A DNA stretch of 64,000 nt from Candidatus Poribacteria bacterium (lineage in GTDB: Bacteria; Poribacteria; WGA-4E; JAJDTR01). The stretch is from NCBI GenBank assembly GCA_965222225.1, contig CBDCTK010000002.1, positions 3,872,001 to 3,936,000 on the forward strand. The letters run 5' to 3'. Below, one piece after another: positions 1 to 64,000 of the stretch; the stretch's first letter is position 1, and the number at the start of each line of letters is the position of its first letter. Position numbers and translations under genes: made by a program. The notes below the pieces were generated by a model. It did no database searches. It was given only the letters and a program-made list of their open reading frames with translations, and was not told the DNA's origin.

Positions 1-209
1 CACCTGTGGACGTACAGTCCGAGAAAAAATACCATCAAGCGATGAGGCGAAACTGATGATAGCACCTCTCTAAAATGCGTGTCAACGAAAAAAGATTTCA
101 GCCTAGGGCTTTTTTTCTTTGGATTGTCCTTGGGCTGCCAATTTGTTATAATGGAATCTGTGATTATCCGCGACTATTCTGTCTATGTATGGATAGATAG
201 GAGGAAGTA

Positions 210-812
210 ATGGCAGCCGAGGAGTTGAAACCCTTGCAGGTAAAAGAGATTATCCGTTCGGAGATTCGCCAACTCCCGGAAACACGTTGGATCCAAAATC
301 TTAGGCACCCGTCTTACCACCTGCGCCAGCCAATCCCAATCTTAATCGAAAGGGAGGGGGATGTTGTAGCCGCCAACTACGACGATCTGGATTTGAGCGG
401 CAAAGGCGAGGACGTGAAATCGGCAATCTCGGACTTGTGTGGGAAGATTGTAGCGTGTTACAATGGCGCGCGGGAGTCTGCCGATAGAAATGCCGATTCG
501 CCAACCCAGGAGAATACCTTTCTCAGACAAATTATTGTTGAGATTCAACCCGCTGCTTGGGACGAGGTAAAAGAACTTTACCGAGAAAGGTTGAAAGGGT
601 TTTCTTATGTTCAAAAAGTCTACATCAACATTTCCATGCCGGATTACGCGGCTGTCATCATCATACTTTCAGAAGAATCTGTGGATCGAATTGAACAGTT
701 GGCTGAAATCGATCTGGCGATAAATCTAAAATTTCGTCCACTCTATTTCTTCGTAGAATATGAATCCTCAGAAGATAACCTTGATTTGAAGAACTTTGTA
801 CGTTTTTATTAG
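210..812 (+). CDS. Hypothetical protein, probable antitoxin (HicB-like N-terminal region, possible nucleotidyltransferase-like C-terminal region)
   Basis: 200-aa ORF with RBS GGAGG; HicB-like motif (AANYDDLDLSGKGEDVKSAISDL); lies directly upstream of a HEPN-like gene. Function is inferred. Confidence 0.5.
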   Translation: MAAEELKPLQVKEIIRSEIRQLPETRWIQNLRHPSYHLRQPIPILIEREGDVVAANYDDLDLSGKGEDVKSAISDLCGKIVACYNGARESADRNADSPTQENTFLRQIIVEIQPAAWDEVKELYRERLKGFSYVQKVYINISMPDYAAVIIILSEESVDRIEQLAEIDLAINLKFRPLYFFVEYESSEDNLDLKNFVRFY

Positions 813-882
813 ACTTCTCCCCTAGCCCGTTCCCAAATCTCTAGTATTCCCTGCCGGAAGATGGGGACGGAGAATTGCTCAC

Positions 883-1265
883 ATGCCAACGACACAAGCG
901 CACCAAAACAAACAAAGTAAGGCTCAGCTCGCCCTCTTTAATCTTCAACAGTCTCAAAACAGTCTCAAAACCGTCTTCACCACGCCGACTGGATTGTGAC
1001 TCTCGCCTTCTACAAAGCCTTGCACTCGGTTGATTCTTATTTTGCCGAGTTGAAGATTCATCCACAAGGGCATCGCGAAAGAAATCGGCGCGTGCAAGAA
1101 TATCTTGGAAGTATACATAGACAGTATGCTGCGTTGTATAGAGCGAGCAGAAGAGCACGATACGACGACTTTACGTACCAAGATAAGCCTTTAGAGGTTG
1201 GTGTTCTGATAAATCGTTCGTCGAGCATTGAGAGTTACATCAATTCACTTTTGGAAGCGCATTGA
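883..1265 (+). pseudogene. HEPN-domain protein frameshifted by an 11-bp tandem duplication
   Basis: ATG at 883 (MPTTQAHQNK) stops early. Removing one copy of CAGTCTCAAAA (949-959/960-970) joins it to DWIVTLAFYKALH...H..R...ASRRARY, a HEPN-like pattern. Confidence 0.7.
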
Positions 1266-1336
1266 ACCCACTCAACCCGTTAGGGTGTGTTGACATTTAT
1301 GTGAGACACCCACCAATGCGAACACCGTACCAATGA

Positions 1337-1437
1337 GGAATTTCTATCGTCCTCGTTGTTCATTCGGTTGATTGCTCCTTATTCATTATTCAGTCGCTTG
1401 AGGGGATTTATATCGAACTCCCTTTTCGATTACTTGA
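1337..1437 (-). repeat. Cluster of three 35-36 bp micro-element copies following GTAGGGCGGGA
   Basis: Minus strand TCAACCGAATGAACAACGAGGACGATAGAAATTCC plus two further partial or degenerate copies. Confidence 0.75.
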
Positions 1438-1550
1438 TCCCGCCCTACCGAGGTTGAGGATAGCGCTTTAATATCGGTTGTGAACTCGTTGGGTTTGGTA
1501 TAGAATAAGATTGTGTTTCTCGAAGACGAATTGGAAGAGTGGGGTAGAAA

Positions 1551-2279
1551 ATGACACAATCGAAACGGGTTGCCCTATGCGTAACGTGCCTAGTGGACCA
1601 AGTCGTACCGGAGGTGGGCGTCGCGTCGGTGCAGTTATTGAGGCGCGCCGGCTACGAGGTCGATTTCCCGGAAGCCCAGACGTGTTGTGGGCAGCCCTTT
1701 TTTAATAGCGGATTCCGAGATCAGGCAATTGATTTGGCAAAGCGGACCATAGAAATCTTTGAACCGTTTGAAGCGGTCGTCCTGCCTAGCGGATCCTGCG
1801 CAACGATGATTAGGGTCGAGTATCCGCATCTGCTGGAAGAGTGGCAGGAGTGGCACCACCGCGCGACCGAGTTGGCGGAAAAGACGTATGAATTGAGCGA
1901 GTTTTTGGTGAACCGCGCCGAATGGAGTCCGGAAGGTGATTTTGAGGAAGTCAATCTAACCTATCACGACTCGTGCCACATGTGTCGTTTGCTGGGCGTG
2001 AAAAAAGAGCCGCGTCAGTTGCTTGAGCGTGTCGGCGGACGGATATCCGAAATGTCGGAATCGGAGCGGTGTTGCGGGTTTGGCGGACTATTTTCGGTGC
2101 GAATGCCGGAAGTGTCCAACGCCATGACTGCCGAGAAGCTGCATCAGGCTTGCGACACGGGCGTGGAGGCGCTTGTCACATCCGATCCGGGTTGTTTAAC
2201 GCAGATGCGGGGACTGGCGGAGGGAAGTTCAATAAAGGTTGAGCATATCGCCACTGTGCTGGAGGAGATGACACGATGA
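1551..2279 (+). CDS. lutA: Lactate utilization protein A (CCG-domain Fe-S subunit, LldE)
   Basis: TCLVD, QTCCGQP, SGSC, YHDSCH and CCGFGG motifs. Confidence 0.92.
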   Translation: MTQSKRVALCVTCLVDQVVPEVGVASVQLLRRAGYEVDFPEAQTCCGQPFFNSGFRDQAIDLAKRTIEIFEPFEAVVLPSGSCATMIRVEYPHLLEEWQEWHHRATELAEKTYELSEFLVNRAEWSPEGDFEEVNLTYHDSCHMCRLLGVKKEPRQLLERVGGRISEMSESERCCGFGGLFSVRMPEVSNAMTAEKLHQACDTGVEALVTSDPGCLTQMRGLAEGSSIKVEHIATVLEEMTR

Positions 2280-3688
2280 CAGCGACATTCTCCGAGTTTC
2301 GTCAACGCGCAAAAACCGCGATTGAAGACCCCCGGCTGCAAGGGGCATTGGATGGCGGAACGGGCAAGTTGTGGGAGCAGCGCCGGCTTGCGTTCGAGGA
2401 ACTTCCCAACTCTGATGTCTTGCGCGACCACTTCAAAGCGATTCGATCGGCGACATTGAGGAATTTGGCAGAGCATCTAGCGACGTTCGAGAAAAATGCC
2501 ATCGCAGCGGGCGCCAACGTTCATTGGGCACGGGATGGCGCGGACGCGCGTGAAATCGTCATCTCAATCGCTCGGGAGCATGGAGTAAAGCTGGTAACGA
2601 AGAGCAAGTCAATGGCTACAGAGGAGATTCACCTCAACAAGGCGTTGGCTGAAGTCGGCGTAGAGGCGATAGAAACGGATTTGGGCGAGTATATCGTTCA
2701 GTTGGCTGAGGAGACGCCCTCCCACATTATTGCGCCAGCCATTCATAAAACTCGCCATCAAGCGGCGGAGTTGCTAAGCCGAGAATCCGGGAGATCGCTG
2801 TCTCCGGACGACCTGACCACGCTCACCGGCGAAGCGCGAAAGCTGTTGCGCGAGCGGTTTCTGACTGCTGGAATGGGAATTTCCGGCGGCAACATGATTG
2901 TTGCCGAAACCGGCAGCGTCGTCTTGGTGACGAATGAGGGGAACGCGCGAATGGTCACATCCGTTCCGCCGGTGCACCTCGCTATGGTCGGAATAGAAAA
3001 GATAGTACCGACATGGGATGACGCCGCCATCTGGCTATCGCTGTTGGCACGGAGCGCGTCGGGGCAACCACTGTCGATTTATACGAGCGTCATCACCGGG
3101 CCATCTCGCGCCGCCGACCCTGATGGGACAGGGGAGGTGCATATCGTTCTGCTGGACAACGGCAGAAGTGAACTCGTCGGCACAAAATACGAGGAGGTGT
3201 TGCAATGCATTCGCTGTGGCGCTTGCCTTAACGTGTGCCCCGTATATCGTGAAGCGGGTGGACATTCGTACGATAGCCCCTACCCGGGACCAATCGGCGC
3301 CGTCGTCACTCCGCTGTTGTTGGGGCGCGAGAACTATGAAGCGCTACCTCATGCGAGCTCGCTGTGCGGAGCATGCAAAGAGGTGTGTCCGGTGCGGATA
3401 GATCTGCCTCGGATGCTGCTTGAGCTACGCGCGGATCAGGTAGCGGAAAAAGCCATACCTTGGAGCGAGAGGAAGGCGGAGGAGACGGGCGCGTTTGTGT
3501 TGAAGCACGAGAAATTGATGCGGTTCATGACAAGCGCGGCTCGATTGGCACAACGTCCGTTCGCGCGAAATGGAAGGCTGCGTCTGCCTCAGCGTCTGAA
3601 TCCGGCGCTTGAGCGTCAATTGCCAGCGCTGGCGAAGCGCTCTTTTCGGGACATGTGGAAATCCGGAGAGTTGGAGGAGAAACGATGA
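2276..3688 (+). CDS. lutB: Lactate utilization protein B (LldF)
   Basis: KSKSMATEEI, ETDLGEYI, CIRCGACLNVCP and SSLCGACKEVCP motifs; ATGA overlap with lutA. Confidence 0.95.
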   Translation: MTATFSEFRQRAKTAIEDPRLQGALDGGTGKLWEQRRLAFEELPNSDVLRDHFKAIRSATLRNLAEHLATFEKNAIAAGANVHWARDGADAREIVISIAREHGVKLVTKSKSMATEEIHLNKALAEVGVEAIETDLGEYIVQLAEETPSHIIAPAIHKTRHQAAELLSRESGRSLSPDDLTTLTGEARKLLRERFLTAGMGISGGNMIVAETGSVVLVTNEGNARMVTSVPPVHLAMVGIEKIVPTWDDAAIWLSLLARSASGQPLSIYTSVITGPSRAADPDGTGEVHIVLLDNGRSELVGTKYEEVLQCIRCGACLNVCPVYREAGGHSYDSPYPGPIGAVVTPLLLGRENYEALPHASSLCGACKEVCPVRIDLPRMLLELRADQVAEKAIPWSERKAEETGAFVLKHEKLMRFMTSAARLAQRPFARNGRLRLPQRLNPALERQLPALAKRSFRDMWKSGELEEKR

Positions 3689-4317
3689 GCCAGCGAGACG
3701 AAATCTTGGAGCGCTTGAGAAAAAGAACGTCGAAAGTAGAGATGCCCGGCGCATGGCAATCACAGCGCAATTTTCCGGATTTGGAGGAGCGCTTTACGGC
3801 GTCGTTAACGGCAGTGCGGGGAGAGGTTCGCCGCACGGAGAACCTGGAAGCAGCATTGGTGGAAGTTGACACAATCCTAAATGAGATTTCTGCAAAAAGC
3901 GTCGTCGCCAACAATGAAACGCCGCTTTCCGAGGTGGGGTTGGAGGAACGTTGGCAGGAGCGTGAATGGTATGTCGTCGGACAAACCCAGGGCGATTTGC
4001 GGGGGTTCTGCGCGCGCGCGGACGCGGGGCTTTCCGGGGTTGAGGCGGCGTTGGCGGAAACGGGCAGCCTCGTCGTTCACAGTGGGGTTGGAAAGAGTCG
4101 ATTGGCTACGCTACTGCCGCCGGTGCATATCGCGCTTGTTCCCGTTTCGTGCCTCGTGCCGGATATATTTATTTGGACGGCTTCGCGAAATAAGGAAGTA
4201 CCTATGCCTTCGAACCTCAACCTCATCAGCGGTCCGAGCAAATCGGCGGATATTGAGTTTACGTTGACACTTGGCGTCCATGGTCCGAAACGCTTGGTTG
4301 CGGTGTTGTATGAATGA
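3685..4317 (+). CDS. lutC: Lactate utilization protein C (LUD domain, LldG)
   Basis: AETGSL and ISGPSKSADIE..L.LGVHGP motifs; ATG at 3685 overlaps the lutB stop. Confidence 0.92.
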   Translation: MSQRDEILERLRKRTSKVEMPGAWQSQRNFPDLEERFTASLTAVRGEVRRTENLEAALVEVDTILNEISAKSVVANNETPLSEVGLEERWQEREWYVVGQTQGDLRGFCARADAGLSGVEAALAETGSLVVHSGVGKSRLATLLPPVHIALVPVSCLVPDIFIWTASRNKEVPMPSNLNLISGPSKSADIEFTLTLGVHGPKRLVAVLYE

Positions 4318-4412
4318 ATCCTCGTCACTTGTTCTATCTCTGTAAAAATCGCCATCTGCAAGTTGACGATAAGAAGCTCTCTAGAATCAAGTATGATTTC
4401 CCTGAGATACTA

Positions 4413-4639
4413 GGTTCTGTTGACATTTATGTTAAGCGTGTGCGTAATCGTAGGGGCGAGGATCAAGTGAGCGAATAGCGAATGCGATAGGGATCTTCCC
4501 CTCGCCCAACGGGTTGGGAGGCACAACCCCTACGGATGCCGGTGCATGCCTAGTCGGGAGCGTGGTTCCCTCGTCCGTTCCTCCTACGGGTTAAGCTGTG
4601 TTCACATGTTAAAAGAACGTGCCAATCACAAACAGAACC
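4413..4639. mobile_element. MITE-like repeat (end GGTTCTGTTGACATTTATG) containing GTAG-REP hairpins and a micro-element
   Basis: Homologous inverted copy at about 60900-61001, related end at about 1283, and AACAGAACC matching right end near 4639. Confidence 0.55.
4463..4497 (+). repeat. 35-bp micro-element inserted in the loop of the REP hairpin GTAGGGGCGAGGA|CCCCTCGCCC
   Basis: TCAAGTGAGCGAATAGCGAATGCGATAGGGATCTT; removing it restores the hairpin. Confidence 0.85.
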
Positions 4640-4653
4640 CGCAAGGGCGGGGA

Positions 4654-4775
4654 TCAAATGAGATCAAGCGAGTGCGATAGTAGATCCCATAGTGAATGAT
4701 CAACTGAGCGAATAGCGAAGGCGATAGACAATCCTACTCGCTATCTGTTCGCTTGATCGTTATCCGCTCGTTAGA
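4654..4775. repeat. Nested micro-element cluster, both orientations
   Basis: Several TCAA..GCGATAG..ATCCY units, nested on the plus strand, followed by minus-strand partial copies. Confidence 0.8.
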
Positions 4776-4781
4776 TCGCAC

Positions 4782-5189
4782 CTACAGATGTTCTTGAAGT
4801 CGGGCGGCTACCTTGCGAATTTCATCCATATCGCCCGGTTTGGGCGTCCAGGGCAGAAGTAAAGAATCACCCTCCCATCGCGGGAGAAGGTGCAGATGGA
4901 AGTGGAAGACTGACTGGAATGCCGCCGATTCACTGGAGTGAAAGAGATTCAGCCCGTCCGGATTCAACACGTCCTTAATCACGCCGGCAAGTTTCGCCCC
5001 GACTTCCATGATTTTCCCTGCGGTCGCGGGAGGAATATCGTAGATATTACGGTAGTGCCGCTTCGGAATTACCAACAGGTGTCCGGGGTTACCGGGGTTA
5101 ATATCCATAAAACTTAGGGTTTCACTGTCTTCATAAACCTTCATCGCAGGAATATCGCCCGAAATAATCGAGCAGAAAATACAGTCCAT
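4782..5189 (-). CDS. HIT family nucleotide hydrolase
   Basis: N-terminal CIFC and HFHLH histidine triad. Confidence 0.93.
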   Translation of the reverse strand: MDCIFCSIISGDIPAMKVYEDSETLSFMDINPGNPGHLLVIPKRHYRNIYDIPPATAGKIMEVGAKLAGVIKDVLNPDGLNLFHSSESAAFQSVFHFHLHLLPRWEGDSLLLPWTPKPGDMDEIRKVAARLQEHL

Positions 5190-5515
5190 GATTATCTCCT
5201 CGCAATCCTCCCGATTCTTAAATTTTGGTTGTTCAGGGCGATGCCGTTGTTAAATTTGGGTTTGCCAATACCGATTCAGTTTAACAGAATCTCCGTGTTG
5301 GTTCAAGTTTTTTCAAGAGCGGTTCAGGACACGGATGTTGGCTTTAACTGTAGGTCAACCCAACCTACGCACTAGAATCATGGGACGACACAGGGGCCGT
5401 CCCCTGCAATGAATATGTGTAACCGGGAGACAGGGGAGGAAATCGGTGATTCGTTGCAAATGCCTTGGGGCGGTGATATAATAAACCTCCAACTAACACG
5501 GACAAGGAGTATGCT

Positions 5516-6082
5516 ATGCGCAAAAAACGTTGGTTCATTGGATTCATAAGTCTTTCGGTGTTGATTCTCACAGTACTCGGCCTAAACAGGGTTCAGGGGC
5601 AGAGCGATGTAGTACGGCGCGGAAAATACCTCGTCGATACGATTGGCGCGTGCGGACAGTGTCACACGCCGCGTAAAGGCGCGGGACCGGACATGAGCAT
5701 GTATCTAGCCGGACACCCCGCAAATGCGCCCTACCCGAAGTATGACTTCGGAACCATGATGGGGCAAGGGATTTTTATGGTGACCGCGCAAACCATGACT
5801 GCGTTTGCGGCGCCTTTCGGCACCACTTTCGCCACGAACTTAACCCCCGATAAGGAAACAGGGCTTGGGGAGTGGACGGAAGAGATGTTCATTGGCGCAA
5901 TGCGGACGGGGCGCCATCAGGGGATCGAGAGCAATCGAAAAATCTTTCCTCCGATGCCCCTGAAAAACTATTCGGAGATGAGTGACGAGGATCTTAAAGC
6001 TATTTGGTCGTACCTAAGGACGGTCAAAGCTGTGAAAAACGACGTTCCGGCGGCGTTGAACCCAAGGGGGAGGCCGTGGTAG
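5516..6082 (+). CDS. Exported c-type cytochrome
   Basis: Signal peptide; CGQCH heme motif; NLTPDKETGLG.W and PPMP motifs. Confidence 0.85.
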   Translation: MRKKRWFIGFISLSVLILTVLGLNRVQGQSDVVRRGKYLVDTIGACGQCHTPRKGAGPDMSMYLAGHPANAPYPKYDFGTMMGQGIFMVTAQTMTAFAAPFGTTFATNLTPDKETGLGEWTEEMFIGAMRTGRHQGIESNRKIFPPMPLKNYSEMSDEDLKAIWSYLRTVKAVKNDVPAALNPRGRPW

Positions 6083-6091
6083 ACACAGCGG

Positions 6092-6769
6092 ATGAAAATT
6101 CTTGGGATTGATACCTCGACCCCGATTGGCAGCGTTGGCTTAATCGAGGGGGACGATTTTATCGCCGAACATACGTTGAACATCACGCAAGCCCACTCGT
6201 CGCGGTTGATGCCGGCGATTGATCAGGTTTTGAAGTGGGGCAATCACACCGTTCATGAACTCGATGCTTGTGCCGTGGGAATAGGTCCCGGTTCATTCAC
6301 CGGAGTCCGAATCGGTGTTGGTACGGCAAAGTCTCTCTGCTATGCCATCAAAAAACCGATTATAGGTGTTTCAACGCTAGAGGCGATTGCCTATAATCTG
6401 CGCTATACCGAGGGTTTGATTTGCCCGATACTGGACGCGCGTCGGGAGGAAGTTTACGGCGCGGTTTTTCATGGTGGGGCGACGCTGGAACGCAGGTGCG
6501 AAGACCTCTGTGTTTCAATTGAAGAGTTGCTAAATCGCGTTGAAGGTTCCGCCGTTTTCGTCGGTGACGGTTTGGATAGGTATGCCGAAGCGGTGCGAGG
6601 AAGATTCGGCGCCGATGTGATTTTAGCCGACTCGACGTTCAATGTGCCGCGTGGAACAAACATCGCTCGAATCGGGCGCGAACGTCTTTTGCGCGGCGAA
6701 TCGGACGACTACTTCGGATTGATCCCGAACTATATCCGGAAAGGACTGTATGGCAAACCGGAATATTAA
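6092..6769 (+). CDS. tsaB: tRNA t6A biosynthesis protein TsaB
   Basis: ILGIDTS, GPGSFTGVRIG and DARREEVY motifs. Confidence 0.95.
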   Translation: MKILGIDTSTPIGSVGLIEGDDFIAEHTLNITQAHSSRLMPAIDQVLKWGNHTVHELDACAVGIGPGSFTGVRIGVGTAKSLCYAIKKPIIGVSTLEAIAYNLRYTEGLICPILDARREEVYGAVFHGGATLERRCEDLCVSIEELLNRVEGSAVFVGDGLDRYAEAVRGRFGADVILADSTFNVPRGTNIARIGRERLLRGESDDYFGLIPNYIRKGLYGKPEY

Positions 6770-6906
6770 TATCCCACCCGCCTGAAAACCCAACTTCCAT
6801 ATCATGTGACTACGGCAACATCAGTGAAGAAACCCGTCCGTAGGTCGCAACAAACCCGAGAGATTCCCCTCCATTCCTATATCTCACGCGTTTCGCCTTA
6901 CAACCC

Positions 6907-8325
6907 ATGAACCGTGTCTTTGAAAACACATCCGCGCTTCTAGGCGCCCATCTCATCACTCGCTTGCTCTCCTTAGGTGTGACATATTTGCTCATGACTC
7001 GTTACTATGGAGAAAAGGAGATGGGGAGCTACTTTCTCGCCATGTATTTCACCAACTTGATTGCTAGTGTGACTGAGTTGGGTATGCATGCTCCGCTGAT
7101 TCGTGAAATGGCCCTGCGTTTGAATCAAGCGCGGCATTTCCTTGGAAATGCTTTGATTATTAGAACCTTGCTATCAATTGTCGCATTCGGATTGATGCTT
7201 GGGGTGGGACGTCTGTTGAATTATCCGCCAGCCACCATGCAGATAATCAAACTGTTCGGGTTGGCGGAGATTCTTAACTTGGTTGCGCAGTCGTACCGCT
7301 GCGTCTTTCGGGCATTCGAGCAGATGAAATATGAAGCCTTCACCGTTATTGCTGAGCGGTCTGTGGTTTGCGTCGTTGGTGGAGTGTTAATTGTCCTGGG
7401 CGTGAATCTCTACGATTTCTGCGTCGTAATCCTAATCGCGAGTTGCATCAACCTTGCCCTGAGTGTCGTGCTCGTCCGATGGAAGTTTGTCGGGTTGCGT
7501 TTTCGATTCAATCTGGCAATCTGGAGCGTGTTGATGCGCCAAGCGTTACCCTTTGCACTCGGCAACATGTTCCATCTCGTCTATCTTCGGATAGGTGCCA
7601 TCATGCTTGAAAGGCTGGGCCCGGACGGCATCGCCGCAAACGCTTGGTTCGGCTTGGCGCATACCTTCGTAAACGCGGTCACAATCCTCCCGGGCGCATT
7701 CTTGGGCGCGATGTTCCCGGTGATGGCTCGCGCTTTCGAGGACAACGAGAGCGACTTTCGCGCGGCGTACACCTACGCGACCCGATGGATGGTTCTGCTC
7801 GGGGTTCCCACTGCTGTTGGCATCGCCGCATTAGCGTGGCAAATAGTCGCCATATTGCCACCGGACAAATACGCGGCATCACGGGTCGCCCCCGCGTTGC
7901 AGTTGTTGAGTTGGTCGGGCGGGCTTGCCTTTTTGACGACAACCCTCATCACGTTGCTGCGGGCGGCGGATAAACGCACCCAGCTCACGCTGCTTATGGG
8001 AGCAACCACGCTCATAAACATCGGGTTAAACTATCTGCTCATTCCTCGGCACAGCCATATCGGCGCCGCGGTGTCGCTGATTGTTAGCGAATCGTTTCTG
8101 TTCGTTGCCGGCTTCGTTTACATTTCTCGGCGCGTCGCAACGCTGACTACTATACGGTATGGGTTCAAAGCCGTCGTGCTTTCCGCTCTGATGGGCTGCG
8201 GACTGATTGTTCTCAGAAAACTATTGCCGATATGGGTACTCATTCCGTTGGCGATCTTGTTCTATGCAGCGGGAATGGCAATTTGGGGGGAATTGAGGCG
8301 GGACAGTTTCAAGCAGGCACTGTAG
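6907..8325 (+). CDS. Wzx-like oligosaccharide flippase
   Basis: Many transmembrane segments; NIGLNYLLIP..S.IGAA C-terminal signature. Confidence 0.85.
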   Translation: MNRVFENTSALLGAHLITRLLSLGVTYLLMTRYYGEKEMGSYFLAMYFTNLIASVTELGMHAPLIREMALRLNQARHFLGNALIIRTLLSIVAFGLMLGVGRLLNYPPATMQIIKLFGLAEILNLVAQSYRCVFRAFEQMKYEAFTVIAERSVVCVVGGVLIVLGVNLYDFCVVILIASCINLALSVVLVRWKFVGLRFRFNLAIWSVLMRQALPFALGNMFHLVYLRIGAIMLERLGPDGIAANAWFGLAHTFVNAVTILPGAFLGAMFPVMARAFEDNESDFRAAYTYATRWMVLLGVPTAVGIAALAWQIVAILPPDKYAASRVAPALQLLSWSGGLAFLTTTLITLLRAADKRTQLTLLMGATTLINIGLNYLLIPRHSHIGAAVSLIVSESFLFVAGFVYISRRVATLTTIRYGFKAVVLSALMGCGLIVLRKLLPIWVLIPLAILFYAAGMAIWGELRRDSFKQAL

Positions 8326-8391
8326 TTGACAGGGTCATGAACTTGCTTGAATGGGACGTGGCGAAACAATCGCAATTGCATGAAGGAGTGA

Positions 8392-8493
8392 TCAACCGAC
8401 CAGACAGGGACGGCGATAGAAATTCCCTCCGATTCGCGACTCCGATTGCCGACAGTTAAAGATCCCTATCGCATTCCTTATTCAGTCGCTTGA
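8392..8493. repeat. Two convergent micro-elements (8392-8426 +; 8459-8493 -), the second after GTAGGTCGGGA
   Basis: Both match the consensus. Confidence 0.8.
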
Positions 8494-8513
8494 TCCCGAC
8501 CTACCGGAAAGCG

Positions 8514-8864
8514 TTAGACCGCCGATGAAACCGTAAATCCCCCGACCAACGAATAGTTCGCGGCGTATTGATAGAGTTTAGAATTCACCTTCTGAATTTG
8601 GTCGGGTGTGTGATGAGTTCCCTCATTAGACCAGGCAGCATTATTGGCTTCTACACTTTCCCAGAGCGTCAACCAACCGTAATCGGACTCGGCATGTGCC
8701 ACGGCGTCAAGATCGCCTTGGTATCCTTTCAGCAACTCTACCCCTAGGCAGCCGGGCAGCGCGCGAATCGAGGGCAAAAACTCGTGCAACATGAAATCCT
8801 CAAACAACTCCCCTTCAACGTCAGGTTTCAGTTCAATCGTGTGAATGGCACGAAAACGTGGCAT
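8514..8864 (-). CDS. Small dimeric alpha/beta-barrel (ABM-like) hypothetical protein
   Basis: RBS GAGGAG; LKPDV..F..., LPGC and W.S.E pattern. Confidence 0.55.
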   Translation of the reverse strand: MPRFRAIHTIELKPDVEGELFEDFMLHEFLPSIRALPGCLGVELLKGYQGDLDAVAHAESDYGWLTLWESVEANNAAWSNEGTHHTPDQIQKVNSKLYQYAANYSLVGGFTVSSAV

Positions 8865-8962
8865 AAATGTTAACTCCTCACAATCAGCAATGGACGTGCG
8901 CTGCGAAATAGAAGATTACGCTCGATTCAAGCGCATTCCGTACCTCGCAACTCCGTTCTAGT

Positions 8963-10033
8963 TTAACGCCCTCCGATGAACGCTTCCAACATCTCTCTGG
9001 CTTCCGTGTCGGGATACTGCCTCGGGGGTGATTTCATGAAGTAGGCGCTTGGACCGTAGAGAGCCCCGCCGATTCCTCGGTCACGCGCAATCTTGCAGCA
9101 GCGGATAGCATCAATCGACACACCCGCCGAGTTTGGCGAATCCCAGACTTCCAGTTTCAACTCAAGCCTTACCGGAATGTCGCCAAATTCTGTTCCTTCC
9201 AGATGGAGATAGCACCATTTTCGGTCATCAAGCCACGGCACATAGTCGCTCGGGCCTATGTAGACGTTCCTTGGCGAAATGTCGTGGTTAAGTTGAGAGA
9301 CGACAGCGTCCGTCTTGGAGATTCGCTTGGACTCCAACCGCTCTTTCTCAAGCATATTTTTGAAGTCCATGTTCCCGCCTACATTTAGCTGAGAGGTGCG
9401 GTCAACTTTCAATCCACGATCGCACATCAGTTTTGTCAGGACGCGATGAACAATTGTCGCGCCGAATTGTGCCTTGATGTCATCACCGACGATGGGCAAG
9501 CCCGCAGACTCAAACTTGGCACGCCACTGATCGTTCTTGGCGATGAAAACAGGCATGCAATTCACGACACCGCAACCGGCATCCAATGCCTGCGTCACGT
9601 ACCATTTGGTCGCTTCCTCGCTGCCGACGGGCAAGTAGTTAATGAGGACATCAGCCTCACTTTCTCGCAACACGGCGGCGACTTCAACGACTTCGGCGGA
9701 CGACTCTTCCACCGTCTCGCGGTAGTATTTGGCGAATCCATCCATCGTCGGTCCGCGGTGAACGGTGACGCCCGTCTCCGGCACATCCGAGAATTTAATG
9801 GTGTTGTTCGGTTCAACCCAAATTGCCTCGGCTACATCCCTACCAACCTTGTTGCTATCCACATCGAATGCCGCCACAATCTCAATATCGCTTACGTGGT
9901 AGTCGCCCACGTTTACGTGCATAAGGCCGGGCACGAATTCGTCGCCTTTGGCATCCCGATAGTAATGAATTCCTTGAATCAACGAAGAAGCGCAGTTTCC
10001 TAGACCAACAATAGCAACACGAATTTTTGACAT
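8963..10033 (-). CDS. ino1: Inositol-3-phosphate synthase
   Basis: [32 protein letters not shown] and WDSPNSAG motifs. Confidence 0.95.
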
Positions 10034-10504
10034 CGTCTCGATCCTCCAATTTGAATGTATGAATCGCTGTCAGGTGAATGAATCATGTTCGAAGGCAACA
10101 GCTCGCGTAACGACAAAATCAGCGACTCAAGAGCAATCGGATATTCATAGAAATCCTTATGTATGTAGTCCATTTCACAGTATGGCTCTAATCACCGAGT
10201 GCGGGGCTTACCGCGAGTTAGCCTATAGGATAAGATTTTGCCCTCTACACAAAGCGATTGTCGGGTGTACCTGCCGACCTACGAGAAGACATCTTGTAAA
10301 ACAGCGTAATCAGGAAGTATACACCAAAATTCATAAAAGATCAAGAGCATTTGCTGGGATAGAAGCAGGGAATGGCTGAACGGACGGAAGAGTGGAAGGA
10401 GGGAACAGGGTGAATAGAGAAGTAGCGGAGAGGGAGGCCGGGGATTCGATGGTCACCGATGTCACCCTACAGAAAAAGTGCACCACACGGGAGAAAGAAA
10501 CCGA

Positions 10505-10620
10505 TCAACCGACCGGATAAATCAAGCGATCGAACAGGGGGCGATCAAGGGAATGAAAAATGACCGCGATAGAGTTCGCATAGGGATCCCAGGGCGATAG
10601 AAAATCCAGATAGAGATCCC
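10505..10620 (+). repeat. Nested micro-element stack inside an AGAAACCGA...TCGGTTTC palindrome
   Basis: Three 5' ends and four GATAG..ATCC-type 3' ends between the palindrome arms. Confidence 0.8.
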
Positions 10621-10992
10621 TTTCAGGAAAAATCTCGGTTTCAACACCTTGGAATTTACAAAGGCTGGCGGGATTTCTACACCTGAACAAAACGGGCTAC
10701 GAGCCTGTTTGAAAAGTACAGTTTGTAGGGTGCGATCAGCTGACGAGTTCAATCAAACCAAGAGTATAGGTATAAAGATAAACCCACCTACGACATCAAG
10801 AGTCAGTTTGAGTAATGGATAGAAGAGTCATGTCTGGTCACATGAGGAGTGGCTTTTTTGTTGCTTTGCAGTCACTCGCGCTGCAACGCACGCGGAAAAT
10901 GTTTGGTGGTCTCTTCGTGTGCTCGAGAATACGAGAAAAGTAGACAGTGAAACAGTGCGAAGAAAACGGCGGCACTGGCAAAGGAGGTTTTT

Positions 10993-11655
10993 GTGATGAG
11001 AAAAGCGCAATTTTTGGGTTTTAGTCTTTTGCTCACTTCTGTTCTGTTTCTGCAGAACAGTTTTGCCCAAGACTATACCCGATGGGAGTTGCCCGAGGGC
11101 GCCAAATCACGTTTCGGCAAAGGTTTGATAACCGGCAATATAGAGTATTCGCCAGATGGCAGGAAACTCGCGGTTGGGAGCAGCATCGGTGTCTGGCTAT
11201 ATGATACCGCCAACGGTGCCGAAATCAACTTGTTCGCAGGACATACGCGCCCGGTACGTTGCGTGGCGTTCTCTCCTGATGGTACCATACTTGCCAGGGG
11301 GAGTGGTGACACGACGATCCGATTGCTACAGTTGGCACGTTTAGCCGCAGTGTCAAGAGCGACGAACACGTCGCTCTTGCCAAACTACCCGAATCCGTTC
11401 AATCCGGAGACGAGGATGCCGTATCAATTGGCGAAAGCCGCAGAAGTGACATTCACGATTTACGATATGAATGGGTGGAAGGTTCGAACGCTGGCGGTGG
11501 GACATCAACCTGCCGGTGTATATCAGAGTCGCAGCCGTACAGCGCATTGGGACGGGCGGAACGACGCCGGTGAGCCGGTGGGAAGCGGAGTATATTGGTG
11601 CACCCTTGATGCCGGGAGTTATCAAGAAACGCGGAAGATCGTCATACAAAAATAG
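10993..11655 (+). CDS. Secreted protein with a short WD40 region and a C-terminal FlgD-Ig/sorting-like domain; probably internally deleted
   Basis: Signal peptide; YSPDG and GHT..V..VAFSPDG repeats; LLPNYPNPFNPET...WDGRN..GE.VGSGVY tail. Confidence 0.75.
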   Translation: MMRKAQFLGFSLLLTSVLFLQNSFAQDYTRWELPEGAKSRFGKGLITGNIEYSPDGRKLAVGSSIGVWLYDTANGAEINLFAGHTRPVRCVAFSPDGTILARGSGDTTIRLLQLARLAAVSRATNTSLLPNYPNPFNPETRMPYQLAKAAEVTFTIYDMNGWKVRTLAVGHQPAGVYQSRSRTAHWDGRNDAGEPVGSGVYWCTLDAGSYQETRKIVIQK

Positions 11656-11738
11656 CACGTAAGGTTTCTTCCGGAGTAGCTTATCGGGAATCAACAGAAT
11701 TGCGTTTTAGTTCGTTCATGATAGGGTTTGATTCACCA

Positions 11739-12884
11739 TCATTGCGGGATGCTCATCCCAACCGAGATGAAGCGCGCCGCACGCGCGGCAGCCTCAACCG
11801 TAAGGTCAAAAGCGTTTTCAACCGCACTCTCCAACGGCATCGGCGCTGGTACAATATCGATTATGGCGTCGATTCCCGCTCCATGAACGCCCTCGGCTCC
11901 GTCGGCGATACTTCCGGAAACGGCGATCACGGGAATGCCGTACTTCTTTGCAAGCTTCGCGACACCGACAGGCGTTTTGCCAAAAACGGTTTGAAAGTTG
12001 ATTTCTCCTTCGCCAGTCACGACGAAGCTCGCGCCCTCAAGTTGCTTTTCGAGTTGCACGGCGTCAATCACGATCTCCACGCCGGATTTCAATTCAGCAT
12101 TCATAAAAGCGATCAAACCCGCGCCTAGCCCGCCAGCAGCCCCCGCACCCGGAATCTCTCCAACAACTTTCCCCATATCACGTTGAACAACTGAGGCGAA
12201 ATGCGCCAAGTTTGCGTCCAGTGTTTCGATCATCTCGGGCGTCGCGCCTTTTTGCGGTCCATAAACATAGGCTGCCCCGTTCGTGCCCGTCAACGGATTG
12301 TCTACATCGCAAGCGACAACGGTGGCGGTTGCCGCAAGCCGCGAATCTAAATAGGCCAGATTGATTGCGTTGAGTGCACCTAACCCCCCGCCACCGGGTG
12401 AAATCTGTTTACCATCCGATGTCAGCAACTTCGCGCCGAGAGCTTCCGCCATCCCTGCGCCGCCATCGCTCGTCGCACTCCCTCCGATGCCGATGATTAG
12501 CTTCCGACACCCTCGATTCAAGGCGGCTTTAATGAGTTGCCCTGTCCCGTACGTCGTTGTTACCAGCGGGTTACGTCGATCAAATGGCACAAGCGTTAAA
12601 CCGGAAGCCGCTGCCATTTCGATGACTGCCGTAGTCCTATCTCCGAGGATGCCATATTGCGCCTCGATTTCGTTCCCAAGCGGATCCGCAACTCGCTCAA
12701 CTAGAAGCTGACCGCCAGTTGCATCAACAAGCGATTGGACGGTGCCTTCACCACCATCTGCCATCGGCGTTTTTTTTATCATTGCATCGGGAAATACCTT
12801 TCTCATGCCCTGTTCTATGGCTTCGGCAGCTTGCAAAGCGGAAAGGCTTCCTTTGAACGAATCCGGTGCTACAACGATTTTCAT
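11739..12884 (-). CDS. glxK: Glycerate kinase (class I)
   Basis: MKIVVAPDSFKGS, PMADGGEGT, GIGGSATSDGG and GAGAAGG motifs. Confidence 0.93.
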   Translation of the reverse strand: MKIVVAPDSFKGSLSALQAAEAIEQGMRKVFPDAMIKKTPMADGGEGTVQSLVDATGGQLLVERVADPLGNEIEAQYGILGDRTTAVIEMAAASGLTLVPFDRRNPLVTTTYGTGQLIKAALNRGCRKLIIGIGGSATSDGGAGMAEALGAKLLTSDGKQISPGGGGLGALNAINLAYLDSRLAATATVVACDVDNPLTGTNGAAYVYGPQKGATPEMIETLDANLAHFASVVQRDMGKVVGEIPGAGAAGGLGAGLIAFMNAELKSGVEIVIDAVQLEKQLEGASFVVTGEGEINFQTVFGKTPVGVAKLAKKYGIPVIAVSGSIADGAEGVHGAGIDAIIDIVPAPMPLESAVENAFDLTVEAAARAARFISVGMSIPQ

Positions 12885-13081
12885 AGTGGAGTTTTCCGTA
12901 TCCGAAGGCGAGAGAGAAGTTTTTGGAGTAGTGAGAAGCAGTAGGACGACTACGTTCGTGAAGAAAAGTGACAAACCCTTACGGAATGTCGGGTGCCGCT
13001 AGCTTACTTTTCGACGTGTCCGTTCTCTTACCACCAAAACTTTAGCATAGCACACAGATTGAGTTCCACTCAACAGTAAAT

Positions 13082-14069
13082 AGACATCTTTCCAAAATAA
13101 GCATCTATTTGGCTTGATTTTACGTTATATCCTTTCAACATCTTCTATTGTAGAAAGGATACCCATGAGTCAATTTGAAAAAGCAGTAAAGTTGTCAGAT
13201 GAGCAATTTCTGCGGGCGGTTGGTGTTGATAAGACAACTTTCAACCTTATTTTGGAGCGTGTGGCTGTTTACCTCGAAAGTGTTCGAGAAGAACGGCCGA
13301 TGAAGAAACGAGGAAAGAAATCGGAGGTGGCATTGCCCGATCGCCTTCTATTGACATTCACCTATTTGCGCCACTATCCAACCTTTGCCAGATTAGGCAC
13401 GGAGTTTGGTATCAGTGAGTCTTATGCAAATAAAATCTATCATCAGATACTTGATGTGTTATTAAAGTGCTTTCGATGAAGAATCGAAAGCACTTATTAG
13501 AGAGCAATCTCCAAACAATCGTCATTGATGTCACCGAGCAACCCATTGAACGTCCAACAAAAGGACAGCGTGTCTACTACAGCGGTAAAAAAACGGCACA
13601 CAATAAAAGTTCAATTGATTGCGTGTTTGGCGATGTTAGAAATATTATCGGTTATCTGCCGCAAAGGGGGCGTTCACGATTACAGAATTCTGAAGGAAAG
13701 CCGTCTGGCGATTTCCCCCGAAACTGAGAAGTTGGCTGACAGTGGTTATCAGGGCATAGCCAAACTGTATGCCAACAGTTCGACGCCCATCAAGAAATGT
13801 CGGAGTGGGCCCTTGACTCAGGAGGCAAAGCAATTCAACCGACGGTTGGCAACACAAAGGGTTGGTATTGAGCATATCGTCAGATGGTGTAAGATTTTTC
13901 GCATCACCAAAGACATCTATCGAGGCAAACATCGCAACTATGGGAAAACATGGAATGTGATTGCCGCGATTGTTAACTTGTGACACTCCTCGACAAGTTG
14001 CCAAACAGTGTAGTTATTCTAATCTCCAAGATTACTGTAACTACATAATTCCATTTTGGAAAGATGTCT
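13082..14069 (+). mobile_element. IS5-family (ISL2-like) insertion sequence
   Basis: Perfect TIR AGACATCTTTCCAAAAT at 13082-13098 and 14053-14069, with TA at the ends. Confidence 0.88.
13165..13983 (+). pseudogene. IS5-family transposase split over three frames
   Basis: HTH part (YLRHYPT..LG..FGISES), IDVTEQPIERP, YSGKK/RHTIK, LADSGYQG and R..IEH motifs; frameshifts near 13467 and 13590. Confidence 0.85.
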
Positions 14070-14339
14070 AATGAGCTTCGTATCAGGAAAACCGGGCAAA
14101 CGATGAATAAGCTCGGTATCGGGGCAAAAGCGCAACTCCGAATAGATTTTCAGAAAAAACTCAAAAAAGTGCTGTGAAACGCCGATTTATATAAAATTTA
14201 TGAAACGACCGCTAGATAACATCGTTTGTGAAGTGTACGTAAGTTTCAGAAATGTGTTTTGAGTGCGTTCTGGGTGTATCTTTCCAAAAGATATATCATC
14301 CTACATCTTGGCTCGACTGGTACATTTGTAGACACCGGG

Positions 14340-14455
14340 CAATCGAATAGCGAGCAGGATTATCTATGGAATCTCTATCGCACTCACTATCGCGGTAGGA
14401 TTTCTATTGTGCTCCGTGTTCAGTTGCTTAATCCGCCGCTATCCGATTAGTTGAA
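14340..14455. repeat. Degenerate micro-element cluster, mixed orientation
   Basis: GAATAGCGAG followed by minus-strand CTATCGCACTCACTATCGC units. Confidence 0.65.
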
Positions 14456-14615
14456 CGACAGAGATTCGCAGGCTGTTAGGTAGTCAAACGGATATAGTTT
14501 GAGTAAGGATTCGACACTCGGAATTGCCTTAAGAATTCGTTCATAATCAGCGTTTCGAAAGTAATAACAATGGTACTGGTATATTTGTATTCAAATCCTA
14601 AAAATGCATACTATA

Positions 14616-15659
14616 TAGGAGTTACGCAGTTGAGTGAAAATAGGTTATAATTTGAGTATGAATCCCCCTAAATATACTGACACTGACTATATTGATTTCT
14701 TGGTAGCCGCTCAGAAAAGTTACAGTTGTCTTGAATCGGAAAAAGTTCAACCCCAAGCTGATAATCCTCCGGCTCACGATTCGATAACACGGCTCTTGCA
14801 TCGAGAGGAACCCGATACTGGCAAACTGTGGCAAGAATCGAGAAATCAGGTGAAATTAGAATCCGGAATTTTAGTTATAGATGACTCGACTCTGGATAAA
14901 CCTTATTCACAAAAGATTGAACTCGTGACAAAACACTGGTCAGGGAAACACCACCGAGTTGTGAATGGGATTAACTTGGTCACTTTGCTCTGGACGGATG
15001 GCGATAGACATATTCCGTGTGATTATCGAATCTATGATAAAGCCAAAGACGGCTTGACGAAGAATGAGCATTTCCGCGCCATGCTTGAAGAAGCGAAAAC
15101 ACGCGGTTTTGCTCCTGAATGTGTGTGTTTTGATAGTTGGTATGCCAGTCTAAAGAATCTAAAAGCGGTGCGAGGTCATGGTTGGAAGTGGCTTACTCGT
15201 CTAGCTGCCAACCGACTTGTCAGTAAAGATTATTCCGGTAACCGTCCGGTGAGTACGCTTCCGAGTGAATCAACAGGTACAATTGTCCATCTCAAAGGCT
15301 ATGGATTGATTCGAGTATTTAAGGTTGACACTCCAGAAGGTGACATTGAATATTGGGCAACGAATGATTTACAGATGGACGAATTGACGCGTCTCAAATA
15401 TGCCGAATGGTCTTGGACAATAGAAGAATATCATCGCGGGATTAAGCAATTTGTTGGCATTGAACGCGCACAAGTGCGCTCTGCTCGCACTCAAAGAAAT
15501 CATATCGGTTTAGCGCTGAGAGCCTTTCTGAGAATTGAGCACTATTGCTATCATACCGGTATCAGTTGGTTTGATGCAAAACTCTCTATTGTCAGAGATG
15601 CGGTACGGGCTTATTTGGCACAACCTCTTTATACGCTTCAGCCAACTGCGTAACTCCTA
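14616..15659 (+). mobile_element. IS701-family insertion sequence
   Basis: TIR TAGGAGTTACGCAGTTG / CAACTGCGTAACTCCTA; flanking direct repeat CTATA. Confidence 0.9.
14634..15653 (+). CDS. IS701-family DDE transposase (start probably MNPPK)
   Basis: VIDDSTLDKPY, FDSWY and W.IEEYHRGIKQ motifs; stop codon lies inside the right TIR. Confidence 0.9.
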   Translation: MKIGYNLSMNPPKYTDTDYIDFLVAAQKSYSCLESEKVQPQADNPPAHDSITRLLHREEPDTGKLWQESRNQVKLESGILVIDDSTLDKPYSQKIELVTKHWSGKHHRVVNGINLVTLLWTDGDRHIPCDYRIYDKAKDGLTKNEHFRAMLEEAKTRGFAPECVCFDSWYASLKNLKAVRGHGWKWLTRLAANRLVSKDYSGNRPVSTLPSESTGTIVHLKGYGLIRVFKVDTPEGDIEYWATNDLQMDELTRLKYAEWSWTIEEYHRGIKQFVGIERAQVRSARTQRNHIGLALRAFLRIEHYCYHTGISWFDAKLSIVRDAVRAYLAQPLYTLQPTA

Positions 15660-15913
15660 CTATATACTGATATTATATACACAGTTAGCAACAGTTTTGC
15701 CTGCCTAATACATTATACAATCCAGATGTAGTATGTCATTGAAAATCATGCACCAAATAATTCGCTTCAAAGGTTAATATTTTATTTTCAAAACGCTTGA
15801 TTCAATTTCTAAATCGTGCTATACATCGTGCTATACTAAGGTTGTTAAGTGTAGGGAATGGGTATTTCCTTCCCATAAATCCTGTAAGAAAACAACATTT
15901 AAGGAGGTTGACG

Positions 15914-16912
15914 TTGAAAAGTACATACATACTTGCCATTATGTCCCCGGATGGTAGATCTGTGCGGCAGATAGCGGTCGGAAGGTGGTGCTTGAAGTTA
16001 TTATATATTTTCCTCTTTACAGTTATAATCAGCGCACTCGGGGGGATCAGTTACGGGATTTTCTCTAAATCCAGCCACCAGGCGATTGAACAAAAGAACG
16101 CCAACCTTAATGAGAAGGTGCAAACCCTACAAGCCAAACTTGATTCTGAAAAGAGCACAATGGACGAAATTAAGAGAATGGCGGACAAGGTGCGTAGTGG
16201 GTTGGGCATAGACGCGGAAAAAGAAGGAGTGCTCGGACAAGGCGGATCTGGATTTGGCGCCAACTCACTTGAGGATTCTGAATCGAGCGAGGCAATCGTT
16301 GACACGCATTCTACTTCACACTTAGAAGCCTACCCTAGTGAAAAACCGGACTCGTTAAGCACGCGAGTCGCGAAGGCGAAGGCAGCAATTGAACCCGTTT
16401 ACGAATACGTAGAGAAGGAAGAAAAGAGACTGAATGAAACACCTTCTGTCCTCCCCATAATTGCGCCGGAAGATGGCGAAGAGAAAATCTACTGGTACAC
16501 TTCTGGATATGGCCCGCGTCCAAATCCAATAACGAGGCGGGGACGTGAATTTCATACCGGATTAGATATTGCCACCAAAAAGGATACGCCCATCATAGCC
16601 TCCGCACACGGAATTGTTTCATATCGCGGTTACCACAGGCTCTTGGGAAATATGATCAGAGTTAAACACCCCTCAGCGAAAATGGAAACAGTTTATGGCC
16701 ATATGAGTAAGTTCGCTGACGATATGAGCGTCGGGAAAAAAGTCGCACGTGGGGAAGTCATCGGCTATGTGGGTACCAGTGGTCGCAGTACCGGATATCA
16801 CGTGCATTATGGGGTCTGGGAAACCGAGAAAGACTATGAGATTTGGGATTCCAAGGAAGGGCGCTGGATTAATCCGGTGAACTCTATCTTTGGTCATTGG
16901 CCCGGTCAGTAG
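15914..16912 (+). CDS. M23-family metallopeptidase with N-terminal TM and coiled coil
   Basis: HTGLD, YGH and GRSTGYHVHY motifs; TTG start after AAGGAGG. Confidence 0.88.
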   Translation: MKSTYILAIMSPDGRSVRQIAVGRWCLKLLYIFLFTVIISALGGISYGIFSKSSHQAIEQKNANLNEKVQTLQAKLDSEKSTMDEIKRMADKVRSGLGIDAEKEGVLGQGGSGFGANSLEDSESSEAIVDTHSTSHLEAYPSEKPDSLSTRVAKAKAAIEPVYEYVEKEEKRLNETPSVLPIIAPEDGEEKIYWYTSGYGPRPNPITRRGREFHTGLDIATKKDTPIIASAHGIVSYRGYHRLLGNMIRVKHPSAKMETVYGHMSKFADDMSVGKKVARGEVIGYVGTSGRSTGYHVHYGVWETEKDYEIWDSKEGRWINPVNSIFGHWPGQ

Positions 16913-17314
16913 TTTGCAGCGGTTTGCCTAGAATCGTCCTAGGTAGGCATAGGTTAACTCAAACGCCAGATGGTTTTTCGCTATTCTCACAATTTACAAA
17001 ACTATCATATTTTTCGTAGCTAGGCACTTGAGTTTTCAAGGCTATCCCGAATTCACAGCCGCCAAATCTTGGTTTCATTGACCCACGCCTGAATTACGTC
17101 TCTCCCATTTATCAACTTATTATCAACGTACCCTTGCCTCCTTTAAGAAATAATCCGTCCGGTTTTTCCTGATGTGTCCCCTCCAGACATTCATTGCAAG
17201 CAAAAACTAATTTCTGGCCTGTCCCTGATTTTTCATGGCAAAGCCATTTTTTCATTTCGGTTTCGTTGTAACCGGATAGCCCCAATGAATACTATTTCAT
17301 CGGTGGAAGATTAA

Positions 17315-18739
17315 ATGTCACTCTCTTCACATCCCCAACCAAGAATCCCTTTTACAGTTGAGGCTGTTTGCGCAGTCTCCATGCTTTCGATTCTCTTTGT
17401 GCTATCCCTTTCTGCCCAACAGGTTGAAGATTTAACTCAGGGTAGACCGGTTTGTACCGCGATGAATGAGCAACACTTTCCCGACTTGGTATCTGATAGT
17501 GAGGGAGGCATAATCATCGCATGGCAGGATGCGCGGAACGAGAATCGTGATGTCTTTGCGCAGCGTGTTGACGCAAACGGTGAAATGTTATGGATGGCAA
17601 ATGGCGTTCAGGTCTGTAGCCTGCCGAGTGAACAGATCTGGCCGACAGTAGTGTCCGATGCCGACGGCGGAGCGATTATCATATTTGGTGATGGAAGGAA
17701 TAGACATCAAGATATCTATGCTCAACGCATTGATGGAAGTGGAAATCTGCTCTGGCAAAAGGAAGGAATTCCCGTTTGCGTTCATTCCGCAATAAAGACC
17801 GATATGCGAGCTATCTCAGATGGAGAAGGTAACACAATTGTCGTCTGGGAGGACTGGCGAAACGGAAATCAAGATATTTATGCCCAGAAAATTAACGTCA
17901 GCGGTCATCCGATGTGGGATGACAACGGTGTACCGGTATATCGAGGTGAAGGGGATCAGTACGATCCGTTTCTAACGGCAGACGATGAAGGCGGAGCCAT
18001 CGTCGTATGGTGGGACATCAGCACTGACGATTGGGATGTTTTTGCGCAGCGACTGAATAAGGAGGGGCAAGCGGTCTGGTCGGAGACTGCTGTTCCTGTG
18101 TGTACGGCTGCCGGACATCAGAGCACTCCGTTCGTGCTCCCGGATGGAGCGGGAGGAGCGCTCACAGTTTGGCTGGACTATAGAAACGACCCAGGCTTGT
18201 TGAGCAGCGCCGACATCTATGTACAGAGGATTAACGCGGCGGGAAAAACTCTCTGGCAGAAGGACGGTATCGTGCTCTGCGATGCACCGTCAAACCAGCA
18301 AGTGCCCGAAGGTATAAGTGACGCGGCAGGGGGTTTGATTGTCGTGTGGCGAGACGATCGCGATATCTTTTCGGACATTTACGCTCAAAGAATGAATCCG
18401 AACGGGGAACGCATATGGAATAACGACGGCGTTCCTGTCTGTGCGGCGGAAGGCGAACAGCGCAAACCATTCTTAGTCCCCGCCAGTCCGCACGGCGCCA
18501 TTGTGTATTGGCTTGATTATCGCGAAGACTACGGCAATGTTACCCACGACGCAATTTACGCACAGCGGATTGATGGAAATGGAACCTCCTTATGGACGCT
18601 AAGTGGCGTTCCTGTGTGTACTGCCGATGGCAATCAGACGACACCGAGAGCTGTAGCGGACGGCGATGATGGCGCTGTTATTGTGTGGACGGACTCCCGC
18701 GGTGAATCCTCGGACATTTATCTTCGGCGGGTGCCTTGA
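17315..18739 (+). CDS. Secreted repeat protein (DIYAQR repeats, probably beta-propeller)
   Basis: Signal-like N-terminus; about 7 repeats of Q..P.L.SDG.GG.I.VW.D.R...DIYAQRI...G..LW...G.PVC. Confidence 0.75.
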   Translation: MSLSSHPQPRIPFTVEAVCAVSMLSILFVLSLSAQQVEDLTQGRPVCTAMNEQHFPDLVSDSEGGIIIAWQDARNENRDVFAQRVDANGEMLWMANGVQVCSLPSEQIWPTVVSDADGGAIIIFGDGRNRHQDIYAQRIDGSGNLLWQKEGIPVCVHSAIKTDMRAISDGEGNTIVVWEDWRNGNQDIYAQKINVSGHPMWDDNGVPVYRGEGDQYDPFLTADDEGGAIVVWWDISTDDWDVFAQRLNKEGQAVWSETAVPVCTAAGHQSTPFVLPDGAGGALTVWLDYRNDPGLLSSADIYVQRINAAGKTLWQKDGIVLCDAPSNQQVPEGISDAAGGLIVVWRDDRDIFSDIYAQRMNPNGERIWNNDGVPVCAAEGEQRKPFLVPASPHGAIVYWLDYREDYGNVTHDAIYAQRIDGNGTSLWTLSGVPVCTADGNQTTPRAVADGDDGAVIVWTDSRGESSDIYLRRVP

Positions 18740-18834
18740 ACGCCTGTTTGAAAACCCTAAGTGCATCTATAAACAGGGCGCTCTTCCGAGGCGCAGGAGT
18801 GAAAAACTGCGAGCCTATGCTATCTACCTAACCA

Positions 18835-20208
18835 TTACACAATCTGATGTTTCTCTACAAGCTGTTTTACGGATTCCAGCGGAATGCCGAGTTGTCGTGC
18901 GATGGCTTCTAAGTCGCCTTGGGATTCCGCGTATGCTTCCGTCAAGAGTTGCTTTTCAAACTCCCGTAGTCTATTAGTTAACGATTGTCCATCAGTCTCT
19001 GCTGTATACGCCGCGAGAATTTCCTGCGGCAAATGATGTATGGAAATTGCGTCTCCTTCAACTTTATAAGTGATTTGTTCAATAACATACTTGAGTTGAC
19101 GTACATTACCGGGCCAGTGATAAGCGTTCATACAATCAAGTGTCTCAGGCAACAGTTTCTTAGGCTTAACCCCTGCCACTTCGGCAGACAAGCGTTCCAT
19201 AAAGTGGTAACACAGGAGTTCAATGTCTTCGCGGCGCTCACGTAGAGGGGGCAGCCAAATTGTCTCGAACGCGAGTCGATCATAAAGATCTTCGCGGAAT
19301 TTGCCCTGCTGCATTTCCGACTCAAGATCGCTGTTCGTTGCGGCAAGAACACGGACATCTACTTTTAACGTCTTCGATCCACCAACCCGCTCAAACTGCT
19401 GGTATTCCAGTACGCGGAGAATCTTTTGTTGGAACTCGTAAGACATGTTTCCAATCTCATCCAAAAAGAGCGTTCCTTTATCTGCCAACACGAAACGTCC
19501 TTCCCGGAACGAAGAGTTGGTGAAAGCGTTATCCTCCTGTCCGAACAGTTCGCATTCCAAGAGCCCTTCCGCCAAAGCGGCACAGTTGATGGTTATGAAG
19601 GCATTTTTCTTTCGTGGACTATCATGATGAATGCCTGCCGCGACCAACTCTTTCCCTGTTCCCCGCTCACCGCGAATTAAAATGGGACGCGGTATTGGCG
19701 CAACCTCCTGAATCTGTTGAATTAATCGCTGGATCTGGGGGCTTTTGCCAACAATATTGTACTTGCCTTTCAATTCTTCGCGGTAGAATTCGCGTTCTTG
19801 ACGTAGGCGTTTATTGTCGATCGTTGTGCGGATAAGGTTATCAAGCCGCATGAGGGCTAGTTCCATGTTTTCTTCGAGGTAAAAATCCTTCTCGACGAAC
19901 TCTTCCGCCCCCAGCTTAATCGATTCTGCAGCGGTTGAGACGGTACCCTTGCCGGTCAAGATGATCACTGGAAGTGCGGTTGTCCTTTTTCTAATTTCCT
20001 CCAGACAAGCGAGTCCACTCATTTGACCCTCGCCGAAATCAAGATCGAGGATGGCAAGGTCAAAGGCGTCACTACCTTTAACAATGAGGTCGAGCGCTTC
20101 TTGGGCGGTACCGACGGAAGTGACCTCCGCCCTTCGTTTCGCGAGCATCTCTCGTAGCAAGTCTTGTATTTCTTCCTGATCATCGGCAACCAAGATGCGT
20201 TCTGGCAT
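18835..20208 (-). CDS. NtrC-family response regulator (REC-AAA+-HTH)
   Basis: Receiver domain; [24 protein letters not shown] and WPGNVRQL motifs; GAFTGA loop reads NAFTNS. Confidence 0.9.
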
Positions 20209-20242
20209 TTTCACCTCCCTACCGTGTGCCACACTGTCGCAA

Positions 20243-22210
20243 TTACACCAGCTCTTCAAAAGCAAGATCGCCTCGCGCCTCGTAAAAGATTGGCCGCATC
20301 TGCAGGTTTGTTTTTATCGGAACGGCGTCCGGATTTACCGGGAGATGAATTATGAATGTCGTTCCGCCTCCCTCCTTGCTGCGCAGATCTATACTCCCCA
20401 TGTGATCGCGCACCGTTCGTTGAACGATAGTCAAACCAAACCCGCTGCCTCCCTTTTTGCGCGTATACCCCGGCTGAAAGATTTTTTGCCGAAGTGTATC
20501 CGGAATACCCTCCCCTGTGTCAGCGAAGGAGATTTGAATTTTCGAGGATTGGGACTGATATTCGGTTTGAATCTGCAGGACACCCCCGTCTTCCATCGCT
20601 TCAAAAGCGTTGATTAGGACGTTATGAAACGCTTCTTTCAGTTGGCTCGAGTCGCCTTTGATAAACGGGAGATTCGCCGCTAAATCCGGTTGACACTCAA
20701 TTCTTTTGGCTGTACAAACGGACCTCAGTTTAATTAACAGATTCTCAATGAGCCTATTGATGTCAACCAGTTCCGAGACCGGCGCTTCTGTTCGCAGTGT
20801 GTCCAGGATTTCGGTCAACTGATTATACGAGTCCTCATGTTGAGTCAAGGTTCGATTGAGCATGCTATGCAGCTTGGAGGCAGGGTCCGACTGGCGCAAC
20901 GCCGATCGGAGCTGTACACCGCTAATGCTAACGAGGTTCTTAACACGATGCAAACGGGAAATCAGGCTTTGGTGCCCCTCGGCGCGCGCGACATCAATAA
21001 GTGAGAGAGAAAGTCGAAAGATTATCGCTGCGGCAACCTGTGGACGGAATGTTAGCCAGCCGCGGAGATCTTTTAGAAGTTCCTCGTCATGCTCGTAAAA
21101 GTAGAGTTTCGCAAGATTGTGGTATGGGGCTTCATAATCCGGCTCGAGTTGGATCGCTTGGCGAAATTCCTCGGCGGCTTTCTGAATCTGCTTTTCTTGC
21201 AAATACAAGAGCCCGAGATTATTTCTTACCTGAGCGGAGGGAGCATATTCCAAGCCCGTTTGATAAGCGGAAATCGCCAATTTCGCGTCGGCAGGATTAT
21301 CGTCGTAAAGACTTCCCAGAATAAAATAGACCTGATCCATCTGATCAAAGGTCTTCAACATCTCATTTCTTGATATTAATTGGACAAATTGATCGATTGC
21401 TTCCTGACGATACTCGGGATGATTGTAACGATTCTTCGCATAGAGCAGCCCTAGCGCAAAACGGGCATCCAGATGGTCGGGATCCCGTTCAACTGCACTT
21501 TTGAGGCAGTCAATCGCAAGACTCAAATCTCCTGAACGTTTCAGATGGACATCGGCAAGGTGATAATAAGCATCGGAGTCGTTGGGTTCGATGCTAAGAA
21601 TCTCCTCCAACACCTGTTGCGCTTCGGCCCACATCTGCCGTTTGATGTATAGCACAGCAAGGTTATAACGCGCGGCATAATTCGGCATTCGCGCCACGAC
21701 CTGTTGAAAATCGTGGCACGCTTTTTCAAGCTCGCCCCGCTTGTCATAGAGCGATCCGCGATCGTACCGCGCCTCGACATAAGACGGATCAAGTTCGATT
21801 GCCCTTGTGAATTCATGGATTGCTTCCTGCCACGCGCCGTCAAGATCGTAGTAGTCTTGGAGTAATTGCCCCAGCGAATAGTGATAATGCGCGCTCAACG
21901 GATTTAGCGAAATTGCCCTTTGGAAAGAATCTTTGGCGGCATCGAATTCCCCCTCCTTGTAGTATGCCAACCCTAATCTGTGATGAATAGCGGCGCACTC
22001 CGAATCCAGTTCCAGCGCACGTTTGTACGTTAGGATTGCAAGGCTATAGTGCCGTTCATTGAAATACCAATCTCCCAGAAGACACTGATCTCTTGCCACG
22101 GTGGTAGTTGGAGGATGGGGTTCCGCACGTGAAAGACGAGAGTCTTCGCCTTGGCGAAGACTAGCGGAATTTAGAGAGGGGTTGTGTGCGGGCGAGTAGG
22201 ATTTATGCAT
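20243..22210 (-). CDS. TPR-repeat sensor histidine kinase
   Basis: Many TPRs; H-box LHRVKN; NVLINAFEA, DTGEGI and GSGFGL HATPase boxes. Confidence 0.85.
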   Translation of the reverse strand: MHKSYSPAHNPSLNSASLRQGEDSRLSRAEPHPPTTTVARDQCLLGDWYFNERHYSLAILTYKRALELDSECAAIHHRLGLAYYKEGEFDAAKDSFQRAISLNPLSAHYHYSLGQLLQDYYDLDGAWQEAIHEFTRAIELDPSYVEARYDRGSLYDKRGELEKACHDFQQVVARMPNYAARYNLAVLYIKRQMWAEAQQVLEEILSIEPNDSDAYYHLADVHLKRSGDLSLAIDCLKSAVERDPDHLDARFALGLLYAKNRYNHPEYRQEAIDQFVQLISRNEMLKTFDQMDQVYFILGSLYDDNPADAKLAISAYQTGLEYAPSAQVRNNLGLLYLQEKQIQKAAEEFRQAIQLEPDYEAPYHNLAKLYFYEHDEELLKDLRGWLTFRPQVAAAIIFRLSLSLIDVARAEGHQSLISRLHRVKNLVSISGVQLRSALRQSDPASKLHSMLNRTLTQHEDSYNQLTEILDTLRTEAPVSELVDINRLIENLLIKLRSVCTAKRIECQPDLAANLPFIKGDSSQLKEAFHNVLINAFEAMEDGGVLQIQTEYQSQSSKIQISFADTGEGIPDTLRQKIFQPGYTRKKGGSGFGLTIVQRTVRDHMGSIDLRSKEGGGTTFIIHLPVNPDAVPIKTNLQMRPIFYEARGDLAFEELV

Positions 22211-22241
22211 CGTTGTGAGGTAGGAGTGATCTCCGAATCAA

Positions 22242-22350
22242 TCAACCGAGTGGATAGCGAGTAGGATTTTCTATCGCCTTGGGATTTCTATGAACTCCAT
22301 CACACTCGCTATTCACTCATTTGATCCCTCGTTGTCCACTCGGTCAATCC
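22242..22350. repeat. Micro-element cluster, mixed orientation, next to a GTAG-REP
   Basis: TCAACCGAGTGGATAGCGAGT followed by nested minus-strand copies. Confidence 0.75.
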
Positions 22351-22458
22351 TACAGGATTGCGGAAGAAAGAAAACGAGTTTTGAGGAAAAAACACTCGGT
22401 TTCGGGGGAAATAGCGTTGCTCTGCATAGATTTCCAAACGGATTCTTGCCAACCGAAC

Positions 22459-24030
22459 TCAAATGAGAAGCTCGTCGCCGATTGGAAAGAATTGATCCGC
22501 CATTCGTTGCAGGTCCATGGATGTATTATGCTCGAAAGCGACAACCTCGACTCGCTTGCCTTGTTGCTTTATAAGCTCCGCAAGCGCGCAAAAGTCACCG
22601 TCGCCGCTGGCTAGAATTACGACATCAAGCGCTCCTAGCATTGACACGATGTCAATTGCGATGCCCACATCCCAGTCCCCCTTTGCTGTACCATCTCCTC
22701 GGAGACGCAAGTCCTTGCTTTTTATGGTATATCCATTATGCTCAAGAAGGGACAAAAATCCCGACTGGTTTATCTCGGGAATCTGGACGACATAGGCATA
22801 CGCCACGACAAGCTGCCGCGGGCCAACGATGAGATCGAGTAGTTTGATATAATCCACTCGCCCGGCATACCGGTCTTTGGCGGCGTAGAACATGTTCTGA
22901 ACATCCACAAAAACACCAACACTCGGCTGTTCTTTCAGTACCCTATTTTGCAAACTCTGTCTGGAATCGTGTTGACCAAAAAATTGTTCCACTTTGTCGC
23001 GGGTGCGTAGAAGTGCCGACTTTGACATCTCGGAGAACTTGCTCAGTTCTGATACCTGCGACTGGAAGTCCGAGTGCATTCGTTCAATCGTTTGATTACC
23101 TTTATAAACGAGTTCCTCAAAGGATTTCAATTCAACAGCAAACTCCGCTTGCGTAACCTTCTGAAAGGATTGAATTTCCGCAGACTGATTCGACAGTTTT
23201 TCAACCTGCCGTTTGAGGTTGTGAATCTCCAGTTGTAGCTGTTGAACATGTATATCTTGTTCCATGAATCGGTGTTCTTTTTCCCGGAAATCCTCGTTTT
23301 CTTGAAGAGACTGTTGCAGTTGCCGTTTGAGGTCTTCATTATCTTTTTTTTGAGCGGCATACTCATCGTTCAGTTGATTTACCGTTTGCTGGAGTCGGAC
23401 AAGTTTCCGATTAGTTTCGAGATGGGGATCTTCCTTTGGAATTGGGGCCTGTGCGATTTTCTCGGTCAGTACGTCCGCACCAACGTCCAATGCTTGAATT
23501 GCATTGATGCTTTCATTTGTCCTAGTTTTCGGCGAGTGGACACCGCGATTGGTGTCATTAGTTTTTGCGTCATGTTCGGATCTCGTCAAGCTGCCAAAAT
23601 TGGCTATTTCATGGACAGACTGCTCATATTCTTTGAGGAGTTTTTGTCCGTGCCGTTGGACGTCTTGGCGGGAATCAGTCAAAAGTGCCCACACAATCTC
23701 GGTGAAGTCTCCTCCTTCGACCAAAAGTGTGCAAGTTCTTAGGAAAGTTTGAATCTCCTGCAAATCCATATAGCCGACCCGGCGAATTGCTCCTTCCGTC
23801 TTCTGCACGAGATACTCATGCACGACCTGTTGAGCGGTCTCTTGACGAAAAAAAGCCTCGGCTAGATTCTCGATAACCCAATTGACAGAACGAGAGTCCA
23901 TCTGCGCGGGGGCGTCACGGATACCGCATCGGGTTTTTAGGCTGGTTATCTCCTTTTCGTCAAGCAATTCAGTAAGAATCCAAGTAAGTTGGTGTTTGTC
24001 GATTTGAATCTTTATATTTTGCTGAATCAT
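22459..24030 (-). CDS. Coiled-coil protein with C-terminal NYN (LabA/DUF88, PIN-like) domain
   Basis: VFVDVQNMFY, KGDWDVGIAID and LASGDGDF motifs. Confidence 0.88.
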   Translation of the reverse strand: MIQQNIKIQIDKHQLTWILTELLDEKEITSLKTRCGIRDAPAQMDSRSVNWVIENLAEAFFRQETAQQVVHEYLVQKTEGAIRRVGYMDLQEIQTFLRTCTLLVEGGDFTEIVWALLTDSRQDVQRHGQKLLKEYEQSVHEIANFGSLTRSEHDAKTNDTNRGVHSPKTRTNESINAIQALDVGADVLTEKIAQAPIPKEDPHLETNRKLVRLQQTVNQLNDEYAAQKKDNEDLKRQLQQSLQENEDFREKEHRFMEQDIHVQQLQLEIHNLKRQVEKLSNQSAEIQSFQKVTQAEFAVELKSFEELVYKGNQTIERMHSDFQSQVSELSKFSEMSKSALLRTRDKVEQFFGQHDSRQSLQNRVLKEQPSVGVFVDVQNMFYAAKDRYAGRVDYIKLLDLIVGPRQLVVAYAYVVQIPEINQSGFLSLLEHNGYTIKSKDLRLRGDGTAKGDWDVGIAIDIVSMLGALDVVILASGDGDFCALAELIKQQGKRVEVVAFEHNTSMDLQRMADQFFPIGDELLI

Positions 24031-24072
24031 TTTAGGCCTCCAGTAGTTGCGATTGTTTTTTGAAACGTAGGA

Positions 24073-24189
24073 TCAAGCGAACGATCAACTGAGCGGATAG
24101 CGAAGGCGATAGTAAATCCCATAGTGAGTGCGATAGAGATTCCCTCAAACGAGATCGACCGAACTGACAGTGAGTGCGACAGCTTTTTC
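24073..24189 (+). repeat. Cleanly nested micro-elements (inner 24085-24120 inside outer 24073-24144) plus further copies
   Basis: Removing the inner 36 bp restores an intact outer copy. Confidence 0.88.
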
Positions 24190-24232
24190 CCGCTTTCTCT
24201 GATTATCCGTAGGAACGATCTTCCAATCCCTA

Positions 24233-24808
24233 CTATCTCCGAATGGTTGTATCACTAGAAGAAACAATCCATTCCGCAGCCGCATAAATATCCGCGAATA
24301 CCCGTTGGGGCTGCATTGGGGAAGCAGCACCCACATCATTAGTCAAACTCGATTTGTGACCATTCCCTGTTAATACAAGCAACGGACAAACGCCAAACTC
24401 ATTCCCCGCCTGAATGTCGCTATTTGAATCGCCAATTAAGTAGGTGTTATCTATATCAATTTCATGTTGCGATGCCGCCCGCAACAGCATACCGGGTTTA
24501 GGTTTGCGGCACGTGCAATTCTCGTCATCACGATGGGGGCAATAGTAAACGGCGTGGATACGACCGCCGGCGCCCTCGATTTCAGCCAACATCTTGCAGT
24601 GGATTTCGTTCAGCATCTTGAGTGACAGAATTCCTTTATTGATGCAAGCTTGATTTGTGACGGTGATGAGTTGATAGCCGGCATGAGTGAGCAATCTGAT
24701 TGCCTCCAGAGAGTTTGGCAGAAACTCAAACTCACTCCAACTTTTGACATAATCACTATCGCGATTACGGTTGATTACGCCGTCCCGATCAAGAAACACC
24801 GTCTTCAT
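24233..24808 (-). CDS. gmhB: D-glycero-D-manno-heptose 1,7-bisphosphate phosphatase
   Basis: FLDRDGVIN, TNQ and CPH...C.CRKPKPG motifs. Confidence 0.93.
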   Translation of the reverse strand: MKTVFLDRDGVINRNRDSDYVKSWSEFEFLPNSLEAIRLLTHAGYQLITVTNQACINKGILSLKMLNEIHCKMLAEIEGAGGRIHAVYYCPHRDDENCTCRKPKPGMLLRAASQHEIDIDNTYLIGDSNSDIQAGNEFGVCPLLVLTGNGHKSSLTNDVGAASPMQPQRVFADIYAAAEWIVSSSDTTIRR

Positions 24809-25821
24809 TCGGCGCTACCGGGGTGGATGCCCTGCATGAGTTGACCTTGATTCACGGCAACGCAACCCACCTCTCCGCAAACGATGCCTCCCGCAAGATT
24901 GGAAAGCCGGGCAGCCTCAAGCATGTCGGCTCCTGCGGCAAGAGCTAACGTGTACACGGCTACGACCGTATCGCCAGCCCCCGTGTCGTCGAACACCTCT
25001 TGCGCCTGTGTGGGAATGTGATCTACGCGCAATTCCCCCTCGCAGCTCCGCCGAAAGAGCGACATTCCCTGCTCGCCGCGCGTAATCAACAACCCATCAA
25101 GATTGAGTCTATCCAATATCTCCTCGCCGACGGCAACCAAGCTTTTCTCATCAGAAATCTTCCTGTTGACAGCAAGCCCCGCCTCTTTATGGTTCGGAGT
25201 GATGGATGTCACGCCTTTGTAGTTCCAAAAATTCTCAACTTTCGGATCGACAACAACCGGTTTTCCGTGCTGTCGCGCGGTACGAAGTACTCCCTCGATT
25301 AATCTACCGCTGACGCCGCCCTTGTCATAATCTTCAAAAACAATGGCATCGACATACGGTACGCGACTGAGGGCATTTTTCATCAGCTGCTCGTGGATCT
25401 TAGTTTTTACGGGCGCATTTGATTCCCGATCCAAACGCACAAGCTGTTGATGGGTTGATGTACTGGTGCTCGAAGTTCGCGCGATGACGCGGGTTTTGGT
25501 GCTCGTGGGCCGATCCGCGTCAATGCAAATTCCACTCGCATCTATCCCGATCTGCTCAAGCATCTGAATCAACTTCTTTCCGTTGTCGTCATCCCCGACA
25601 ACGCCAATCAGGTCGACCCGTCCACCCAAATTGACGATATTCTGTGCGACATTCGCGGCGCCCCCGGTACGAGTTGTTTCGGAGGCAATCTCCAGCACGG
25701 GCACGGGCGCTTCCGGCGAAATCCGATTGACATCCCCCCAGATGTACTCATCCAAGATGACATCACCGATGATGAGGACCTGCCTCCCTTCAAGCTGATC
25801 CAGAACCGTTTGAAGACTCAC
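24805..25821 (-). CDS. hldA: D-glycero-beta-D-manno-heptose-7-phosphate kinase (HldA/RfaE domain I)
   Basis: GDVILDEY, RISPEAPVPV, DYDKG and D.TGAGDTV motifs. Confidence 0.9.
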   Translation of the reverse strand: MSLQTVLDQLEGRQVLIIGDVILDEYIWGDVNRISPEAPVPVLEIASETTRTGGAANVAQNIVNLGGRVDLIGVVGDDDNGKKLIQMLEQIGIDASGICIDADRPTSTKTRVIARTSSTSTSTHQQLVRLDRESNAPVKTKIHEQLMKNALSRVPYVDAIVFEDYDKGGVSGRLIEGVLRTARQHGKPVVVDPKVENFWNYKGVTSITPNHKEAGLAVNRKISDEKSLVAVGEEILDRLNLDGLLITRGEQGMSLFRRSCEGELRVDHIPTQAQEVFDDTGAGDTVVAVYTLALAAGADMLEAARLSNLAGGIVCGEVGCVAVNQGQLMQGIHPGSAE

Positions 25822-26123
25822 TATACTCTCACATCAAGCACGTTTCAACACAAAAGTTTTTCCCACATCGACTAGGAAGAGTAGGATTGGAAGAATGGAA
25901 GAATGGAAGATTCTCTTCCACGCCACTCTCCTGGCTCCAATATTACCCGCGGCAACGGGCTGACATCGGACGCACGATAATTCTAGCACATCTTGATGGA
26001 CACATCAAGTGTTCATTTTTTGGACGAGTTTACTAAGTCTAATTGAGCAGGGCTTGTAATTTGGTAGGTGTATGCAAAGGCGCGACAAAGAAGAAATACC
26101 GATTTCCGCGGGAAATGGGGTGG

Positions 26124-27215
26124 TCACGGTCGAAAAATAACCTGATAAACCTTGATGTCGTTTGTCCCGAAATCGCTGACGAAAACTCGATCGTCTCTGG
26201 ATACAACGATGCCAACGGGTTCAACGAGTATGTCGCTCCCAAATTCCGTCAGGGGTTCGCCGTTTGGCGTAAAGATCTGCACCCGCCGATTTCCGCGGTC
26301 GGTGACATAAAGGGAGTTCCAGCGGTCCAAGCCAATTTGGTTCGGTTCTCGGAACTGCCCGAGCGCCGTGCCTTCGCCCCCCCATATTTGGACGAGATTG
26401 GCGCTGAAGTCATACTTTTTGACCCGGTGGTTGCCCGAGTCGACGACATAGATGTTTCCATAGGGGTCGACAACGAGGCCCGTCGGATCTCGAAACTGTT
26501 CGTTCTCGCCCCCGAAACTTCCGCGAATTAGGGCGGGGCGACCTTCGCTATCGAACTGAATAAAACGGTTGTTTCCGGTATCGACAACGTAGATTTCCCC
26601 ATTCCGTCCGATTCCGATCCCGTTGGGCAGATCCAACTCGATAGGCGCGCCCGTACTCAAGTTTCCGGAGTCGCCACCAGGGTAATCACCCAACATAAGA
26701 TGAAAAATACGATCCACAAGATTGCAATACTGCACCCGGCTGTTTCCCGTGTCGATGACGTAAAGAATCTCTGTGCGTTGAAAATTGATGGCGGTGGCGG
26801 TCGGCTGATCGAACTCTCCGGTTCGCCATCCACGGCTACCGAATTCCGTGATGAAATTCCCGTCAAAATCAACGACGTGGATGCGATTATTTCCCGAATC
26901 TGCGACGTACAAGTGACCGAGCCGATCCAATGCCAATCCGAACGGCTGAATAAACTGCCCGGCGCCTTGACCGGGGCCGCCAATCGTCCCGACATAGTTT
27001 ACGCCGAGTATTTGCGGGGAGGGTTGAATGCGCGTGGATGGGACTATTTGAGGCGAAGCAATCTTCCGGACAAGCTGGGACGTTCCCGATTGATTTTCGA
27101 GGATGGCATGACCATCGGCAACCGACTGATTGCCGGCTTGTCGCGGTGAGGCACAACTCGCGAATATAGGAAAGACAATAAGATACAGTAATGGATACCA
27201 TCTCCGATACATCAC
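26124..27215 (-). CDS. NHL-repeat lipoprotein
   Basis: Lipobox FASC; repeated G.F..P.G...D..G..YV.D.GN.R units. Confidence 0.85.
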   Translation of the reverse strand: MMYRRWYPLLYLIVFPIFASCASPRQAGNQSVADGHAILENQSGTSQLVRKIASPQIVPSTRIQPSPQILGVNYVGTIGGPGQGAGQFIQPFGLALDRLGHLYVADSGNNRIHVVDFDGNFITEFGSRGWRTGEFDQPTATAINFQRTEILYVIDTGNSRVQYCNLVDRIFHLMLGDYPGGDSGNLSTGAPIELDLPNGIGIGRNGEIYVVDTGNNRFIQFDSEGRPALIRGSFGGENEQFRDPTGLVVDPYGNIYVVDSGNHRVKKYDFSANLVQIWGGEGTALGQFREPNQIGLDRWNSLYVTDRGNRRVQIFTPNGEPLTEFGSDILVEPVGIVVSRDDRVFVSDFGTNDIKVYQVIFRP

Positions 27216-27832
27216 TTAAGTGTACCTTTGATGACTTCAAACTTGAAGACAAAAGTGGTTTGCGTATCTTCGAAGTCGTTGCTAACTTTCGGCACGATGA
27301 CGCGTAGACTTGTAGATTTAATGCTCCGCTTGCGAAAGTAGAGGAAGAATTGCGTCCGATGATTTGGCATGATCGTCGTTCTTTCGATATCTTCTCGAGG
27401 AAGCGCGACCGAGCTTCCTTCCGTGCGAAGTGTGCGGTCATGTCGAAAGAGTTCCATCGCAAATTCGGGAGGCAACTTCGGCTTAAAATTTTTGCCCAAG
27501 AAGAACGACTCTTGGGACTTGTCAATCGGCTTTGTTACGTTGCCAGCCTGATCCAGCAACTGGCAATCTTTTCGTTTGAACGAAACCCAATTGCTAGTGC
27601 GGTTAAATATCAAAATACCGAATGCGTCAACTGCCTTCACATCGTTCAGCGGCACAGCCATCGCCGTGATGCCGTCTTTCTCGTAAATGACAGTGCCAGT
27701 CTGTGGAAGAATGACCGCCTCCGCGTCAAATTGTGGGACAATCTGCACGGGTTGCAGGGCGGAACATCCCAAGGTTGTCGCCAGTAGTAGGAACGCTATA
27801 ATTTCTGTGCCGAGTTGTGTATATTTTTTCAT
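27212..27832 (-). CDS. Hypothetical lipoprotein
   Basis: Lipobox TLGC; overlaps the next gene's start. Confidence 0.7.
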   Translation of the reverse strand: MKKYTQLGTEIIAFLLLATTLGCSALQPVQIVPQFDAEAVILPQTGTVIYEKDGITAMAVPLNDVKAVDAFGILIFNRTSNWVSFKRKDCQLLDQAGNVTKPIDKSQESFFLGKNFKPKLPPEFAMELFRHDRTLRTEGSSVALPREDIERTTIMPNHRTQFFLYFRKRSIKSTSLRVIVPKVSNDFEDTQTTFVFKFEVIKGTLK

Positions 27833-28138
27833 AGGACTTTGGACGCGAGAAACGCTTCCTTTCGTTGATTTTTTAGTGTCATAGGTAGGAGGGAATTCCG
27901 ATTCCCGACGATTGGCTTCAACCTAGGGCGGATTCCATCTCGCTCGAAAGATCAAGACTCTTTTGCGCGATCAGGTTGGGCGTGAGCGTGGTGGCTGCTA
28001 CGATGCCGATTAACATGAGCACGCCGCCGAGCGCAATGTACCCCGATTTCTGCTTGTAATTCATATATATCTGCCTTTTGTACGGAAAATATGTAGGTTA
28101 GGTTTAGTTGAATATGTGGGAATAGTAAGATTCCATAA

Positions 28139-28297
28139 GAGCCTGTTTGAAAATACAGTTTGTAAGGTGCGATCAAGCGAATGAATAATGAGCGCGATAG
28201 AGATCCTACAGATATGTAGCAGCCAACAATGAAAACATGAAAAAACTTCCGACAAATGACTAAAAATGGCTTTGCCACCGATAATTCAAGCAGGCTC
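28139..28297. mobile_element. MITE with TIR GAGCCTG(T/C)TTGAA and TAA target duplication, carrying a micro-element (28173-28207)
   Basis: TAA|GAGCCTGTTTGAA...TTCAAGCAGGCTC|TAA; homologs at 47516 and 60378. Confidence 0.85.
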
Positions 28298-28371
28298 TAA
28301 GATTCCCTTTTCAAGTAAAAACTAGGATTCACCGCAAGTACATTTTCAATCGGATTCTTATAGCTATTCGC

Positions 28372-29217
28372 TTACGAACACTCGGTGGAGGTTCCACGTG
28401 CCTTGGCGAAGAAACCGAGCAGCTTTCCCAGTGTTTCAGGCAAGCCCTCACGCGGAATGTAGCGATCGATGAACGCGTCGCAATTCGGTGCGTCCAGGAT
28501 GCTTTCCATCCTCGTCTGTGTGGCGGCGACAAGCCGTTGTTCCGTAAGGGTGAGGGCAGAGGGACTTGCGCCTTCAGCCAATACAATATCGCCTGTCGGA
28601 AATCTGGTTGAGAGTGCGCCGGCGTTCGCGTCTGTCAGCACAGTTATCTGTGGCAGCCTTGTTTCCGACAGTTTCGCCATTTCGGTTGATAGATAAGTGA
28701 TTTCGGCGAAGGACAACTCGGAGGCAGATGTTCGATCTGTCGCATTCAACTTCGGCACGGCGTCGTTTGAATAAACGCATATCAGCGGAAACCCCTTCAG
28801 CAGCGCGGTACGAATCGCAATGAGCAGTGTGACGAAATGAAGTCGCTGTGGGGGCGCAAGAGGATGAATAACAGTCAGAATGGTCGGGCATCCTGAAATC
28901 TCCCCCTCGCCAGCGGCTATAATGCGATCCGGCAAATCCGGGCAAACGGTTTGAGCAACCAAATCCGTAAGATCGAGGGATTCCAGCAATGATGGCGGTG
29001 CGGAGGTAGGAAAAAGGTCTGTCCATAAGTCGGTTGAAAATATATGGTTCAAACGTTGCTCTGCCGGGAAAGGAAGATAGTACCCACACGAGGGGCAGAG
29101 GTACAGATTGCGTTCTAACGCTTGCCTGAACGCAAGTTCATCACAACCATCGCACTTATGCCATAACCCGTCGGGGCTTTCTTTATGTTCTGTTGCTGGA
29201 TTCACTGGCGTCTCCAC
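28372..29217 (-). CDS. AccD-like protein with intact zinc finger and degenerate carboxyltransferase domain
   Basis: LWHKCDGC...NLYLCPSCGYY...QRL; GGSMG, SGGARMQE and TTGG motifs absent. Confidence 0.65.
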   Translation of the reverse strand: METPVNPATEHKESPDGLWHKCDGCDELAFRQALERNLYLCPSCGYYLPFPAEQRLNHIFSTDLWTDLFPTSAPPSLLESLDLTDLVAQTVCPDLPDRIIAAGEGEISGCPTILTVIHPLAPPQRLHFVTLLIAIRTALLKGFPLICVYSNDAVPKLNATDRTSASELSFAEITYLSTEMAKLSETRLPQITVLTDANAGALSTRFPTGDIVLAEGASPSALTLTEQRLVAATQTRMESILDAPNCDAFIDRYIPREGLPETLGKLLGFFAKARGTSTECS

Positions 29218-29309
29218 GAAATCGGTTTTTCATCAGCTAATACCATTCCGCTTGAATAATAGTGCATATGATGTCTGAATTATATCGTTCACTTTCTCCG
29301 TAGACGGGA

Positions 29310-29358
29310 TCAACTGACTGGATAAGGAAGGCGATAGCTAATCCCGATAGAGATTTCC
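29310..29358 (+). repeat. Micro-element with extra 3' end
   Basis: After GTAGACGGGA: TCAACTGACTGGATAAGGAAGGCGATAGCTAATCCC then GATAGAGATTTCC. Confidence 0.8.
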
Positions 29359-29487
29359 TTGCCCCGCCGACTTTGCACGGAGACAAGGCGTCTTATTCCG
29401 CTCCACGCAAGATTCTTTAATTGATCCACGTAATCAATGCACTTGCATTTTAAAGAAATGGTATAATACGCATGCTCGGTAAAATTA

Positions 29488-29838
29488 TCACCCTTCCTGA
29501 AACGATCGTATTGCCTCCTCTTCATTATCATATCGGTCAAAGATAGTCATCAGTTTCGACATAACAATCAGGCTGTTGATGTTCCCGCTGACATTCAGCA
29601 AGGCGATGCGTCCACCCCTGCGTTGGACAGACGTGTAGGCGGCGATGACGATTCCAAGACCGGAACTGTCCATCGCCCGCACATGTTTCATGTTTAGCAG
29701 CATTCTCACGTCGCCATCTTCTGCGCTGCCAATCTCTTCATCAATGATATTCTTGAGCGCGAGGCTTTCGGATTCGGTGATTCTCCCGTCAATGTCTAGA
29801 ACGGTTACTCCTCCCGTTTGGCGGACATCAATGTTCAT
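29488..29838 (-). CDS. STAS anti-sigma factor antagonist (RsbV/SpoIIAA-like)
   Basis: MDSSGLG phospho-Ser motif. Confidence 0.9.
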   Translation of the reverse strand: MNIDVRQTGGVTVLDIDGRITESESLALKNIIDEEIGSAEDGDVRMLLNMKHVRAMDSSGLGIVIAAYTSVQRRGGRIALLNVSGNINSLIVMSKLMTIFDRYDNEEEAIRSFQEG

Positions 29839-29896
29839 GAAAAACTCCCCGAGGTAGCGATGCCTTCGAGCTAAATCCGGCGATGGCTGACGTAGG

Positions 29897-30322
29897 TTAA
29901 GTGGCGGAAGGCTTGGATTTTACCATTCTGACAATCTTTCCCGACGCCTCATAAGTCACCGAATCCATGTAAGTCTCCATCAGAAATATCCCTCTCCCAC
30001 TGCTTTTGAGACGGTTGGAAGGTTCTAGAGGATTCGCCACGGTTTCGCGATTGAATCCCGCCCCCTGATCTTCGACAACAACCGTCAGTTGTTCCTGGCT
30101 CAAGATAAATTCAAAGCGAGTTCTCTTGCCCGAATCTTCGTTGTTTCCGTGTTTGATGGCATTCACAGCCGCTTCAATCACTGCCAGATTAATCTGCTCG
30201 CTTTCCTCCTTGTCAAAGCCCATATCACTCACGATTTCCGATATTATGGCATCAATCACATATACGAAATGTGTTGAGCTTGGCAGGTTAAGATGAATAA
30301 CGTGGTCGGTTGTCTTCGTCAC
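29897..30322 (-). CDS. Anti-sigma factor Ser/Thr kinase (RsbW-like)
   Basis: EAAVNAIKHGN, DQGAGF and GRGIFLM motifs. Confidence 0.9.
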   Translation of the reverse strand: MTKTTDHVIHLNLPSSTHFVYVIDAIISEIVSDMGFDKEESEQINLAVIEAAVNAIKHGNNEDSGKRTRFEFILSQEQLTVVVEDQGAGFNRETVANPLEPSNRLKSSGRGIFLMETYMDSVTYEASGKIVRMVKSKPSAT

Positions 30323-30408
30323 TGTGTGGCTCCCAACAGGTATCCGGGAATCAAGGTTAGCGCGACTGTCGGAAACTGTCTCTCCGATGAATATTAATGT
30401 CCTTCTTC

Positions 30409-31623
30409 TCAGTCTGTGGTCACTTTCAGGACGACAAGCGTGAGATCGTCGGTCTGCTGCTTTCTGCCGATGAAGTCCACGAGATTGTCCTCGATTGTCT
30501 TACAAATCATCTCGGCAGATAGATTCTTGCTAGACCTAATAACATCCAAAAGCCGTTCCTCTCCGTAAAAAGCGCCGTCCGTTTCACGCTCTGCTTCGGT
30601 GAAACCATCCGTATAGAAAAGAATTGTATCCCCACACTCAAGCTGGACGGTTTCGTTTTCAAACTCCGCGAAATCAAAACTGCCTGCCACCATTCCGCCG
30701 GTGCGGAGTTGATGGATTTTCAACTTCGTGCCCTTAACTCCCAGTTTTCGCTTGTTGTGAACCCCCGTATCCTTCAAATGCAGTGGGTGGCAATGCCCGG
30801 CGTTTGAATAGGTGAAGCTCAGTGTTTTGGGATCCAAAATCCCGTAGACCATAGTCGCGAAAAGATCGGGTTCCGTGTCAATTACGAGAAGATCGTTAAT
30901 GCTTTTAATAACCGCTGCGGGCGATGATTCTTGGCGACAAACCAGCCGTAATGCGGTACGAATCATTACCATCAACAACGCTGCCGGAATTCCCTTTCCC
31001 CGCACATCCGCTATGACTATCCCCAAACAGCCATCATCAAAAGGGATGAAATCATAGAAGTCTCCGGAGACCGACGTGGAACTCCGCAGAACACCGCTGA
31101 TGTCAAATCCGGGGAGATTGGGAGGCGCTTGAGGTAGAAGCCGCTGTTGGATGGTAGCCGCCGTTTTCAGGTGAGTCGCCAATTGTTCAACCCCGGTTTC
31201 GCTGAACCAATCTCCCATTGCGCCAATTAGAGGGTTGATATATTTTGTCGGTTGCGTTCTTCCGAGGACAGCTTTAATCCGCGCCGTAAGTTCCTTCAAA
31301 TCGAACGGTTTGGTGATGTAGTCATCCGCGCCGGCATCCAACCCTTGGAGTTTCTCGTTAATCAGCGCTCGTGCCGTAAGCATGATGACAGGAATTGCGC
31401 GAGTCTGCGAATTGCTTCTAAGATTGTCAATGACTTCAAAGCCATCCATCTTGGGCATCATCAGGTCCAATAGGATGAGGTCGGGCACGTGTGATTTGGC
31501 TTTCTCGATGGCATCCAACCCATTGACCGCCGTAATCACATTGTACCCATCCGAGTCCAAGCTTATTTCGAGCAAATCGAGAATATCGACATCATCATCG
31601 ACTGCCAAGATTGTTTGAGCCAT
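30409..31623 (-). CDS. Receiver domain plus SpoIIE/RsbU PP2C phosphatase
   Basis: REC domain; SGDFYD, ADVRGKG, NAGH, YTDG and DDLT motifs. Confidence 0.92.
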   Translation of the reverse strand: MAQTILAVDDDVDILDLLEISLDSDGYNVITAVNGLDAIEKAKSHVPDLILLDLMMPKMDGFEVIDNLRSNSQTRAIPVIMLTARALINEKLQGLDAGADDYITKPFDLKELTARIKAVLGRTQPTKYINPLIGAMGDWFSETGVEQLATHLKTAATIQQRLLPQAPPNLPGFDISGVLRSSTSVSGDFYDFIPFDDGCLGIVIADVRGKGIPAALLMVMIRTALRLVCRQESSPAAVIKSINDLLVIDTEPDLFATMVYGILDPKTLSFTYSNAGHCHPLHLKDTGVHNKRKLGVKGTKLKIHQLRTGGMVAGSFDFAEFENETVQLECGDTILFYTDGFTEAERETDGAFYGEERLLDVIRSSKNLSAEMICKTIEDNLVDFIGRKQQTDDLTLVVLKVTTD

Positions 31624-33908
31624 CAAACGCCAACGTCCTTTGTCAATTCTATCGGCAGAGTAAACTGAAAATTGCTTCCGCGTCCTTCGTACCCGTCCTC
31701 AACCCACACGGTGCCGCCGTGTGATTCTACAATACTTTTTACAATCGACAGTCCCAAGCCGGTACCTCCCTCCTGACGGGTGTTGATGTTTCCAAGTTGA
31801 TGGAATCGATTGAAGACTTGCTCACGTTCCTTGATGGGTATCCCTTCTCCCGTATCAATGACTTCGATATGTAACGCCCTATCCGCTTTGCCGGACAGTG
31901 TACCGTCGGCGCTAATTCTTACGGCGATTTTGCCGCTCTCGGGGGTAAACTTGATTGCATTGCCAATGAGGTTGGTAAAAACTTGTCCAATTCGTTCCTG
32001 ATCGCCGATGGTATGCGGCAAGGATTCGGGAGCAAACAAGCGCAACTCGATTGACTTCGCGTCGGCTTGCGGACTGATTTCTTCGATTCTCTGTTTGGCT
32101 ATCTCCGAGACCAATATTTCCTCCCGCTTCATCTGAATGCGTCCCGCTTCAATACGGGAAATATCAAGCAAGTCGTTAATCAGGGCGGCTAAACGCTCCG
32201 CCTGATGGTGGACACGAACCAGGCTGCGGCGCTGTTTGTCGTTAATCGGTCCCGTCTTGCCATCCAAAATCAACGACACAAAACCGATAATGGAAGTCAT
32301 AGGGGTACGCAATTCGTGAGAAACCAGCGAAACAAAGTCGGACTTCATCTGATCGATTTCCTTCTCACGCGTAATGTCGTCAAAAACATATACGGTTCCA
32401 AGAACGGCTCCCGCCTCATCAAGAAAAGGACTGGCGACAATACGGAGTGTGGAGGTTTCGCCTAGCTGATCCAAAGTTACTTCCAAGTTGACCGTCTCGT
32501 TCAAGGAGATTTGTCCCTGGCTTTCCTTGAGCGCTCTGGCTAACGTGAGGTCCTCCACGATTAGCGTTAACTCCTCGCCGACTTGGTCCGCTCCAACGTT
32601 TAGCAGGTGTTCGGCGGCGGGGTTGATGTGAAGTACCCGATGATTCCCGTCGACCAGAACCAGTCCTTCAGCCAGACTATTCACGATCGCGGTCATCTTT
32701 TTTTCCTCTTTGGTTATTAGTTCAATCGCATGTTTGAGATCGTCGCGCATTGAGTTGAATTCTTGTGCAAGCACGCCAACTTCGTTGTTGCTCGTAACCG
32801 GTACGTGGTGATTGAAATCACCCTTACCGATAGCGCGCGAGGCAAGCGCTATGCGCATAATCGGCTTAACGATACGTCGTGAAACCAGCCATACGATTGG
32901 AATGACAATCACGCAGGAGATTAACGTAAAAGTAAGGATTTTCTCGGTAAGTAAATTAATCTCGTAGAAAGCCACGGACTCCGGTTGTGAAACCAGAACC
33001 GTCCAATTGGTAAAGTTTTGATCCGCCTTCCACGGTTCGCCGCGCCATCGCTGAGTTCGCGCCCAGCCGTAAACCCTTTTATCACCTTGTATGTCGATTC
33101 CGCTTTCCCTTTCGTAGCCGAAAAACTCGGCGGACTGGTCATCGGTCTTCGCACTGTTAATTGCCTCCATCGCCGCATCGGTCATCTCGATGTGTTCCCT
33201 GAACGTGTACGCATTCTCCGCCGAAGACGTAATCACTCGACCGTGTTTAGTCATGAGGGCGAATTCAAGTCCTTGACCCGTACTGTCCTGCTCTTGGGTT
33301 GCACTAACCGCATCTGAAAAATTCGGAAGCGTGATAATGGCTCTCAAGATACCCACGACTTTGGTGCCAGCGGAAGTGAGAATCGGAAAAGCGACAGGCA
33401 GAACATGGACCTTCATGTCGGCGTCATACTGAAGGTCACCGACATACTCGTGTCCGAGCCCTTCATTGTAAGCGCGCTTCCACCACTCCGCATCAATTTT
33501 CCGACGATGCAAGCCTAGGTTGCTGGCTTGGATGACCTGACCCTGTGAATTGGTGATGATTATTTCGCTTCTTGGACCGGCGAGATCCTCTAGTCGTTTC
33601 AGTTTGTTTGTCAATCGCCTTTGTATTGCTGTGTCGTCTGGGCGGCTTGATGCCAAGACAACGGCATCGCGCACGCCATTTAGCTCTCCCCGAATGGCGT
33701 TTAATGGAGTGAAAATGCTGTAATCCGCCTGATCCAACTTTTCCTGCGCAAGTCGCTCCAAGTTCTCGCCAATAGTCTTCTCAAGCGCTTTTACCCCAAA
33801 TTCTCGCGCCAGAAAGGCGACGATAAGCAGAGGGATAAACGAGACTAGCAAAAAAAGTAGAACGAGCTGCCCTCGCAAGCCCATTTTGAAAGATAAACGT
33901 TTTGGCAT
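31623..33908 (-). CDS. Membrane sensor histidine kinase (extracytoplasmic sensor-HAMP-PAS-HisKA-HATPase)
   Basis: Two TMs; HAMP; SHELRTP, NLIGNAIKFT and GGTGLGL motifs. Confidence 0.92.
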   Translation of the reverse strand: MPKRLSFKMGLRGQLVLLFLLVSFIPLLIVAFLAREFGVKALEKTIGENLERLAQEKLDQADYSIFTPLNAIRGELNGVRDAVVLASSRPDDTAIQRRLTNKLKRLEDLAGPRSEIIITNSQGQVIQASNLGLHRRKIDAEWWKRAYNEGLGHEYVGDLQYDADMKVHVLPVAFPILTSAGTKVVGILRAIITLPNFSDAVSATQEQDSTGQGLEFALMTKHGRVITSSAENAYTFREHIEMTDAAMEAINSAKTDDQSAEFFGYERESGIDIQGDKRVYGWARTQRWRGEPWKADQNFTNWTVLVSQPESVAFYEINLLTEKILTFTLISCVIVIPIVWLVSRRIVKPIMRIALASRAIGKGDFNHHVPVTSNNEVGVLAQEFNSMRDDLKHAIELITKEEKKMTAIVNSLAEGLVLVDGNHRVLHINPAAEHLLNVGADQVGEELTLIVEDLTLARALKESQGQISLNETVNLEVTLDQLGETSTLRIVASPFLDEAGAVLGTVYVFDDITREKEIDQMKSDFVSLVSHELRTPMTSIIGFVSLILDGKTGPINDKQRRSLVRVHHQAERLAALINDLLDISRIEAGRIQMKREEILVSEIAKQRIEEISPQADAKSIELRLFAPESLPHTIGDQERIGQVFTNLIGNAIKFTPESGKIAVRISADGTLSGKADRALHIEVIDTGEGIPIKEREQVFNRFHQLGNINTRQEGGTGLGLSIVKSIVESHGGTVWVEDGYEGRGSNFQFTLPIELTKDVGV

Positions 33909-33917
33909 GATTCTGGT

Positions 33918-34259
33918 TTAGCCTCGACTGAAAGCGTTGACCGCGTCCACCTCGTCCTGATAAATCTCCAAAACCGTGTCCAATCGGGTAACCGCTAACA
34001 CATTTTGAACCGCTTCTTGCGGATTCAGTAGCACCAGCCTTCCATCACTCTTTTTTAGCGCTTGTAATGTCGCGATAATAGCGCCCAAGGCGGAGCTGTC
34101 CAACAACGGAACATCTGTCAAATCGAGAATCAGATGCCCCCCACCGTGCTCAATCTGTGTCCTCATCTCATGGCGGAGCGCATCAACGGAATTGCCGATT
34201 ATTTTGCCGTTTACTCGAAGGATTGGGGTGTTGTATTGACTTATACTAGTTTCGAACAT
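33918..34259 (-). CDS. STAS anti-sigma factor antagonist
   Basis: LDSSALG motif. Confidence 0.9.
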   Translation of the reverse strand: MFETSISQYNTPILRVNGKIIGNSVDALRHEMRTQIEHGGGHLILDLTDVPLLDSSALGAIIATLQALKKSDGRLVLLNPQEAVQNVLAVTRLDTVLEIYQDEVDAVNAFSRG

Positions 34260-34283
34260 CTGATTACACTCCTTAACGAACGA

Positions 34284-34335
34284 TCAACTGAGATCAAGGG
34301 AGCGCGATAGGGATCCCAAGGCGATAGGCAATCTC
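34284..34335 (+). repeat. Nested micro-elements
   Basis: TCAACTGAGA-TCAAGGGAGCGCGATAGGGATCCC-AAGGCGATAGGCAATCTC. Confidence 0.8.
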
Positions 34336-34368
34336 GTTAGCCTTTTCCGCGCCCCACATACAACTCGG

Positions 34369-37300
34369 CTACTTCCGTATCAACATCTTCCGTGTCGCCG
34401 CAAATTCACCCGCCCTCAGCGTATAGAAATATAAACCGCTGGCGATCGACTCGCCACGCCCATTCCGACCATCCCAATACGTTGCACGTCCTAGGCTCTG
34501 ATACATGCCCGCCGCTTGATGCCCCACATCAAGACGTCGCACTAGCTGTCCCCCGATGTCATAGATGGTCAGTGCGATCTCTGCCGGAGCTGCCAACTGG
34601 TACGCTATCCAGGTCTCAGGATTGAAGGGATTCGGATAATTGGGCAGGAGTGCCGTCTCTGACGGGATCATCGAGGCTGACAACACCTCGAGGTTGGCTA
34701 TGGCTTGTCGGAAGGCGATTGAGCCGTCGTCTGCGAGTCGTGCTTGGGCAATCCACGTCTCTATTGTCTTGGATTCTAACCCATGCGCTGGCGGCGCGGC
34801 AGTTCCGCCAATTCCCTGAGCGACGAGAGTGAGGTCGAATATATTTACAACCCCATCGCCATTAACATCCACGCTCGAGTTGGCGGGCACACTTCTCCCT
34901 AACTGCCGCGCAACCAGAATCAGATCCAAAATACTGACAACTCCATCACGATTTACATCCCCGGTCATCAGCCGTTCCTCCACAATGAAAGTGATTTCAT
35001 GCGGCCCCGCCGGGATGTTTTCACCAGTGAAAGAGCCAAGCTGGAAGTTACCCAGCGCCACTGCTGTTTCGCCTTCAGACTTCGCCTTAAACCTTACCTG
35101 AAGCAGGGGACCGCTGCCACTGACGCCACTGTCGGAAAGCAGCGCAGCCTTGAGTCCCATGATTTTTCCATTTGCGTTATCAATACGCCCAGCCTGAAAG
35201 AAGACTGTTCCTCCATCCGTCTTCAGGAAATCGCCTTCGCTCGTGTCAATCGCTTCAAGGACGAAAGAATCAAAGGCGATATCAAACTGCCACCCCGCCA
35301 AGTCGAACACATTTTCTGCTCGGATGTCGAGGCTAAAGGTATCGCCGATGTGAATTGGCGTCTCGGAAAAGGCGTAGCCGACGCCAGTTCCCACCGTATA
35401 TTCAGTGTTGGGCTCAAATCCAAAGAAAGCGCCGGTGTCGAAACTAGGCGAGAAAACCGCAACTAACAAAACATTTTTCCCCTGCTGAAGCGTAACCGGG
35501 AAAAAATCATTGTAATCAAGCTCCAGCGCCCTGTCACCCAGCACCTCGTAGACCAAATCTCCGTTGAGCCAGACCTTTAGTCCTTCGTCGTTGCCAACGT
35601 GCATCCTTGTCTTCTGTTCCCGTGGCGAATAGAGGGATATAGTGCCGTAGATAACGCCGTCGCTCAGCATACCTCCGATGTTGTTCCGATCCGTAGACGG
35701 GAGTTGGTGGGAGGTCCACACGTCATCGCCAACTGATTTTCCCACTGTTGCCCCCTGTGTGGCGACGTCCACCTCTGTCACCGTACCGTCACTGGCTTCT
35801 GATAGTAAATCGGTACTGCTATCCAGTATGGTGTCCGGTAACAAGACCCATAACCAAGGTCCCCCAATTTTTGGACCTCCTTGTGGGAAACCCGGATTGT
35901 CGTACGTCCCAAGGAATTTCATATTGGGACGTAACCCGTCTAGAGGAGAAAGATCGGAGATTTCGTTCACGGAGACATCCAGCCATGTTAAATTGGATAA
36001 ACCGGCGAGCGCCGATATGTCTGAGATTATGTTGTTGTGGAGGTTCAACCACTTCAAGTTGGATAACCCTGCAAGGGATGATATATCCGATATATCATTA
36101 CGTGAAAAATCTAGCCGTTTCAAATCGGTTAATCCCGCAAGGGGTGAAATATCCGCTACGTCGTTGCCGAATAGATACAGTTCTTCTAGGCCCGTCAAGC
36201 CCGCCAAAGGGGTAAGATCCGATATATCTCCACCGGGAAGAATAAATGCCTCAGTTTTGTCAATCCTGCCAAGGGCGATAAATCGGATGCGGATGTGCCC
36301 ATGTGAATGAGTTCCAGGTTGACTAATCCGGCAAGCGGCGATAGATCGCGTATGTTAGAGTGACTCACAAAGAGTTGCTCTAACTTGGGTAGCCCAGCAA
36401 GGGGTGTAAGGTCCTCTACTCCATGAAGAGCTAAAAAAGTTAGATTAACCAATCTGGAAAGCTGTTTCGCGTCATGAATAACGGAAGGTGAATCGATGAA
36501 GTCAATATCTAGAGCTTTTAACTGGGTTAGTCCTGCTATCGGAGAGAGATCGGACACCTTAGACCCACTACCATTTATGCTAGACAGATTGGTCGCAAAC
36601 TGAAGACCGGTTAAATCGCGGATATCTTGGCCCTCTATTATGCTCAAGAAAGTCAATCCTTCCATGTCTTCCACGGTTATCGGGGCATTGGGACTTTTGC
36701 CAAGTTCTTCAGCAATGGCAGTGCGTAGGTTCGGATCCGGGATATAAACCTGCGTACCCGGTATTACATCCGGCTGCGTTATTACCGGGGGCTCTCCAAC
36801 TTGCCCCGGGTAATCCAGCGCATACATCACGTCTCGAAAACTCGATGTCCAGGTGTCCCGTTGCACGCTCCCGTTCTCACCCTCTAACGCCAACAAACCT
36901 ATGTTCTGTAGTCCCGTGTTCTCACGAACCTTTTCGAGAAAGACTTCGGTTTCTAAACCAACCACGGCAGCGGCGTATGCGGCGTCTACCGGTCCCTGAA
37001 ACGCCTCATGGAAACGTGAAATCGGCTCAACCCCGCCAATCGCACCGCCCGTCTCTACAAGCGCTTCCCGATAGCGCTCCATGTCGCCACCCACACGAGC
37101 GTCCATGTCCGACTTTTCAACGTAGAGTCGCAACGCCTGCGCTTTGTTGTAAGGCGGGTTGGTATTGCTCTCAATCACGGAACGTACCTGGTCTTCAAGG
37201 GTCTTCATTCCCTCCGTATGACAACCTATACAGGAAAGTCCGTTGCACACCGTCGGGTCGCTGGCTGCGGGGTTGGAAACAATGTTTATCGGCGCCTCGT

Positions 37301-38501
37301 CTAGACGGAAACTGGACGCATTGACAAGGTAGTAGCCCTGCAACCCGTTTGGCAGATTGAAGATTGCCTCACCGCCATCGTGCGTGAAATTAAGCGGGTG
37401 GGTAAAGATGTTCTGTGCCCCGACACTCCCGGCAAAGTCGTAGCTTTTCCAGTACGCCCCGTATCGAGAGGTGTGCCGTTCCACTACCCGGTTGTTATTG
37501 GAGACTCCCGAATTGTTGAAACCCGCCCGCAAGACGCGAACCCCGGGTGCATTAATCAGATTACGGGCGACATCAACCTCCAGTCGGGTTTCCAACTCCC
37601 TATCCGTTAGTGGCAGCGAAAGCAGGTCGTGATACAGCGGTGGGGTGGATGCCGTTGCAATGAACCAGTCGATATGAACCGACGGCACATCGGTCTTCAT
37701 CTGTGTCTGCAACCGTCCAAGTTGATTCCGCAGGGCGGACTGTGCGGATGCATCAAAGGCGATGTGGTAGGGGTATTCCTCTTCTATCTTCGTCCAGGCA
37801 TCGTTGACATCCCATTCGTAGTGTCGGAGGTCGATGTAGAAGATGGTTACTTGCGAGTCGATTGGGATTGGGTTGATGACTGTTACTCCCCATGAGAGGC
37901 TGTTAACCAATTTATAGAGTGCTTTGCGGTACCCACCAAGTAACTCCGGAGTCCTAGAAACCCCTATCGCGCTCCCTATTCGGTCGCTTGATCCAGCGTT
38001 ATGGAGATGGGTAAGTGTGAAGTGGCGGGCAAACGCTGAAAGTGTGTTGAGGTGCGTGTCAATGCTCTTGAGTATTTCGCCGAGCGAGATAAACCGGCTA
38101 TTGGTCGTGGGAGTCGTCGCCCAATCGGGTGCGCCGGCTACTATCCAGCGTCGAATGGTGTCAATCGACTGAGGGGGCAACTGGGGCTGTCCGAACGGCA
38201 TCTGTGCGCCGCTTTCGGTGGGGCCTAGCAGCCGTTTATACAGCTCGGAGGCATTCGGATTCCCCGGAACAACGGTGCCCCCTCCGATAAGCTCGCTGTG
38301 TTCCATCAGGAGTGTTTCTCGATAAGCGCCGTCGGGACCGTGGCAGATGAGGCAGCTCCCCTCAAAAATGGCATAGGTATCTTGGGCTAACTGCGATTGG
38401 GCGGACACATGTTGAGAGCCTACGATGAAGGTCAATAGGTAGATAAATGTAACGCGATTCTGAGCACGAACCGGAGAAGAGATAGAATGACGTTTAAGCA
38501 T
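34369..38501 (-). pseudogene. Large secreted protein (Planctomycete-type cytochrome c domain, second CxxCH domain, LRRs, cohesin, dockerin, FlgD-Ig tail) split by a frameshift near 36240
   Basis: CLICH and CIGCH motifs; the LRR series continues across ORFs 36195-38501 and 34369-36207 after a 1-nt shift; GDVNRDGVVSILD dockerin; NYPNPFNPET tail. Confidence 0.8.
37956..37991 (-). repeat. 36-bp micro-element inserted in frame in a CDS (encodes SSDRIGSAIGVS)
   Basis: Minus strand GGA|TCAAGCGACCGAATAGGGAGCGCGATAGGGGTTTCT|AGG. Confidence 0.88.
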
Positions 38502-38715
38502 AGGGAGTATCTCCTTTATGAATAACCAATTTCATGTCGGGAAAGATGGGGGCACTTCAAGGTGACAACTTGCCCTACCTTTACCTAGAATCTTCCAAAA
38601 TATACTATACCATAAACTATAGCGGGTCAAGCAAATTGGTTTGATGATTGTAAATCTCTATGACAAACCAATCTGCATAGACTGACTCCATCGGCGTTTC
38701 TATCCGTTCTCTATA

Positions 38716-39489
38716 TCATGCTTCCGAGGCGAGAGTCAACCGATCCACCTCATCAATAGGGGCTTGGATGAGGCATGGACTTTTTACAGGCTTCAGCCAT
38801 CGAATCAGGACTGCGAGATCGTTCTTCGCCATGGCTGTGCATCCGGCTGTTGGCACCCCCCTCGCTTTCCACACGTGGAAGAAAATCGCGCTCCCCCTGC
38901 CTTTTACGACTGGCGCAGTGTTGTGTTCGACAACGGCTCCCAACTCATACAGGTGGTCCGAGCGTTTCATCTTTTCACATGAATTCCACATCTGCTGTGC
39001 GGTTCCCGCCTTCTCGTCGAGTGTTACCCATTGATTGTAATCTTCCGATTCGACATCGTTGACGTAATAATCGTCCTCCGTAATACATTGATATGGAATC
39101 GATGTGCCTGTCGGCGGCTCTGTATCATAGCCAAACGCTGTTCCAAGTCGAAACACCCCCGCCGGTGCCTTTAAGTCCCCTTCCGCTTTTTGAGGCGGAT
39201 TACTAACTGTGCGGTGAATACCGCTCCCCCATCCCAGCCCGTTTCTACCTAACATCACGGGGATGGTTCTTCCTTCCGGGCGCCATCGTTCCCCTACTTT
39301 CGAGATCAGATGCAGTCTACCCGCATCACTCGTCCACGAAGTCACCGTAACTAACACGACTTGTTGAATCGGTAACGAGCCTGCTACAATCGAAGCAACC
39401 GCATCCCGCAAAAAGCTAAGATCGTCCGAATCTGTTACCGCTCTGGGTTTTTGACTAACTGCTGCAACCGTTTTCCGCATAGTCGCCAT
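38716..39489 (-). CDS. L,D-transpeptidase-like (YkuD family) protein
   Basis: K.EGD.KAPAG and GSAIFFHVW....PTAGC motifs. Confidence 0.85.
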   Translation of the reverse strand: MATMRKTVAAVSQKPRAVTDSDDLSFLRDAVASIVAGSLPIQQVVLVTVTSWTSDAGRLHLISKVGERWRPEGRTIPVMLGRNGLGWGSGIHRTVSNPPQKAEGDLKAPAGVFRLGTAFGYDTEPPTGTSIPYQCITEDDYYVNDVESEDYNQWVTLDEKAGTAQQMWNSCEKMKRSDHLYELGAVVEHNTAPVVKGRGSAIFFHVWKARGVPTAGCTAMAKNDLAVLIRWLKPVKSPCLIQAPIDEVDRLTLASEA

Positions 39490-39701
39490 CTTTACTTTAT
39501 TAAGGCATCATTAAGGCATCGATTCCCTAAATTTTTATCTTTGAATCTTTCGACACCAATTTGTCGTTCTTATCCAAGGATATTTGGCAAGGGATTCTAA
39601 ACCTTGTCACACACCGCGTAATTGCAACCGAATGAGTTAAGAAAATAACGATACAGTCACACACGATTTCATGCTTGAAGATATTGCCGAGGTAGGGAAA
39701 T

Positions 39702-40655
39702 ATGCCGACGGGGCGAATCAAATACTATAATGCTGAAAAAGGGTTCGGATTCATTGCACAGGACAGTGGAGATGCGGATGTTTTTTTACACAATTCTTCA
39801 GTGAAATACTGGGAAGACGATGAACTTCGGATTGGACAACGCGTGGAATATGACATCGTCGATGGGAAAAGGGGACTGGTCGCTCAAGATGTCGAAGTCT
39901 TGCTTTCTGCAATCGAACGGAAATGGCTTCGTCAAGGCAAAGCCGTCATCCCGCGCGATTATCTGGGCACCCTGTCGCAGCACCCGGAAAAGAGTTTGAA
40001 TCTAAATCAATCTTTCCAAGCTACCGATGTTGAAGAAACTGGATCGCAGGTAGACGGTATGTCTCTTCAGCCGGTCCCGCTTGAAGATGTTGAATCCCGA
40101 ATCAATGAGGGAGCAAAGAAACATGCCAGCGCTGCCGTTGCTCCGAAACTGAGATCAAAGCGCGTTAATCGACCAACTTTCGGCAATCTCTACATTCAGA
40201 AACAGATTGAATTTCAAACCGATATGATCTTTGCCTTGTACGACCACCAATTCATCTCGGGAACTATTCAAGGATTCAATAAATACGAATTCACACTCCG
40301 AATTGATGGCGAAAATCTTGAAGTTTCAAGGAAAAACCTCAAATTCTGCTATAAAGCTCAAGACGCCGGCAAATTGCAAGCAATTCTCCACTACGACGAA
40401 ACGATTCAAGACCTAAAACTGGGACCAGCGGGTTCAGTCGAGGAGGGATCTCAAATTGACACACTGCAACTTGTGACAGCCCGTGAAGACCGAGTTCCTA
40501 TCGAAGTGACAATGCGTGAAGGCGAGGTTTTTCGCGGTAGCGTGGACTGGGAAAGCCCGAATGAAATCAAACTCGTGTTGCGAAACGGTTCGAAAGTTGT
40601 TGTGTTTTGCTCCGCGGTAGAGAATTTTAAGGTGTGTTCAAAGGAAGAGATTTGA
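39702..40655 (+). CDS. Cold-shock domain protein fused to two Sm/Hfq-like domains
   Basis: KGFGFI and DVFLH RNP motifs; two C-terminal segments of the form h.h...G..h.G.h..h....h.L. The Sm assignment is inferred. Confidence 0.7.
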   Translation: MPTGRIKYYNAEKGFGFIAQDSGDADVFLHNSSVKYWEDDELRIGQRVEYDIVDGKRGLVAQDVEVLLSAIERKWLRQGKAVIPRDYLGTLSQHPEKSLNLNQSFQATDVEETGSQVDGMSLQPVPLEDVESRINEGAKKHASAAVAPKLRSKRVNRPTFGNLYIQKQIEFQTDMIFALYDHQFISGTIQGFNKYEFTLRIDGENLEVSRKNLKFCYKAQDAGKLQAILHYDETIQDLKLGPAGSVEEGSQIDTLQLVTAREDRVPIEVTMREGEVFRGSVDWESPNEIKLVLRNGSKVVVFCSAVENFKVCSKEEI

Positions 40656-41043
40656 GGAGAATAGCGCACGAGGCTGAGTTGCCAACGCTGCCAAGAGTCT
40701 GTGATTACCGCTTTGCGGAGGACGGGAAACGGCGCACGCAGTGTCACGGCATCCTCTTACCTCTTGTCGCCGCAAAACAAGATTAACGGATACAAACACA
40801 AGAAAACGGCAGAAAAGGCACATCAACGCCTTTGCGACGATCCGGTTACGCTCGGAAGACAAGGCATAATCGGCGATTCCCACCAGAGGACGACCCCAAC
40901 CTCACCGTTGACAGATCAAGCCGACAGTCATGTTGGTTCATGCCAATTTCATCAACGCGGTCACACCAACTCCCCGGCGGGCATTCATCCCCGTTTCGCG
41001 GTCATCGGTCAAACTCGGTGTCCGCTTGAGATCCGATGGAAAA

Positions 41044-41301
41044 TTATTGGAAATAGTCCGCGTTCAGTTGCGTGAAGTGAGTCCATTCCTCCGGAACATC
41101 CTCTTCCATGAAAATCGCTTCTACAGGACATTCAGGTTCGCACACTCCGCAGTCAATGCATTCTTCAGGCTCTATGAAGAGCTGTTTGACGTTCTCAAAA
41201 TCGTCTTCCGATGCCGTCGGGTGAATGCAATCCACGGGACACACATCAACACAGGCAGTATCCTTAACATCAATACACGGTTCTGTAATCACGTAGGTCA
41301 T
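41044..41301 (-). CDS. fdxA: 7Fe (3Fe-4S/4Fe-4S) ferredoxin
   Basis: MTYVITEPC, CVDVCPVDCI and CIDCGVCEPECPVEAI motifs. Confidence 0.92.
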   Translation of the reverse strand: MTYVITEPCIDVKDTACVDVCPVDCIHPTASEDDFENVKQLFIEPEECIDCGVCEPECPVEAIFMEEDVPEEWTHFTQLNADYFQ

Positions 41302-41654
41302 TTCACAAACACTCCGTAGTCAATTTATTGCCAAGGCTAATGAGCCTTTTGCGCCAAGATGAGTTCACGAATGTCTTGGTTTATATTCCCCATCCAAGCA
41401 ATTTAATCATATCACATCCGCAGGATATTGTCAAATGGATTCACCGGTTTTTGCGGGGCAATTACGTCTAATTTTTGATTGTAAAGGCGTCCTCTGCATC
41501 GCCTCGATTGGACGTGCAACGCGAGGAGAAGTCACGATGCGCAATTGTCAAGCCACCAATCCGCGCTCCGTCAAATCACCTTGACACTATTCCCGTGCCG
41601 CTATATAATAGCCCGCGTACATTCTACTAGGAATCTAATTTCACGGAGGCGGAG

Positions 41655-43037
41655 ATGTCCACATTTGACGTTGCTATTATTGGCGGTGGACCCGGAGGTT
41701 ATGTTGCGGCGATTAAAACCGCGCAATTGGGCGGCACGGTTTGCTTGATTGAACAGGGGGATTGGGGCGGCACCTGCCTGAATCGCGGGTGCATTCCGAC
41801 CAAAACACTCTATGCTGTCGCCAATCTGATGACCCAAATTCACGACGCTGGGGGGTTTGGTATCAAGATTCAGGGCGCCGAAATTGACTATCCCCGAGTT
41901 TTGGTTCACAAGAATGAGACCGTCACGAAACTGACAAGGGGCATCGGGCAACTGCTGAAAGGGAATGGGGTGAACACAATCAACGGTTTTGGTAGGCTGA
42001 CCGGTGTTGACACGATTGAAGTGAACAAAGCCGATGGGTCGCTGGAACAGATTAGCGCGTCGAAAATCATTCTCGCCACCGGCTCCGAGCCGGCGAATAT
42101 TCCGATCTTCGAAATTGATGAGCAGCAGGTGTTGACTACAACCGGTATGTTGGAATTGCCCGAGCTGCCGGAAAGTCTAATCATAGTCGGCGCCGGTGTT
42201 TCGGGTTGCGAGTTTGCGTCCATTTTCAATGGACTGGGCTGCCAAATTACCGTCCTTGAACTTCTGCCGACCATTCTTGCCGCCGAGGATGTTCAGGTTG
42301 TCAGGCATGTTCAACAGTCGATGAAACGAAAAGGCATCGTAATCAAAACCGGAGCCAACGTAACGCATGTTGAGAAATCGGAAGCCGGGGTTAAGGCTAC
42401 GCTGGAGTCCGGCGAAGAGTTTTCGGCTGAAAAAATGTTGATTTCCATAGGACGACGATTGAACTCCGAGAACATCGGGCTGGAGCACGCGGGAGTTCGG
42501 ACGGAAAAAGGAAAGATTCTTGTCAACGAACTGATGGAAACTAACGTCCCGGGCATTTATGCTGTAGGTGATGTGTGTAGTCGTTACGCACTAGCGCATG
42601 TGGCATCGGCAGAAGGGGTTGTGGCAGCGCGAAACTGCATCGGGGAAGAGACCGAAATGGACTATGGCACTGTCCCTTGGTGCGTCTTCACGATTCCCGA
42701 AATCGCGAGAGTGGGGATGACCGAGAACGAAGCAACCTCGGAAGGGTACGAGGTTAAGGTGGGAAGATTCCCTTATGCCGCAAGCGGTAAAGCGATCGGC
42801 ATGCGCGAAACAGACGGATTTGTTAAAATCGTCTCCGACTCCGATTCTGGAGATATCCTAGGTGTACATATTGTCGGAGCGCACGCATCCGATCTCATCC
42901 ACGAAGCCGTTGTGGCAATCGGCTTGGGGGCATCTGTGGAAGAGTTAGCTCACACAATCCACGCTCACCCGACCCTCGGCGAGTCTGTTATGGAATCGGC
43001 TGAAGCGGCGTACAATCGCGCAATTCACATCATGTAA
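41655..43037 (+). CDS. lpdA: Dihydrolipoyl dehydrogenase
   Basis: GGGPGGY, GGTCLNRGCIP and HAHPTLGE motifs. Confidence 0.96.
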   Translation: MSTFDVAIIGGGPGGYVAAIKTAQLGGTVCLIEQGDWGGTCLNRGCIPTKTLYAVANLMTQIHDAGGFGIKIQGAEIDYPRVLVHKNETVTKLTRGIGQLLKGNGVNTINGFGRLTGVDTIEVNKADGSLEQISASKIILATGSEPANIPIFEIDEQQVLTTTGMLELPELPESLIIVGAGVSGCEFASIFNGLGCQITVLELLPTILAAEDVQVVRHVQQSMKRKGIVIKTGANVTHVEKSEAGVKATLESGEEFSAEKMLISIGRRLNSENIGLEHAGVRTEKGKILVNELMETNVPGIYAVGDVCSRYALAHVASAEGVVAARNCIGEETEMDYGTVPWCVFTIPEIARVGMTENEATSEGYEVKVGRFPYAASGKAIGMRETDGFVKIVSDSDSGDILGVHIVGAHASDLIHEAVVAIGLGASVEELAHTIHAHPTLGESVMESAEAAYNRAIHIM

Positions 43038-43156
43038 CATCGTAGATTGGGTTGAGCGGACATCAACTGAATTTGATCGATCCTTCGAGAGAATCCTGTT
43101 TTTCCGATGCTCCGCTTCAGTACAAAAATGTAGCGAAACCCAACTGCGCGCCTTCT

Positions 43157-43220
43157 GTAGGAGCGATCTCCCGATCGCGACCACCAAATCGTAGCTTTTG
43201 TAGGGTGGGCACCGCCCACC
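43157..43220. repeat. GTAG-type REP hairpins (empty sites)
   Basis: GTAGGAGCGATCTCCCGATCGCGAC and GTAGGGTGGGCACCGCCCACC; the latter recurs at about 62360. Confidence 0.75.
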
Positions 43221-43319
43221 ATTTCCATACCGCGTTGCTCTCACCACATACCGAGTTCAAACTGCCATTGCAATTCAACCGCGATGCGGTTAATGGTAAC
43301 TTGAAATCCTTGCGAGGTT

Positions 43320-44225
43320 TCAGTACCGCGTTGATTCCCGTAGTTCCTGGTACCGACGGTCAATCTCCGCACGTTTCAAGATACGCTGACGATTCAAGCT
43401 GAAGTCTTCGACATTGAATGACGCAACGATTGTGCCGTACATGATGGCTTGTCGGACGGTTTCCTCGGCGATATCGTCGACCGAAGCGACATAACCAAGG
43501 AATCCGCCGGCAAAGCTATCACCCGCCCCGGTCGGGTCGCACACCGATTCAAGCGGATGAGCCGGAGCCGAAAAAAAGGTCGTCTCGGTGAGGGACATGG
43601 CGCCGTGCTCGCCCTTTTTGACGATCACTCGACTCGGTCCAAAAGTAAGGATTTTCTTGGCAGCGGAGATTAAGTTGTTTTCCTCGGTCAACAGTCGTGC
43701 CTCGGCATCGTTTAGGATCAATATGTCTACCATCCCAAGCGTTTGCATCAGCGCTGCACGACTGTTGTCAATCCAGAGGTTCATCGTGTCGCAAACGACT
43801 AGTTTCGGTTGATTGACCTGTCCGAGAACGTTGAGTTGTAGCTCCGGATTAATGTTTGCCAAAAAAACGTATGGAGTGTCCCGATAAGACTCCGGCAATT
43901 TTGGCTGGAAGTCTCCGTACACATTGAGATCGGTAAACAGTGTAGATGCCGAATTCAGATCGTCGGTGTAGCGCCCTCCCCAACGGAAAGTTTGCCCGCC
44001 TTCCACTCGCTCCAACCCTTCAATGTTAATCTGTCGCGATTCAAGGAATGCGAGATGCTCCTGTGGAAAATCGTCGCCGACGACAGCGACCATTCGTATG
44101 GAATCCGAAAAGAAACTAGCGGCAGTTGAAAAGTAAATCGCAGATCCGCCGAGGGCGTCTTCGACTCGACCAGCGGGTGTTTCAACCGAATCTAGCGCCG
44201 CAGATCCGACAACCAAGATACTCAT
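43320..44225 (-). CDS. PfkB-family carbohydrate/nucleoside kinase
   Basis: LGGSA and DPTGAGDSFAGG motifs. Confidence 0.9.
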   Translation of the reverse strand: MSILVVGSAALDSVETPAGRVEDALGGSAIYFSTAASFFSDSIRMVAVVGDDFPQEHLAFLESRQINIEGLERVEGGQTFRWGGRYTDDLNSASTLFTDLNVYGDFQPKLPESYRDTPYVFLANINPELQLNVLGQVNQPKLVVCDTMNLWIDNSRAALMQTLGMVDILILNDAEARLLTEENNLISAAKKILTFGPSRVIVKKGEHGAMSLTETTFFSAPAHPLESVCDPTGAGDSFAGGFLGYVASVDDIAEETVRQAIMYGTIVASFNVEDFSLNRQRILKRAEIDRRYQELRESTRY

Positions 44226-44269
44226 CTGGATGAAACCTCAAGAAAAATGATGAAAGAGCGCGGTGCGTT

Positions 44270-44516
44270 TAGCTCGACTTTGTAAAAAAGTACAATTCTG
44301 AATTGCCATCTTGTAGGGTGCGATCAAAGGAATGAATAATGACTGCGATAGAGATTCCCTGCGCACCAGCCTCTAAAAGCCCCAGAGTGGGATCAAGGGA
44401 GCGAATAGTGAGTGCGATAGAAACCTGACAGGTATGTAGCAGCCAACAATGAAAACATGAAAAAACTTTCTCAAAATCTCAAAAATGGCTTTGCCACCGA
44501 TTCTTCAAACAGGTTC
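44270..44516. mobile_element. MITE-related repeat with two micro-elements (44324-44358, 44393-44426)
   Basis: Right half matches the 28139/47516 MITE and ends TTCAAACAGGTTC|TAA; left end unclear. Confidence 0.7.
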
Positions 44517-44633
44517 TAAGAGATGATGGAAGAAACTGGTCTGCATGGGAACGAGCGAACTAGCAAACTACGCGCTCGGTCTGGATTTGCCAATCCAGAC
44601 CGAGCAGTGAGGGCGCGCACCGAAAAATTCGTC

Positions 44634-44852
44634 TCAGCGATTTCTGTTTTCGCGGAATGCCGCCACCATCCTCCGAACACGCCGTATCAGAATTGTAACA
44701 AGTACAACGAGCACGACAAATTGCAATACCCGAAGCAGGTTAAGTACCCCGCTGGGCATGTCAACCTCTCTTGATTGCGCCAACCAGATTGGAAGAAGCG
44801 CGACAGCCGACACGAGCAGTATCCAATTTTCCCAACGATCCCACGTTTTCAT
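44634..44852 (-). CDS. Small two-TM membrane protein
   Basis: RBS GGAGG; two hydrophobic helices; co-oriented with ahcY. Confidence 0.65.
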   Translation of the reverse strand: MKTWDRWENWILLVSAVALLPIWLAQSREVDMPSGVLNLLRVLQFVVLVVLVTILIRRVRRMVAAFRENRNR

Positions 44853-44908
44853 GAGAGCAAAACCTCCAAATCAATCTCTAGCTGCTAACGCTTAAACTCG
44901 CCATTGGA

Positions 44909-46171
44909 TCAGGTACCCATTGTCCAAGAACTCAGATAGGTATGTTGTTCTTCCGTAAGTTCGTCAATCTCAACACCAAGCGCATGAAGTTTCATCTCGG
45001 CAATCGATGTATCAATCCCTTCCGGAACAACATACACGCTTTTCTCCAGGCTTTCGTGGTTTTTTACGATATACTCAGCCGACAGAGCCTGATTCGCAAA
45101 ACTCATGTCCATGACACTCGCCGGGTGGCCCTCCGCCGAAGTGAGGTTAATGAGTCGTCCTTCGCCCAGAAGATGGAGTTTGCGCCCATCCCTCAACGTG
45201 TACTCTTCGACATATTTCCGCACAACCTTCTTTTCTACGCTTAGTTCCTCAAGATCGTCAATGTTGATTTCGACATTAAAGTGACCCGAATTGCAAATGA
45301 CTGCGCCATCCTTCATCACTTCAAAATGTTCGCGTCGAAGAACGTGTATGTCTCCCGTGATGGTCACTACAACGTCCGCCTCGGTCACGGCTTTGGTCAT
45401 CGGTAGAACGCGGAAACCGTCCATTACTGCCTCAAGCGCGTTAAGGGCATCGACTTCGGTGACGATGACATTTGCGCCCAAGCCGCGCGCTCTGTTGGCG
45501 AATCCTCGGCCGCACCAGCCATAGCCGGCTACGACAACCGTTGCACCCGCGATTAACAGATTCGTTGCGCGAATGATGCCGTCCAGCGTGCTCTGACCCG
45601 TACCGTACCGATTGTCGAATAAGTGCTTCGTTTTGGCGTCATTCACCGCGATGATGGGATACTTTAAGACGCCTTCGTTCGCCATGCTTTTCAGGCGAAT
45701 CACTCCCGTTGTTGTTTCCTCGGTCCCCGCAAACACATTTTCGACAAAGCCGGGGTTCATATCCTCGGCATGAAGTCGAGAGACAAGATCCGCGCCGTCG
45801 TCCATGGTGATCATCGGTCCCGAATTGATAGCGGCATCAATATGCTGATAGTAGGTTTCGGTGTCTTCGCCGTTGATGGCAAACACCGGTATTCCATCGT
45901 GCACGACCAGTGATGCCGCCACATCATCCTGCGTGCTCAATGGATTCGAGGCGCACAAAACCACCTCCGCTCCGCCCGCTTTCAGTGCTCGCATAAGGTT
46001 CGCGGTTTCCGTTGTAACGTGCAAACACGCCGCCACCCTTATCCCCTCCAGCGGACGGTCTTCCTCGAAACGCTCGCGAATCAGGCGGAGTACAGGCATA
46101 AAGCGATCCGCCCAGTCAATACGTCGTTTTCCTTCTGCTGCCAAGTTGCGACTCTTAATATCGCAGTCCAT
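44909..46171 (-). CDS. ahcY: Adenosylhomocysteinase
   Basis: [32 protein letters not shown] and GHP..VMDMSF motifs. Confidence 0.97.
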
Positions 46172-46181
46172 TTCTTCTCCT

Positions 46182-47330
46182 TCAAATTCCGGCTTCCGAT
46201 TTAAGCAAATCGGTGTAATCTGTTAATTCCCACGTAAAGCCTGGTTCATTCCGTCCAAAATGTCCGTAACTTGCCGTATTTTTGTAGATTGGCTTTCGCA
46301 AATCAAGTCGCTGGATGATTCCGTATGGTGTCAAATCGAACTGTTTCTGAACAAGGGTTGTAAGTTGCTCATCCTCAATTTTGCCCGTGCCGAAAGTCTC
46401 TACCATGATTGAAATGGGTTCTTCCACTCCAATGGCGTAGGAAACCTCCACTTCGCATCGATCCGCGAGTTCGGCGGCAACAATATTCTTTGCCACATGT
46501 CGAGCGGCGTAGCATGCGCTCCGGTCAACCTTTGTCGGATCTTTGCCGGAAAACGCTCCGCCGCCGTGCCTGCCCATCCCGCCATACGTATCGGCAATAA
46601 TCTTTCTCCCGGTTAAGCCCGAATCACCTTGCGGTCCTCCTACGACAAACCTGCCGGTCGGATTGATGTGATATTTGATGTCCGCACCTCGTAGATCGTC
46701 GGGAATGACACGTTTGATAATCTCTTCCACCACACCCTCTTTCAACACCCCGTCGGGCACGTCCGGATGGTGTTGGGTAGAGATGACCACTGTGCCCACA
46801 TTAACAGGTCTTCCATTTTGGTATTCGACCGTCACCTGAGATTTTCCGTCCGGGCGAAGAAATTCAAGTATACCTGCTTTCCGTGCTTCAGCGAGACGCC
46901 GCGTGAGTTTATGTGCCAGAGTAATGGGCATCGGCATCAATTCCGGCGTTTCGTTACACGCGTAGCCGAACATCATACCTTGATCGCCCGCGCCTCGGCG
47001 ATCGACCCCCATCGCAATATCGGGAGATTGTTCGTCAATCGCCGTCAATAATGCGCAGTGATCGCCGTCAAATCCATAGCTGGCATCAATATAGCCAATG
47101 TCTTTTATTACGTTCCGAGCAAGCGACGGATAATCCACATGATTGGCGTGCGTAGTAATCTCACCGGTGATAAGTGCAAGCCCGGTTGTCACGAGAGTCT
47201 CACAGGCGACGCGGCCCATCGGATCTTCCGACATAATTGCGTCGAGTACAGCATCGGAAATCTGATCCGCAACCTTATCCGGATGTCCTTCAGTTATGGA
47301 TTCTGAAGTAAACAAATAGTTTCGGCTCAA
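46182..47330 (-). CDS. metK: S-adenosylmethionine synthetase
   Basis: FTSES.TEGHPDK, GAGDQG and [16 protein letters not shown] motifs. Confidence 0.97.
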
Positions 47331-47354
47331 TTCATGTCTCCTCGTGTATTATAT

Positions 47355-47510
47355 TAACCCAAGTTGCCACCTTTGTAGCACAATCTGTTAGATTGTGCTT
47401 GTGGTGCGCAAACTGTCAGTTTGCGCTACGGAATCTCGGCAATTAATGAACTATTCTCAATTAAAAACGGTGGTGCATGTCTAAAATCTTGTAAGTAGCA
47501 ACTTGGGCTA
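47355..47510. mobile_element. Second MITE-like element, TIR CCCAAGTTGC(C/T)AC, containing an inverted GTAG-REP pair
   Basis: TAACCCAAGTTGCCAC...GTAGCAACTTGGGCTA; related end at 53702. Confidence 0.6.
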
Positions 47511-47515
47511 TTTAA

Positions 47516-47687
47516 GAGCCTGTTTGAAAAGTACATTTGTAGGGTGCGATCGACTGACTGATTAAGGAAGGCGATAGTAAATCTTGATAGAGATCCCGCA
47601 GGTACGTAGCAGACAACAATAACAACATGAAAAAACTTCCTACCAATGACCAAGAATGGCTTTGCTACCAATTATTCAATCAGGCTC
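47516..47687. mobile_element. MITE (TIR GAGCCTG.TTGAA, TAA duplication) with micro-element 47550-47597
   Basis: TAA|GAGCCTGTTTGAA...TTCAATCAGGCTC|TAA. Confidence 0.85.
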
Positions 47688-48389
47688 TAAAGGGCATAAC
47701 GAGCAATCTTCAGCATTAAAGCTCATCTTCCGAGGCGTCTGATAAGTTACGGATTGGAAGGTTGGAGAACTCCTGCCACGCCATCTTGGAAATGTAAATT
47801 CTATTTCCTAAACTTGTCTCAATCTTGATGATGTGCTGCTTTGCACCGCGGATAGTTTGTCTTGATTTTGACTTCGGTTAATTGGTCAATTGAACGCCTC
47901 AAAACCTTCAGATTATCAATCTTACACATTTGTGATTTACTACGGTTATACGCAGAACGGCCAAGCGAGAATATACGATAATTCACATAATCTCTTGAGA
48001 ATATGGGGACGGAAATGAGATAGGCCGACTTATCGTGATCTGATGGAAGGGCTTTCATCAACCGACTTTATTTAGGCGAGGTTTGAAAAACAGAATGAGG
48101 GCAGGACAGCATATATGACACCCAAATGGCAGCCTTGCCAAGGCAAATTACCGCAATGACAAGCGTATGGGCATAGACAATAGCCGAATGGTCCATTGAA
48201 ATATTGAGCCGCTAACCTCCGATTAAAGCCTGAGTCCGACGAAACCGCCGGATGCTAAACCCGACGGTTTGTGGAATCCAAGCTATGCCGCGCCCGCTTG
48301 GACGCGCCATAACGAAGGCGGGATCAATTTTGAAGAATGCGCAATGACAGATTTCTAGAATCCCTTGTCGTGCTGTTGCGGTTAGGGAG

Positions 48390-50396
48390 TTAGCCATCCG
48401 AATTTGGCTTATTTAATTCTTCTTGGAGCAAAGCGCCAAATGTTGCCGGTTCCTCATCCCTACTCTCAGACTGCTCTTCCTGATATTGAATCGTTGATGC
48501 CCGTTCCTGCTCAGCTAGCGCAGCTTTCAAACTTAAACCAATCCGACGCTCGTTGATATCTAGATGAATTACTTTTAGGTTTAATTGATCGCCAATCGAG
48601 ACAATCTCTTCCGGCTTTTCAATTCTTCGATCAGCTAGTTCCGAAATATGTACAAGACCTTCAACGGCATCTTCTAGCTTGGCAAATGCACCGAAACTCG
48701 TCAAGTTCATGATCTCGCCGGTCACCACGGAGCCAATCTTATATTTTTCCGTGACTTGCAACCAAGGGTCTGGTTCGATCTGTTTCAACCCAAGCGATAC
48801 GCGTTGTTCGGCGGGATTAATCTGTAAGACCACGACTTCAACCTCGGCGCCTTCCTTCAAAACCTCGCGAGGATGAACATCGCGCTTGACCCAAGAAAGA
48901 TCCGAGACGTGGATTAGTCCATCAATTCCCTCTTCAATCTCCACGAAAGCGCCGAAATCTGTGAGGTTGCGTATGCGCCCGGTAACCTTTGTCCCAATCG
49001 GATATCTCTCTTCAAGCATTTCCCACGGATTGGGCTCTAACTGCTTAAGTCCAAGAGAAACCCTTTTCGAAGATTTGGTAATATCAAGAACTATTGCCTC
49101 GATCTCGTCATCTTTTGTGACAAACTTGGAAGGTGCGACATTGCTCCGTGTCCATGACATTTCCGAGACGTGAATAAGTCCCTCAACACCCTCTTCCAGC
49201 TCCAAGAATGCCCCATAATTGACAATGTTGACCACTTTTCCTTTGACGGTGGAGCCTATGGGATATTTTACCTCAATACCATCCCAAGGATTTGGCGTCC
49301 TCTGCTTTAACCCTAATGACACTTTCTCCTTTTCGTGGTCAACACCTATGACGAGCACCTCAATCTCGTCACTGATGGAAACGATTTCAGAAGGTTGATT
49401 TACCTTCTTCCACGACATATCGGTTTTGTGGAGGAGACCATCAATGCCACCCAAGTCAACAAAGGCACCGAAAGAAGTGATATTCTTGACAACTCCGGTA
49501 CGGGTCTGTCCAACCTCAAGGCCGCTAAGAAGTTCCGTCTTGCGTGCGACGAGTTCCTCTTCCAGCAACGTCCGCCGGGACAACACGATGTTGTGACGCC
49601 GTTTGTTGAGTTTAACTATCTTAAGTTCAAGCGTCGTCCCAACGTATTTATCCAGATTTGGAATTGGGCGCAATTCTATCTGTGAGGCGGGAAGAAATGC
49701 CCGTAAGGACCCGATATCGACACGAAGCCCACCTTTGATTCTCTCTACGACCTTGCCCTCAATTGTCTGCCCCTGTTCACATGCCACGGCGACATCATCC
49801 CAAATACGAGTCTGATCGGCAAGTTTCTTTGAAAGTATAAGCTGACCGTCGGAATTTTCCCTCCGGACAATGTATACATCAATCTCCTCGCCAACCTGTA
49901 CTTGGGGCAGACCATCTTCTGTTGCCTCAAACTCGGATGACGGAATATATCCTTCGGATTTGAACCCTATGTCAATCATGACTTCGTCACGACCAAACTC
50001 CACAACGGCGCCTTTTACAATCTGTCCCTCGGTAAAAGCTTTGATCGAGTTGTTATACGCCTTTTCGAGAGACTCGCCGCTAAATAGGGATGCGCCGGCA
50101 TCTGGTTCTTTGTCCGCAGTTGGCGTCTCGGAGACCGACTGCTGAGAATCCTCCGGGACCTCGCTAAGCGCAGCGGCTTCTGAAGAAATAGCGGCATCTT
50201 CCTCTACATTTTTAGAAGTGTCAGTATCCTCTGCGTCACCTGTCGAGGTGTCGTCCTCAACGGCGCTCTGCACGCTGCCCTCCGGTTGGTCGCCTTGAGA
50301 CTCGTCCTGAAGGCTTTCTGCGGTATCGGTTTCTGCTTCCATCAAGCTAGTATCTTGATCTGTAGTTGCCCCTTCTTTGTGTGAATCCTCGTTCAT
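48390..50396 (-). CDS. rpsA: 30S ribosomal protein S1 with long acidic N-terminal extension
   Basis: Six S1 repeats (DIGFKSEG, FGAFV..GIDGL.H, RVSLGLKQ). Confidence 0.96.
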   Translation of the reverse strand: MNEDSHKEGATTDQDTSLMEAETDTAESLQDESQGDQPEGSVQSAVEDDTSTGDAEDTDTSKNVEEDAAISSEAAALSEVPEDSQQSVSETPTADKEPDAGASLFSGESLEKAYNNSIKAFTEGQIVKGAVVEFGRDEVMIDIGFKSEGYIPSSEFEATEDGLPQVQVGEEIDVYIVRRENSDGQLILSKKLADQTRIWDDVAVACEQGQTIEGKVVERIKGGLRVDIGSLRAFLPASQIELRPIPNLDKYVGTTLELKIVKLNKRRHNIVLSRRTLLEEELVARKTELLSGLEVGQTRTGVVKNITSFGAFVDLGGIDGLLHKTDMSWKKVNQPSEIVSISDEIEVLVIGVDHEKEKVSLGLKQRTPNPWDGIEVKYPIGSTVKGKVVNIVNYGAFLELEEGVEGLIHVSEMSWTRSNVAPSKFVTKDDEIEAIVLDITKSSKRVSLGLKQLEPNPWEMLEERYPIGTKVTGRIRNLTDFGAFVEIEEGIDGLIHVSDLSWVKRDVHPREVLKEGAEVEVVVLQINPAEQRVSLGLKQIEPDPWLQVTEKYKIGSVVTGEIMNLTSFGAFAKLEDAVEGLVHISELADRRIEKPEEIVSIGDQLNLKVIHLDINERRIGLSLKAALAEQERASTIQYQEEQSESRDEEPATFGALLQEELNKPNSDG

Positions 50397-50599
50397 CAAC
50401 TTATCTGGCTTTATCCGAAAACGTAAAATAATACTTAATCCAACTCAACCAGATTCCTCCTTTGTCATGGATCTATCCTCGGGATAGGTCGTTACCGCCC
50501 AGAATCAATTAAAACCTGTATAGTATAGCATACGCGAATACTGACTTGCAAATGCAAACTTTGGTTCAATCAGAGCAATTGCATCTAATTGTTTCTGGT

Positions 50600-50686
50600 T
50601 ATCGGAGCGCGATAGTAGATCTTGATAGAGTTCCCTTAGAGATTCCAGGGCGATAGAAATCCCATAGAGCTCTCATAGACATTTCC
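50600..50686 (+). repeat. Stack of about six micro-element 3' ends
   Basis: GCGATAGTAGATCTT-GATAGAGTTCCC-TTAGAGATTCC-AGGGCGATAGAAATCCC-ATAGAGCTCTC-ATAGACATTTCC. Confidence 0.75.
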
Positions 50687-50869
50687 AATCGCAATTCGAT
50701 CGTATAATCCTTCGTTGTTAACTCGGATGATTTCTTTCAGTTTCGCTGAATAAACAGGAATTGCGAATTTGATTTGCTTTGACTTTTCTTTTCCCTTTCT
50801 GCTACAATAAGCTGGCAATATCTGTTTAAGATACATAACGAAATTTAGTGTGATGAGAGGAAAATTAAA

Positions 50870-51211
50870 ATGGCAAACGAATCCATGACCGTTCGAGAAA
50901 ATTCCGATGTAACCGTTATTGATGTTCAAGAAGACCTTGGAAGCTATGTGGCTTCGGATTTGCGAGAAACCCTTGAAGATCTTCTCATGAGCAAAACTCA
51001 AAAAATCATCGTAAACCTGGGAAACGTGCAACATATCAACAGTACGGGCGTCGGGGCGATAGTTGGTGCGGCAAAGCGAATTCGCCAATGGGGCGGTGAT
51101 GTAAAAGTGTGTGGGCTTTCGGACAACATTAAACGAACTTTCGATCTCACCGGCGCTTCTAGCGTCGTCGAAATCTATGAGTCGGAAAGCAGCGCGATTT
51201 CCGCTTTTTGA
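50870..51211 (+). CDS. STAS anti-sigma factor antagonist
   Basis: INSTGVG motif; STAS fold pattern. Confidence 0.88.
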   Translation: MANESMTVRENSDVTVIDVQEDLGSYVASDLRETLEDLLMSKTQKIIVNLGNVQHINSTGVGAIVGAAKRIRQWGGDVKVCGLSDNIKRTFDLTGASSVVEIYESESSAISAF

Positions 51212-51442
51212 CGCCGAGTCACAATTCCCTAGATTGCCTAAACGCGTTTATGCACCGCAGTTTTAATCTTGATATGCGTTCAATGACACGCCCGATTCAA
51301 CGTTGAGCCAAAGCCTGAAAGCATGATTTTCGAGACACTAAATGTTCTAAGCGGTTGGTTCGAACTTGTCTCCGTGGCGATAATATATGCGTTACAATCA
51401 GAGTAACAATTCATCCTCAGCACAACAACTCGCGGTAAAAAC

Positions 51443-51910
51443 ATGGGACAAGAGCATATTGAAATCCAGTTCCCCAGCCGTTTGTGGTATATTGAGCCGG
51501 TTCTCGCCCTTCTCAAGCAATTGGCTCAACAACTTGGATTCTGCCAACAGCGCATTGCGGACATTCAGCTTGCGATTGATGAAATCTGTGGGAATGCAAT
51601 TGAACACGGATCGGAAGGCAATGACACGGGAATCACTATCAGTATTGATGTGAACGACCACCAACTTGATATTCTTGTCAGGGACAAAGGAACACAAGAC
51701 AGAGGGGATTGGTTAACAGCGGAAAAACTCAAGGAAATATATCAACGGCGTGCGCCTGACCGAGAACGGGGACATGGAATCTTCATGGTAGAAAAACTAT
51801 CGGACGAAGTGAAAATGGAGCCAAACTCATTTGGCGGTACGGATGTTCGAGTTAGCTTTGGCCTCCCAACCGATGAACTGCGCCCACGGAACACAACACC
51901 CTCCACCTAA
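51443..51910 (+). CDS. Anti-sigma factor kinase (RsbW-like)
   Basis: DEICGNAIEHG, DKG and RGHGIFMV motifs. Confidence 0.88.
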   Translation: MGQEHIEIQFPSRLWYIEPVLALLKQLAQQLGFCQQRIADIQLAIDEICGNAIEHGSEGNDTGITISIDVNDHQLDILVRDKGTQDRGDWLTAEKLKEIYQRRAPDRERGHGIFMVEKLSDEVKMEPNSFGGTDVRVSFGLPTDELRPRNTTPST

Positions 51911-51957
51911 CCAGCCCGTTAGGCAAGTCTCAGCTTGACTTTGTACATTTGTAGAGA

Positions 51958-52010
51958 TCAAACGAGTGGATAGCGAGTGCGATAGCTAATCCCGCGCGAT
52001 AGAAGATTCC
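51958..52010 (+). repeat. Micro-element with extra 3' end
   Basis: TCAAACGAGTGGATAGCGAGTGCGATAGCTAATCCC then GCGCGATAGAAGATTCC. Confidence 0.8.
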
Positions 52011-52025
52011 TTCACGCCCCCTCAA

Positions 52026-53222
52026 TCAATGATTTCTCGGTCGGAACGGCTTGACATCCGACTCGACGACATCAACGGCGACGAATGTCAAATCGTCATC
52101 CGTCGGAATCCCGTTTCTGAACTTTTCGATGCTACCCAGAAGCCGACTGACAAGCGCACCCCCGGATTCATCCGTTTCTTGAACGGCAGTTTCCTCAAGT
52201 CGGCGTTCGCCAAATTCTTCTCTCTCCGGATTTCTCGCCTCGTACGCGCCATCCGTATAGAGCAACATCCTGCTGCAACGGTTAAAGTCGTAGTTGGCGG
52301 TTTCGTAGATGGAGTTTGCTAACAGCCCCAGTCCCTTTCCAGCGACTCCCTGACAAAGCAACTCACAGGTACCGTGGTGTCGGTGGATGAGGAGTGGATA
52401 CGGGTGCCCCGCATTTGCGCAGGAAATCGTTTCATTCGGCAAATCTATCACTGCATAGAACGCGGTCGCGAACATGAACATCTGCGAACTGATTGTATTG
52501 TTAAACCGAGCGTTTAAGGTCGTAAGCAGTAGTCCGGGATCGTTTCCCATCCGATCTCTAATCTCCCCGACAACCGTTTTCATGAACACGGCAACGAGCG
52601 CGGCAGACACGCCATGCCCCATTACGTCGGAAATGAATATCCCCAAACGACCCGGCTCTATTTCCCAGAAATCAAAGAAATCACCGCCTACCTCTATCTC
52701 CGGAGTGGAATGCGACACAATCCGGAATCCTGCCAAATCGACAAGTCCGTTTTGTGGCATCAAGATTTCTTGGACTTGCCGTGCCATCTCTAACTCGGCT
52801 TTCAAACGGGCATTATGCGCTTCCAGTTCATCACGGTATTCTTTAATGCGCAGCAGCGAGCCGACGCGCGCCACGATTTCGTGCCCATCAAACGGCTTGG
52901 AGATAAAATCGTCCGCGCCCGCTTGAATTGATTGGATACGATCGGCGGTATCTCTTAGCGCCGTAACCATCACTACGGGGACAAACTGTGTTGATTCATC
53001 CGCGCGAATTCGCCGACACACCTCAAACCCATCCATTCTCGGCATCTGAATATCTAGCAGAACCAAGTCTGGAGGGTTTGACGCTATCAGTTCTAGGGCT
53101 TCGCTTCCGCTGGTGGCGGTAAGCACGACATAGCCCTTTGCTTCAAGCTGAATCTGAAGTATTTTGATGTTTATTTCGTCATCATCAACAACGAGGATTT
53201 TGGGTGTTGCGCGCGCGCTCAT
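52026..53222 (-). CDS. Receiver domain plus SpoIIE PP2C phosphatase
   Basis: REC domain; GGDFFD, DVMGHG, NAGHP, YTDG and DDLT motifs. Confidence 0.92.
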   Translation of the reverse strand: MSARATPKILVVDDDEINIKILQIQLEAKGYVVLTATSGSEALELIASNPPDLVLLDIQMPRMDGFEVCRRIRADESTQFVPVVMVTALRDTADRIQSIQAGADDFISKPFDGHEIVARVGSLLRIKEYRDELEAHNARLKAELEMARQVQEILMPQNGLVDLAGFRIVSHSTPEIEVGGDFFDFWEIEPGRLGIFISDVMGHGVSAALVAVFMKTVVGEIRDRMGNDPGLLLTTLNARFNNTISSQMFMFATAFYAVIDLPNETISCANAGHPYPLLIHRHHGTCELLCQGVAGKGLGLLANSIYETANYDFNRCSRMLLYTDGAYEARNPEREEFGERRLEETAVQETDESGGALVSRLLGSIEKFRNGIPTDDDLTFVAVDVVESDVKPFRPRNH

Positions 53223-53602
53223 TCCCCGGATTCTCCTGCATACTTACCCACAAGATTGACCAGAACGCGGGTATCAATGGGTTTGCTAATATAATCGTCA
53301 CACCCGGCTTCAAGTATCCGTTCGCGGTCGCCTTTCATTGCCGCCGCGGTCAAGGCAAGGATTGGAACATGCTGCCATCGGGGGTCCGTTTTAATCTGCC
53401 GAGTCAATTCCTCTCCGTCCATTCCACCGGGAAGGGAAATATCCATCAGAATCAAGTCCGGTGTTTTCGTGTTCAGTATCTGAAGGGTTTCTTCCGCGGT
53501 GGTTGCCTCGAGCATTTCATATCCTTCCGCTTCCAGCACAATCCGCACGACCTTCCGATTTAACTCTTTGTCCTCAACGACTAAAACACTTTTGGCGCTC
53601 AC
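53219..53602 (-). CDS. Single-domain response regulator (DivK-like)
   Basis: VED, LILMDISLP, ALTA and YISKP motifs. Confidence 0.92.
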   Translation of the reverse strand: MSAKSVLVVEDKELNRKVVRIVLEAEGYEMLEATTAEETLQILNTKTPDLILMDISLPGGMDGEELTRQIKTDPRWQHVPILALTAAAMKGDRERILEAGCDDYISKPIDTRVLVNLVGKYAGESGE

Positions 53603-53735
53603 GTGTGAATTTCCTTTTCCCCACTATCTGCCGTCTCCGTGTTGAATCTCCTCATCAAGCCAACACCGCCCGAAGTGGATTGACAAATCCACTGCAGTAT
53701 CTAACCCAAATTGCCACCCCTCTCGTAGGTCGGGA

Positions 53736-53782
53736 TCAAGCGAGCAATCAAGCGACTGGATAAGGAGCGCGATAGAGTTCCC
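53736..53782 (+). repeat. Nested micro-elements in REP GTAGGTCGGGA...TCCCGAC
   Basis: Two TCAAGCGA 5' ends and one complete unit. Confidence 0.8.
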
Positions 53783-54000
53783 GACAGGTCGGTTGTGTCT
53801 CGCGTAGATGGTCCAAATTGATGCAGCCGCCTAGCTCTCGCTTTGTGATGTTTTCGATTGGGACGTAATCCAAGTGTCGCCCCTCTGGGGCTTTAGCGTG
53901 TGGCTAATCCACGTTTCTATACACCTGTCACCCCGCTGGGGCTTTGATGTCCGGATAATACATAAATACTTAGCGAATAAACTACTTAGGTTATCTATAT

Positions 54001-56295
54001 CTATTCATCAGCGGATGGTGTACTCGGCATCCGAAAACGCTCAATTCGCTTGATTGCATCCAATAACTTCTGTCTCACATCCCCTGTTTTTTCAATCACG
54101 GATTGGATTTGTCCGTTGAGGCGTTCCTTTTCCTCGTCGGTGAGGTCCATCGCTGTGCAAATCACAATTGGAATGTCACACGCCCCAGTATCTTCCGCCA
54201 GACGTTTTACAACTTGGAATCCATCTACCTCGGGCATTGCCAAATCCAGGATGATGAGAACCGGTGCCTCGGCAATTGCCAAATCAATTCCTTCCTGCCC
54301 CCCATAGGCTTTTAGCACGTCATATCCCTCGGATTCCAAAACGGTAGATAACAATCGGACCGCGTGTGGATCGTCATCGATTATGAGGATACGGACGCTG
54401 CCATTTTGTTCCGGAAGGCGCAATGACCGCAACGAGGCGAGAAGGGCGGTCTTATCAATCGGTTTTACAAGATGGTCCACCGCTCCCAACCCAAATCCCA
54501 ATTGACGTTCTTCGGTGATAGAGACAATTATAACGGGGATTGACTGCAGATCGGAATTCGCCTTTAGTGCTTTTAGAACTTGCCAGCCGTCCTTCTTCGG
54601 AAGCATGATGTCGAGGGTTATTGCAAACGGCTTGATTTCCGCCGCTTTGGCAATTGCCGCTTCACCATCTGTTGCGTATTCAACGCGATAACCCGCCTCC
54701 ATCAAATAAATTCCCAGCAGATGGGCAGCCTGTTTATTATCTTCAGCCACCAAGATAGTTCGGTTATCGGCAGAGGAAGGGAGATTCGCGGGAATTGGAG
54801 CGGGGCTTGAAGCTACATGCTGCTGCAACGGTAGTGTGAAGGAAAAGGTACTTCCTTCACCGACAGTGCTCTCGACCCATATCTCTCCACCGTGTAATTC
54901 AACCAGTCGCTTTGTCAGAGCGAGCCCTAAGCCCGTGCCTTCGTGCGCACGCGCTTTCGATGTGTCAACTTGGGTAAATGCGTGAAATAGCATCTCCTGA
55001 TCTTCCGGTGAAATACCCACGCCGGTATCAATCACCCGAATTAACAACGAGCTGTCCAAAATCTCAAGCTTGGTAGTCACCCGACCACCTTCATTCGTGA
55101 ACTTGACGCCGTTGGCAAGTAAGTTGTAGAGAATCTGCTTGAATTTGGTCTTGTCCGCTGTTATTGTAATATCTTGATTGAATTCCCGAGTGAGTTGAAT
55201 CCGTTTCTTGCGGGCTAAGGCATTAACGACCATACCCACCTCCTCCATAGTTTCTATGATGGAGAAGGCTTCAAAGTCTAAATCCATCGTCCCCGCCTCA
55301 ATCTTGGACAAGTCGAGGATGTCGTTAATCATGTCAAGGAGATGGCGCCCGCTCGTATGGATATCGGTCGCAAGCTCTTTCTGCTCCGGCTTTATTGGTC
55401 CGATAATCTCGTCCCGTAAGATTTCCGCGAACCCGATAATGGCGTTCAGTGGTGTACGCAGCTCATGGCTCATGTTGGCGAGGAAATCACTCTTCGCACG
55501 GTTCGCATATTCGGCTGCCTCTTTCGCCGCCTGCAATTCTACTTGTGCACGCACACGCTCCGTGATATCTCTGGAAATGCCGAAGGTGCCTATGATTTCC
55601 CCGGTCTTGTCAAATAACGGCGCTTTTGTCGATGATACCCAGGTGTCCTGCCCGATGGGCCAGGTCTCCTTTTCCTCCTTCGCTTCCATCGGTGCGCCCG
55701 ACCTTATCACTTCCTGCTCGTCTGCAAATGCCTGTTGCGCATGCTCCTCCGTGAAAAATTCGGCATCCGTCTTCCCGATTGCTTCTTCGGAATCGGAGAG
55801 ATGAAAAAGCTTGGTTATTGCTTTGTTAATTCGGATAAATCGACTTGCCATATCCTTAAAGTAAATATGATCGGACGTATTGTCCATGAACGTGTTCAAT
55901 AGGCTCTGTTCCTGTTCCAAGGCGTCTTCCGTTTGTTTTCGCCGCGTGATGTCTCTCCCGACGGCATAGTACAGACGTTTTTCGAGAGATATTGTGGCGC
56001 TCCATAGTATCCATCGATACCCCCCATCCTTGCACTGATAGCGATTTTCAAAGGAAACGACATCGCTGCCCGTTGCCATAATCGTCTGGGATTTGGCAAT
56101 TGTCGATTCTCGATCGTCGGGATGCACGAAGTCGATAAACGGCTTGGCTTTGAGTTCTTCAATTGTGAAACCGAGTGTTCGCTCCCATGCCGGATTCAAA
56201 TCAGCGAAATAGCCGTCAAAATTGGCAATGCACAGCATATCTAGCGAGAGTGTGAAAAAGCGTTCTCGCTCGGAGATGCCGTTGGGACGGTTCAT
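54001..56295 (-). CDS. Hybrid histidine kinase (PAS-PAS-HisKA-HATPase-REC-REC)
   Basis: Two PAS domains; SHELRTPLN, NLLANGVKFT and GTGLGL motifs; two receivers. Confidence 0.93.
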   Translation of the reverse strand: MNRPNGISERERFFTLSLDMLCIANFDGYFADLNPAWERTLGFTIEELKAKPFIDFVHPDDRESTIAKSQTIMATGSDVVSFENRYQCKDGGYRWILWSATISLEKRLYYAVGRDITRRKQTEDALEQEQSLLNTFMDNTSDHIYFKDMASRFIRINKAITKLFHLSDSEEAIGKTDAEFFTEEHAQQAFADEQEVIRSGAPMEAKEEKETWPIGQDTWVSSTKAPLFDKTGEIIGTFGISRDITERVRAQVELQAAKEAAEYANRAKSDFLANMSHELRTPLNAIIGFAEILRDEIIGPIKPEQKELATDIHTSGRHLLDMINDILDLSKIEAGTMDLDFEAFSIIETMEEVGMVVNALARKKRIQLTREFNQDITITADKTKFKQILYNLLANGVKFTNEGGRVTTKLEILDSSLLIRVIDTGVGISPEDQEMLFHAFTQVDTSKARAHEGTGLGLALTKRLVELHGGEIWVESTVGEGSTFSFTLPLQQHVASSPAPIPANLPSSADNRTILVAEDNKQAAHLLGIYLMEAGYRVEYATDGEAAIAKAAEIKPFAITLDIMLPKKDGWQVLKALKANSDLQSIPVIIVSITEERQLGFGLGAVDHLVKPIDKTALLASLRSLRLPEQNGSVRILIIDDDPHAVRLLSTVLESEGYDVLKAYGGQEGIDLAIAEAPVLIILDLAMPEVDGFQVVKRLAEDTGACDIPIVICTAMDLTDEEKERLNGQIQSVIEKTGDVRQKLLDAIKRIERFRMPSTPSADE

Positions 56296-56310
56296 AACTT
56301 TTTCCTCTCT

Positions 56311-58128
56311 TCATTTTCTTTTCAAAACCAATAATGCCAAATCGTCAAACTGCTTAGCGTCTCCTTGAAATTCCGCCACGGTGTCGCGAATCTTGGTACA
56401 AATTTCGTTCGCGCACGCATGTCGTATGCCCTTCGCTAGATTATGCAATCGTTGCTCCTCAAACTGCTCGCCATTGGGGTCCACTGCGTCGGTCACGCCA
56501 TCGGTGTAAAGCAAAAGGGTATCTCCGCTATGTAGCCGAACTGTTTCCTGCTGATATTCCGCAATGTCGGCCAGGATATCGGCGGGGTACATCCCGACAA
56601 CCGATCCACCCTTTTCCAGCCGCGTCACACTGCCATCTCGACGTATGACGATTGGATAGTTATGTCCTGCGTTCACTGATGTCAACGCGCCTGTTTCCAT
56701 GTGCAATCGGGCGTAGACAAGGGTTGCGTAGGCATCGCTGATGCTGCCCTCATACAAGAGCGCATTTAACCGTATTGCCATGGCTAGCAAGTTGCTCTGT
56801 CTCGCAACCTCCGATCGTAAGGAGGTCCGAAGCATTACCATCAGCAGCGCAGCTTGCATCCCCTTGCCCGAAACGTCGGCAATCACAAATCCCCAGTTCC
56901 CGTCTGGCTCCTGAATGTAATCGAAGTAGTCTCCGCCTACGCCATCGTGATGCGGGATACTTAATCCGGCGACCTCGTAGCCCGGAATATCGGGCTGTGC
57001 CTTGGGCAACAGGTTCGCCTGGATTTGTGCCGCTTCTTCCATCTCCGCTTGTAATCGGCGTTTTTCAAGAGCTTCGTGGTAAAGACGCGCATTTTCAATC
57101 GAGACGCCGATTTGATGGGCAAAGGCTTCAAGCAGAATCCGATCCTCGTCGACGAAATCAAGAGAGGCGTTGTCCTGTCCCGCTTTGTCGCATACCGCCA
57201 ACACTCCCAAAATCTCTCGCCTGAAAATTGGAACGGCGATGAGATTCCTTCTACCGAACGGCGAGACCTGATTCGCATCGTTGCAAATCTGCGAAATGCC
57301 GGAAATAGCTACGTCCCGAAGTATCGAAAGTGCGGGCGCCCCGTCCTGTTGAACCTCCAAATCGACAACAACGCCTTGCAGATTGGTTGGAAATTCCGTA
57401 TCAAGCAGGACATGGCTCCTCACCTCAAGTCTTCTCGTATTGGGAGCAGTCAGCATAAGGTAGCCCATCCCGCTGTCCAAGAGAGGGACAACATGATTCA
57501 TTGCCGCCTTCTCAATGCTTTCCACATCCAGAAGTTTACTAATCTGAGCCGTGACATCGGACAGCAAAAGAAGGCGCAACTTGGCGGCACGCATCTCTTG
57601 CAATGCACGCGAATGCGCCATTGCGGTCGCAACACGGTTGGCTACTGTATTCAGCAATACATCAACCCATGCCTGTTTTTCAATCTCCATTGAAGGGATC
57701 CCGAGGGCAATAATGCCTATCAATTCCCCATCGGTCTGCAATGCCACCCATATCTCCGAGACGAGCCCATGCAGTTGTCGCATCATCCTGTCTCGAAGTG
57801 CCGTCAGAGATTTCGGTAGATTTGCGAGATGAATTGGCGACGATTGAAGGATTGCGCCAATCTCCTCTGATGTGACCGGAATGATGACCGATTTCGAGCG
57901 GGGGGTGATTGACGATTCGACATAAAAGTGACTCTTGGCAGGGTCAAGGCGTAGAATTGCTCCCTCTCTCGCTTCCAGCGCATCCAGAGTTAGCCGTAGA
58001 TATGCTTCATCCAAGCACTCAAATCCATCCTGTCTAGAAATGAATGTTTCACCAATTTGTTCAAGTTTGGACAGGAATGAAAGCAGTCGACTCATGCTTT
58101 CCTCGGAGGAAGCATACTTCATCTGCAC
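56311..58128 (-). CDS. GAF-domain SpoIIE/RsbU PP2C phosphatase
   Basis: GAF-like regions; GGDYFD, ADVSGKG, NAGH, YTDG and DDL motifs. Confidence 0.9.
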   Translation of the reverse strand: MQMKYASSEESMSRLLSFLSKLEQIGETFISRQDGFECLDEAYLRLTLDALEAREGAILRLDPAKSHFYVESSITPRSKSVIIPVTSEEIGAILQSSPIHLANLPKSLTALRDRMMRQLHGLVSEIWVALQTDGELIGIIALGIPSMEIEKQAWVDVLLNTVANRVATAMAHSRALQEMRAAKLRLLLLSDVTAQISKLLDVESIEKAAMNHVVPLLDSGMGYLMLTAPNTRRLEVRSHVLLDTEFPTNLQGVVVDLEVQQDGAPALSILRDVAISGISQICNDANQVSPFGRRNLIAVPIFRREILGVLAVCDKAGQDNASLDFVDEDRILLEAFAHQIGVSIENARLYHEALEKRRLQAEMEEAAQIQANLLPKAQPDIPGYEVAGLSIPHHDGVGGDYFDYIQEPDGNWGFVIADVSGKGMQAALLMVMLRTSLRSEVARQSNLLAMAIRLNALLYEGSISDAYATLVYARLHMETGALTSVNAGHNYPIVIRRDGSVTRLEKGGSVVGMYPADILADIAEYQQETVRLHSGDTLLLYTDGVTDAVDPNGEQFEEQRLHNLAKGIRHACANEICTKIRDTVAEFQGDAKQFDDLALLVLKRK

Positions 58129-58266
58129 ACCTTGTAAAGAATTGTCGAGACATTAGGCGCTAAGCGTGCCGCAGCTATCGCGTTTCTACGACGTTAGCGA
58201 CCCCGAATAATCTGTTCTCGGCGATGCACTACCGATACACACCATCAAACGAAACACCCTCTCGAA

Positions 58267-58611
58267 TCAGGATGCGAGCGCTGTAACCGCAGCCTTCTCG
58301 CTATCGAAATGTTCGAAAGTGCTAATTAAGCGACTTCTGATAATCAGGCTTTTGATATTTGTGCCGACGTGGATGATACCGATTCGTCCCCCCTGTTTTG
58401 CGATTGATACGTGGGTTCCCATCAACGTTCCGAGTCCCGAACTGTCCATCATTGTCACATCGGCGAAATCGATCAACAGCCTTGGATTTTCCCCGCTGTC
58501 GGGTAGCTCGTTATCAATTGTCTGTCTGAGTTCCGTAACGGCCCTTCCAATCAGCTTGCCGCTGGGCTTCAAAATTATAACGCCATCCTCTTGAGCCACG
58601 TCAATTGCCAT
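58267..58611 (-). CDS. STAS anti-sigma factor antagonist
   Basis: MDSSGLG motif; start MAIDV after AGGAGG. Confidence 0.9.
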   Translation of the reverse strand: MAIDVAQEDGVIILKPSGKLIGRAVTELRQTIDNELPDSGENPRLLIDFADVTMMDSSGLGTLMGTHVSIAKQGGRIGIIHVGTNIKSLIIRSRLISTFEHFDSEKAAVTALAS

Positions 58612-58983
58612 TTTTTGCCCTCCTGAAAAAGTTGCCAAGTCGATTAATTTATTGCGTTGAAGTTTGAAATGTAACAAAGATAGACACACAGGTTTGTGCG
58701 ATTGCCTTTCCGTAAAACGGCGAATTCTTCGCCTGTCCAAGTCTTTCGAAAGCACCGCGTCTCTCATCTATCACGTGTTATTGCCTGCAAACACTAAAAC
58801 CACGGTATTTGTTCCATCGCTGATTCTAAAGGATATATGACCTTTTGTCAAGCCTTCAACACAGAGAATCGTATCCGGTTGCACCTGCAAAATCGGTTGA
58901 CCCCTGTTTGGCGTTGTGTTAGAATTTAGATTGTCATTACAACACACCAACCAAAGTAGGTTTGAGGAGAGTGCGACGAGATC

Positions 58984-60246
58984 GTGCAGTTCCCGGGCTT
59001 TAATCACAATGCAATAATCCCGTACATCATTATCCTGGCGTATTTTTCTCTCATCGTAGAATTCTCCTTGGTCACCCACTCCTTTTTATATGCACGCCGA
59101 GAGCGAAAAACGAAACGTCCACACTATGCGCCGAAAGCCGCAATTATTGCCCCCCACTACGGCTGGGATGCCCAAACCGAGGAGAGCGTCAAACCGTTGC
59201 TAACTCAAGATTATGCGGGCGAATATGAGGTGTTCTTTGTGACTCACGCCGTTGGCGAGTTGGACTGCGACCCTTCATATTCGCATCTCGGCAGACTCGC
59301 TGAAGAACACCTCCATGTACGCGCACTCTTGGCGCCTAATGTTATCGACAATGCTCTTCCCCGCTCCCAAAAGGTGCAGAACCTCATAACCGCAATAACG
59401 GAATTGCCCGATGATGTTGAGATTATCGCTTTTGTTGATGCAGACGTGACCGTCAGGGAAGATTGGCTGAGGCTGTTGGTCGAACCCCTCCAGGACCCGC
59501 GAATCGGCGCGACCGTAGGAGCAAGGTTCTACTACCCCCACACTCTCAATCTCCCGTCACTCGTGGAAGCTATCTGGGTCAACTTTCAGATTTCGACGCA
59601 AGGCGACCACCATTTTACAATGGTATGGGGTGGCTCCAATGCGATTCGCCGTAATTTAATTAGGGACGCAAACGTCCTGCAGCGCTGGGAAAACGCCGCC
59701 ATCGAAGATCACAATCTAACTCATGCCGTGAGAGATTCAAAACTCAAGGTGCATTTTGTTCCGGACTGCGTCGTAATAACACATACGATGAATCGCACAT
59801 GGAGGCAAGTTCTGGAATTTACAAACCGCCAGATGATCATGACGTACAGAATGGCGTTACGTGCACAGTGGGGTTTGAGTTTGGTGGCCTTGCTCCCTAA
59901 GGCGCTTATCGTGCTTGCGTCTATTGCGCTCCTGCCGTTTTACTTCGATCAGCGGTACCTGTGGCTCGTTCTTCTTATACCACTCATTGAAATCCAGACC
60001 TATCGCATTTTCGCATTGAATCTACCCAAAGTGCTCAGAGATATGGACGGCTTTCGCGACAACATCAGAATGTCCTCATTCGTCACGCCAATCTCGATGT
60101 TTGTTGCGGGGTTGAACGCGGTGTACACCGTGTTTCAGGACAAAATTATTTGGGGCGGCGTGCAGTACAAAATTCTCTCCGCGACCACATGTCAGGTCTT
60201 GGGCCGCGTCTCCGACGCTACGGATAAGACGGAAGATAATCAGTAG
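58984..60246 (+). CDS. GT2/GT21 membrane glycosyltransferase (ceramide glucosyltransferase/HpnI-like)
   Basis: N-terminal TM; KVQNL, DAD, ED and FTNRQ motifs; C-terminal IIWGGVQY. Confidence 0.8.
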   Translation: MQFPGFNHNAIIPYIIILAYFSLIVEFSLVTHSFLYARRERKTKRPHYAPKAAIIAPHYGWDAQTEESVKPLLTQDYAGEYEVFFVTHAVGELDCDPSYSHLGRLAEEHLHVRALLAPNVIDNALPRSQKVQNLITAITELPDDVEIIAFVDADVTVREDWLRLLVEPLQDPRIGATVGARFYYPHTLNLPSLVEAIWVNFQISTQGDHHFTMVWGGSNAIRRNLIRDANVLQRWENAAIEDHNLTHAVRDSKLKVHFVPDCVVITHTMNRTWRQVLEFTNRQMIMTYRMALRAQWGLSLVALLPKALIVLASIALLPFYFDQRYLWLVLLIPLIEIQTYRIFALNLPKVLRDMDGFRDNIRMSSFVTPISMFVAGLNAVYTVFQDKIIWGGVQYKILSATTCQVLGRVSDATDKTEDNQ

Positions 60247-60377
60247 TTATCATGCATATATTAGCAATCAATGATCGGTATGATTGTGTGCGGCATAGTA
60301 GTAGGGAATGCAGATCTGCGTTCCCCACAATCGTGAAGGGACGTACGTCCTATAATAAATGCACGTATTGACATTCA

Positions 60378-60644
60378 GAGCTTGTTTGAAAATTCATTTC
60401 GGGAAGAGCTTTTGCCCTGAAACCGATCAAATGAGCGAATAGCGAATGCGATAGAAATCCCTATTTTCTTGAAAACTCCGTTTCTTTCTTGCGCAAACCC
60501 GTAGGGTGCGCGCTGGGATCAAGGGAGCGAATAGTGAGTGCGATAGAAATCCTGACAGGTGTATAGCAGGCGACCACAAAAGCATGAAAAAGCCGCGCCC
60601 ACAGTGACCGAAATTGCTTTGCCACCTATTATTCAAACAGGCTC
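60378..60644. mobile_element. MITE (TIR GAGC(C/T)TGTTTGAA, TCA duplication) with two micro-elements (60427-60461, 60519-60553)
   Basis: TCA|GAGCTTGTTTGAA...TTCAAACAGGCTC|TCA. Confidence 0.85.
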
Positions 60645-60735
60645 TCAAGTAATACCATTTCGTTTGAATAGCAGTGCATAGAGTGAAATAATTATCTCGT
60701 TAGGACTTACGCGGTGGAGCACCCGGTAGGAGCGA

Positions 60736-60770
60736 TCAAACGAATGGATAACGAGTGCGATAGAGATCCG
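60736..60770 (+). repeat. 35-bp micro-element in a GTAG-REP (filled counterpart of 43157-43181)
   Basis: GTAGGAGCGA|TCAAACGAATGGATAACGAGTGCGATAGAGATCCG|TCTCTCGCTCGCGAC. Confidence 0.9.
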
Positions 60771-61054
60771 TCTCTCGCTCGCGACAGGAGGTCGCGAGGA
60801 AAGTCCGCTCCGACAGAAGACGCGCAATAAATTGCGCTACTACAAATCAAACCAAGCAAATCCAACACGTGTAATTCTTAATTGCAATGACTATAAGAGT
60901 TCCCGGTTAGGCATGCACCGGCATCCGTAGGGGTTGGGTCTACCAACCCTTGTGCCTCCCTCGAATTACGCACACGCCTAGCATAAATGTCAACAGAACC
61001 TAATACGGTATCTGACAAAAATTAACAATCTCTGGCTTCCAGAAAGGAAAAATA

Positions 61055-62275
61055 ATGCCAACACGGAGTCGAATTTCACCACGTTTCTTCGTCAACCAAC
61101 TCGCAACCGCCCTAACCGATGATTGGCAAACCGCCTACTCGCTCGCCAAGTATCAGGTTGCCAAAGAAAGTTTCAACTTGAGACACCCCTTCGGTGGCAA
61201 ACACGGAAAGGGAGACAGCGTGCAACTGGTCAGTTTGCGAATCACGGATATGTGTAACCTCAGGTGCCATTCCTGCGGACAGTGGGGTGATAACGGCTAC
61301 CTGCTCGGTGAATCTCTTAAAGAGCTGAAACAGCGCGAAGTCCCTGTCGAGGTGTATAAGCAGCTGGTCGATCAGATTGTTGACGCCGGCTGGTCGCCTG
61401 TATGGTACATCTGGGGCGGCGAGCCGATGCTTTATCCCGGATTGATTGAACTGTTGCACTACATCTCCGAACGCGGCATGACAATTTCGCTCGTGAGCAA
61501 TGCCACCAACATTGCTAGACGCGCCGATGATATCTTGGAGACCTGCAAAATCATCTATTTGAGCGTTGACGGACCAAACGAGGAAATTCACAACATGCAA
61601 CGCCCCGGAGTTACCGAGAATTACGACAACTTTACGGACGTAAAAGCAGCGCTGGAGACCTTGAGCGCCGAGAAGGAACGTCGGAATGTGGCGTTTCCCT
61701 ATATCGTTCCGTTGAGTTGTATCACCATGTACAATATCGACGATGTCGTGGATCTGTATAAATTTACAAGTCAATTTGCCGATGCGCAAATCTTCTATCT
61801 TACATGGTGGATGGACTCGCATTCCGCTCAGGCGCATACGGAGGATTTTGAACGGCGCTTCGGCTTCAAGCCGCAAACCCATTACGGCTGGATCGGTACA
61901 TGGAAAGATTTCGATCACGGCGCGATTTTTAATCGATTTGAGGAAATGGAGAAACTATCGGAGACGCAACGGCGTTGCCCTCCCTTGATGATGCCGCACC
62001 TTAATACGCGCGAAGAAATTCAGACCTACTATACGGATCACAACGAAACCTTCAACTACAATCAATGCGTCAGCATCTATATGACGATGGAGATTGACAG
62101 CAACGGCGATGTCAGCCTCTGCCGCGACTACCACGACTACATCATCGGCAACATCAAGACCGACACCGTGATGGACATGTGGAACAACGAAAAAGCGCGG
62201 AAGTTCAGGACCTCAATCAGCTCGGACGGGATTATGCCCGTATGCCGTCGCTGCTGCGGACTCATGGGCTATTAG
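61055..62275 (+). CDS. Radical SAM protein with SPASM/twitch domain
   Basis: CNLRCHSC, GGEP, C...GDVSLC..IGNI and CRRCC motifs. Confidence 0.9.
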   Translation: MPTRSRISPRFFVNQLATALTDDWQTAYSLAKYQVAKESFNLRHPFGGKHGKGDSVQLVSLRITDMCNLRCHSCGQWGDNGYLLGESLKELKQREVPVEVYKQLVDQIVDAGWSPVWYIWGGEPMLYPGLIELLHYISERGMTISLVSNATNIARRADDILETCKIIYLSVDGPNEEIHNMQRPGVTENYDNFTDVKAALETLSAEKERRNVAFPYIVPLSCITMYNIDDVVDLYKFTSQFADAQIFYLTWWMDSHSAQAHTEDFERRFGFKPQTHYGWIGTWKDFDHGAIFNRFEEMEKLSETQRRCPPLMMPHLNTREEIQTYYTDHNETFNYNQCVSIYMTMEIDSNGDVSLCRDYHDYIIGNIKTDTVMDMWNNEKARKFRTSISSDGIMPVCRRCCGLMGY

Positions 62276-62405
62276 TCATTCTCTAATCGGTGCCCTCTCT
62301 GGCTGCTCCGTCTGGATTGGCAAACCCGGAATGATCGGATTGTCAGTCAGCGGGAGTTTGTAGGGTGGGCACTGCCCACCGTCTTTTGTAGGGTGCACAC
62401 TGCGA

Positions 62406-62440
62406 TCAAGGGAATTGAAATTGATTGCGATAGAGACTAT
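62406..62440 (+). repeat. Degenerate micro-element after a GTAG-REP
   Basis: TCAAGGGAATTGAAATTGATTGCGATAGAGACT. Confidence 0.7.
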
Positions 62441-62656
62441 TTTGTCCCGCATTGGAAAGATGTACCATTACTCGTAGGCCAAGTTCCGTAGACGGGGCAT
62501 CTTGCCCCGTATTGGAAAAACTTGATTGACACCTCTAATGCCCGGCAAATTAAGACAAATCGTATTCCTAGCTTCCAACCCGCCCGTTTGGAGGGCGAAT
62601 CCGATTCCCGCTGACGATATCGCCAATCATCCGACAGCATACACAGCGCCTCTTTT

Positions 62657-63562
62657 ATGTACACAATCCTCGCCATCCTTCTGACCTCCATCTGCTCATT
62701 AGGGCATTCGGTAGATGTACCACCGAGTGAGGCCCAACCTACAGAAAAACAGTTGCTCTATGCCGAGCAACTCTTCGACGCCCGTACCTACAGTCCCTCC
62801 ATTCTTGAGTACAAGCGTTTCCTTTTTTACCAACCACATACCGAAATGGCGGATTTTGCCCGCTATCGCATTGTCCAAGCGCACTACTACCAAGGTAACC
62901 GCGGATACTCCCGGCAACTTTTCGGGGAATTCATGGAAACCTTTCCCGAATCTCCGCTGTATCACCACGCCCAGCTAATGCTCGGAAAAACTCACCTGGA
63001 CGACCAAGAATACGCCACGGCTCGATCTACTTTCTTTCGGATTCTGCAAGCAAATGGAGATGAACGTTTGTTGGTACAAGCCCAATACCTGCGCGGATGG
63101 TGCTATGTACACGATCGAAACTGGTTTAAGGCGATAGCAGAATTCCGCAACGTCCATCAACTGCGCGGGGAGAATCGTCAGGCTGGAACTTTAGACGCCC
63201 GTTTGGAACAAACCGCTACCAAACTTGCCGACACAACCCTCGCCAATACACCGTTGCCGTTAAAGTCGCCGAAACTTGCCCAACTGTTGTCCACGGTTGT
63301 CCCCGGGAGCGGGCAAATCTACGCCGGCAAGACCCGCAACGGTCTTATCTCTTTAGGAATCAATGCCGCATTTTTTTACCTGTTAACGGATTCGGTTGTC
63401 GATAAGCGTTACGTTGATGCGGTGGGAATCTTTCTGGTGGGTTCCCGGTTCTATTCGGGAAATCGCCACAATGCGAAGAAGTGGGCGATGGAGCATAACC
63501 GAGATCTTGAGACGGGCTTGATTGAGCGATTAAAAAATATCGAGCGTGAAATCATTGAATAG
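62657..63562 (+). CDS. Exported TPR (BamD-like) protein with C-terminal membrane domain
   Basis: Signal peptide; TPRs; KSP.LA.LLS.VVPGSGQIYAG motif. Confidence 0.75.
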   Translation: MYTILAILLTSICSLGHSVDVPPSEAQPTEKQLLYAEQLFDARTYSPSILEYKRFLFYQPHTEMADFARYRIVQAHYYQGNRGYSRQLFGEFMETFPESPLYHHAQLMLGKTHLDDQEYATARSTFFRILQANGDERLLVQAQYLRGWCYVHDRNWFKAIAEFRNVHQLRGENRQAGTLDARLEQTATKLADTTLANTPLPLKSPKLAQLLSTVVPGSGQIYAGKTRNGLISLGINAAFFYLLTDSVVDKRYVDAVGIFLVGSRFYSGNRHNAKKWAMEHNRDLETGLIERLKNIEREIIE

Positions 63563-63605
63563 CGCGATAATTGTTAGGAATTACGCAGTTCGGTTGTAGT
63601 AGCGA

Positions 63606-63650
63606 TCAAGGAAGATCAAGCGAATGTATATAGTGAATGCGATAGATGTC
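63606..63650 (+). repeat. Nested micro-element after GTAGTAGCGA, abutting the IS1 end
   Basis: TCAAGGAAGA-TCAAGCGAATGTATATAGTGAATGCGATAGATGTCT. Confidence 0.75.
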
Positions 63651-63651
63651 T

Positions 63652-64000
63652 GAGAGTGTTTACACAAAGATAGATAAGGCAATCTGCTGATACTGACGGA
63701 AGACCTCTTGGTCGGTCAAAGCAGTCCATAACTTCATGGCATTGTCCACCATCTCAAGTTTCTTGGATACTATTTTGGTGCGGCGTGTGAATCGTCCAAG
63801 ATGATGGCGTGTATTGCTGTTATCACGTTCGACTGTTGCTGTCCCTGATTTCCCGATGTGATGACGCTCCGCAGGAAGTACCTTGGCAAACGCTTCCCAA
63901 TTGCCAGTGTAATACTGGCAATCACTTAAGTGTTTCACTTTGTCGAATAGCCGTCTGAAGGTATGAGCATCACGACCACCGATAACCCAGGCAACGGTTT
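63652..64000 (-). mobile_element. IS1-family transposase, 3' part (continues beyond the window)
   Basis: TVAWVIGGRD..TF.RL, YYTGNW, H.IGK..T..VER.N...RH.L.RF.RRT...SK pattern. Confidence 0.85.

Follow-up and report, generated by a model that had tools for sequence, protein, structure and literature searches.

What is the short purine-rich repeat that recurs throughout this stretch of a Candidatus Poribacteria genome, and how are its copies put in place? The window (the whole stretch of DNA that was analysed, 64,000 nucleotides) had been credited in a preliminary description with about 25 loci that match one consensus, purine-rich on one strand, present in both orientations and usually preceded by GA, and all these points were confirmed. 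The unit reads GA-TCAA-NN-GA-NN-GRATA-NN-GA-NN-GCGATAG plus a tail of 7-8 nt and is 35-37 nt long; the tail is ARATCCC in the window's genus and T[C/T]TT in a second genus, and positions -2 and -1 before TCAA are G (0.91) and A (0.97) among 881 copies. The consensus as first proposed gave 20 matches at two or fewer mismatches in the 64-kb window and none in 100 shuffles. An nhmmer profile trained on 866 copies from outside the window gave 25 matches at E<=0.01, 19 of them full length, against none in the reversed window. A copy, whole, nested or truncated, is present at every example position listed earlier, that at 34284 being a truncated composite. The copies in the window are as follows.

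1337..1372 (-): full-length copy; nhmmer E 2.8e-07, pattern match with 2 mismatches
1382..1401 (-): partial copy (5' head); nhmmer E 0.0029, model positions 3-22
4461..4496 (+): full-length copy with complementary flanks GGGGCGAGG...CCTCGCCCC; nhmmer E 1.9e-10, sequence read
4698..4734 (+): full-length copy, tail-to-tail against an inverted partial copy; nhmmer E 1.5e-09
4736..4758 (-): partial copy (head), inverted partner of 4698; nhmmer E 0.0056
8390..8426 (+): full-length copy, orthologous place filled in G002 and G003, missing in G005 and G008; nhmmer E 3.5e-07, spacer alignment
8460..8495 (-): full-length copy, orthologous in G003 and G008, decayed in G002, missing in G005; nhmmer E 7.3e-10, spacer alignment
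10543..10577 (+): full-length copy, innermost of a nested stack (heads 10503-10542, tails 10578-10620); nhmmer E 3e-07
14368..14390 (-): partial copy (3' tail); nhmmer E 1.4e-05, model positions 15-37
22241..22262 (+): partial copy (head); nhmmer E 8.1e-05
22293..22326 (-): full-length copy; nhmmer E 7.1e-06
24071..24084 (+): head of an outer copy, split in the apical loop (G-A^ATA); sequence, loop-insertion class
24085..24120 (+): complete 36-nt inner copy within the outer copy's loop; nhmmer E 1.1e-09
24121..24143 (+): tail of the outer copy (ATAGTGAGTGCGATAG...); nhmmer E 2.7e-05, model positions 15-37
28171..28207 (+): full-length copy in a GTAG-tagged REP-like context; nhmmer E 1.4e-11
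29308..29344 (+): full-length copy, then a solo tail; nhmmer E 2.9e-08
34284..34340 (+): truncated nested composite (head, internally deleted copy, tail); sequence, tail match E 0.018
37956..37991 (-): 36-nt copy, in frame (12 codons, SSDRIGSAIGVS) in ORF 36195-38501(-); nhmmer E 4.7e-09, homologue comparison
44322..44358 (+): full-length copy, centre of a GTAGGGTGCG...CTGCGCACC REP with empty paralogues; nhmmer E 1.9e-10
44391..44424 (+): full-length copy; nhmmer E 4.3e-10
47548..47583 (+): full-length copy in a GTAGGGTGCG REP context; nhmmer E 9.1e-06
51956..51992 (+): full-length copy, then a solo tail; nhmmer E 4.2e-10
53747..53782 (+): full-length copy behind another copy's head (53734-53746); nhmmer E 2.8e-10
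60425..60461 (+): full-length copy in a host repeat with 3 empty paralogues (…ACC-GAG-TAT…) elsewhere in the genome; nhmmer E 2.4e-11, paralogue table
60517..60553 (+): full-length copy; nhmmer E 9e-12
60734..60769 (+): full-length copy after GTAGGAGCGA; nhmmer E 3.7e-11
63614..63647 (+): degenerate near-full-length copy; nhmmer E 0.0023

The pattern was found in 537 exact copies in the whole genome and in 1,092 copies at three or fewer mismatches (2 in the reversed genome), while the profile gave 1,110 matches, 946 of them near full length, so that the genome holds about 1,100 copies. Most of them are single (629 one-copy clusters vs 151 clusters of two). The element has no coding capacity. 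No Rfam family corresponds to it: there were no matches at gathering scores, and E<=1 gave only a chance mir-17 match, apart from all copies. No array was detected in the window by Tandem Repeats Finder; copies of the element are dispersed in the genome and, unlike CRISPR repeats, do not alternate regularly with unique spacers beside cas genes. The 36-nt repeat is a genuine structured small dispersed repeat, both in the window and in the whole genome.

The same description had denied any palindrome, and here it has to be corrected. Both outer NN pairs were complementary in 499 of the 537 exact copies (117 in a mis-registered control) and both inner pairs in 511 (166 in the control). Since the four NN dinucleotides are pairwise complementary and a constant basal helix ATC/GAT is added in the commonest predicted fold (539 of 881 copies), the element is an interrupted palindrome. 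The 3,524 stem cells comprised 3,005 Watson-Crick pairs, 381 G.T or T.G, 44 A.C or C.A and 94 others; the covariation of the NN pairs, together with the excess of G.T over A.C, indicates that one strand, the purine-rich one, can fold as a hairpin. The predicted hairpin consists of the Watson-Crick steps ATC/GAT, NN/NN and NN/NN, of 2-3 bp each, with purine-purine steps (AA/GC and tandem GA/GA) between the helices and a G.A closure around a three-base loop at the apex. With RNA parameters the top strand folded better than the bottom one in 778 of 881 copies, and with DNA parameters in 633. Predicted stability was no better than that of shuffled sequences (RNA, -5.1 vs -4.6 kcal/mol; DNA, -1.5 vs -2.0 kcal/mol), and nearest-neighbour rules may undervalue tandem G.A. 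Across two genera and over 1,000 copies, the fold is kept by compensatory change.

Wobble pairs of the G.U type tolerated on one strand only, and a fold more stable with RNA than with DNA parameters, are what would be expected if the unit were transcribed, folded as RNA and copied to DNA by a reverse transcriptase, an enzyme named among the earlier candidates. The reverse transcriptase is disfavoured because no more than 4 of the 10 genomes in the element-rich genus gave RVT_1 matches, of which 3 were weak (27-29 bits); in the second genus such matches were present in 2 of 4 genomes. Moreover, copy orientation is unrelated to that of neighbouring genes, poly-A and priming signatures are absent, and Rfam holds no match, all of which speak against this route and leave it the least probable of the explanations weighed here.

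Read from alignments of filled and empty sites, the element was shown to be an insert that lies immediately 3' of a G. The 5' junction reads G[C/G]G-A|TCAA, with weaker preferences farther upstream; 0-3 target bases are lost, target duplication is absent, and TCAA... at one end is no inverted repeat of ...ATCCC at the other, in agreement with the earlier claim of neither terminal inverted repeats nor duplication. Empty sites, for which a search had been advised, exist at both orthologous and paralogous places. A REP that follows a RAYT gene at orthologous places lacks the element in genomes G002, G004 and G009 and contains it in G000, G001 and G005, and the host repeat of the copy at 60425 has 3 empty and 3-4 filled paralogues. 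A contig joint skips 60427-60461 (35 nt); the empty paralogues are its best explanation, and it does not demonstrate gain or loss within a population. Exact orthologous boundaries are few because the species compared are only 83-90% identical in genes. In ORF 36195-38501(-), five homologues lack exactly the 12 residues of the in-frame copy, and Pfam PSCyt1 and LRR domains flank the 12-codon insert on either side. The element also nests in itself: cutting out 108 of 878 copies restored an outer copy, with hot spots at G21, in the loop and after the second GA, the main self-target being G21 of GCGATAG. Its sites thus include intergenic DNA, REP hairpins, CRISPR repeats, its own copies and at least one in-frame genic site. 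Part of the copy number was shown to come from hitch-hiking in larger repeats that were multiplied later.

We favour the explanation, with a probability of about 0.6, that the element is a non-autonomous hairpin insert of 35-37 nt, placed by a trans-acting, structure-reading enzyme on single-stranded DNA. A different possibility is that it is not mobile but a structural motif selected by the host, a single-strand hairpin bound by a protein and used in RNA metabolism or in the replication or organisation of the chromosome. The fold maintained by compensatory change, the persistence of orthologous copies between species and a strand-skewed orientation resembling that of chromosome-polarity motifs are all compatible with such a role. 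It is nevertheless distinctly unlikely, given self-nesting, insertion into CRISPR repeats and coding sequence, presence and absence at orthologous and paralogous sites, independence of transcription units, and a phylum in which 155 of the 176 genomes searched gave no match. The element was abundant in 14 of these 176 genomes, which belong to two genera, with about 600-940 copies each in G002, G006 and G008.

The orientation of the copies was compared with GC skew and with gene direction. Where GC skew within +-25 kb was positive, 179 copies were on the plus and 318 on the minus strand; where it was negative, 388 were on the plus and 140 on the minus strand. Orientation was correlated with skew (r = -0.35, from one assembly with a patchy skew profile) and hardly with gene direction (r = 0.06). 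The folding strand is the C-rich strand, that is, the leading-strand template. Flanking gene arrangements were near the expectation from spacer lengths and divergent spacers were not avoided; the copies are unrelated to transcription units. Neighbours no more than 250 nt apart formed 267 same-orientation pairs vs 68 inverted ones, the latter 53 tail-to-tail vs 15 head-to-head. Of 621 non-nested copies, 12.6% had a hairpin whose 3' arm ended exactly at G(-2), vs 4.1% of control sites, and 87% of the non-nested copies had no perfect stem of at least 4 bp ending there. The orientation tied to skew, the orientation shared by neighbours and the hairpin arm ending at G(-2) point to a link with single-stranded DNA and replication.

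These observations also bear on whether any dedicated enzyme is needed, for copies might arise as replication or repair patches, either when DNA synthesis halts at a G-rich hairpin and the polymerase moves to an existing copy as template, copies the unit and returns, or when small hairpin DNA is captured at a break. Slightly ragged junctions with 0-3 target bases replaced and no duplication, targets enriched at hairpin feet and loops, the skew-following orientation and the failure of any enzyme to track the element would suit such patches. However, the two ends of the unit are constant across hundreds of independent contexts, which random template switching would not yield, the 5' junction is always G|A-TCAA, and hairpin-free sites are used as well. 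We consider this origin unlikely, and the placement of a hairpin insert by an enzyme is preferred.

The real CRISPR array of the genome has a different repeat of its own, 37 nt long, which is interrupted by the element: 4 of 12 repeat heads are split by copies, and this repeat/element junction was seen in 7 of the 10 genomes that represent the genus. Off-target integration by Cas1-Cas2 at hairpins, with the unit as a spacer-sized substrate, might account for the copies. The unit of 35-36 nt is close to the resident spacers (35-39 nt), with 30 copies the CRISPR array, 2 kb away from the genome's single Cas1 gene, is richer in the element than any other 10-kb bin, the junction recurs near Cas1 in G001, G003, G004, G005 and G009, and Cas1 is present in all 14 element-rich genomes. 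Yet single copies have no flanking target duplication; Cas1 also occurs in 6 of 7 g6 and 6 of 10 g3 genomes searched, all without an element match; and G002, G006 and G008, which are rich in copies, gave no match to the Cas1 subtype beside the invaded array. A repeated G-rich hairpin would be a good target under the preferred explanation anyway, and integration by Cas1 is very improbable.

Mobilisation in trans, as first proposed, holds in so far as the element is a small non-coding insert that needs functions encoded elsewhere, while its enzymatic part found no counterpart: among the Y1, Cas1 and RVT_1 genes searched, none tracks the element. A tyrosine HUH enzyme (Y1, IS200/RAYT-type) is tentatively the best single candidate, though less likely than not. 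Y1_Tnp genes occur in all 14 element-rich genomes, and inverted copies flank 2 of 5 Y1 genes or fragments in G000, which argues for it; like Cas1, Y1_Tnp is also found in many element-free genomes. The expected phyletic co-occurrence with one enzyme gene did not emerge. The intact Y1 gene, which is also the best flanked, goes with another cognate REP in all genomes. Its orthologues were present in each of the 7 g6 genomes searched, which lack an element match, and none turned up in 2 of 4 g4 genomes carrying the element; two other Y1 genes are sporadic. The element inserts into genuine GTAG REPs, including the cognate REP of the sole clear RAYT. Also against an HUH enzyme are the loss of 0-3 target bases at the junctions, unlike precise HUH strand transfer, and the single hairpin in place of two subterminal ones. 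IS608-type strand bias is opposite to that of the element, which has its folding strand on the C-rich leading-strand template.

The closest known systems are the cyanobacterial small dispersed repeats (SDRs) and REPs, so that the element is not, as had been thought, without parallel. Nesting occurs among SDRs, as do hairpins with compensatory base changes. SDR4/5/6 of Nostocaceae are reportedly treated by Elhai et al. 2008, Genome Res 18:1484. The SDRs of Nostocaceae are small repeat modules precisely inserted into HIP1 (PMC4390886, PMC5861425, PMC13756078), SDR5 (21 nt; PMC13756078) entering between bases 3 and 4 of GCGATCGC (PMC4390886, PMC5861425, PMC13756078, PMC3116915), and none was found outside Nostocaceae according to PMC5861425. 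By these descriptions, the element resembles them in being far below MITE size, high in copy number, dispersed and without its own enzyme, and in fixed-point insertion in a short G/C-rich palindrome, its G21 of GCGATAG being close in position and sequence; insertion is precise at this point, and hairpin loops and feet are also entered. It differs in its host (Poribacteria vs cyanobacteria), in its length of 35-37 nt against the 21 nt given for SDR5 and in the tandem G.A steps of its hairpin. REPs, according to PMC3733652, are 20-40 bp hairpin repeats with an unpaired GTAG or CGTC tag at one end, and REP/REPIN elements are mobilised by RAYT (Y1 HUH) transposases (PMC3733652, PMC3116915, PMC2817692). 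So described, they share with the element an imperfect palindrome of 20-40 bp, hundreds of copies, mostly extragenic and few intragenic, inverted pairs, and Y1 genes flanked by inverted copies. The element, in contrast, has no such tag, starting GA-TCAA and ending ATCCC (the GTAG that precedes 195 of 881 copies by 6-13 nt is part of host REPs); it shows no bias against divergent spacers, and its unit is not the inverted REP doublet of a REPIN, single copies and same-orientation neighbours prevailing.

MITEs differ from the element, whose filled/empty pairs show neither terminal inverted repeats nor target-site duplication. Rickettsia palindromic elements, of about 100-150 bp, can sit in frame in protein-coding genes, as the 36-nt element does in the one clear case examined. 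IS200/IS605 elements lack terminal inverted repeats and duplication, have two subterminal hairpins, insert 3' of a motif in a hairpin-dependent and strand-specific manner, and show replication-tied orientation. A miniature of this kind would share with the element the absence of terminal inverted repeats and of duplication, the insertion 3' of a fixed short motif, G[C/G]GA, the dependence on a hairpin, the strand specificity and the orientation tied to replication, but the element has a single hairpin in 36 nt and ragged junctions, and no cognate TnpA was found. The hosts of the element are sponge-dwelling bacteria. In them, the non-autonomous hairpin insert would depend on functions encoded elsewhere, a trans-acting enzyme that reads structure would handle one DNA strand in single-stranded form, and the copies would probably be placed at or behind replication forks.

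The consensus TCAANNGANNGRATANNGANNGCGATAG matched the window at 20 places with at most two mismatches, and 100 dinucleotide-preserving shuffles gave 0 matches. In the whole G000 genome, from which the window comes (5.70 Mb in two contigs, 50% G+C), we found 537 exact matches and 1,092 with up to three mismatches, while the reversed genome gave 2. An nhmmer profile was built from 866 copies outside the window; it recovered 25 matches inside it at E<=0.01 (19 of full length, none in the reversed window) and 1,110 over the whole of G000, of which 946 were near full length; the 1,110 together amount to about 0.7% of the DNA. The preliminary description's count of about 25 loci was therefore accurate, and each start position it listed falls on a copy, on the head of a nested copy (24073, 53736) or, at 34284, on a truncated composite. 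Judged by information content, the conserved block runs from -2 to +34 of the T of TCAA and reads GA-TCAA-NN-GA-NN-GRATA-NN-GA-NN-GCGATAG-ARATCCC. At G000 C2:1578375-1578600 (C2 being the chromosome contig), six copies with differing stems lie head to tail, and a constant 8-nt spacer TCTTGTAG replaces the usual tail. At window position 50603, where the window has a 3' tail alone, 23 extra bases in a contig of run X7 complete a full copy; the bases missing from the window were deleted between two GGAGCG repeats, which indicates a route by which solo tails can arise.

The repeat had been described as lacking a palindrome, and this is contradicted by the complementarity of the NN pairs. In the exact copies the outer NN pairs both form in 499 and the inner in 511 of 537, against 117 and 166 of 537 in mis-registered controls. 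The 881 copies with at most one mismatch comprise 430 different cores and 59 two-stem combinations, and pairing is nonetheless kept: 3,005 of 3,524 stem cells are Watson-Crick, 381 are G.T or T.G, 44 are A.C or C.A, and 94 are other. Because G.T is ninefold more frequent than A.C, the fold is kept on the purine-rich (top) strand alone, whether in RNA or in single-stranded DNA. In the structure predicted most often (539/881) there is a constant basal helix ATC/GAT, and the predicted fold reads ATC-AA-NN-GA-NN-G(RAT)A-NN-GA-NN-GC-GAT, with steps of 2 or 3 bp alternating with purine-purine steps. Beside the GA steps, T never precedes and A never follows, which fits the YGAR context that we take to be favourable for sheared tandem G.A pairs. 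The top strand was predicted to be more stable than the bottom strand in 778 of the 881 copies with RNA parameters and in 633 with DNA parameters. The predicted absolute stability of the copies was no better than that of shuffled sequence, which means that the energy rules underrate such an architecture or that it needs a protein to hold its fold. An Rfam search gave no match to the element, even at E<=1.

That the element is a hairpin and an insert is well shown; on its insertion, filled and empty sites of five different kinds are in agreement. The features on which part of this comparison draws are as follows.

G000 C2:3080258-3080728: RAYT-type Y1 gene (HUH transposase type), which has two element copies on its upstream side and, downstream, one in inverted orientation
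Window 37956-37991: in-frame copy of exactly 36 nt (12 codons, SSDRIGSAIGVS), inserted in a conserved protein of the PSCyt1 family
Window 24071-24143: nested copy, the clean apical-loop case

The hairpin repeat (REP) downstream of its Y1/RAYT gene is empty, cacctgtcgcccctctggggc, in G002, G004 and G009, and a copy occupies the same spot inside the RAYT gene's own REP in G000, G001 and G005; the scoring of presence and absence at orthologous loci that had been proposed as a check thus gave three empty and three filled genomes. A host repeat occurs in the empty form ...CCCTGAAACC-GAG-TATTTT... in three G000 paralogues and in the filled form ...ACC-GA[TCAA...ATCCC]TATTTT... in 3-4 paralogues, window copy 60427 included; as the filled paralogues share near-identical stems, this copy was later multiplied with its host repeat. 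The 12 residues of the copy at 37956-37991 are exactly what five homologues (in G001, G002, G003, G005 and G009) do not have. Furthermore, the element inserts into itself: cutting out one copy restores an outer copy, with at most one mismatch, in 108 of 878 cases. Such insertions are concentrated at G21 of GCGATAG (34), in the apical loop GA^ATA (18.5), behind the second GA (16) and in tandem placement (10). Across species, both copies in the spacer 8325-8514 are absent in G005 and one is absent in G008, and orthologous spacers in general show copies both kept and missing; exact orthologous comparisons were few owing to the divergence of the species, whose genes are 83-90% identical. The earlier statement that the repeat has neither terminal inverted repeats (TIRs) nor target duplication held in all five kinds of site. 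The 5' junction is always G|A-TCAA, and 0-3 target bases are missing in the filled/empty comparisons.

Other accounts of these sites were rejected. A unit running from GATC to GATC like a restriction fragment, with duplication of GATC, is at odds with empty sites that have no GATC, and a tail ATC taken from the target, as for HIP1, is ruled out by the empty REP sites. The joint 60426->60462 was seen in all four runs (one contig each, shorter side 30-32 letters); population polymorphism was considered for it and discarded, the empty paralogues of the host repeat being the best explanation, and the joint is no evidence of excision. Contigs of four runs end at copies. The region is spanned by RNA-library contigs, which cannot show transcripts, strand or ends and whose libraries may contain DNA. 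The ORF at 36195-38501 (minus strand) belongs to a large paralogous PSCyt1-domain family with 3-15 matches per related genome, whose members are mostly open frames of about 1,400-1,500 residues; the window member has just 768.

The distribution of the element was searched in the 176 Poribacteria genomes of the collection at a threshold of one mismatch. Matches were found in 21 genomes and none in the remaining 155. All 10 genomes of the window's genus carry about 600-1,300 copies each, and all 4 genomes of a second genus, from another family, carry about 200 each. Of the other seven genomes with matches, one has 19 copies and the rest have 1-5; these low counts, partly on small contigs, could be binning carry-over. 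The named collection holds at least 99 matching stretches, all of them in Candidatus Poribacteria MAGs among the matches listed, and the viral contigs searched gave none. A cyanobacterial origin, which junctions resembling GCGATC had suggested, was rejected on these records and on the small size of the phylum in the collection (176 genomes). In the second genus the core and the pairing are the same (86/88 pairs in 22 copies) and the tail is T[C/T]TT. Since the tails differ, each genus has its own subfamily.

The closest described phenomenon is the small dispersed repeats (SDRs) of Nostocaceae: tiny modules inserted precisely into HIP1 (PMC4390886, PMC5861425, PMC13756078), reported from Nostocaceae alone (PMC5861425), with the function of SDR5 still called unknown in a 2026 paper (PMC13756078). 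Size, hairpin and abundance are common to the element and REPs; REPs, however, carry a GTAG or CGTC tag (PMC3733652), and the element has none. Moreover, it is mostly single and itself invades genuine REPs. The definitions of MITEs and CRISPR repeats do not apply to it either, as had been noted at the outset. Our literature searches yielded no description of such a repeat in Poribacteria; on small dispersed repeats they gave only plastid papers and the REPIN paper. To judge by these comparisons, the element belongs to no named family. A 28-nt GTAG-tagged REP unit, TTTGTAGGGTGGGCACTGCCCACCGTCT, lies at window 62357-62384, with a similar unit following in the same tandem; the unit at 62357-62384 is absent from a contig of run X15.

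A crude ORF call covered 82% of the chromosome, and 876 of 1,025 copies lay outside ORFs. Most of the remaining copies fell in frames of about 100-140 residues that are unlikely to be genes. Flanking genes were co-oriented with the copy in 311 cases, anti-oriented in 274, divergent in 147 and convergent in 143; this is near the shares of spacer length (tandem 66%, divergent 20%, convergent 14%) and indicates no tie to transcription units. In contrast to gene-strand bias, with which copy orientation correlated at 0.06, GC skew (+-25 kb) was related to it in this one assembly with its patchy skew profile: 179 plus versus 318 minus copies where skew was positive and 388 plus versus 140 minus where it was negative (r = -0.35). 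The G-rich strand of the element would push skew the opposite way, so the bias is not an artefact of composition. Its sign places the folding strand mostly on the C-rich strand, the leading-strand template. Copies whose stable strand is exposed on the lagging-strand template may be subject to more frequent loss, an effect described for asymmetric palindromes; or else the insert may come in with the nascent lagging strand. Both readings point to single-stranded DNA rather than to mRNA. The sign of the bias, together with the ragged junctions, also keeps alive an enzyme-free origin of the copies by template switching. Along C2, skew changes sign at least seven times and element orientation flips with it, which suggests many inversions or some assembly mis-joins.

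Pairs within 250 nt were in the same orientation in 267 cases and inverted in 68, the inverted ones being tail-to-tail (53) more often than head-to-head (15). Of 621 non-nested copies, 78 (12.6%) had a perfect stem of at least 4 bp ending exactly at G(-2), the G two bases before the T of TCAA; for intergenic control sites of the form [GC]G^A the figure was 4.1%. A hairpin arm ending there is a tendency, not a rule. The idea that copies generally sit in host-hairpin loops was discarded: flank pairing in fixed register was near random (0.37), and the longest complementary run between flanks was the same as in re-paired controls.

A single-strand DNA route is probable, and genes for possible agents were sought. 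A reverse transcriptase, one of the enzymes first put forward, is disfavoured, as RVT_1 matches turned up in no more than 4 of the 10 genomes in the window's genus, three of these at 27-29 bits, and in 2 of the 4 in the second. Y1/HUH genes occur in 34 of 41 relatives; all 14 element-rich genomes have them, but so do genomes that lack the element. In G000 itself, five genes or gene fragments of the Y1 type were identified. The RAYT-type gene at C2:3080258-3080728 has, in every genome, a different REP as its immediate flank (GCCCCAGAGGGGCGACAGGTG and relatives); an orthologue is present in 7/7 genomes of a genus that lacks the element, and none was found in 2 of the 4 genomes of the second rich genus. 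The second Y1 is a truncated remnant between inverted copies, and two others are sporadic among genomes. A 247-residue Y1 protein at C2:2563965-2564705 is 99% identical to one in G005, ordinary genes of the two genomes being about 85-90% identical, and this sequence identity suggests recent transfer. The RAYT gene is flanked by its own REP, inverted (loci L022-L035 compared), which reads GCCCCAGAGGGGCGACAGGTG in the window's genus, ...GGGGCGATATGTTTATAGA in genus g6 and GCTCCAGCGGAGCGATATGTCTATAGA in g3 and g4 (g4 being the second rich genus); gene and REP change together, a tidy case.

No master element with a gene was found among 72 heads without GCGATAG: behind nearly all of them lay a further copy, in one orientation or the other, and no long insert followed any. 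The genes around the dense region at 1.53-1.58 Mb are of ordinary kinds (methyltransferase, ferrochelatase, cytochromes, coiled-coil proteins and one HTH protein). Two IS-like elements and a CRISPR array also bear on the search.

Window 13081-14070: IS-like element, DDE transposase with HTH_Tnp_4 and DDE_Tnp_4
Window 14616-15659: IS-like element, DDE transposase with DDE_5/DDE_Tnp_1
G000 C2:2705500-2707800: CRISPR array, 37-nt repeat, spacers of 35-39 nt

Both IS-like elements have many copies of 85-96% identity in related genomes. Their transposases were rejected as movers, since DDE enzymes produce TIRs and target duplications.

The CRISPR array provides the fifth kind of filled site: a copy follows 4 of 12 repeat heads, joined as ...GAAAAG[C/G]G|A-TCAA, and inverted copies adjoin the hairpin of the repeat from its opposite side, at the position that corresponds on the other strand. 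With 30 copies the array is the densest 10-kb bin of G000, and the sole Cas1 gene lies 2 kb away. The repeat/element junction was seen in 7 of the 10 genomes in the window's genus; in G001, G003, G004, G005 and G009 there is a Cas1 gene of the same subtype no more than about 10 kb from it. Cas1, also proposed at the start, is thus a candidate for the inserting enzyme by this proximity and by the unit length, which equals spacer length. Its gene was found in all 14 rich genomes, but also in 6/7 and 6/10 genomes of two element-free genera, and that subtype was not found in three rich genomes. In addition, single copies have no flanking duplication, and a repeated G-rich hairpin would be a good target in any case if the element is simply placed behind G. 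The stretch C2:2703012-2707800, which takes in the array, also has a locally amplified module consisting of the hairpin core, the element, about 100 nt with a degenerate repeat, and an inverted element.

Taken as a whole, the element is most likely a non-autonomous, structure-coded miniature insert, placed behind G without duplication and with one strand read. The most likely agent is an enzyme acting on single-stranded DNA; that it is an HUH enzyme is a guess, about one in three. A protein would read the non-canonical steps and the flanks, with the Watson-Crick steps doing no more than hold the fold, a view based on the constancy of the GA steps, loop and flanks and on NN steps that are free yet paired. 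It is rather unlikely that the element represents a new class of single-strand micro-transposon, a 36-nt hairpin of alternating Watson-Crick and purine-purine steps, inserting just 3' of G-rich hairpin arms and read by a kind of enzyme not yet linked to transposition, or by Cas1 or Y1 acting in a new way. If so, no smaller mobile DNA would be known to have a defined recognition code based on structure, and a micro-transposon whose targets include CRISPR repeats would also erode the CRISPR arrays of its host.

Since the description of the cyanobacterial SDRs it has been asked how repeats far below MITE size spread. The element is a second, independent system beside them with far more data: about 1,000 copies per genome (about 200 in the second genus), found in no fewer than 14 species sequenced from two genera. 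Its structural code is readable, the purine-purine steps being constant and the NN steps variable under pairing, and this code, the hot spots, the strand bias and the filled and empty sites make the mechanism testable by comparative genomics and oligonucleotide biochemistry. In practice, the element breaks short-read assemblies of Poribacteria; in the organisms themselves, it adds 12-residue inserts to proteins and disrupts CRISPR repeats.

Follow-up and report, generated by a model that had tools for sequence, protein, structure and literature searches.

The repeat cluster and its gene neighborhood

The window analyzed here is a stretch of 64,000 nucleotides (64 kb) from the genome of a Candidatus Poribacteria bacterium, and the searches described below extended to the whole genome (5.70 Mb in two contigs, 50% GC). 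Between two minus-strand genes of this window, one encoding an NYN-domain protein and the other a HAD phosphatase, lies a cluster of short repeats in which an intact copy of a 36-nt sequence separates the two parts of another copy of the same sequence, the outer copy. The features of the cluster are as follows.

24067-24070, plus strand: GTAG tag directly 5' of the cluster, the hallmark of the host REP family
24071-24072, plus strand: GA left flank of the outer copy, near-invariant in the family (G in 789 and A in 848 of 884 copies)
24073-24084, plus strand: 5' part of the outer copy, TCAA GC GA AC GA, up to loop position 11 (TCAAGCGAACGA)
24085-24120, plus strand: inner copy, intact, 36 nt, in the loop of the outer hairpin (TCAACTGAGCGGATAGCGAAGGCGATAGTAAATCCC; no pattern mismatches; class L=36, shift 0, p=12)
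24121-24144, plus strand: 3' part of the outer copy, ATA GT GA GT GCGATAG AGATTCCC (ATAGTGAGTGCGATAGAGATTCCC)
24145-24191, plus strand: third, older, degenerate copy in tandem, consisting of TCAA AC GA, a 10-nt head fragment and AC TG ACA GT GA GT GCGACAG CTTTTTCCC

The preliminary description of this DNA had interpreted positions 24073-24144 as one 36-nt copy nested in another, and this interpretation holds: excision of 24085-24120 leaves a sequence with no mismatches at the 20 fixed core positions of the family and with four of four stem pairs, the stem letters GC and AC of the 5' part (24073-24084) pairing with GT and GT of the 3' part. The two copies had been described as unlike each other and, by direct reading, they indeed differ at 6 of the 8 variable positions. 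The further claim that excision fixes the boundaries of the insert is correct for 24085-24120, where shifting the cut by one base in either direction breaks the consensus, but it does not carry over to every class of insertion sites: some need a unit shifted by 1 nt and lose 1-3 target bases.

The degenerate copy at 24145-24191 has a counterpart with the same tail and loop in the genome G005 and a degenerate counterpart in G003. We observe that in the apparently orthologous G005 copy (locus L006) the unusual tail and the ACA loop are retained and the stem letters differ, a difference that reflects either conversion of the stem or re-insertion of a different copy at the same spot.

The 36-nt family and its hairpin

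The consensus of the family, hereafter the micro-element, is (G)A/TCAA nn GA nn GR ATA nn GA nn GCGATAG followed by a tail (here and below, the slash marks a junction), with a unit length of about 36-37 nt, the usual tail ARAT(T)CCC and a nearly invariant GA before TCAA. A 36-nt IUPAC pattern matched 10 sites in the window and none in any of 100 shuffled sequences. Across the genome, a loose form of the pattern retrieved 884 copies, and the 28-nt core TCAA..GA..G.ATA..GA..GCGATAG, with at most 2 mismatches allowed at the 20 fixed positions, retrieved 1030 copies, of which 864 have all four stem pairs. Among the 1027 chromosomal copies, 908 (88%) are located outside the genes of a crude ORF-based annotation, which cover 80% of the chromosome.

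The copies comprise 241 stem variants, and the variable positions covary in pairs. Mutual information is highest for pair 8-16 (1.20 bits), followed by 5-19 (1.01 bits), 4-20 (0.80 bits) and 9-15 (0.45 bits), the next pair of core positions reaching 0.24 bits. In the 20 window copies, 92.1% of the cells are paired vs 56.1% after shuffling (a level reached in 0 of 500 shuffles) and 22-55% in slid controls, and there are 40 double-sided changes compared to 11.6 in shuffled copies. In the hairpin model, a stem of two 2-bp helices, which flank a tandem G.A pair, ends in a GRATA loop, and the minimum-energy RNA fold of the plus strand reproduces this covariation model. Frequent G.T wobbles on the TCAA strand (222 of 884 copies at pair 4-20), which would be A.C on the opposite strand, identify the TCAA strand as the pairing strand. 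The hairpin is thermodynamically weak, with a folding energy no better than that of shuffled sequences on either strand, as DNA or as RNA (z from -0.6 to +1.6). The stems show position-specific exclusions, namely no T at n4 or n8 and no A at n5. Because the stem letters vary yet stay complementary, the data suggest that the recognized feature is the shape of the hairpin together with the fixed letters rather than the sequence of the stem. A search of Rfam gave no family match anywhere in the 64-kb window.

Adjacent copies within 400 nt of each other in this genome are co-oriented in 275 cases and opposed in 76, with no preferred spacing. At about 2.7057-2.7079 Mb of the chromosome, micro-element copies and fragments, in either orientation, account for nearly all of a stretch of more than 2 kb; the segmental duplicate at 2.706-2.708 Mb was considered for comparison and proved too rearranged.

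Other copies and nests in the window

Several additional copies in the window are located within copies of the micro-element itself or within other repeats.

4463-4498, plus strand: copy in the loop of a GTAG REP hairpin (GTAGGGGCGAGG ... CCCTCGCCC)
4655-4735, plus strand: complex nest, an interrupted outer copy with a short-form copy and an intact copy (4700-4735) after the outer G21
8392-8427, plus strand: solitary copy, with a reverse copy (core 8466-8493) facing it about 40 nt away
10505-10620, plus strand: nest at least three levels deep with stacked tails and an intact innermost core at 10545-10572
28165-28208, plus strand: copy within a MITE of about 190 bp (terminal inverted repeat TAAGAGCCTGTTTGAA), in the loop of its GTAG REP
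34284-34335, plus strand: short-form copy inside a short-form copy, the outer CT pairing with AG
44324-44359, plus strand: copy in the GTAG REP loop of another MITE copy (GTAGGGTGCGA/TCAA...CCCTGCGCACC)

Similar nesting had been proposed for five other sites. At 4654, 10505 and 34284, outer sequence is present on both sides of the insert, but at 53736 and 63606, a head fragment of 8-11 nt precedes the copy and there is no 3' remainder of an outer copy, so that these two sites give no evidence of nesting.

The MITE of about 190 bp, with its inverted ends TAAGAGCCTGTTTGAA, is found in the window at 28136-28310, 47513-47700, 60377-60650 and about 44287-44520, with a partial copy near 10698, and its right arm produced 94 BLAST hits in the genome. 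Its interior consists of GTAG REP and REP_A hairpins and often carries micro-element copies. A 66-nt periodic repeat at 35990-36557 was rejected as a DNA element: it is contained in two leucine-rich-repeat ORFs and represents the coding periodicity of these repeats.

Nesting throughout the genome

Excision of an inner copy restores the outer copy across the joint for 127 of 999 copies in a wide search and for 115 of 1030 copies in a narrow search without a pairing filter. In the proposed recursive parsing of clusters, with tabulation of insertion positions, 103 copies were removed in the first round and 6 more in the second, revealing nests of up to three levels. The positions at which hosts are interrupted are few, namely after G10A11 in the loop (18 cases), n15-A18 (34), G21-G23 (51) and n8-n9 (5), the insertion sites being 12, 16-19, 21-24 and 9-10. 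In 14 nests the inner copy is reversed, and all of these have one target, the CG within the host's GCGATAG as read on the opposite strand.

The variable stem letters provide a direct test of whether the two flanking parts belong together. Among 24 events at the loop site, the outer halves form all four pairs in 15 (null expectation 0.117), whereas the outer left half combined with the inner right half does so in 0 of 24; at positions 17-19, 25 of the 36 events have matches in both split pairs (null 0.28). The stem-letter test replaced an earlier null in which excision at shifted offsets gave 0-30 'restorations', as tandem and nested neighbors create chimeras. In the 115 nested events, the inner and outer copies share on average 2.37 of the 8 variable positions, compared to 3.20 for random pairs, and at most 6; the events represent 104 distinct combinations. 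At equal thresholds, inner copies have fewer consensus mismatches than their hosts (0.58 vs 1.47) and, with junction positions excluded, the inner copy is nearer the consensus in 52 informative events vs 22. Being closer to the consensus, the inner copies look younger than their hosts, which is the order expected if the inner copy arrived later.

The nests might alternatively be products of replication slippage, of tandem duplication within one copy or of partial tandem head/tail repeats, rather than of separate insertions. Such an origin would agree with the prevalence of co-oriented neighbors (275 vs 76 within 400 nt), with the abundance of orphan tails and head fragments, including those at 53736 and 63606, and with one putative locus of a second genus (L022) in which the inner copy is nearly identical to the outer one. 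We nevertheless regard it as highly improbable: the dissimilarity of inner and outer copies speaks decisively against slippage or tandem duplication, the mutual pairing of the outer halves in 15 of 24 and 25 of 36 events far exceeds the respective nulls, and neither the 14 reversed inner copies nor the diversity of inner-outer combinations is accounted for. Motif convergence is refuted by the matching stem letters of the outer halves. The initial proposal of true insertion, as opposed to slippage or motif convergence, is thus supported by the dissimilarity of inner and outer copies, the matching stem letters of the outer halves, the closeness of the inner copies to the consensus and the differences between species in orthologous spacers that are described below. 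Orphan 3' tails roughly match complete nests in number (none/R22 in 82 cases vs H22/R22 in 80), so that a model of nesting requires frequent loss of 5' halves.

Junctions of inserted copies

The left junction reads G/ATCAA in every class of sites, and the right junction varies, the host resuming at A12, n19, G23 or A24. The rule that a copy starts at TCAA after GA and causes no duplication applies to the loop class and to the class after G17A18, in which a 36-nt TCAA...TCCC unit restores the host exactly, but the starting boundary differs in the other classes. In the class after G21, the unit ATCAA...TCC is needed, or else C22 or C22G23 is lost, and in the class after n15, three target bases are lost. 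No target duplication is present in any junction class, and the number of target bases lost is 0-3.

Hosts other than the micro-element itself, REP_A among them, give comparable junctions. In one host REP, GGGGCGACAGG becomes GGGG[ATCAA...TCCC]ACAGG, and in a host with GTGCG followed by CACTGCGCACC, one insert of exactly 34 nt is found, along with a more frequent form that lacks one base. A comparison of filled and empty copies of the MITE was set aside because the filled and empty REPs have other differences besides the insert and a single ancestral insertion accounts for most of the filled copies; it contains a single exact 34-nt case (the AGATCCACT form). The junctions fit a unit of roughly 37 nt that is joined with 1-nt overlaps and small losses.

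A dispersed 72-nt composite

The 72-nt composite at 24073-24144 has 14 further copies in the genome, with 85-97% identity, and matches of 89-98% identity in six sister genomes (G001, G002, G004, G005, G008 and G009). Given this recurrence, the insertion need not have happened at 24073-24144, and the recurrence implies either that the composite is mobile as a whole or that its site is an insertion hot spot. On balance, it appears probable that the 72 nt are one copy of a composite that was formed once or a few times long ago and then dispersed as a unit, without insertion at this locus. This scenario is supported by the identical architecture of the 14 other copies (outer AC/GT stems with an inner CT...AG copy in the loop), which have mostly unrelated flanks, and by the outer and inner stem letters that loop-class events have in common with one another. 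However, the inner and outer tail and stem variants assort in several combinations, a pattern that would also fit an active inner type inserting again and again at ACGA/, its preferred target, and five of the copies have a larger repeat in common on their right side and hence are hitch-hikers. Dispersal of the composite refines the insertion reading rather than rejecting it, since the composite itself had to arise by insertion. The insertion at 24085 probably predates the locus, and the nest was probably inherited rather than made in place.

REP context, strand bias and candidate enzymes

A GTAG tag is found within 20 nt upstream of TCAA for 259 of the 819 copies that are first in their cluster (32%), compared to 121 of 2457 control positions (5%). 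The spacers between GTAG and TCAA correspond to the 5' arms of several GTAG REP families. Micro-element copies are located inside REP loops, including those within a MITE, and in the remnant of a transposase gene.

The orientation of the copies follows the local GC skew: the plus to minus ratio is 168:302 where the skew is positive and 400:157 where it is negative; at the level of clusters, for an absolute skew of at least 0.015, the ratios are 59:133 vs 145:43 (p = 4e-20). The TCAA strand is the strand with more C than G. Orientation is independent of the flanking genes (323 same, 293 opposite). The strand bias remains when there is no GTAG nearby (odds ratio 0.33, n = 396), and the GTAG REPs have the same orientation bias (odds ratio 0.13). 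Post-insertion selection against hairpins on the lagging-strand template could be the source of this bias. As a separate observation, the sign of the GC skew flips about ten times on the 5.6-Mb contig, with corresponding changes in the orientation of the GTAG REPs and of the micro-element; these sign changes suggest many inversions, or assembly joins, in this metagenome-assembled genome (MAG).

The genome contains five Y1 (PF01797) genes, none of which is convincingly cognate to the micro-element, and one weak match to reverse transcriptase. One of the Y1 transposase-like genes, P0001 (157 aa; motifs DHIH, WQ and YIKNQEAHH), is located outside the window at 3080258-3080728 of the chromosome (locus L108); PMC6006769 lists these motifs for its subclass 1.2, which it gives as lacking a REP. 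In 12 of 12 loci from four Poribacteria genera (including L115-L125), P0001 has inverted copies of a different hairpin REP (GCCCCAGnGGGGCGAnAGGTGTATAG) on either side, often in tandem, and P0001 together with these repeats is a REPtron-like arrangement. P0001 was identified in 76 of 121 genomes, 52 of which are among the 82 sampled from a family without the micro-element, and was not found in 2 of the 4 element-bearing genomes of the second genus. With a different REP in all 12 loci and negative co-occurrence with the micro-element, P0001 was rejected as the cognate enzyme. The RAYT-like fragment at L112 was rejected as well, given that its intact homologs in G001, G003 and G005, the one in G003 being a frame of 225 aa, are in loci of about 3.2 kb without the element core. 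The L108 and L112 loci of the window's own genome do have flanking micro-element copies. Locus L109 has no micro-element within 3.3 kb, and L109, L110 and L111 gave no support for a cognate gene.

Distribution and turnover among Poribacteria

The phylum-wide sample comprised 121 genomes, which were searched for the core with at most one mismatch. All eight sampled genomes of the window's genus contain 616-1309 core copies, and all four genomes of a second genus, from another family, contain about 210 (207-216). There are 3 matches in the sister genus and one in each of two other genomes, with 0-1 per genome in the other sister of the two element-bearing genera, and none in the 82 genomes of the largest family; a reversed-pattern control gave no matches in any of the 121 genomes. 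A pattern scan over species genomes retrieved at least 80 loci, those listed all being from Candidatus Poribacteria MAGs. The putative loci of the second genus have the same core, the tail TCTT or TTTT, and inverted pairs of copies about 19 nt apart.

Presence and absence at orthologous sites was scored at the level of species (80-88% identity). At the site orthologous to 24076-24255, the spacer of G001, G002 and G006 measures 33-37 bp and has no copy, that of G005 has a single copy and that of G003 a degenerate nest. In G006 the counterpart of 27882-28359 has a single copy; G002 has a three-level nest there, and G001 a different arrangement with the same outermost tails. A conserved Y1 gene is followed downstream by a REP that is empty in G002, G004 and G009, and filled in G000, G001 and G005.

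These patterns bear on the possibility that the micro-element is a selected structural module, an RNA or a protein-binding array built by recombination or gene conversion among copies, such that the nests would be the outcome of selection for a branched fold rather than of mobility. The strong covariation with base exclusions and the preservation of a hairpin-in-loop architecture by the insertions are compatible with a selected fold, as is the different stem of the apparently orthologous ACA-loop copies in G000 and G005, which could stem from conversion. This possibility nonetheless appears unlikely given the copy number that ranges from 0 to about 1300 between related genera, the folding energy no better than that of shuffles, the orientation independent of neighboring genes and the lack of an Rfam match in the window. 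Moreover, the presence of copies within REPs, within a MITE and within a transposase-gene remnant is typical of selfish DNA.

Comparison with known repeats and mobile elements

By description, the closest known kind of repeat appears to be the SDR elements of Nostoc. The SDR1-SDR8 elements of Nostoc punctiforme and its relatives, which Elhai et al. described in 2008 (Genome Res 18:1484), are reported to be very small (21-27 nt) dispersed intergenic repeats that share a secondary structure with compensatory changes, encode no protein and vary in presence between related genomes; SDR1 and SDR4 copies reportedly occur inside copies of themselves, and SDRs within other repeats and minitransposons. 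To our knowledge, neither an enzyme nor an intermediate has been reported for these elements. The micro-element resembles them in being a high-copy, mostly intergenic, non-coding repeat (1030 copies, 36 nt) that encodes no protein, has a structure with compensatory changes, nests in itself, is located inside other repeats and a MITE, and is present or absent at orthologous sites at the species level. The two differ, in a comparison of descriptions rather than sequences, in length (36-37 nt vs the 21-27 nt reported for SDRs), in host (Candidatus Poribacteria vs Nostocaceae) and in the targets of the micro-element, which are GTAG REP loops and its own hairpin. According to PMC5861425, which cites the SDR work, SDR-like repeats were not found in HIP1-rich cyanobacteria other than the Nostocaceae; HIP1 is rare in the Poribacteria genome (117 copies). 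The Nostoc SDR elements are also cited in passages of PMC3116915 and PMC2884548.

The micro-element shares with REP, BIME and REPIN repeats and their RAYT genes, as presented in parts of PMC3116915 and PMC6006769 (the latter with an overview of the IS200/IS605 family), an imperfect hairpin of about 35 nt, hundreds of clustered intergenic copies and a genome with several Y1 genes. It also has the same strand bias as the GTAG REPs of its own genome. Unlike REPs, which include a conserved 5' GTAG or GTGG tetranucleotide, it has no internal GTAG tag and starts with (A)TCAA, the nearby GTAG (259 of 819 clusters) belonging to the host REP; its stems covary instead of being conserved (241 variants), and no RAYT gene is flanked by it in relatives. 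As to the inverted doublets at fixed spacing that characterize REPINs, the copies in the window's genome are mostly co-oriented (275 vs 76), with no fixed doublet spacing, and the putative second-genus loci contain inverted doublets. Self-nesting at defined positions is, as far as we know, not a described property of REPs.

MITEs have terminal inverted repeats and target-site duplications and are usually longer than 50 bp, whereas the micro-element has 36 nt, only GATC...GATC ends and no target-site duplication. Elements of the IS200/IS605 family possess two subterminal hairpins and are inserted precisely 3' of a fixed tetra- or pentanucleotide by a cognate TnpA that recognizes the hairpins. 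The micro-element is similar in its lack of target duplication, the short fixed motif at the insertion, the hairpin and the coupling of orientation to the direction of replication, but differs in having a single hairpin, a length of about 36 nt vs 100 nt or more, an imprecise right junction (0-3 bases lost) and no cognate gene among those found. In addition, its structured strand is the C>G strand, the opposite replication strand to that of the active strand in IS608. The insertion sequences IS1397 and ISKpn1 reportedly target REP loops, as stated by Tobes and Pareja in 2006. The preference for REP hairpin loops is common to these and the micro-element; however, they are full insertion sequences that are said to have a transposase and target duplications, whereas the micro-element encodes nothing. 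Literature searches on Poribacteria repeats and on small nested mobile repeats turned up no account of the family.

A possible mechanism of insertion

We consider it likely that the 72-nt segment combines two very small dispersed elements of a lineage-specific family, and that one of them entered the hairpin loop of the other. As the junctions show, new copies are placed immediately 3' of a G, yielding G/ATCAA, with no target duplication and a loss of 0-3 bases. The preferred targets are exposed regions of hairpins, including the element's own loop (after G10A11) and own 3' arm (after G15, G17A18 or G21). They also include, on the opposite strand, the CG within the element's GCGATAG, and the loops of GTAG-type host REPs. 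Insertion presumably would occur on single-stranded DNA at the replication fork. Repeated insertion would build nests up to three deep, and a composite such as the 72-mer could then be copied again as a unit. Most likely, the micro-element is selfish DNA without a host function.

The agent we rank first, tentatively, is a REP-type Y1 (HUH) enzyme acting in trans. A precise Y1 cut-and-paste reaction does not predict the heterogeneous right junction and the loss of 0-3 bases. Template switching by the polymerase between copies at microhomologies, at the fork, ranks second and is a somewhat more doubtful candidate, and an RNA/cDNA route of insertion seems improbable.

More speculatively, the family might represent a second, independently evolved class of 'micro-transposons', in which a single-stranded hairpin of about 37 nt, recognized by its shape, would be copied into G/N sites of its own and GTAG REP loops at the replication fork by a trans-acting REP-type Y1 enzyme or by the replisome, with nested composites that stay mobile and build larger repeats recursively. 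If so, the smallest mobile DNA known would be a general by-product of REP/HUH systems and not a cyanobacterial oddity.

Implications for the study of minimal elements and for genome assembly

Judged by likeness to described repeats, the micro-element would rank with the smallest known elements that look mobile, and would be the first such element seen outside cyanobacteria. How DNA of 20-40 bases multiplies and inserts is a question posed since the Nostoc SDRs, and the Poribacteria family provides a second, much larger data set to address it: every one of the eight species sampled in one genus has 600-1300 copies, every one of the four in the other has about 210, and their neighbors have essentially none. 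Features amenable to testing include the stem 'barcodes' that match halves, the constant left junction, the small number of insertion positions and the replication-strand bias common to GTAG REPs.

The recursive build-up of repeat clusters in these sponge-symbiont genomes matters for assembly and for the annotation of intergenic regions. The window region is contained in 20 sequencing runs from 8 studies, and the contigs of 4 of these public runs were compared over window positions 4400-24399. They break at repeat clusters, and none spans 24073-24144. The contigs of two runs skip 38 nt at 4461-4500, with a match of only 19-20 nt on one side, which may reflect paralogous REPs. The contigs of all four runs also skip window positions 14608-15658, with 9 letters common at the joint; this segment is therefore a polymorphic insertion sequence of 1049 bp, with an ORF for a DDE transposase of 339 aa (14634-15653; PF13546/PF01609).

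Follow-up and report, generated by a model that had tools for sequence, protein, structure and literature searches.

The palindromic elements of Rickettsia, which measure ~100 nt or more and belong to sequence families of that genus, reportedly insert in frame into functional genes and add a peptide segment to the product. The repeats SDR1-8 of Nostocaceae are said to be small dispersed repeats of 21-27 nt that are confined to a subgroup of cyanobacteria. The element described here, a unit of 34-36 nt in the genome of a Candidatus Poribacteria sponge symbiont, is like the Rickettsia elements in being a palindromic repeat that lies in frame within genes and contributes a peptide segment; as with intragenic REPs, a copy lies wholly within an ORF, keeps the frame and adds residues that the homologs lack. 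It is unlike the Rickettsia elements in length and sequence family, in that RPE-1 is several times longer and comes from an unrelated lineage, whereas the Poribacteria element is overwhelmingly intergenic. With the cyanobacterial SDRs it shares the very small size of the mobile unit, a common structure maintained by compensatory changes, and nesting within its own copies and within other repeats. It departs from the SDRs in its length (36 nt vs 21-27 nt), its sequence and fold, and its occurrence in a phylum other than the cyanobacteria, and it is documented here inside protein-coding genes.

In-frame REPs inside genes have already been published (Di Nocera 2013, PMC3733652), so the phenomenon as such is known. 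According to that report, REPs are GTAG- and CGTC-tagged palindromic repeats of 20-40 bp that are mostly intergenic and present in high copy number, a minority of which lies wholly in ORFs and encodes extra residues, with dimers or groups giving 20-30 residues. The Poribacteria element agrees with this description in being a high-copy stem-loop within the range of 20-40 nt, mostly intergenic, located in some cases in ORFs, and with abundant G.T pairing in the stem. However, it has no fixed GTAG or CGTC tag, its stem is not GC-rich and combines 2+2 covarying pairs with invariant tandem G.A pairs, its neighbouring copies (<=50 nt apart) mostly stand in direct and not inverted orientation (160/182 pairs), and the 36-nt unit is frequently nested in itself.

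Reports on the REP/RAYT and REPIN systems (Nunvar 2010, PMC2817692; Bertels & Rainey 2011, PMC3116915; Bertels 2017, PMC5581495) describe RAYTs as always flanked by two inverted REPs. In terms of these reports, the Poribacteria genome is comparable in its abundant short hairpins, their compensatory changes and the presence of Y1/HUH relatives at about one copy per genome, and its IS200-like gene resembles 'IS200 group 3' in having an IS200-like sequence, in being single-copy and in lying beside abundant repeats. It differs in that the inverted flanking of Y1 genes is only loose and does not extend across species, and in that the replicative unit is a single hairpin and not an inverted doublet. 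The element resembles REPs and the cyanobacterial SDRs, and is a full match to neither. In the main text of open-access papers on Poribacteria and REPs, repeats, transposase and IS200, we found no description of it.

The insert and its host gene

The analysed window is the whole stretch of 64,000 nucleotides, and the insert lies in an ORF that comprises a signal peptide, a planctomycete-type cytochrome c domain (PSCyt1), a conserved middle region and LRRs (Table 1). The gene continues in another frame in the downstream ORF; a frameshift splits it in this assembly, and a 98%-identical homolog (P0002) reads straight through the frameshift position. Because of this split, selection on the present copy is uncertain. 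An AlphaFold2 model of residues 1-560, computed with 42 close homologs, was, at a mean pLDDT of 33, unusable for placing the 12 residues in the fold.

Table 1. Location of the insert, its host gene, family copies and verified in-frame gains; positions are those of the window unless prefixed by C2.
Feature	Position	Strand	Basis or remark
Host ORF, 768 aa, N-terminal part of split gene	36195..38501	-	ORF call, domains
Downstream ORF, 612 aa; LRR, cohesin, dockerin, FlgD_ig/Por tail	34369..36207	-	
Inserted unit TCAAGC...GTTTCT, 36 nt	37956..37991	-	boundaries match clean nested insertion
Full family match, model positions 1-38	37957..37994	-	nhmmer, alignment, pair counts
Family copy	1337..1374	-	profile match, alignment
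Family copy	1403..1440	-	profile match, alignment
Family copy	4460..4497	+	profile match, alignment
Family copy	4697..4734	+	profile match, alignment
Family copy	8389..8426	+	profile match, alignment
Family copy	8459..8496	-	profile match, alignment
Family copy	10542..10579	+	profile match, alignment
Family copy	14397..14434	-	profile match, alignment
Family copy	22290..22327	-	profile match, alignment
Family copy, nested, 36-nt class (C2:3896082)	24082..24119	+	profile match, alignment, excision test
Family copy	28170..28207	+	profile match, alignment
Family copy	29307..29344	+	profile match, alignment
Family copy	44321..44358	+	profile match, alignment
Family copy within GCCCC..GGGGC..GACAGGT hairpin repeat	44390..44427	+	profile match, alignment
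Family copy	47547..47584	+	profile match, alignment
Family copy	51955..51992	+	profile match, alignment
Family copy	53745..53782	+	profile match, alignment
Family copy	60424..60461	+	profile match, alignment
Family copy	60516..60553	+	profile match, alignment
Family copy	60733..60770	+	profile match, alignment
Family copy	62403..62440	+	profile match, alignment
In-frame gain, integrase	C2:460876		+33 nt
In-frame gain, TamB-like	C2:2921271	antisense	36-nt unit within 72 extra nt; 6 orthologs without
In-frame gain, three GHL15/LRR paralogs			
In-frame gain	C2:4078941		
In-frame gain	C2:3939335		
In-frame gain	C2:3117011		
In-frame gain	C2:970907		

The inserted unit encodes SSDRIGSAIGVS, residues 171-182 of the host ORF, in the protein context HLHNAG[..]RTPE; it starts on the codon boundary of residue 171 and reads TCA AGC GAC CGA ATA GGG AGC GCG ATA GGG GTT TCT. 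The family match additionally takes in the GA of the preceding GGA codon, so that the motif GATCAA is completed, and the unit would have inserted directly behind this codon (Gly170). In the whole-genome scan with the family profile, nhmmer matched the host copy at 37962-37993 (E 7.7e-7). Its stem pairs are GC/GC and CC/GG, the covarying pairs are Watson-Crick in four of four cases, and the exact 36-mer has a single occurrence in the window at <=3 mismatches (0 expected). The resemblance of the host copy to the family is not fortuitous. Within the order (121 genomes), the 38-nt host variant together with its tail was found in no genome but this one.

An earlier note had interpreted these 36 nt as a micro-element that entered the gene in frame and had predicted a gap of 12 residues after NAG in paralogs and orthologs. 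The profile match and the alignments bear this out and make the unit one copy of a dispersed family, as all five in-genome paralogs (68-90% identical) show exactly this gap (NAG|ETPE), and the proposed boundaries, TCAA...TTCT, coincide with the 36-nt unit of a clean nested insertion and of the 61 nested cases considered below. Neither among the paralogs nor among 120 database homologs did proteins without the motif keep 12 residues at this position. The insert is missing from 115 of the 120 homologs, and the five bearers include the window's own protein. Across the genus (10 genomes), none of 80 other matches reaches the 360 nt that a locus with the insert would have (spans 330-342 nt), and the motif was found inside the gene at 0/80 homolog loci from species-representative genomes. 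The 12-residue in-frame segment is a true extra segment. Its filled form is also present in contigs from other studies' runs, and the junction 37955|37956 is bridged by one contig of an RNA library. In the Logan contigs from four runs there was no joint that skips the 36 nt and no empty allele, which neither shows nor excludes such an allele because contigs lose rare variants and break at the repeat.

We consider it probable that these 36 nt belong to a very small non-autonomous mobile element of Candidatus Poribacteria, one copy of which inserted here in frame. As the unit amounts to 12 codons and this copy contains no stop codon in the reading frame concerned, it left the gene open and added 12 residues, which most likely represent a tolerated passenger.

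The distribution of the insert among its bearers is patchy. In a tree of the 120 proteins the five bearers occupy three separate places and their common ancestor is the root, so one simple insertion does not account for all five. Gene conversion between paralogs, or repeated precise loss, is a plausible if tentative explanation of this pattern in place of independent insertions at one hot spot: all five bearers have the atypical tail GVS, and each genome of the genus carries 3-15 paralogs. Nevertheless, the flanks beside the insert are in each protein those of its own clade, and the codon after it differs by group, being AGG (R) here and coding for F in P0091 and P0099. Most empty copies have GAA (E) at this place, and present-day empty paralogs thus differ from the filled gene by more than a clean stretch of 36 nt. 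For P0091, the best locus has 82% identity and lacks the insert.

The repeat family and its hairpin

Scanning the 5.70 Mb genome with nhmmer gave 1584 family matches at E<=10 and 1052 at E<0.01, and 756 of the 775 full-length matches are exactly 37 nt long. Our copy analyses use 1042 copies (E<0.01), 893 of them intergenic, 58 overlapping an ORF end and 91 within ORF calls, in a genome with a coding density of 82%. The unit, mostly 36 nt, reads TCAA-NN-GA-NN-GRATA-NN-GA-NN-GCGATAG followed by an 8-nt tail of the AAATCCC type, and the family is unusually small and sharply defined.

Positions 8-24, 9-23, 12-20 and 13-19 form Watson-Crick or G.T pairs in 93-96% of the 1042 copies. Each of these four covarying pairs shows 3-4 pair types, with mutual information of 0.42-1.17 bits, and in the stem they are interleaved with the invariant tandem G.A pairs; alongside the four covarying pairs the fold has three invariant ones. 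In the 22 copies of the window, 94.8% of the cells are paired as against 74.7% in shuffles, and the covariation score is 0.625 as against 0.21, values that none of 500 shuffles reached; a control with slid partners gave pairing in 22-47% of the cells. A.C pairs are far rarer than G.T pairs, with 9 against 254 at pair 8-24 for example, which places the fold on the GATCAA strand. Shuffles folded with predicted energies as good as those of single copies (four strands; z 0.18 to -0.57 as DNA), so it is the covariation that carries the hairpin. The contrast that the earlier note had drawn with palindromic elements does not hold, as this element, too, forms an imperfect hairpin, and its pairs show strong covariation of the compensatory kind.

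The tetranucleotide GTAG occurs <=14 nt upstream of 235/1042 copies, with a preferred offset of -7, as against 29 for the control GATG. It lies outside the conserved unit, which ends GATAG, and the host copy has no GTAG. Other readings of the repeats were discarded. A CRISPR-like interpretation of the 66-69-nt spacings conflicts with copies that differ by 20-30%, with varying spacings and with nesting, while a simple tandem repeat of three GA-rich sub-blocks is contradicted by the fixed 37-nt length and by the covariation. At gathering scores, Rfam families had no match in the window, and a microRNA match at E<=10 (60300-60900) was attributed to chance.

Nesting, mobility and candidate enzymes

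In 61 nested cases, the outer copy becomes intact again once exactly 36 nt are cut out; the same holds for 34 nt in 34 cases and for 35 nt in 15, with <=5 cases for each other length from 28 to 45. The best placement of the 36-nt unit begins with TCAA directly after a GA in the outer copy in 31/61 nested cases, at two hot spots, and the unit follows GA in 5/6 gene junctions read at the DNA level. Two paralogs differ by a clean 36-nt insertion without target duplication. The family behaves as mobile DNA. The movement of REP-like repeats is still debated; in this family, dozens of insertions, nested or within genes, allow the unit, its junctions and its favoured landing sites to be defined with single-base precision.

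IS200/IS605 elements are described in one report (PMC2817692) as producing no target duplications and as depending on stem-loops. The Poribacteria element is similar in its duplication-free insertion beside a short fixed sequence, the GA of the junctions above, in its one-strand stem-loop and in the Y1 transposase gene encoded in the same genome. In contrast to IS200/IS605, it is a 36-nt single hairpin that carries no gene, and its enzyme and cleavage sites are candidates only. We infer that it moves as a folded single strand, which would be handled by a candidate HUH/Y1 enzyme of the IS200 or RAYT type.

An IS200-type gene (C2:3080258-3080728; NF033573, 65.8 bits with a cut-off of 55) occurs once in this genome, and inverted family copies lie on both sides of it here and beside its closest orthologs (5 orthologous loci). 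The copy downstream of it is embedded in another hairpin repeat, GCCCC..GGGGC..GACAGGT, and this repeat may be the real end of the IS200-type gene. Inverted family copies closely flank a truncated RAYT-like gene, while full-length RAYT-like genes (8 relatives) have no family copy within ~1.3 kb. In genus g6 both Y1 genes are present in 3/3 genomes and any family copy in only 2/20 genomes; high copy numbers were seen in two Poribacteria genera only, and viral contigs gave 0 matches to the family pattern. The IS200-type and RAYT-like genes are thus candidates, neither of them established as the partner of the element, and together with the defined unit they give assays of cleavage or transposition a concrete substrate.

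An RNA intermediate has reportedly been proposed for the cyanobacterial SDR elements. Spread by this route, and not by a single-strand DNA transposase, seems unlikely for the Poribacteria family. The strand-specific fold tolerates G.U pairs, the adjacency to transposase genes is not consistent and the co-occurrence with Y1 genes is imperfect, all of which would suit an RNA intermediate, but G.T pairs are stable in DNA as well, and tests of transcription orientation and spacer type revealed no bias, with 362 sense vs 322 antisense copies in unidirectional spacers and densities of 0.59-0.74 per kb across spacer types. The GC skew was too weak to place origin and terminus, which made a replication-strand test uninformative.

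In-frame copies in other genes

At least nine further copies in this genome represent in-frame gains of 11, 12 or 24 residues, each verified against empty paralogs or orthologs (Table 1), and the proposal of the earlier note that the element seeds new peptide segments is well founded beyond the host gene. The earlier note also predicted an enrichment of 36-bp over 35-bp variants in coding sequences, on which these data bear only weakly. All verified gains in coding sequences measure 33, 36 or 72 nt; this census was by construction limited to copies in intact ORFs and could not see frame-breaking insertions, and 36 nt is the commonest unit outside genes too.

The exact 30-nt core of the host copy is found in 4/1042 copies, three of which are clean gene insertions, namely those in the cytochrome/LRR gene, the integrase and the TamB-like gene. 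The probability of such a concentration is about 1e-5 to 3e-6 (hypergeometric, from the counts). Conceivably, though we hold this with low confidence, the element is a cassette of 12 codons that is complete in itself, ranks with the smallest known mobile DNAs and lands almost regardless of coding status, and the core marks its youngest active sub-lineage. The gene copies would then offer a direct view of fresh transposition before clearance by selection, and the element would be a steady source of new loops in the surface and mobile-element proteins of Poribacteria. Alternatively, the sub-lineage with the 30-nt core could be actively aimed at transcribed or coding DNA.

That the insert is more than a passenger, and that selection maintains it as a peptide (unrelated proteins share SSDRIGSAIG) or as an mRNA hairpin, is quite improbable. 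In favour of this reading, P0003, P0091 and P0099 have the same 12 residues or differ at one of them, with flanks that are only 73-87% identical, every hairpin pair is intact in the host copy, and the core is common to the three gene insertions. A recent insertion or conversion could equally give this conservation, however, and the peptide follows directly from the repeat consensus. Moreover, one of the three core-bearing inserts is read on the opposite strand and yields a different peptide, ITIALPIRSLDP, the great majority of homologs (115/120) do without the insert, and older gene copies, those of the GHL15 family, have lost the pairing. That the 12 residues are ancestral and were deleted elsewhere, or are an assembly artefact, is a formal possibility and an extremely remote one, given a full repeat-family copy with a perfect hairpin, its absence from essentially all relatives and the filled form in contigs of other studies' runs.

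The gene copies represent a route for adding short loops to proteins in an uncultured sponge-symbiont phylum, and the affected proteins include LRR, cohesin and dockerin surface proteins thought to be relevant to living in the host. In genome annotation, many spurious small ORFs result from the ~1000 copies, which also explain length differences of 11, 12 and 24 residues between paralogs.

The insert in the host gene and its history

The earlier note had reported 36 nt added in frame to a protein-coding gene, and this observation is confirmed. The addition encodes a 12-residue segment of an ORF (the host ORF, 768 aa) with a planctomycete-type cytochrome c domain (PSCyt1) near its N-terminus and leucine-rich repeats (LRRs) at its C-terminus. 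Compared over 560 residues, five in-genome paralogs are 68-90% identical to the host, and each of them is exactly 12 residues shorter at this point, with the junction NAG/ETPE against NAG[SSDRIGSAIGVS]RTPE in the host, and the segment is absent from 115 of the 120 best database homologs. The five carriers are the window's own protein (P0001), P0002 (98%), P0003 (91%), P0091 (77%) and P0099 (76%). The 360-nt span expected with the insert was reached by none of 80 other matches in 10 genomes of the genus, and in species-representative genomes of Candidatus Poribacteria another 80 homolog loci were all free of the motif inside the gene. Among the paralogs and the 115 homologs there is therefore no motif-less protein that keeps 12 residues at this position, which the earlier note had named as the finding that would speak against an insertion. 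Four residues (DRAF/DRSF) present in all other homologs are missing in the host protein and P0002 at about residues 157-158, some 14 positions ahead of the insert.

In the tree of the 120 homologs, the bearers occupy three places (P0001 with P0002; P0003; P0091 with P0099), and P0003 is placed within a 12-leaf clade of which nine members are empty. Among the five bearers the insert varies by one residue at most, against a difference of 13-27% in their flanks, and the codon after the insert specifies R, R or F in bearers versus E in most empty copies. Reinsertion at a hot spot, gene conversion or repeated loss may each account for this patchy distribution, none being favoured. Contigs from other studies' runs contain the filled form, and none of them skips the 36 nt. 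The host gene is split in this assembly by a frameshift near codon 746, inside an LRR; the frame ends ...LRHLFFPVEIYRILPLWRA with a stop, and the LRR goes on as PGGDISDLTPLAGL... in another frame. P0002 reads through the split into the next ORF (211 of 223 residues identical) and itself diverges beyond a KKKK run. Either the gene is a true pseudogene, or the assembly has a homopolymer error at this point.

A dispersed hairpin family with a 36-nt unit

More than 20 related copies lie in the window. With a profile of 21 of these copies, a search of the 5.70-Mb genome gave 1584 matches at E<=10, of which 1052 were at E<0.01; the host copy scored E 7.7e-7, and 756 of the 775 full-length matches were exactly 37 nt long. 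No such family was found in Rfam. On the left, conservation sets in abruptly at GATCAA; the invariant blocks are GATCAA, GA, G.ATA, GA and GCGATAG, and the tail (ARATCCC) is less strictly conserved. Genes were called with a simple procedure of our own, which gave 4729 ORFs and a coding share of 82%. By these calls, 893 of the 1042 copies analysed are intergenic, 58 lie across an ORF end and 91 fall within called ORFs; most of the latter ORFs are small and low-scoring, or the copy lies near their called start. GATC stands at the start of most copies and again in their tail (GGATC...GATCC), which means two new GATC sites per insertion in a genome rich in DNA methylase genes. Several copies are preceded by a longer conserved leader, TAAGAGCCTGTTTGAAAA..ACAGTTTGTAGGGTGC, some are followed by a 105-nt repeat, and the 37-mer appears to be part of larger composite elements. 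Two inverted repeats, 48-49 nt long and 88-90% complementary, are separated by 56 kb, and each has element copies next to it.

The variable dinucleotides between the invariant blocks covary. Nowhere in the region is mutual information higher than at the four pairs 8-24, 9-23, 12-20 and 13-19; each shows three or four pair types, and its bases are Watson-Crick or G.T partners in 93-96% of the 1042 copies. Invariant G.A/A.G juxtapositions stand between these pairs and ATC/GAT closes the stem. Because G.T pairs greatly exceed A.C pairs, the fold is assigned to the GATCAA strand. In an alignment of 22 copies from the window, pairing holds in 94.8% of cells versus 74.7% in shuffles, and the covariation score is 0.625 versus 0.21 (0/500 shuffles for both); with slid partners only 22-47% of cells pair. 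Nearest-neighbour energies did not single out the hairpin. Judged by covariation and pair counts, the element is an imperfect, non-canonical hairpin. The earlier note's interpretation is thus partly supported: its reading of a micro-element inserted in frame stands, whereas its contrast with palindromic elements was wrong.

Neighbouring copies are in direct orientation in 160 of 182 pairs within 50 nt, often overlapping or nested. We removed k nt (28-45) around every copy and counted the cases in which the remaining sequence was again an intact outer copy, defined by a score not below the 5th percentile and formation of all four pairs. The most productive length was k=36, with 61 copies; k=34 gave 34, k=35 gave 15, and each other k at most five. 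Of the 61 copies, 31 are best placed with TCAA as their first bases, directly behind a GA of the outer copy; nested landing sites follow outer position 22 in 17 cases and position 15 in 11. A clean insertion is seen at C2:4078941 against its paralog C2:2516868 (83% identical), where ...GATCAAACGAACGA/ATAGTGAGTGCGATAG... becomes ...ACGA[36 nt TCAAC...AAATCCC]ATAG... with no target duplication relative to that paralog. The boundaries that the earlier note proposed in the host gene match exactly those of this insertion.

Copies inside other genes

A census of copies within ORFs of at least 180 aa, away from their ends, gave 15 candidates, of which ten are verified additions and five had no informative paralog. 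All verified gains are multiples of three, in a census which sees intact ORFs only and is hence a biased gauge of the enrichment of 36- over 35-bp variants predicted in the earlier note. Two sense and two antisense frames of the unit are mostly stop-free. The 1042 copies have 618 distinct cores; four of the copies carry the 30-nt core of the host insert without any change, and three of these are the insertions in the host, integrase and TamB-like genes. Six more occurrences were found in 30 relatives, five intergenic and one in a 516-codon open frame of another genus (genome G027), just after a signal-peptide-like stretch ..FTQADVIGSSDRIGSAIVLTD.., which is likely a further in-gene insertion. 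Tails differ between copies with identical cores. We prefer to read this core as a possibly young, still active sub-lineage whose gene copies would not yet have been purged.

Coordinates of the insert, related insertions and associated features (C2, contig of this genome, G000; L, individual loci)
Feature	Position	Detail	Compared with
Host ORF	window 36195..38501 (-)		
Insert	window 37956-37991 (-)	TCAAGCGACCGAATAGGGAGCGCGATAGGGGTTTCT, translated SSDRIGSAIGVS, residues 171-182; +12 aa (36 nt)	5 paralogs, 115 homologs
DRAF/DRSF gap	window about 38010-38030		
Host-gene split	window 36195-36260 (-)		
Continuation ORF	window 34369-36207	LRR, cohesin, dockerin, Por tail	P0002
Identical 30-nt cores	C2:460876, 2921271, 3909958, 1550866		
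Core in G027	L086, 1501-1530		
Tyrosine recombinase (integrase)	C2:460876	SSDRIGSAIGNP, net +33 nt	empty in 4 paralogs and 4 aligned orthologs (of 9 fetched)
TamB-like gene, 2418 aa	C2:2921271	antisense read ITIALPIRS; 72 extra nt, including a 36-nt unit that follows GGGA	absent from 6 orthologs; 7th with unrelated insert
GHL15/LRR paralogs (n=3)		+11 aa	at least 6 empty paralogs
In-gene copy	C2:4078941	+12 aa	one paralog
In-gene copy	C2:3939335	+12 aa, directly after signal peptide	paralogs
In-gene copy	C2:3117011	+24 aa	two paralogs
In-gene copy	C2:970907	+12 aa	one paralog
Copy with two GATC	window 28170-28207		
Conserved leader	window 10698-10740, 28136-28175, 47513-47552, 60377-60399		
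105-nt repeat	window 28196, 44416, 47586, 60543		
Inverted repeats	window 4408-4559, 60901-61005		
IS200-type gene	C2:3080258-3080728	157 aa	
Truncated RAYT-like gene	C2:3560268-3560486 (L005, L092)	73-92 aa	
Second hairpin repeat	L037/L038/L043; window 44375-44435	AAAGCCCC-NNN-GGGGC-GACAGGT	

Relation to known repeats and a candidate enzyme

No published description of the family was found in the literature searched on Poribacteria repeats, and the element is to that extent a previously undescribed variant of the REP/SDR kind. Its behaviour is closest to that of the cyanobacterial SDR elements reportedly described by Elhai in 2008. Unlike classical REPs, the family lacks the fixed GTAG tag, its stem is G.A-rich and non-canonical, its neighbours are direct rather than inverted, and its 36-nt unit is often self-nested. 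In-frame insertion of repeats into genes is already known: PMC3733652 describes REPs within genes of many bacteria as single units or 20-30-residue dimers and counts the Rickettsia RPE-4/6 elements among them, and REP/RAYT and REPIN biology is treated in PMC2817692, PMC3116915 and PMC5581495.

How the element moves we infer only indirectly. Mobilization by a Y1/HUH transposase is suggested because the hairpin is strand-specific, target duplication is missing and a fixed GA adjoins the unit, which are properties of IS200/IS605 elements according to PMC2817692. The genome has five Y1_Tnp matches. The best is a single-copy IS200-type protein (NF033573, 65.8 bits, above cut-off; RayT model, 30.6 bits, below the cut-off of 80) with HUH and Tyr motifs, resembling the ISDra2 and IS608 transposases. 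Inverted family copies lie on both sides of its gene, and each of the five closest orthologous loci has at least one family copy within about 200 nt. However, the downstream copy sits within a different hairpin repeat (GCCCC..GGGGC..GACAGGT), which flanks the gene in inverted orientation and in genus g4 is its only flanking repeat. A truncated RAYT-like gene, which corresponds to the C-terminal half of the RayT model, is tightly bracketed by element copies in inverted orientation, at distances of 17 and 52 nt; where relatives in other species have the gene at full length (172-202 aa), no element copies are close to it. A survey of 176 genomes of the phylum found the family in high copy number only in genera g1 (10/10 genomes, 526-1207 pattern matches) and g4 (4/4, 184-202), the backwards-pattern control giving 0 in all 176, and genus g6 has both Y1 genes but almost no copies. 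The 36-nt element often lands in the second hairpin repeat, with about 50 copies preceded by CCCAG(A/C)G(T/G)GG.
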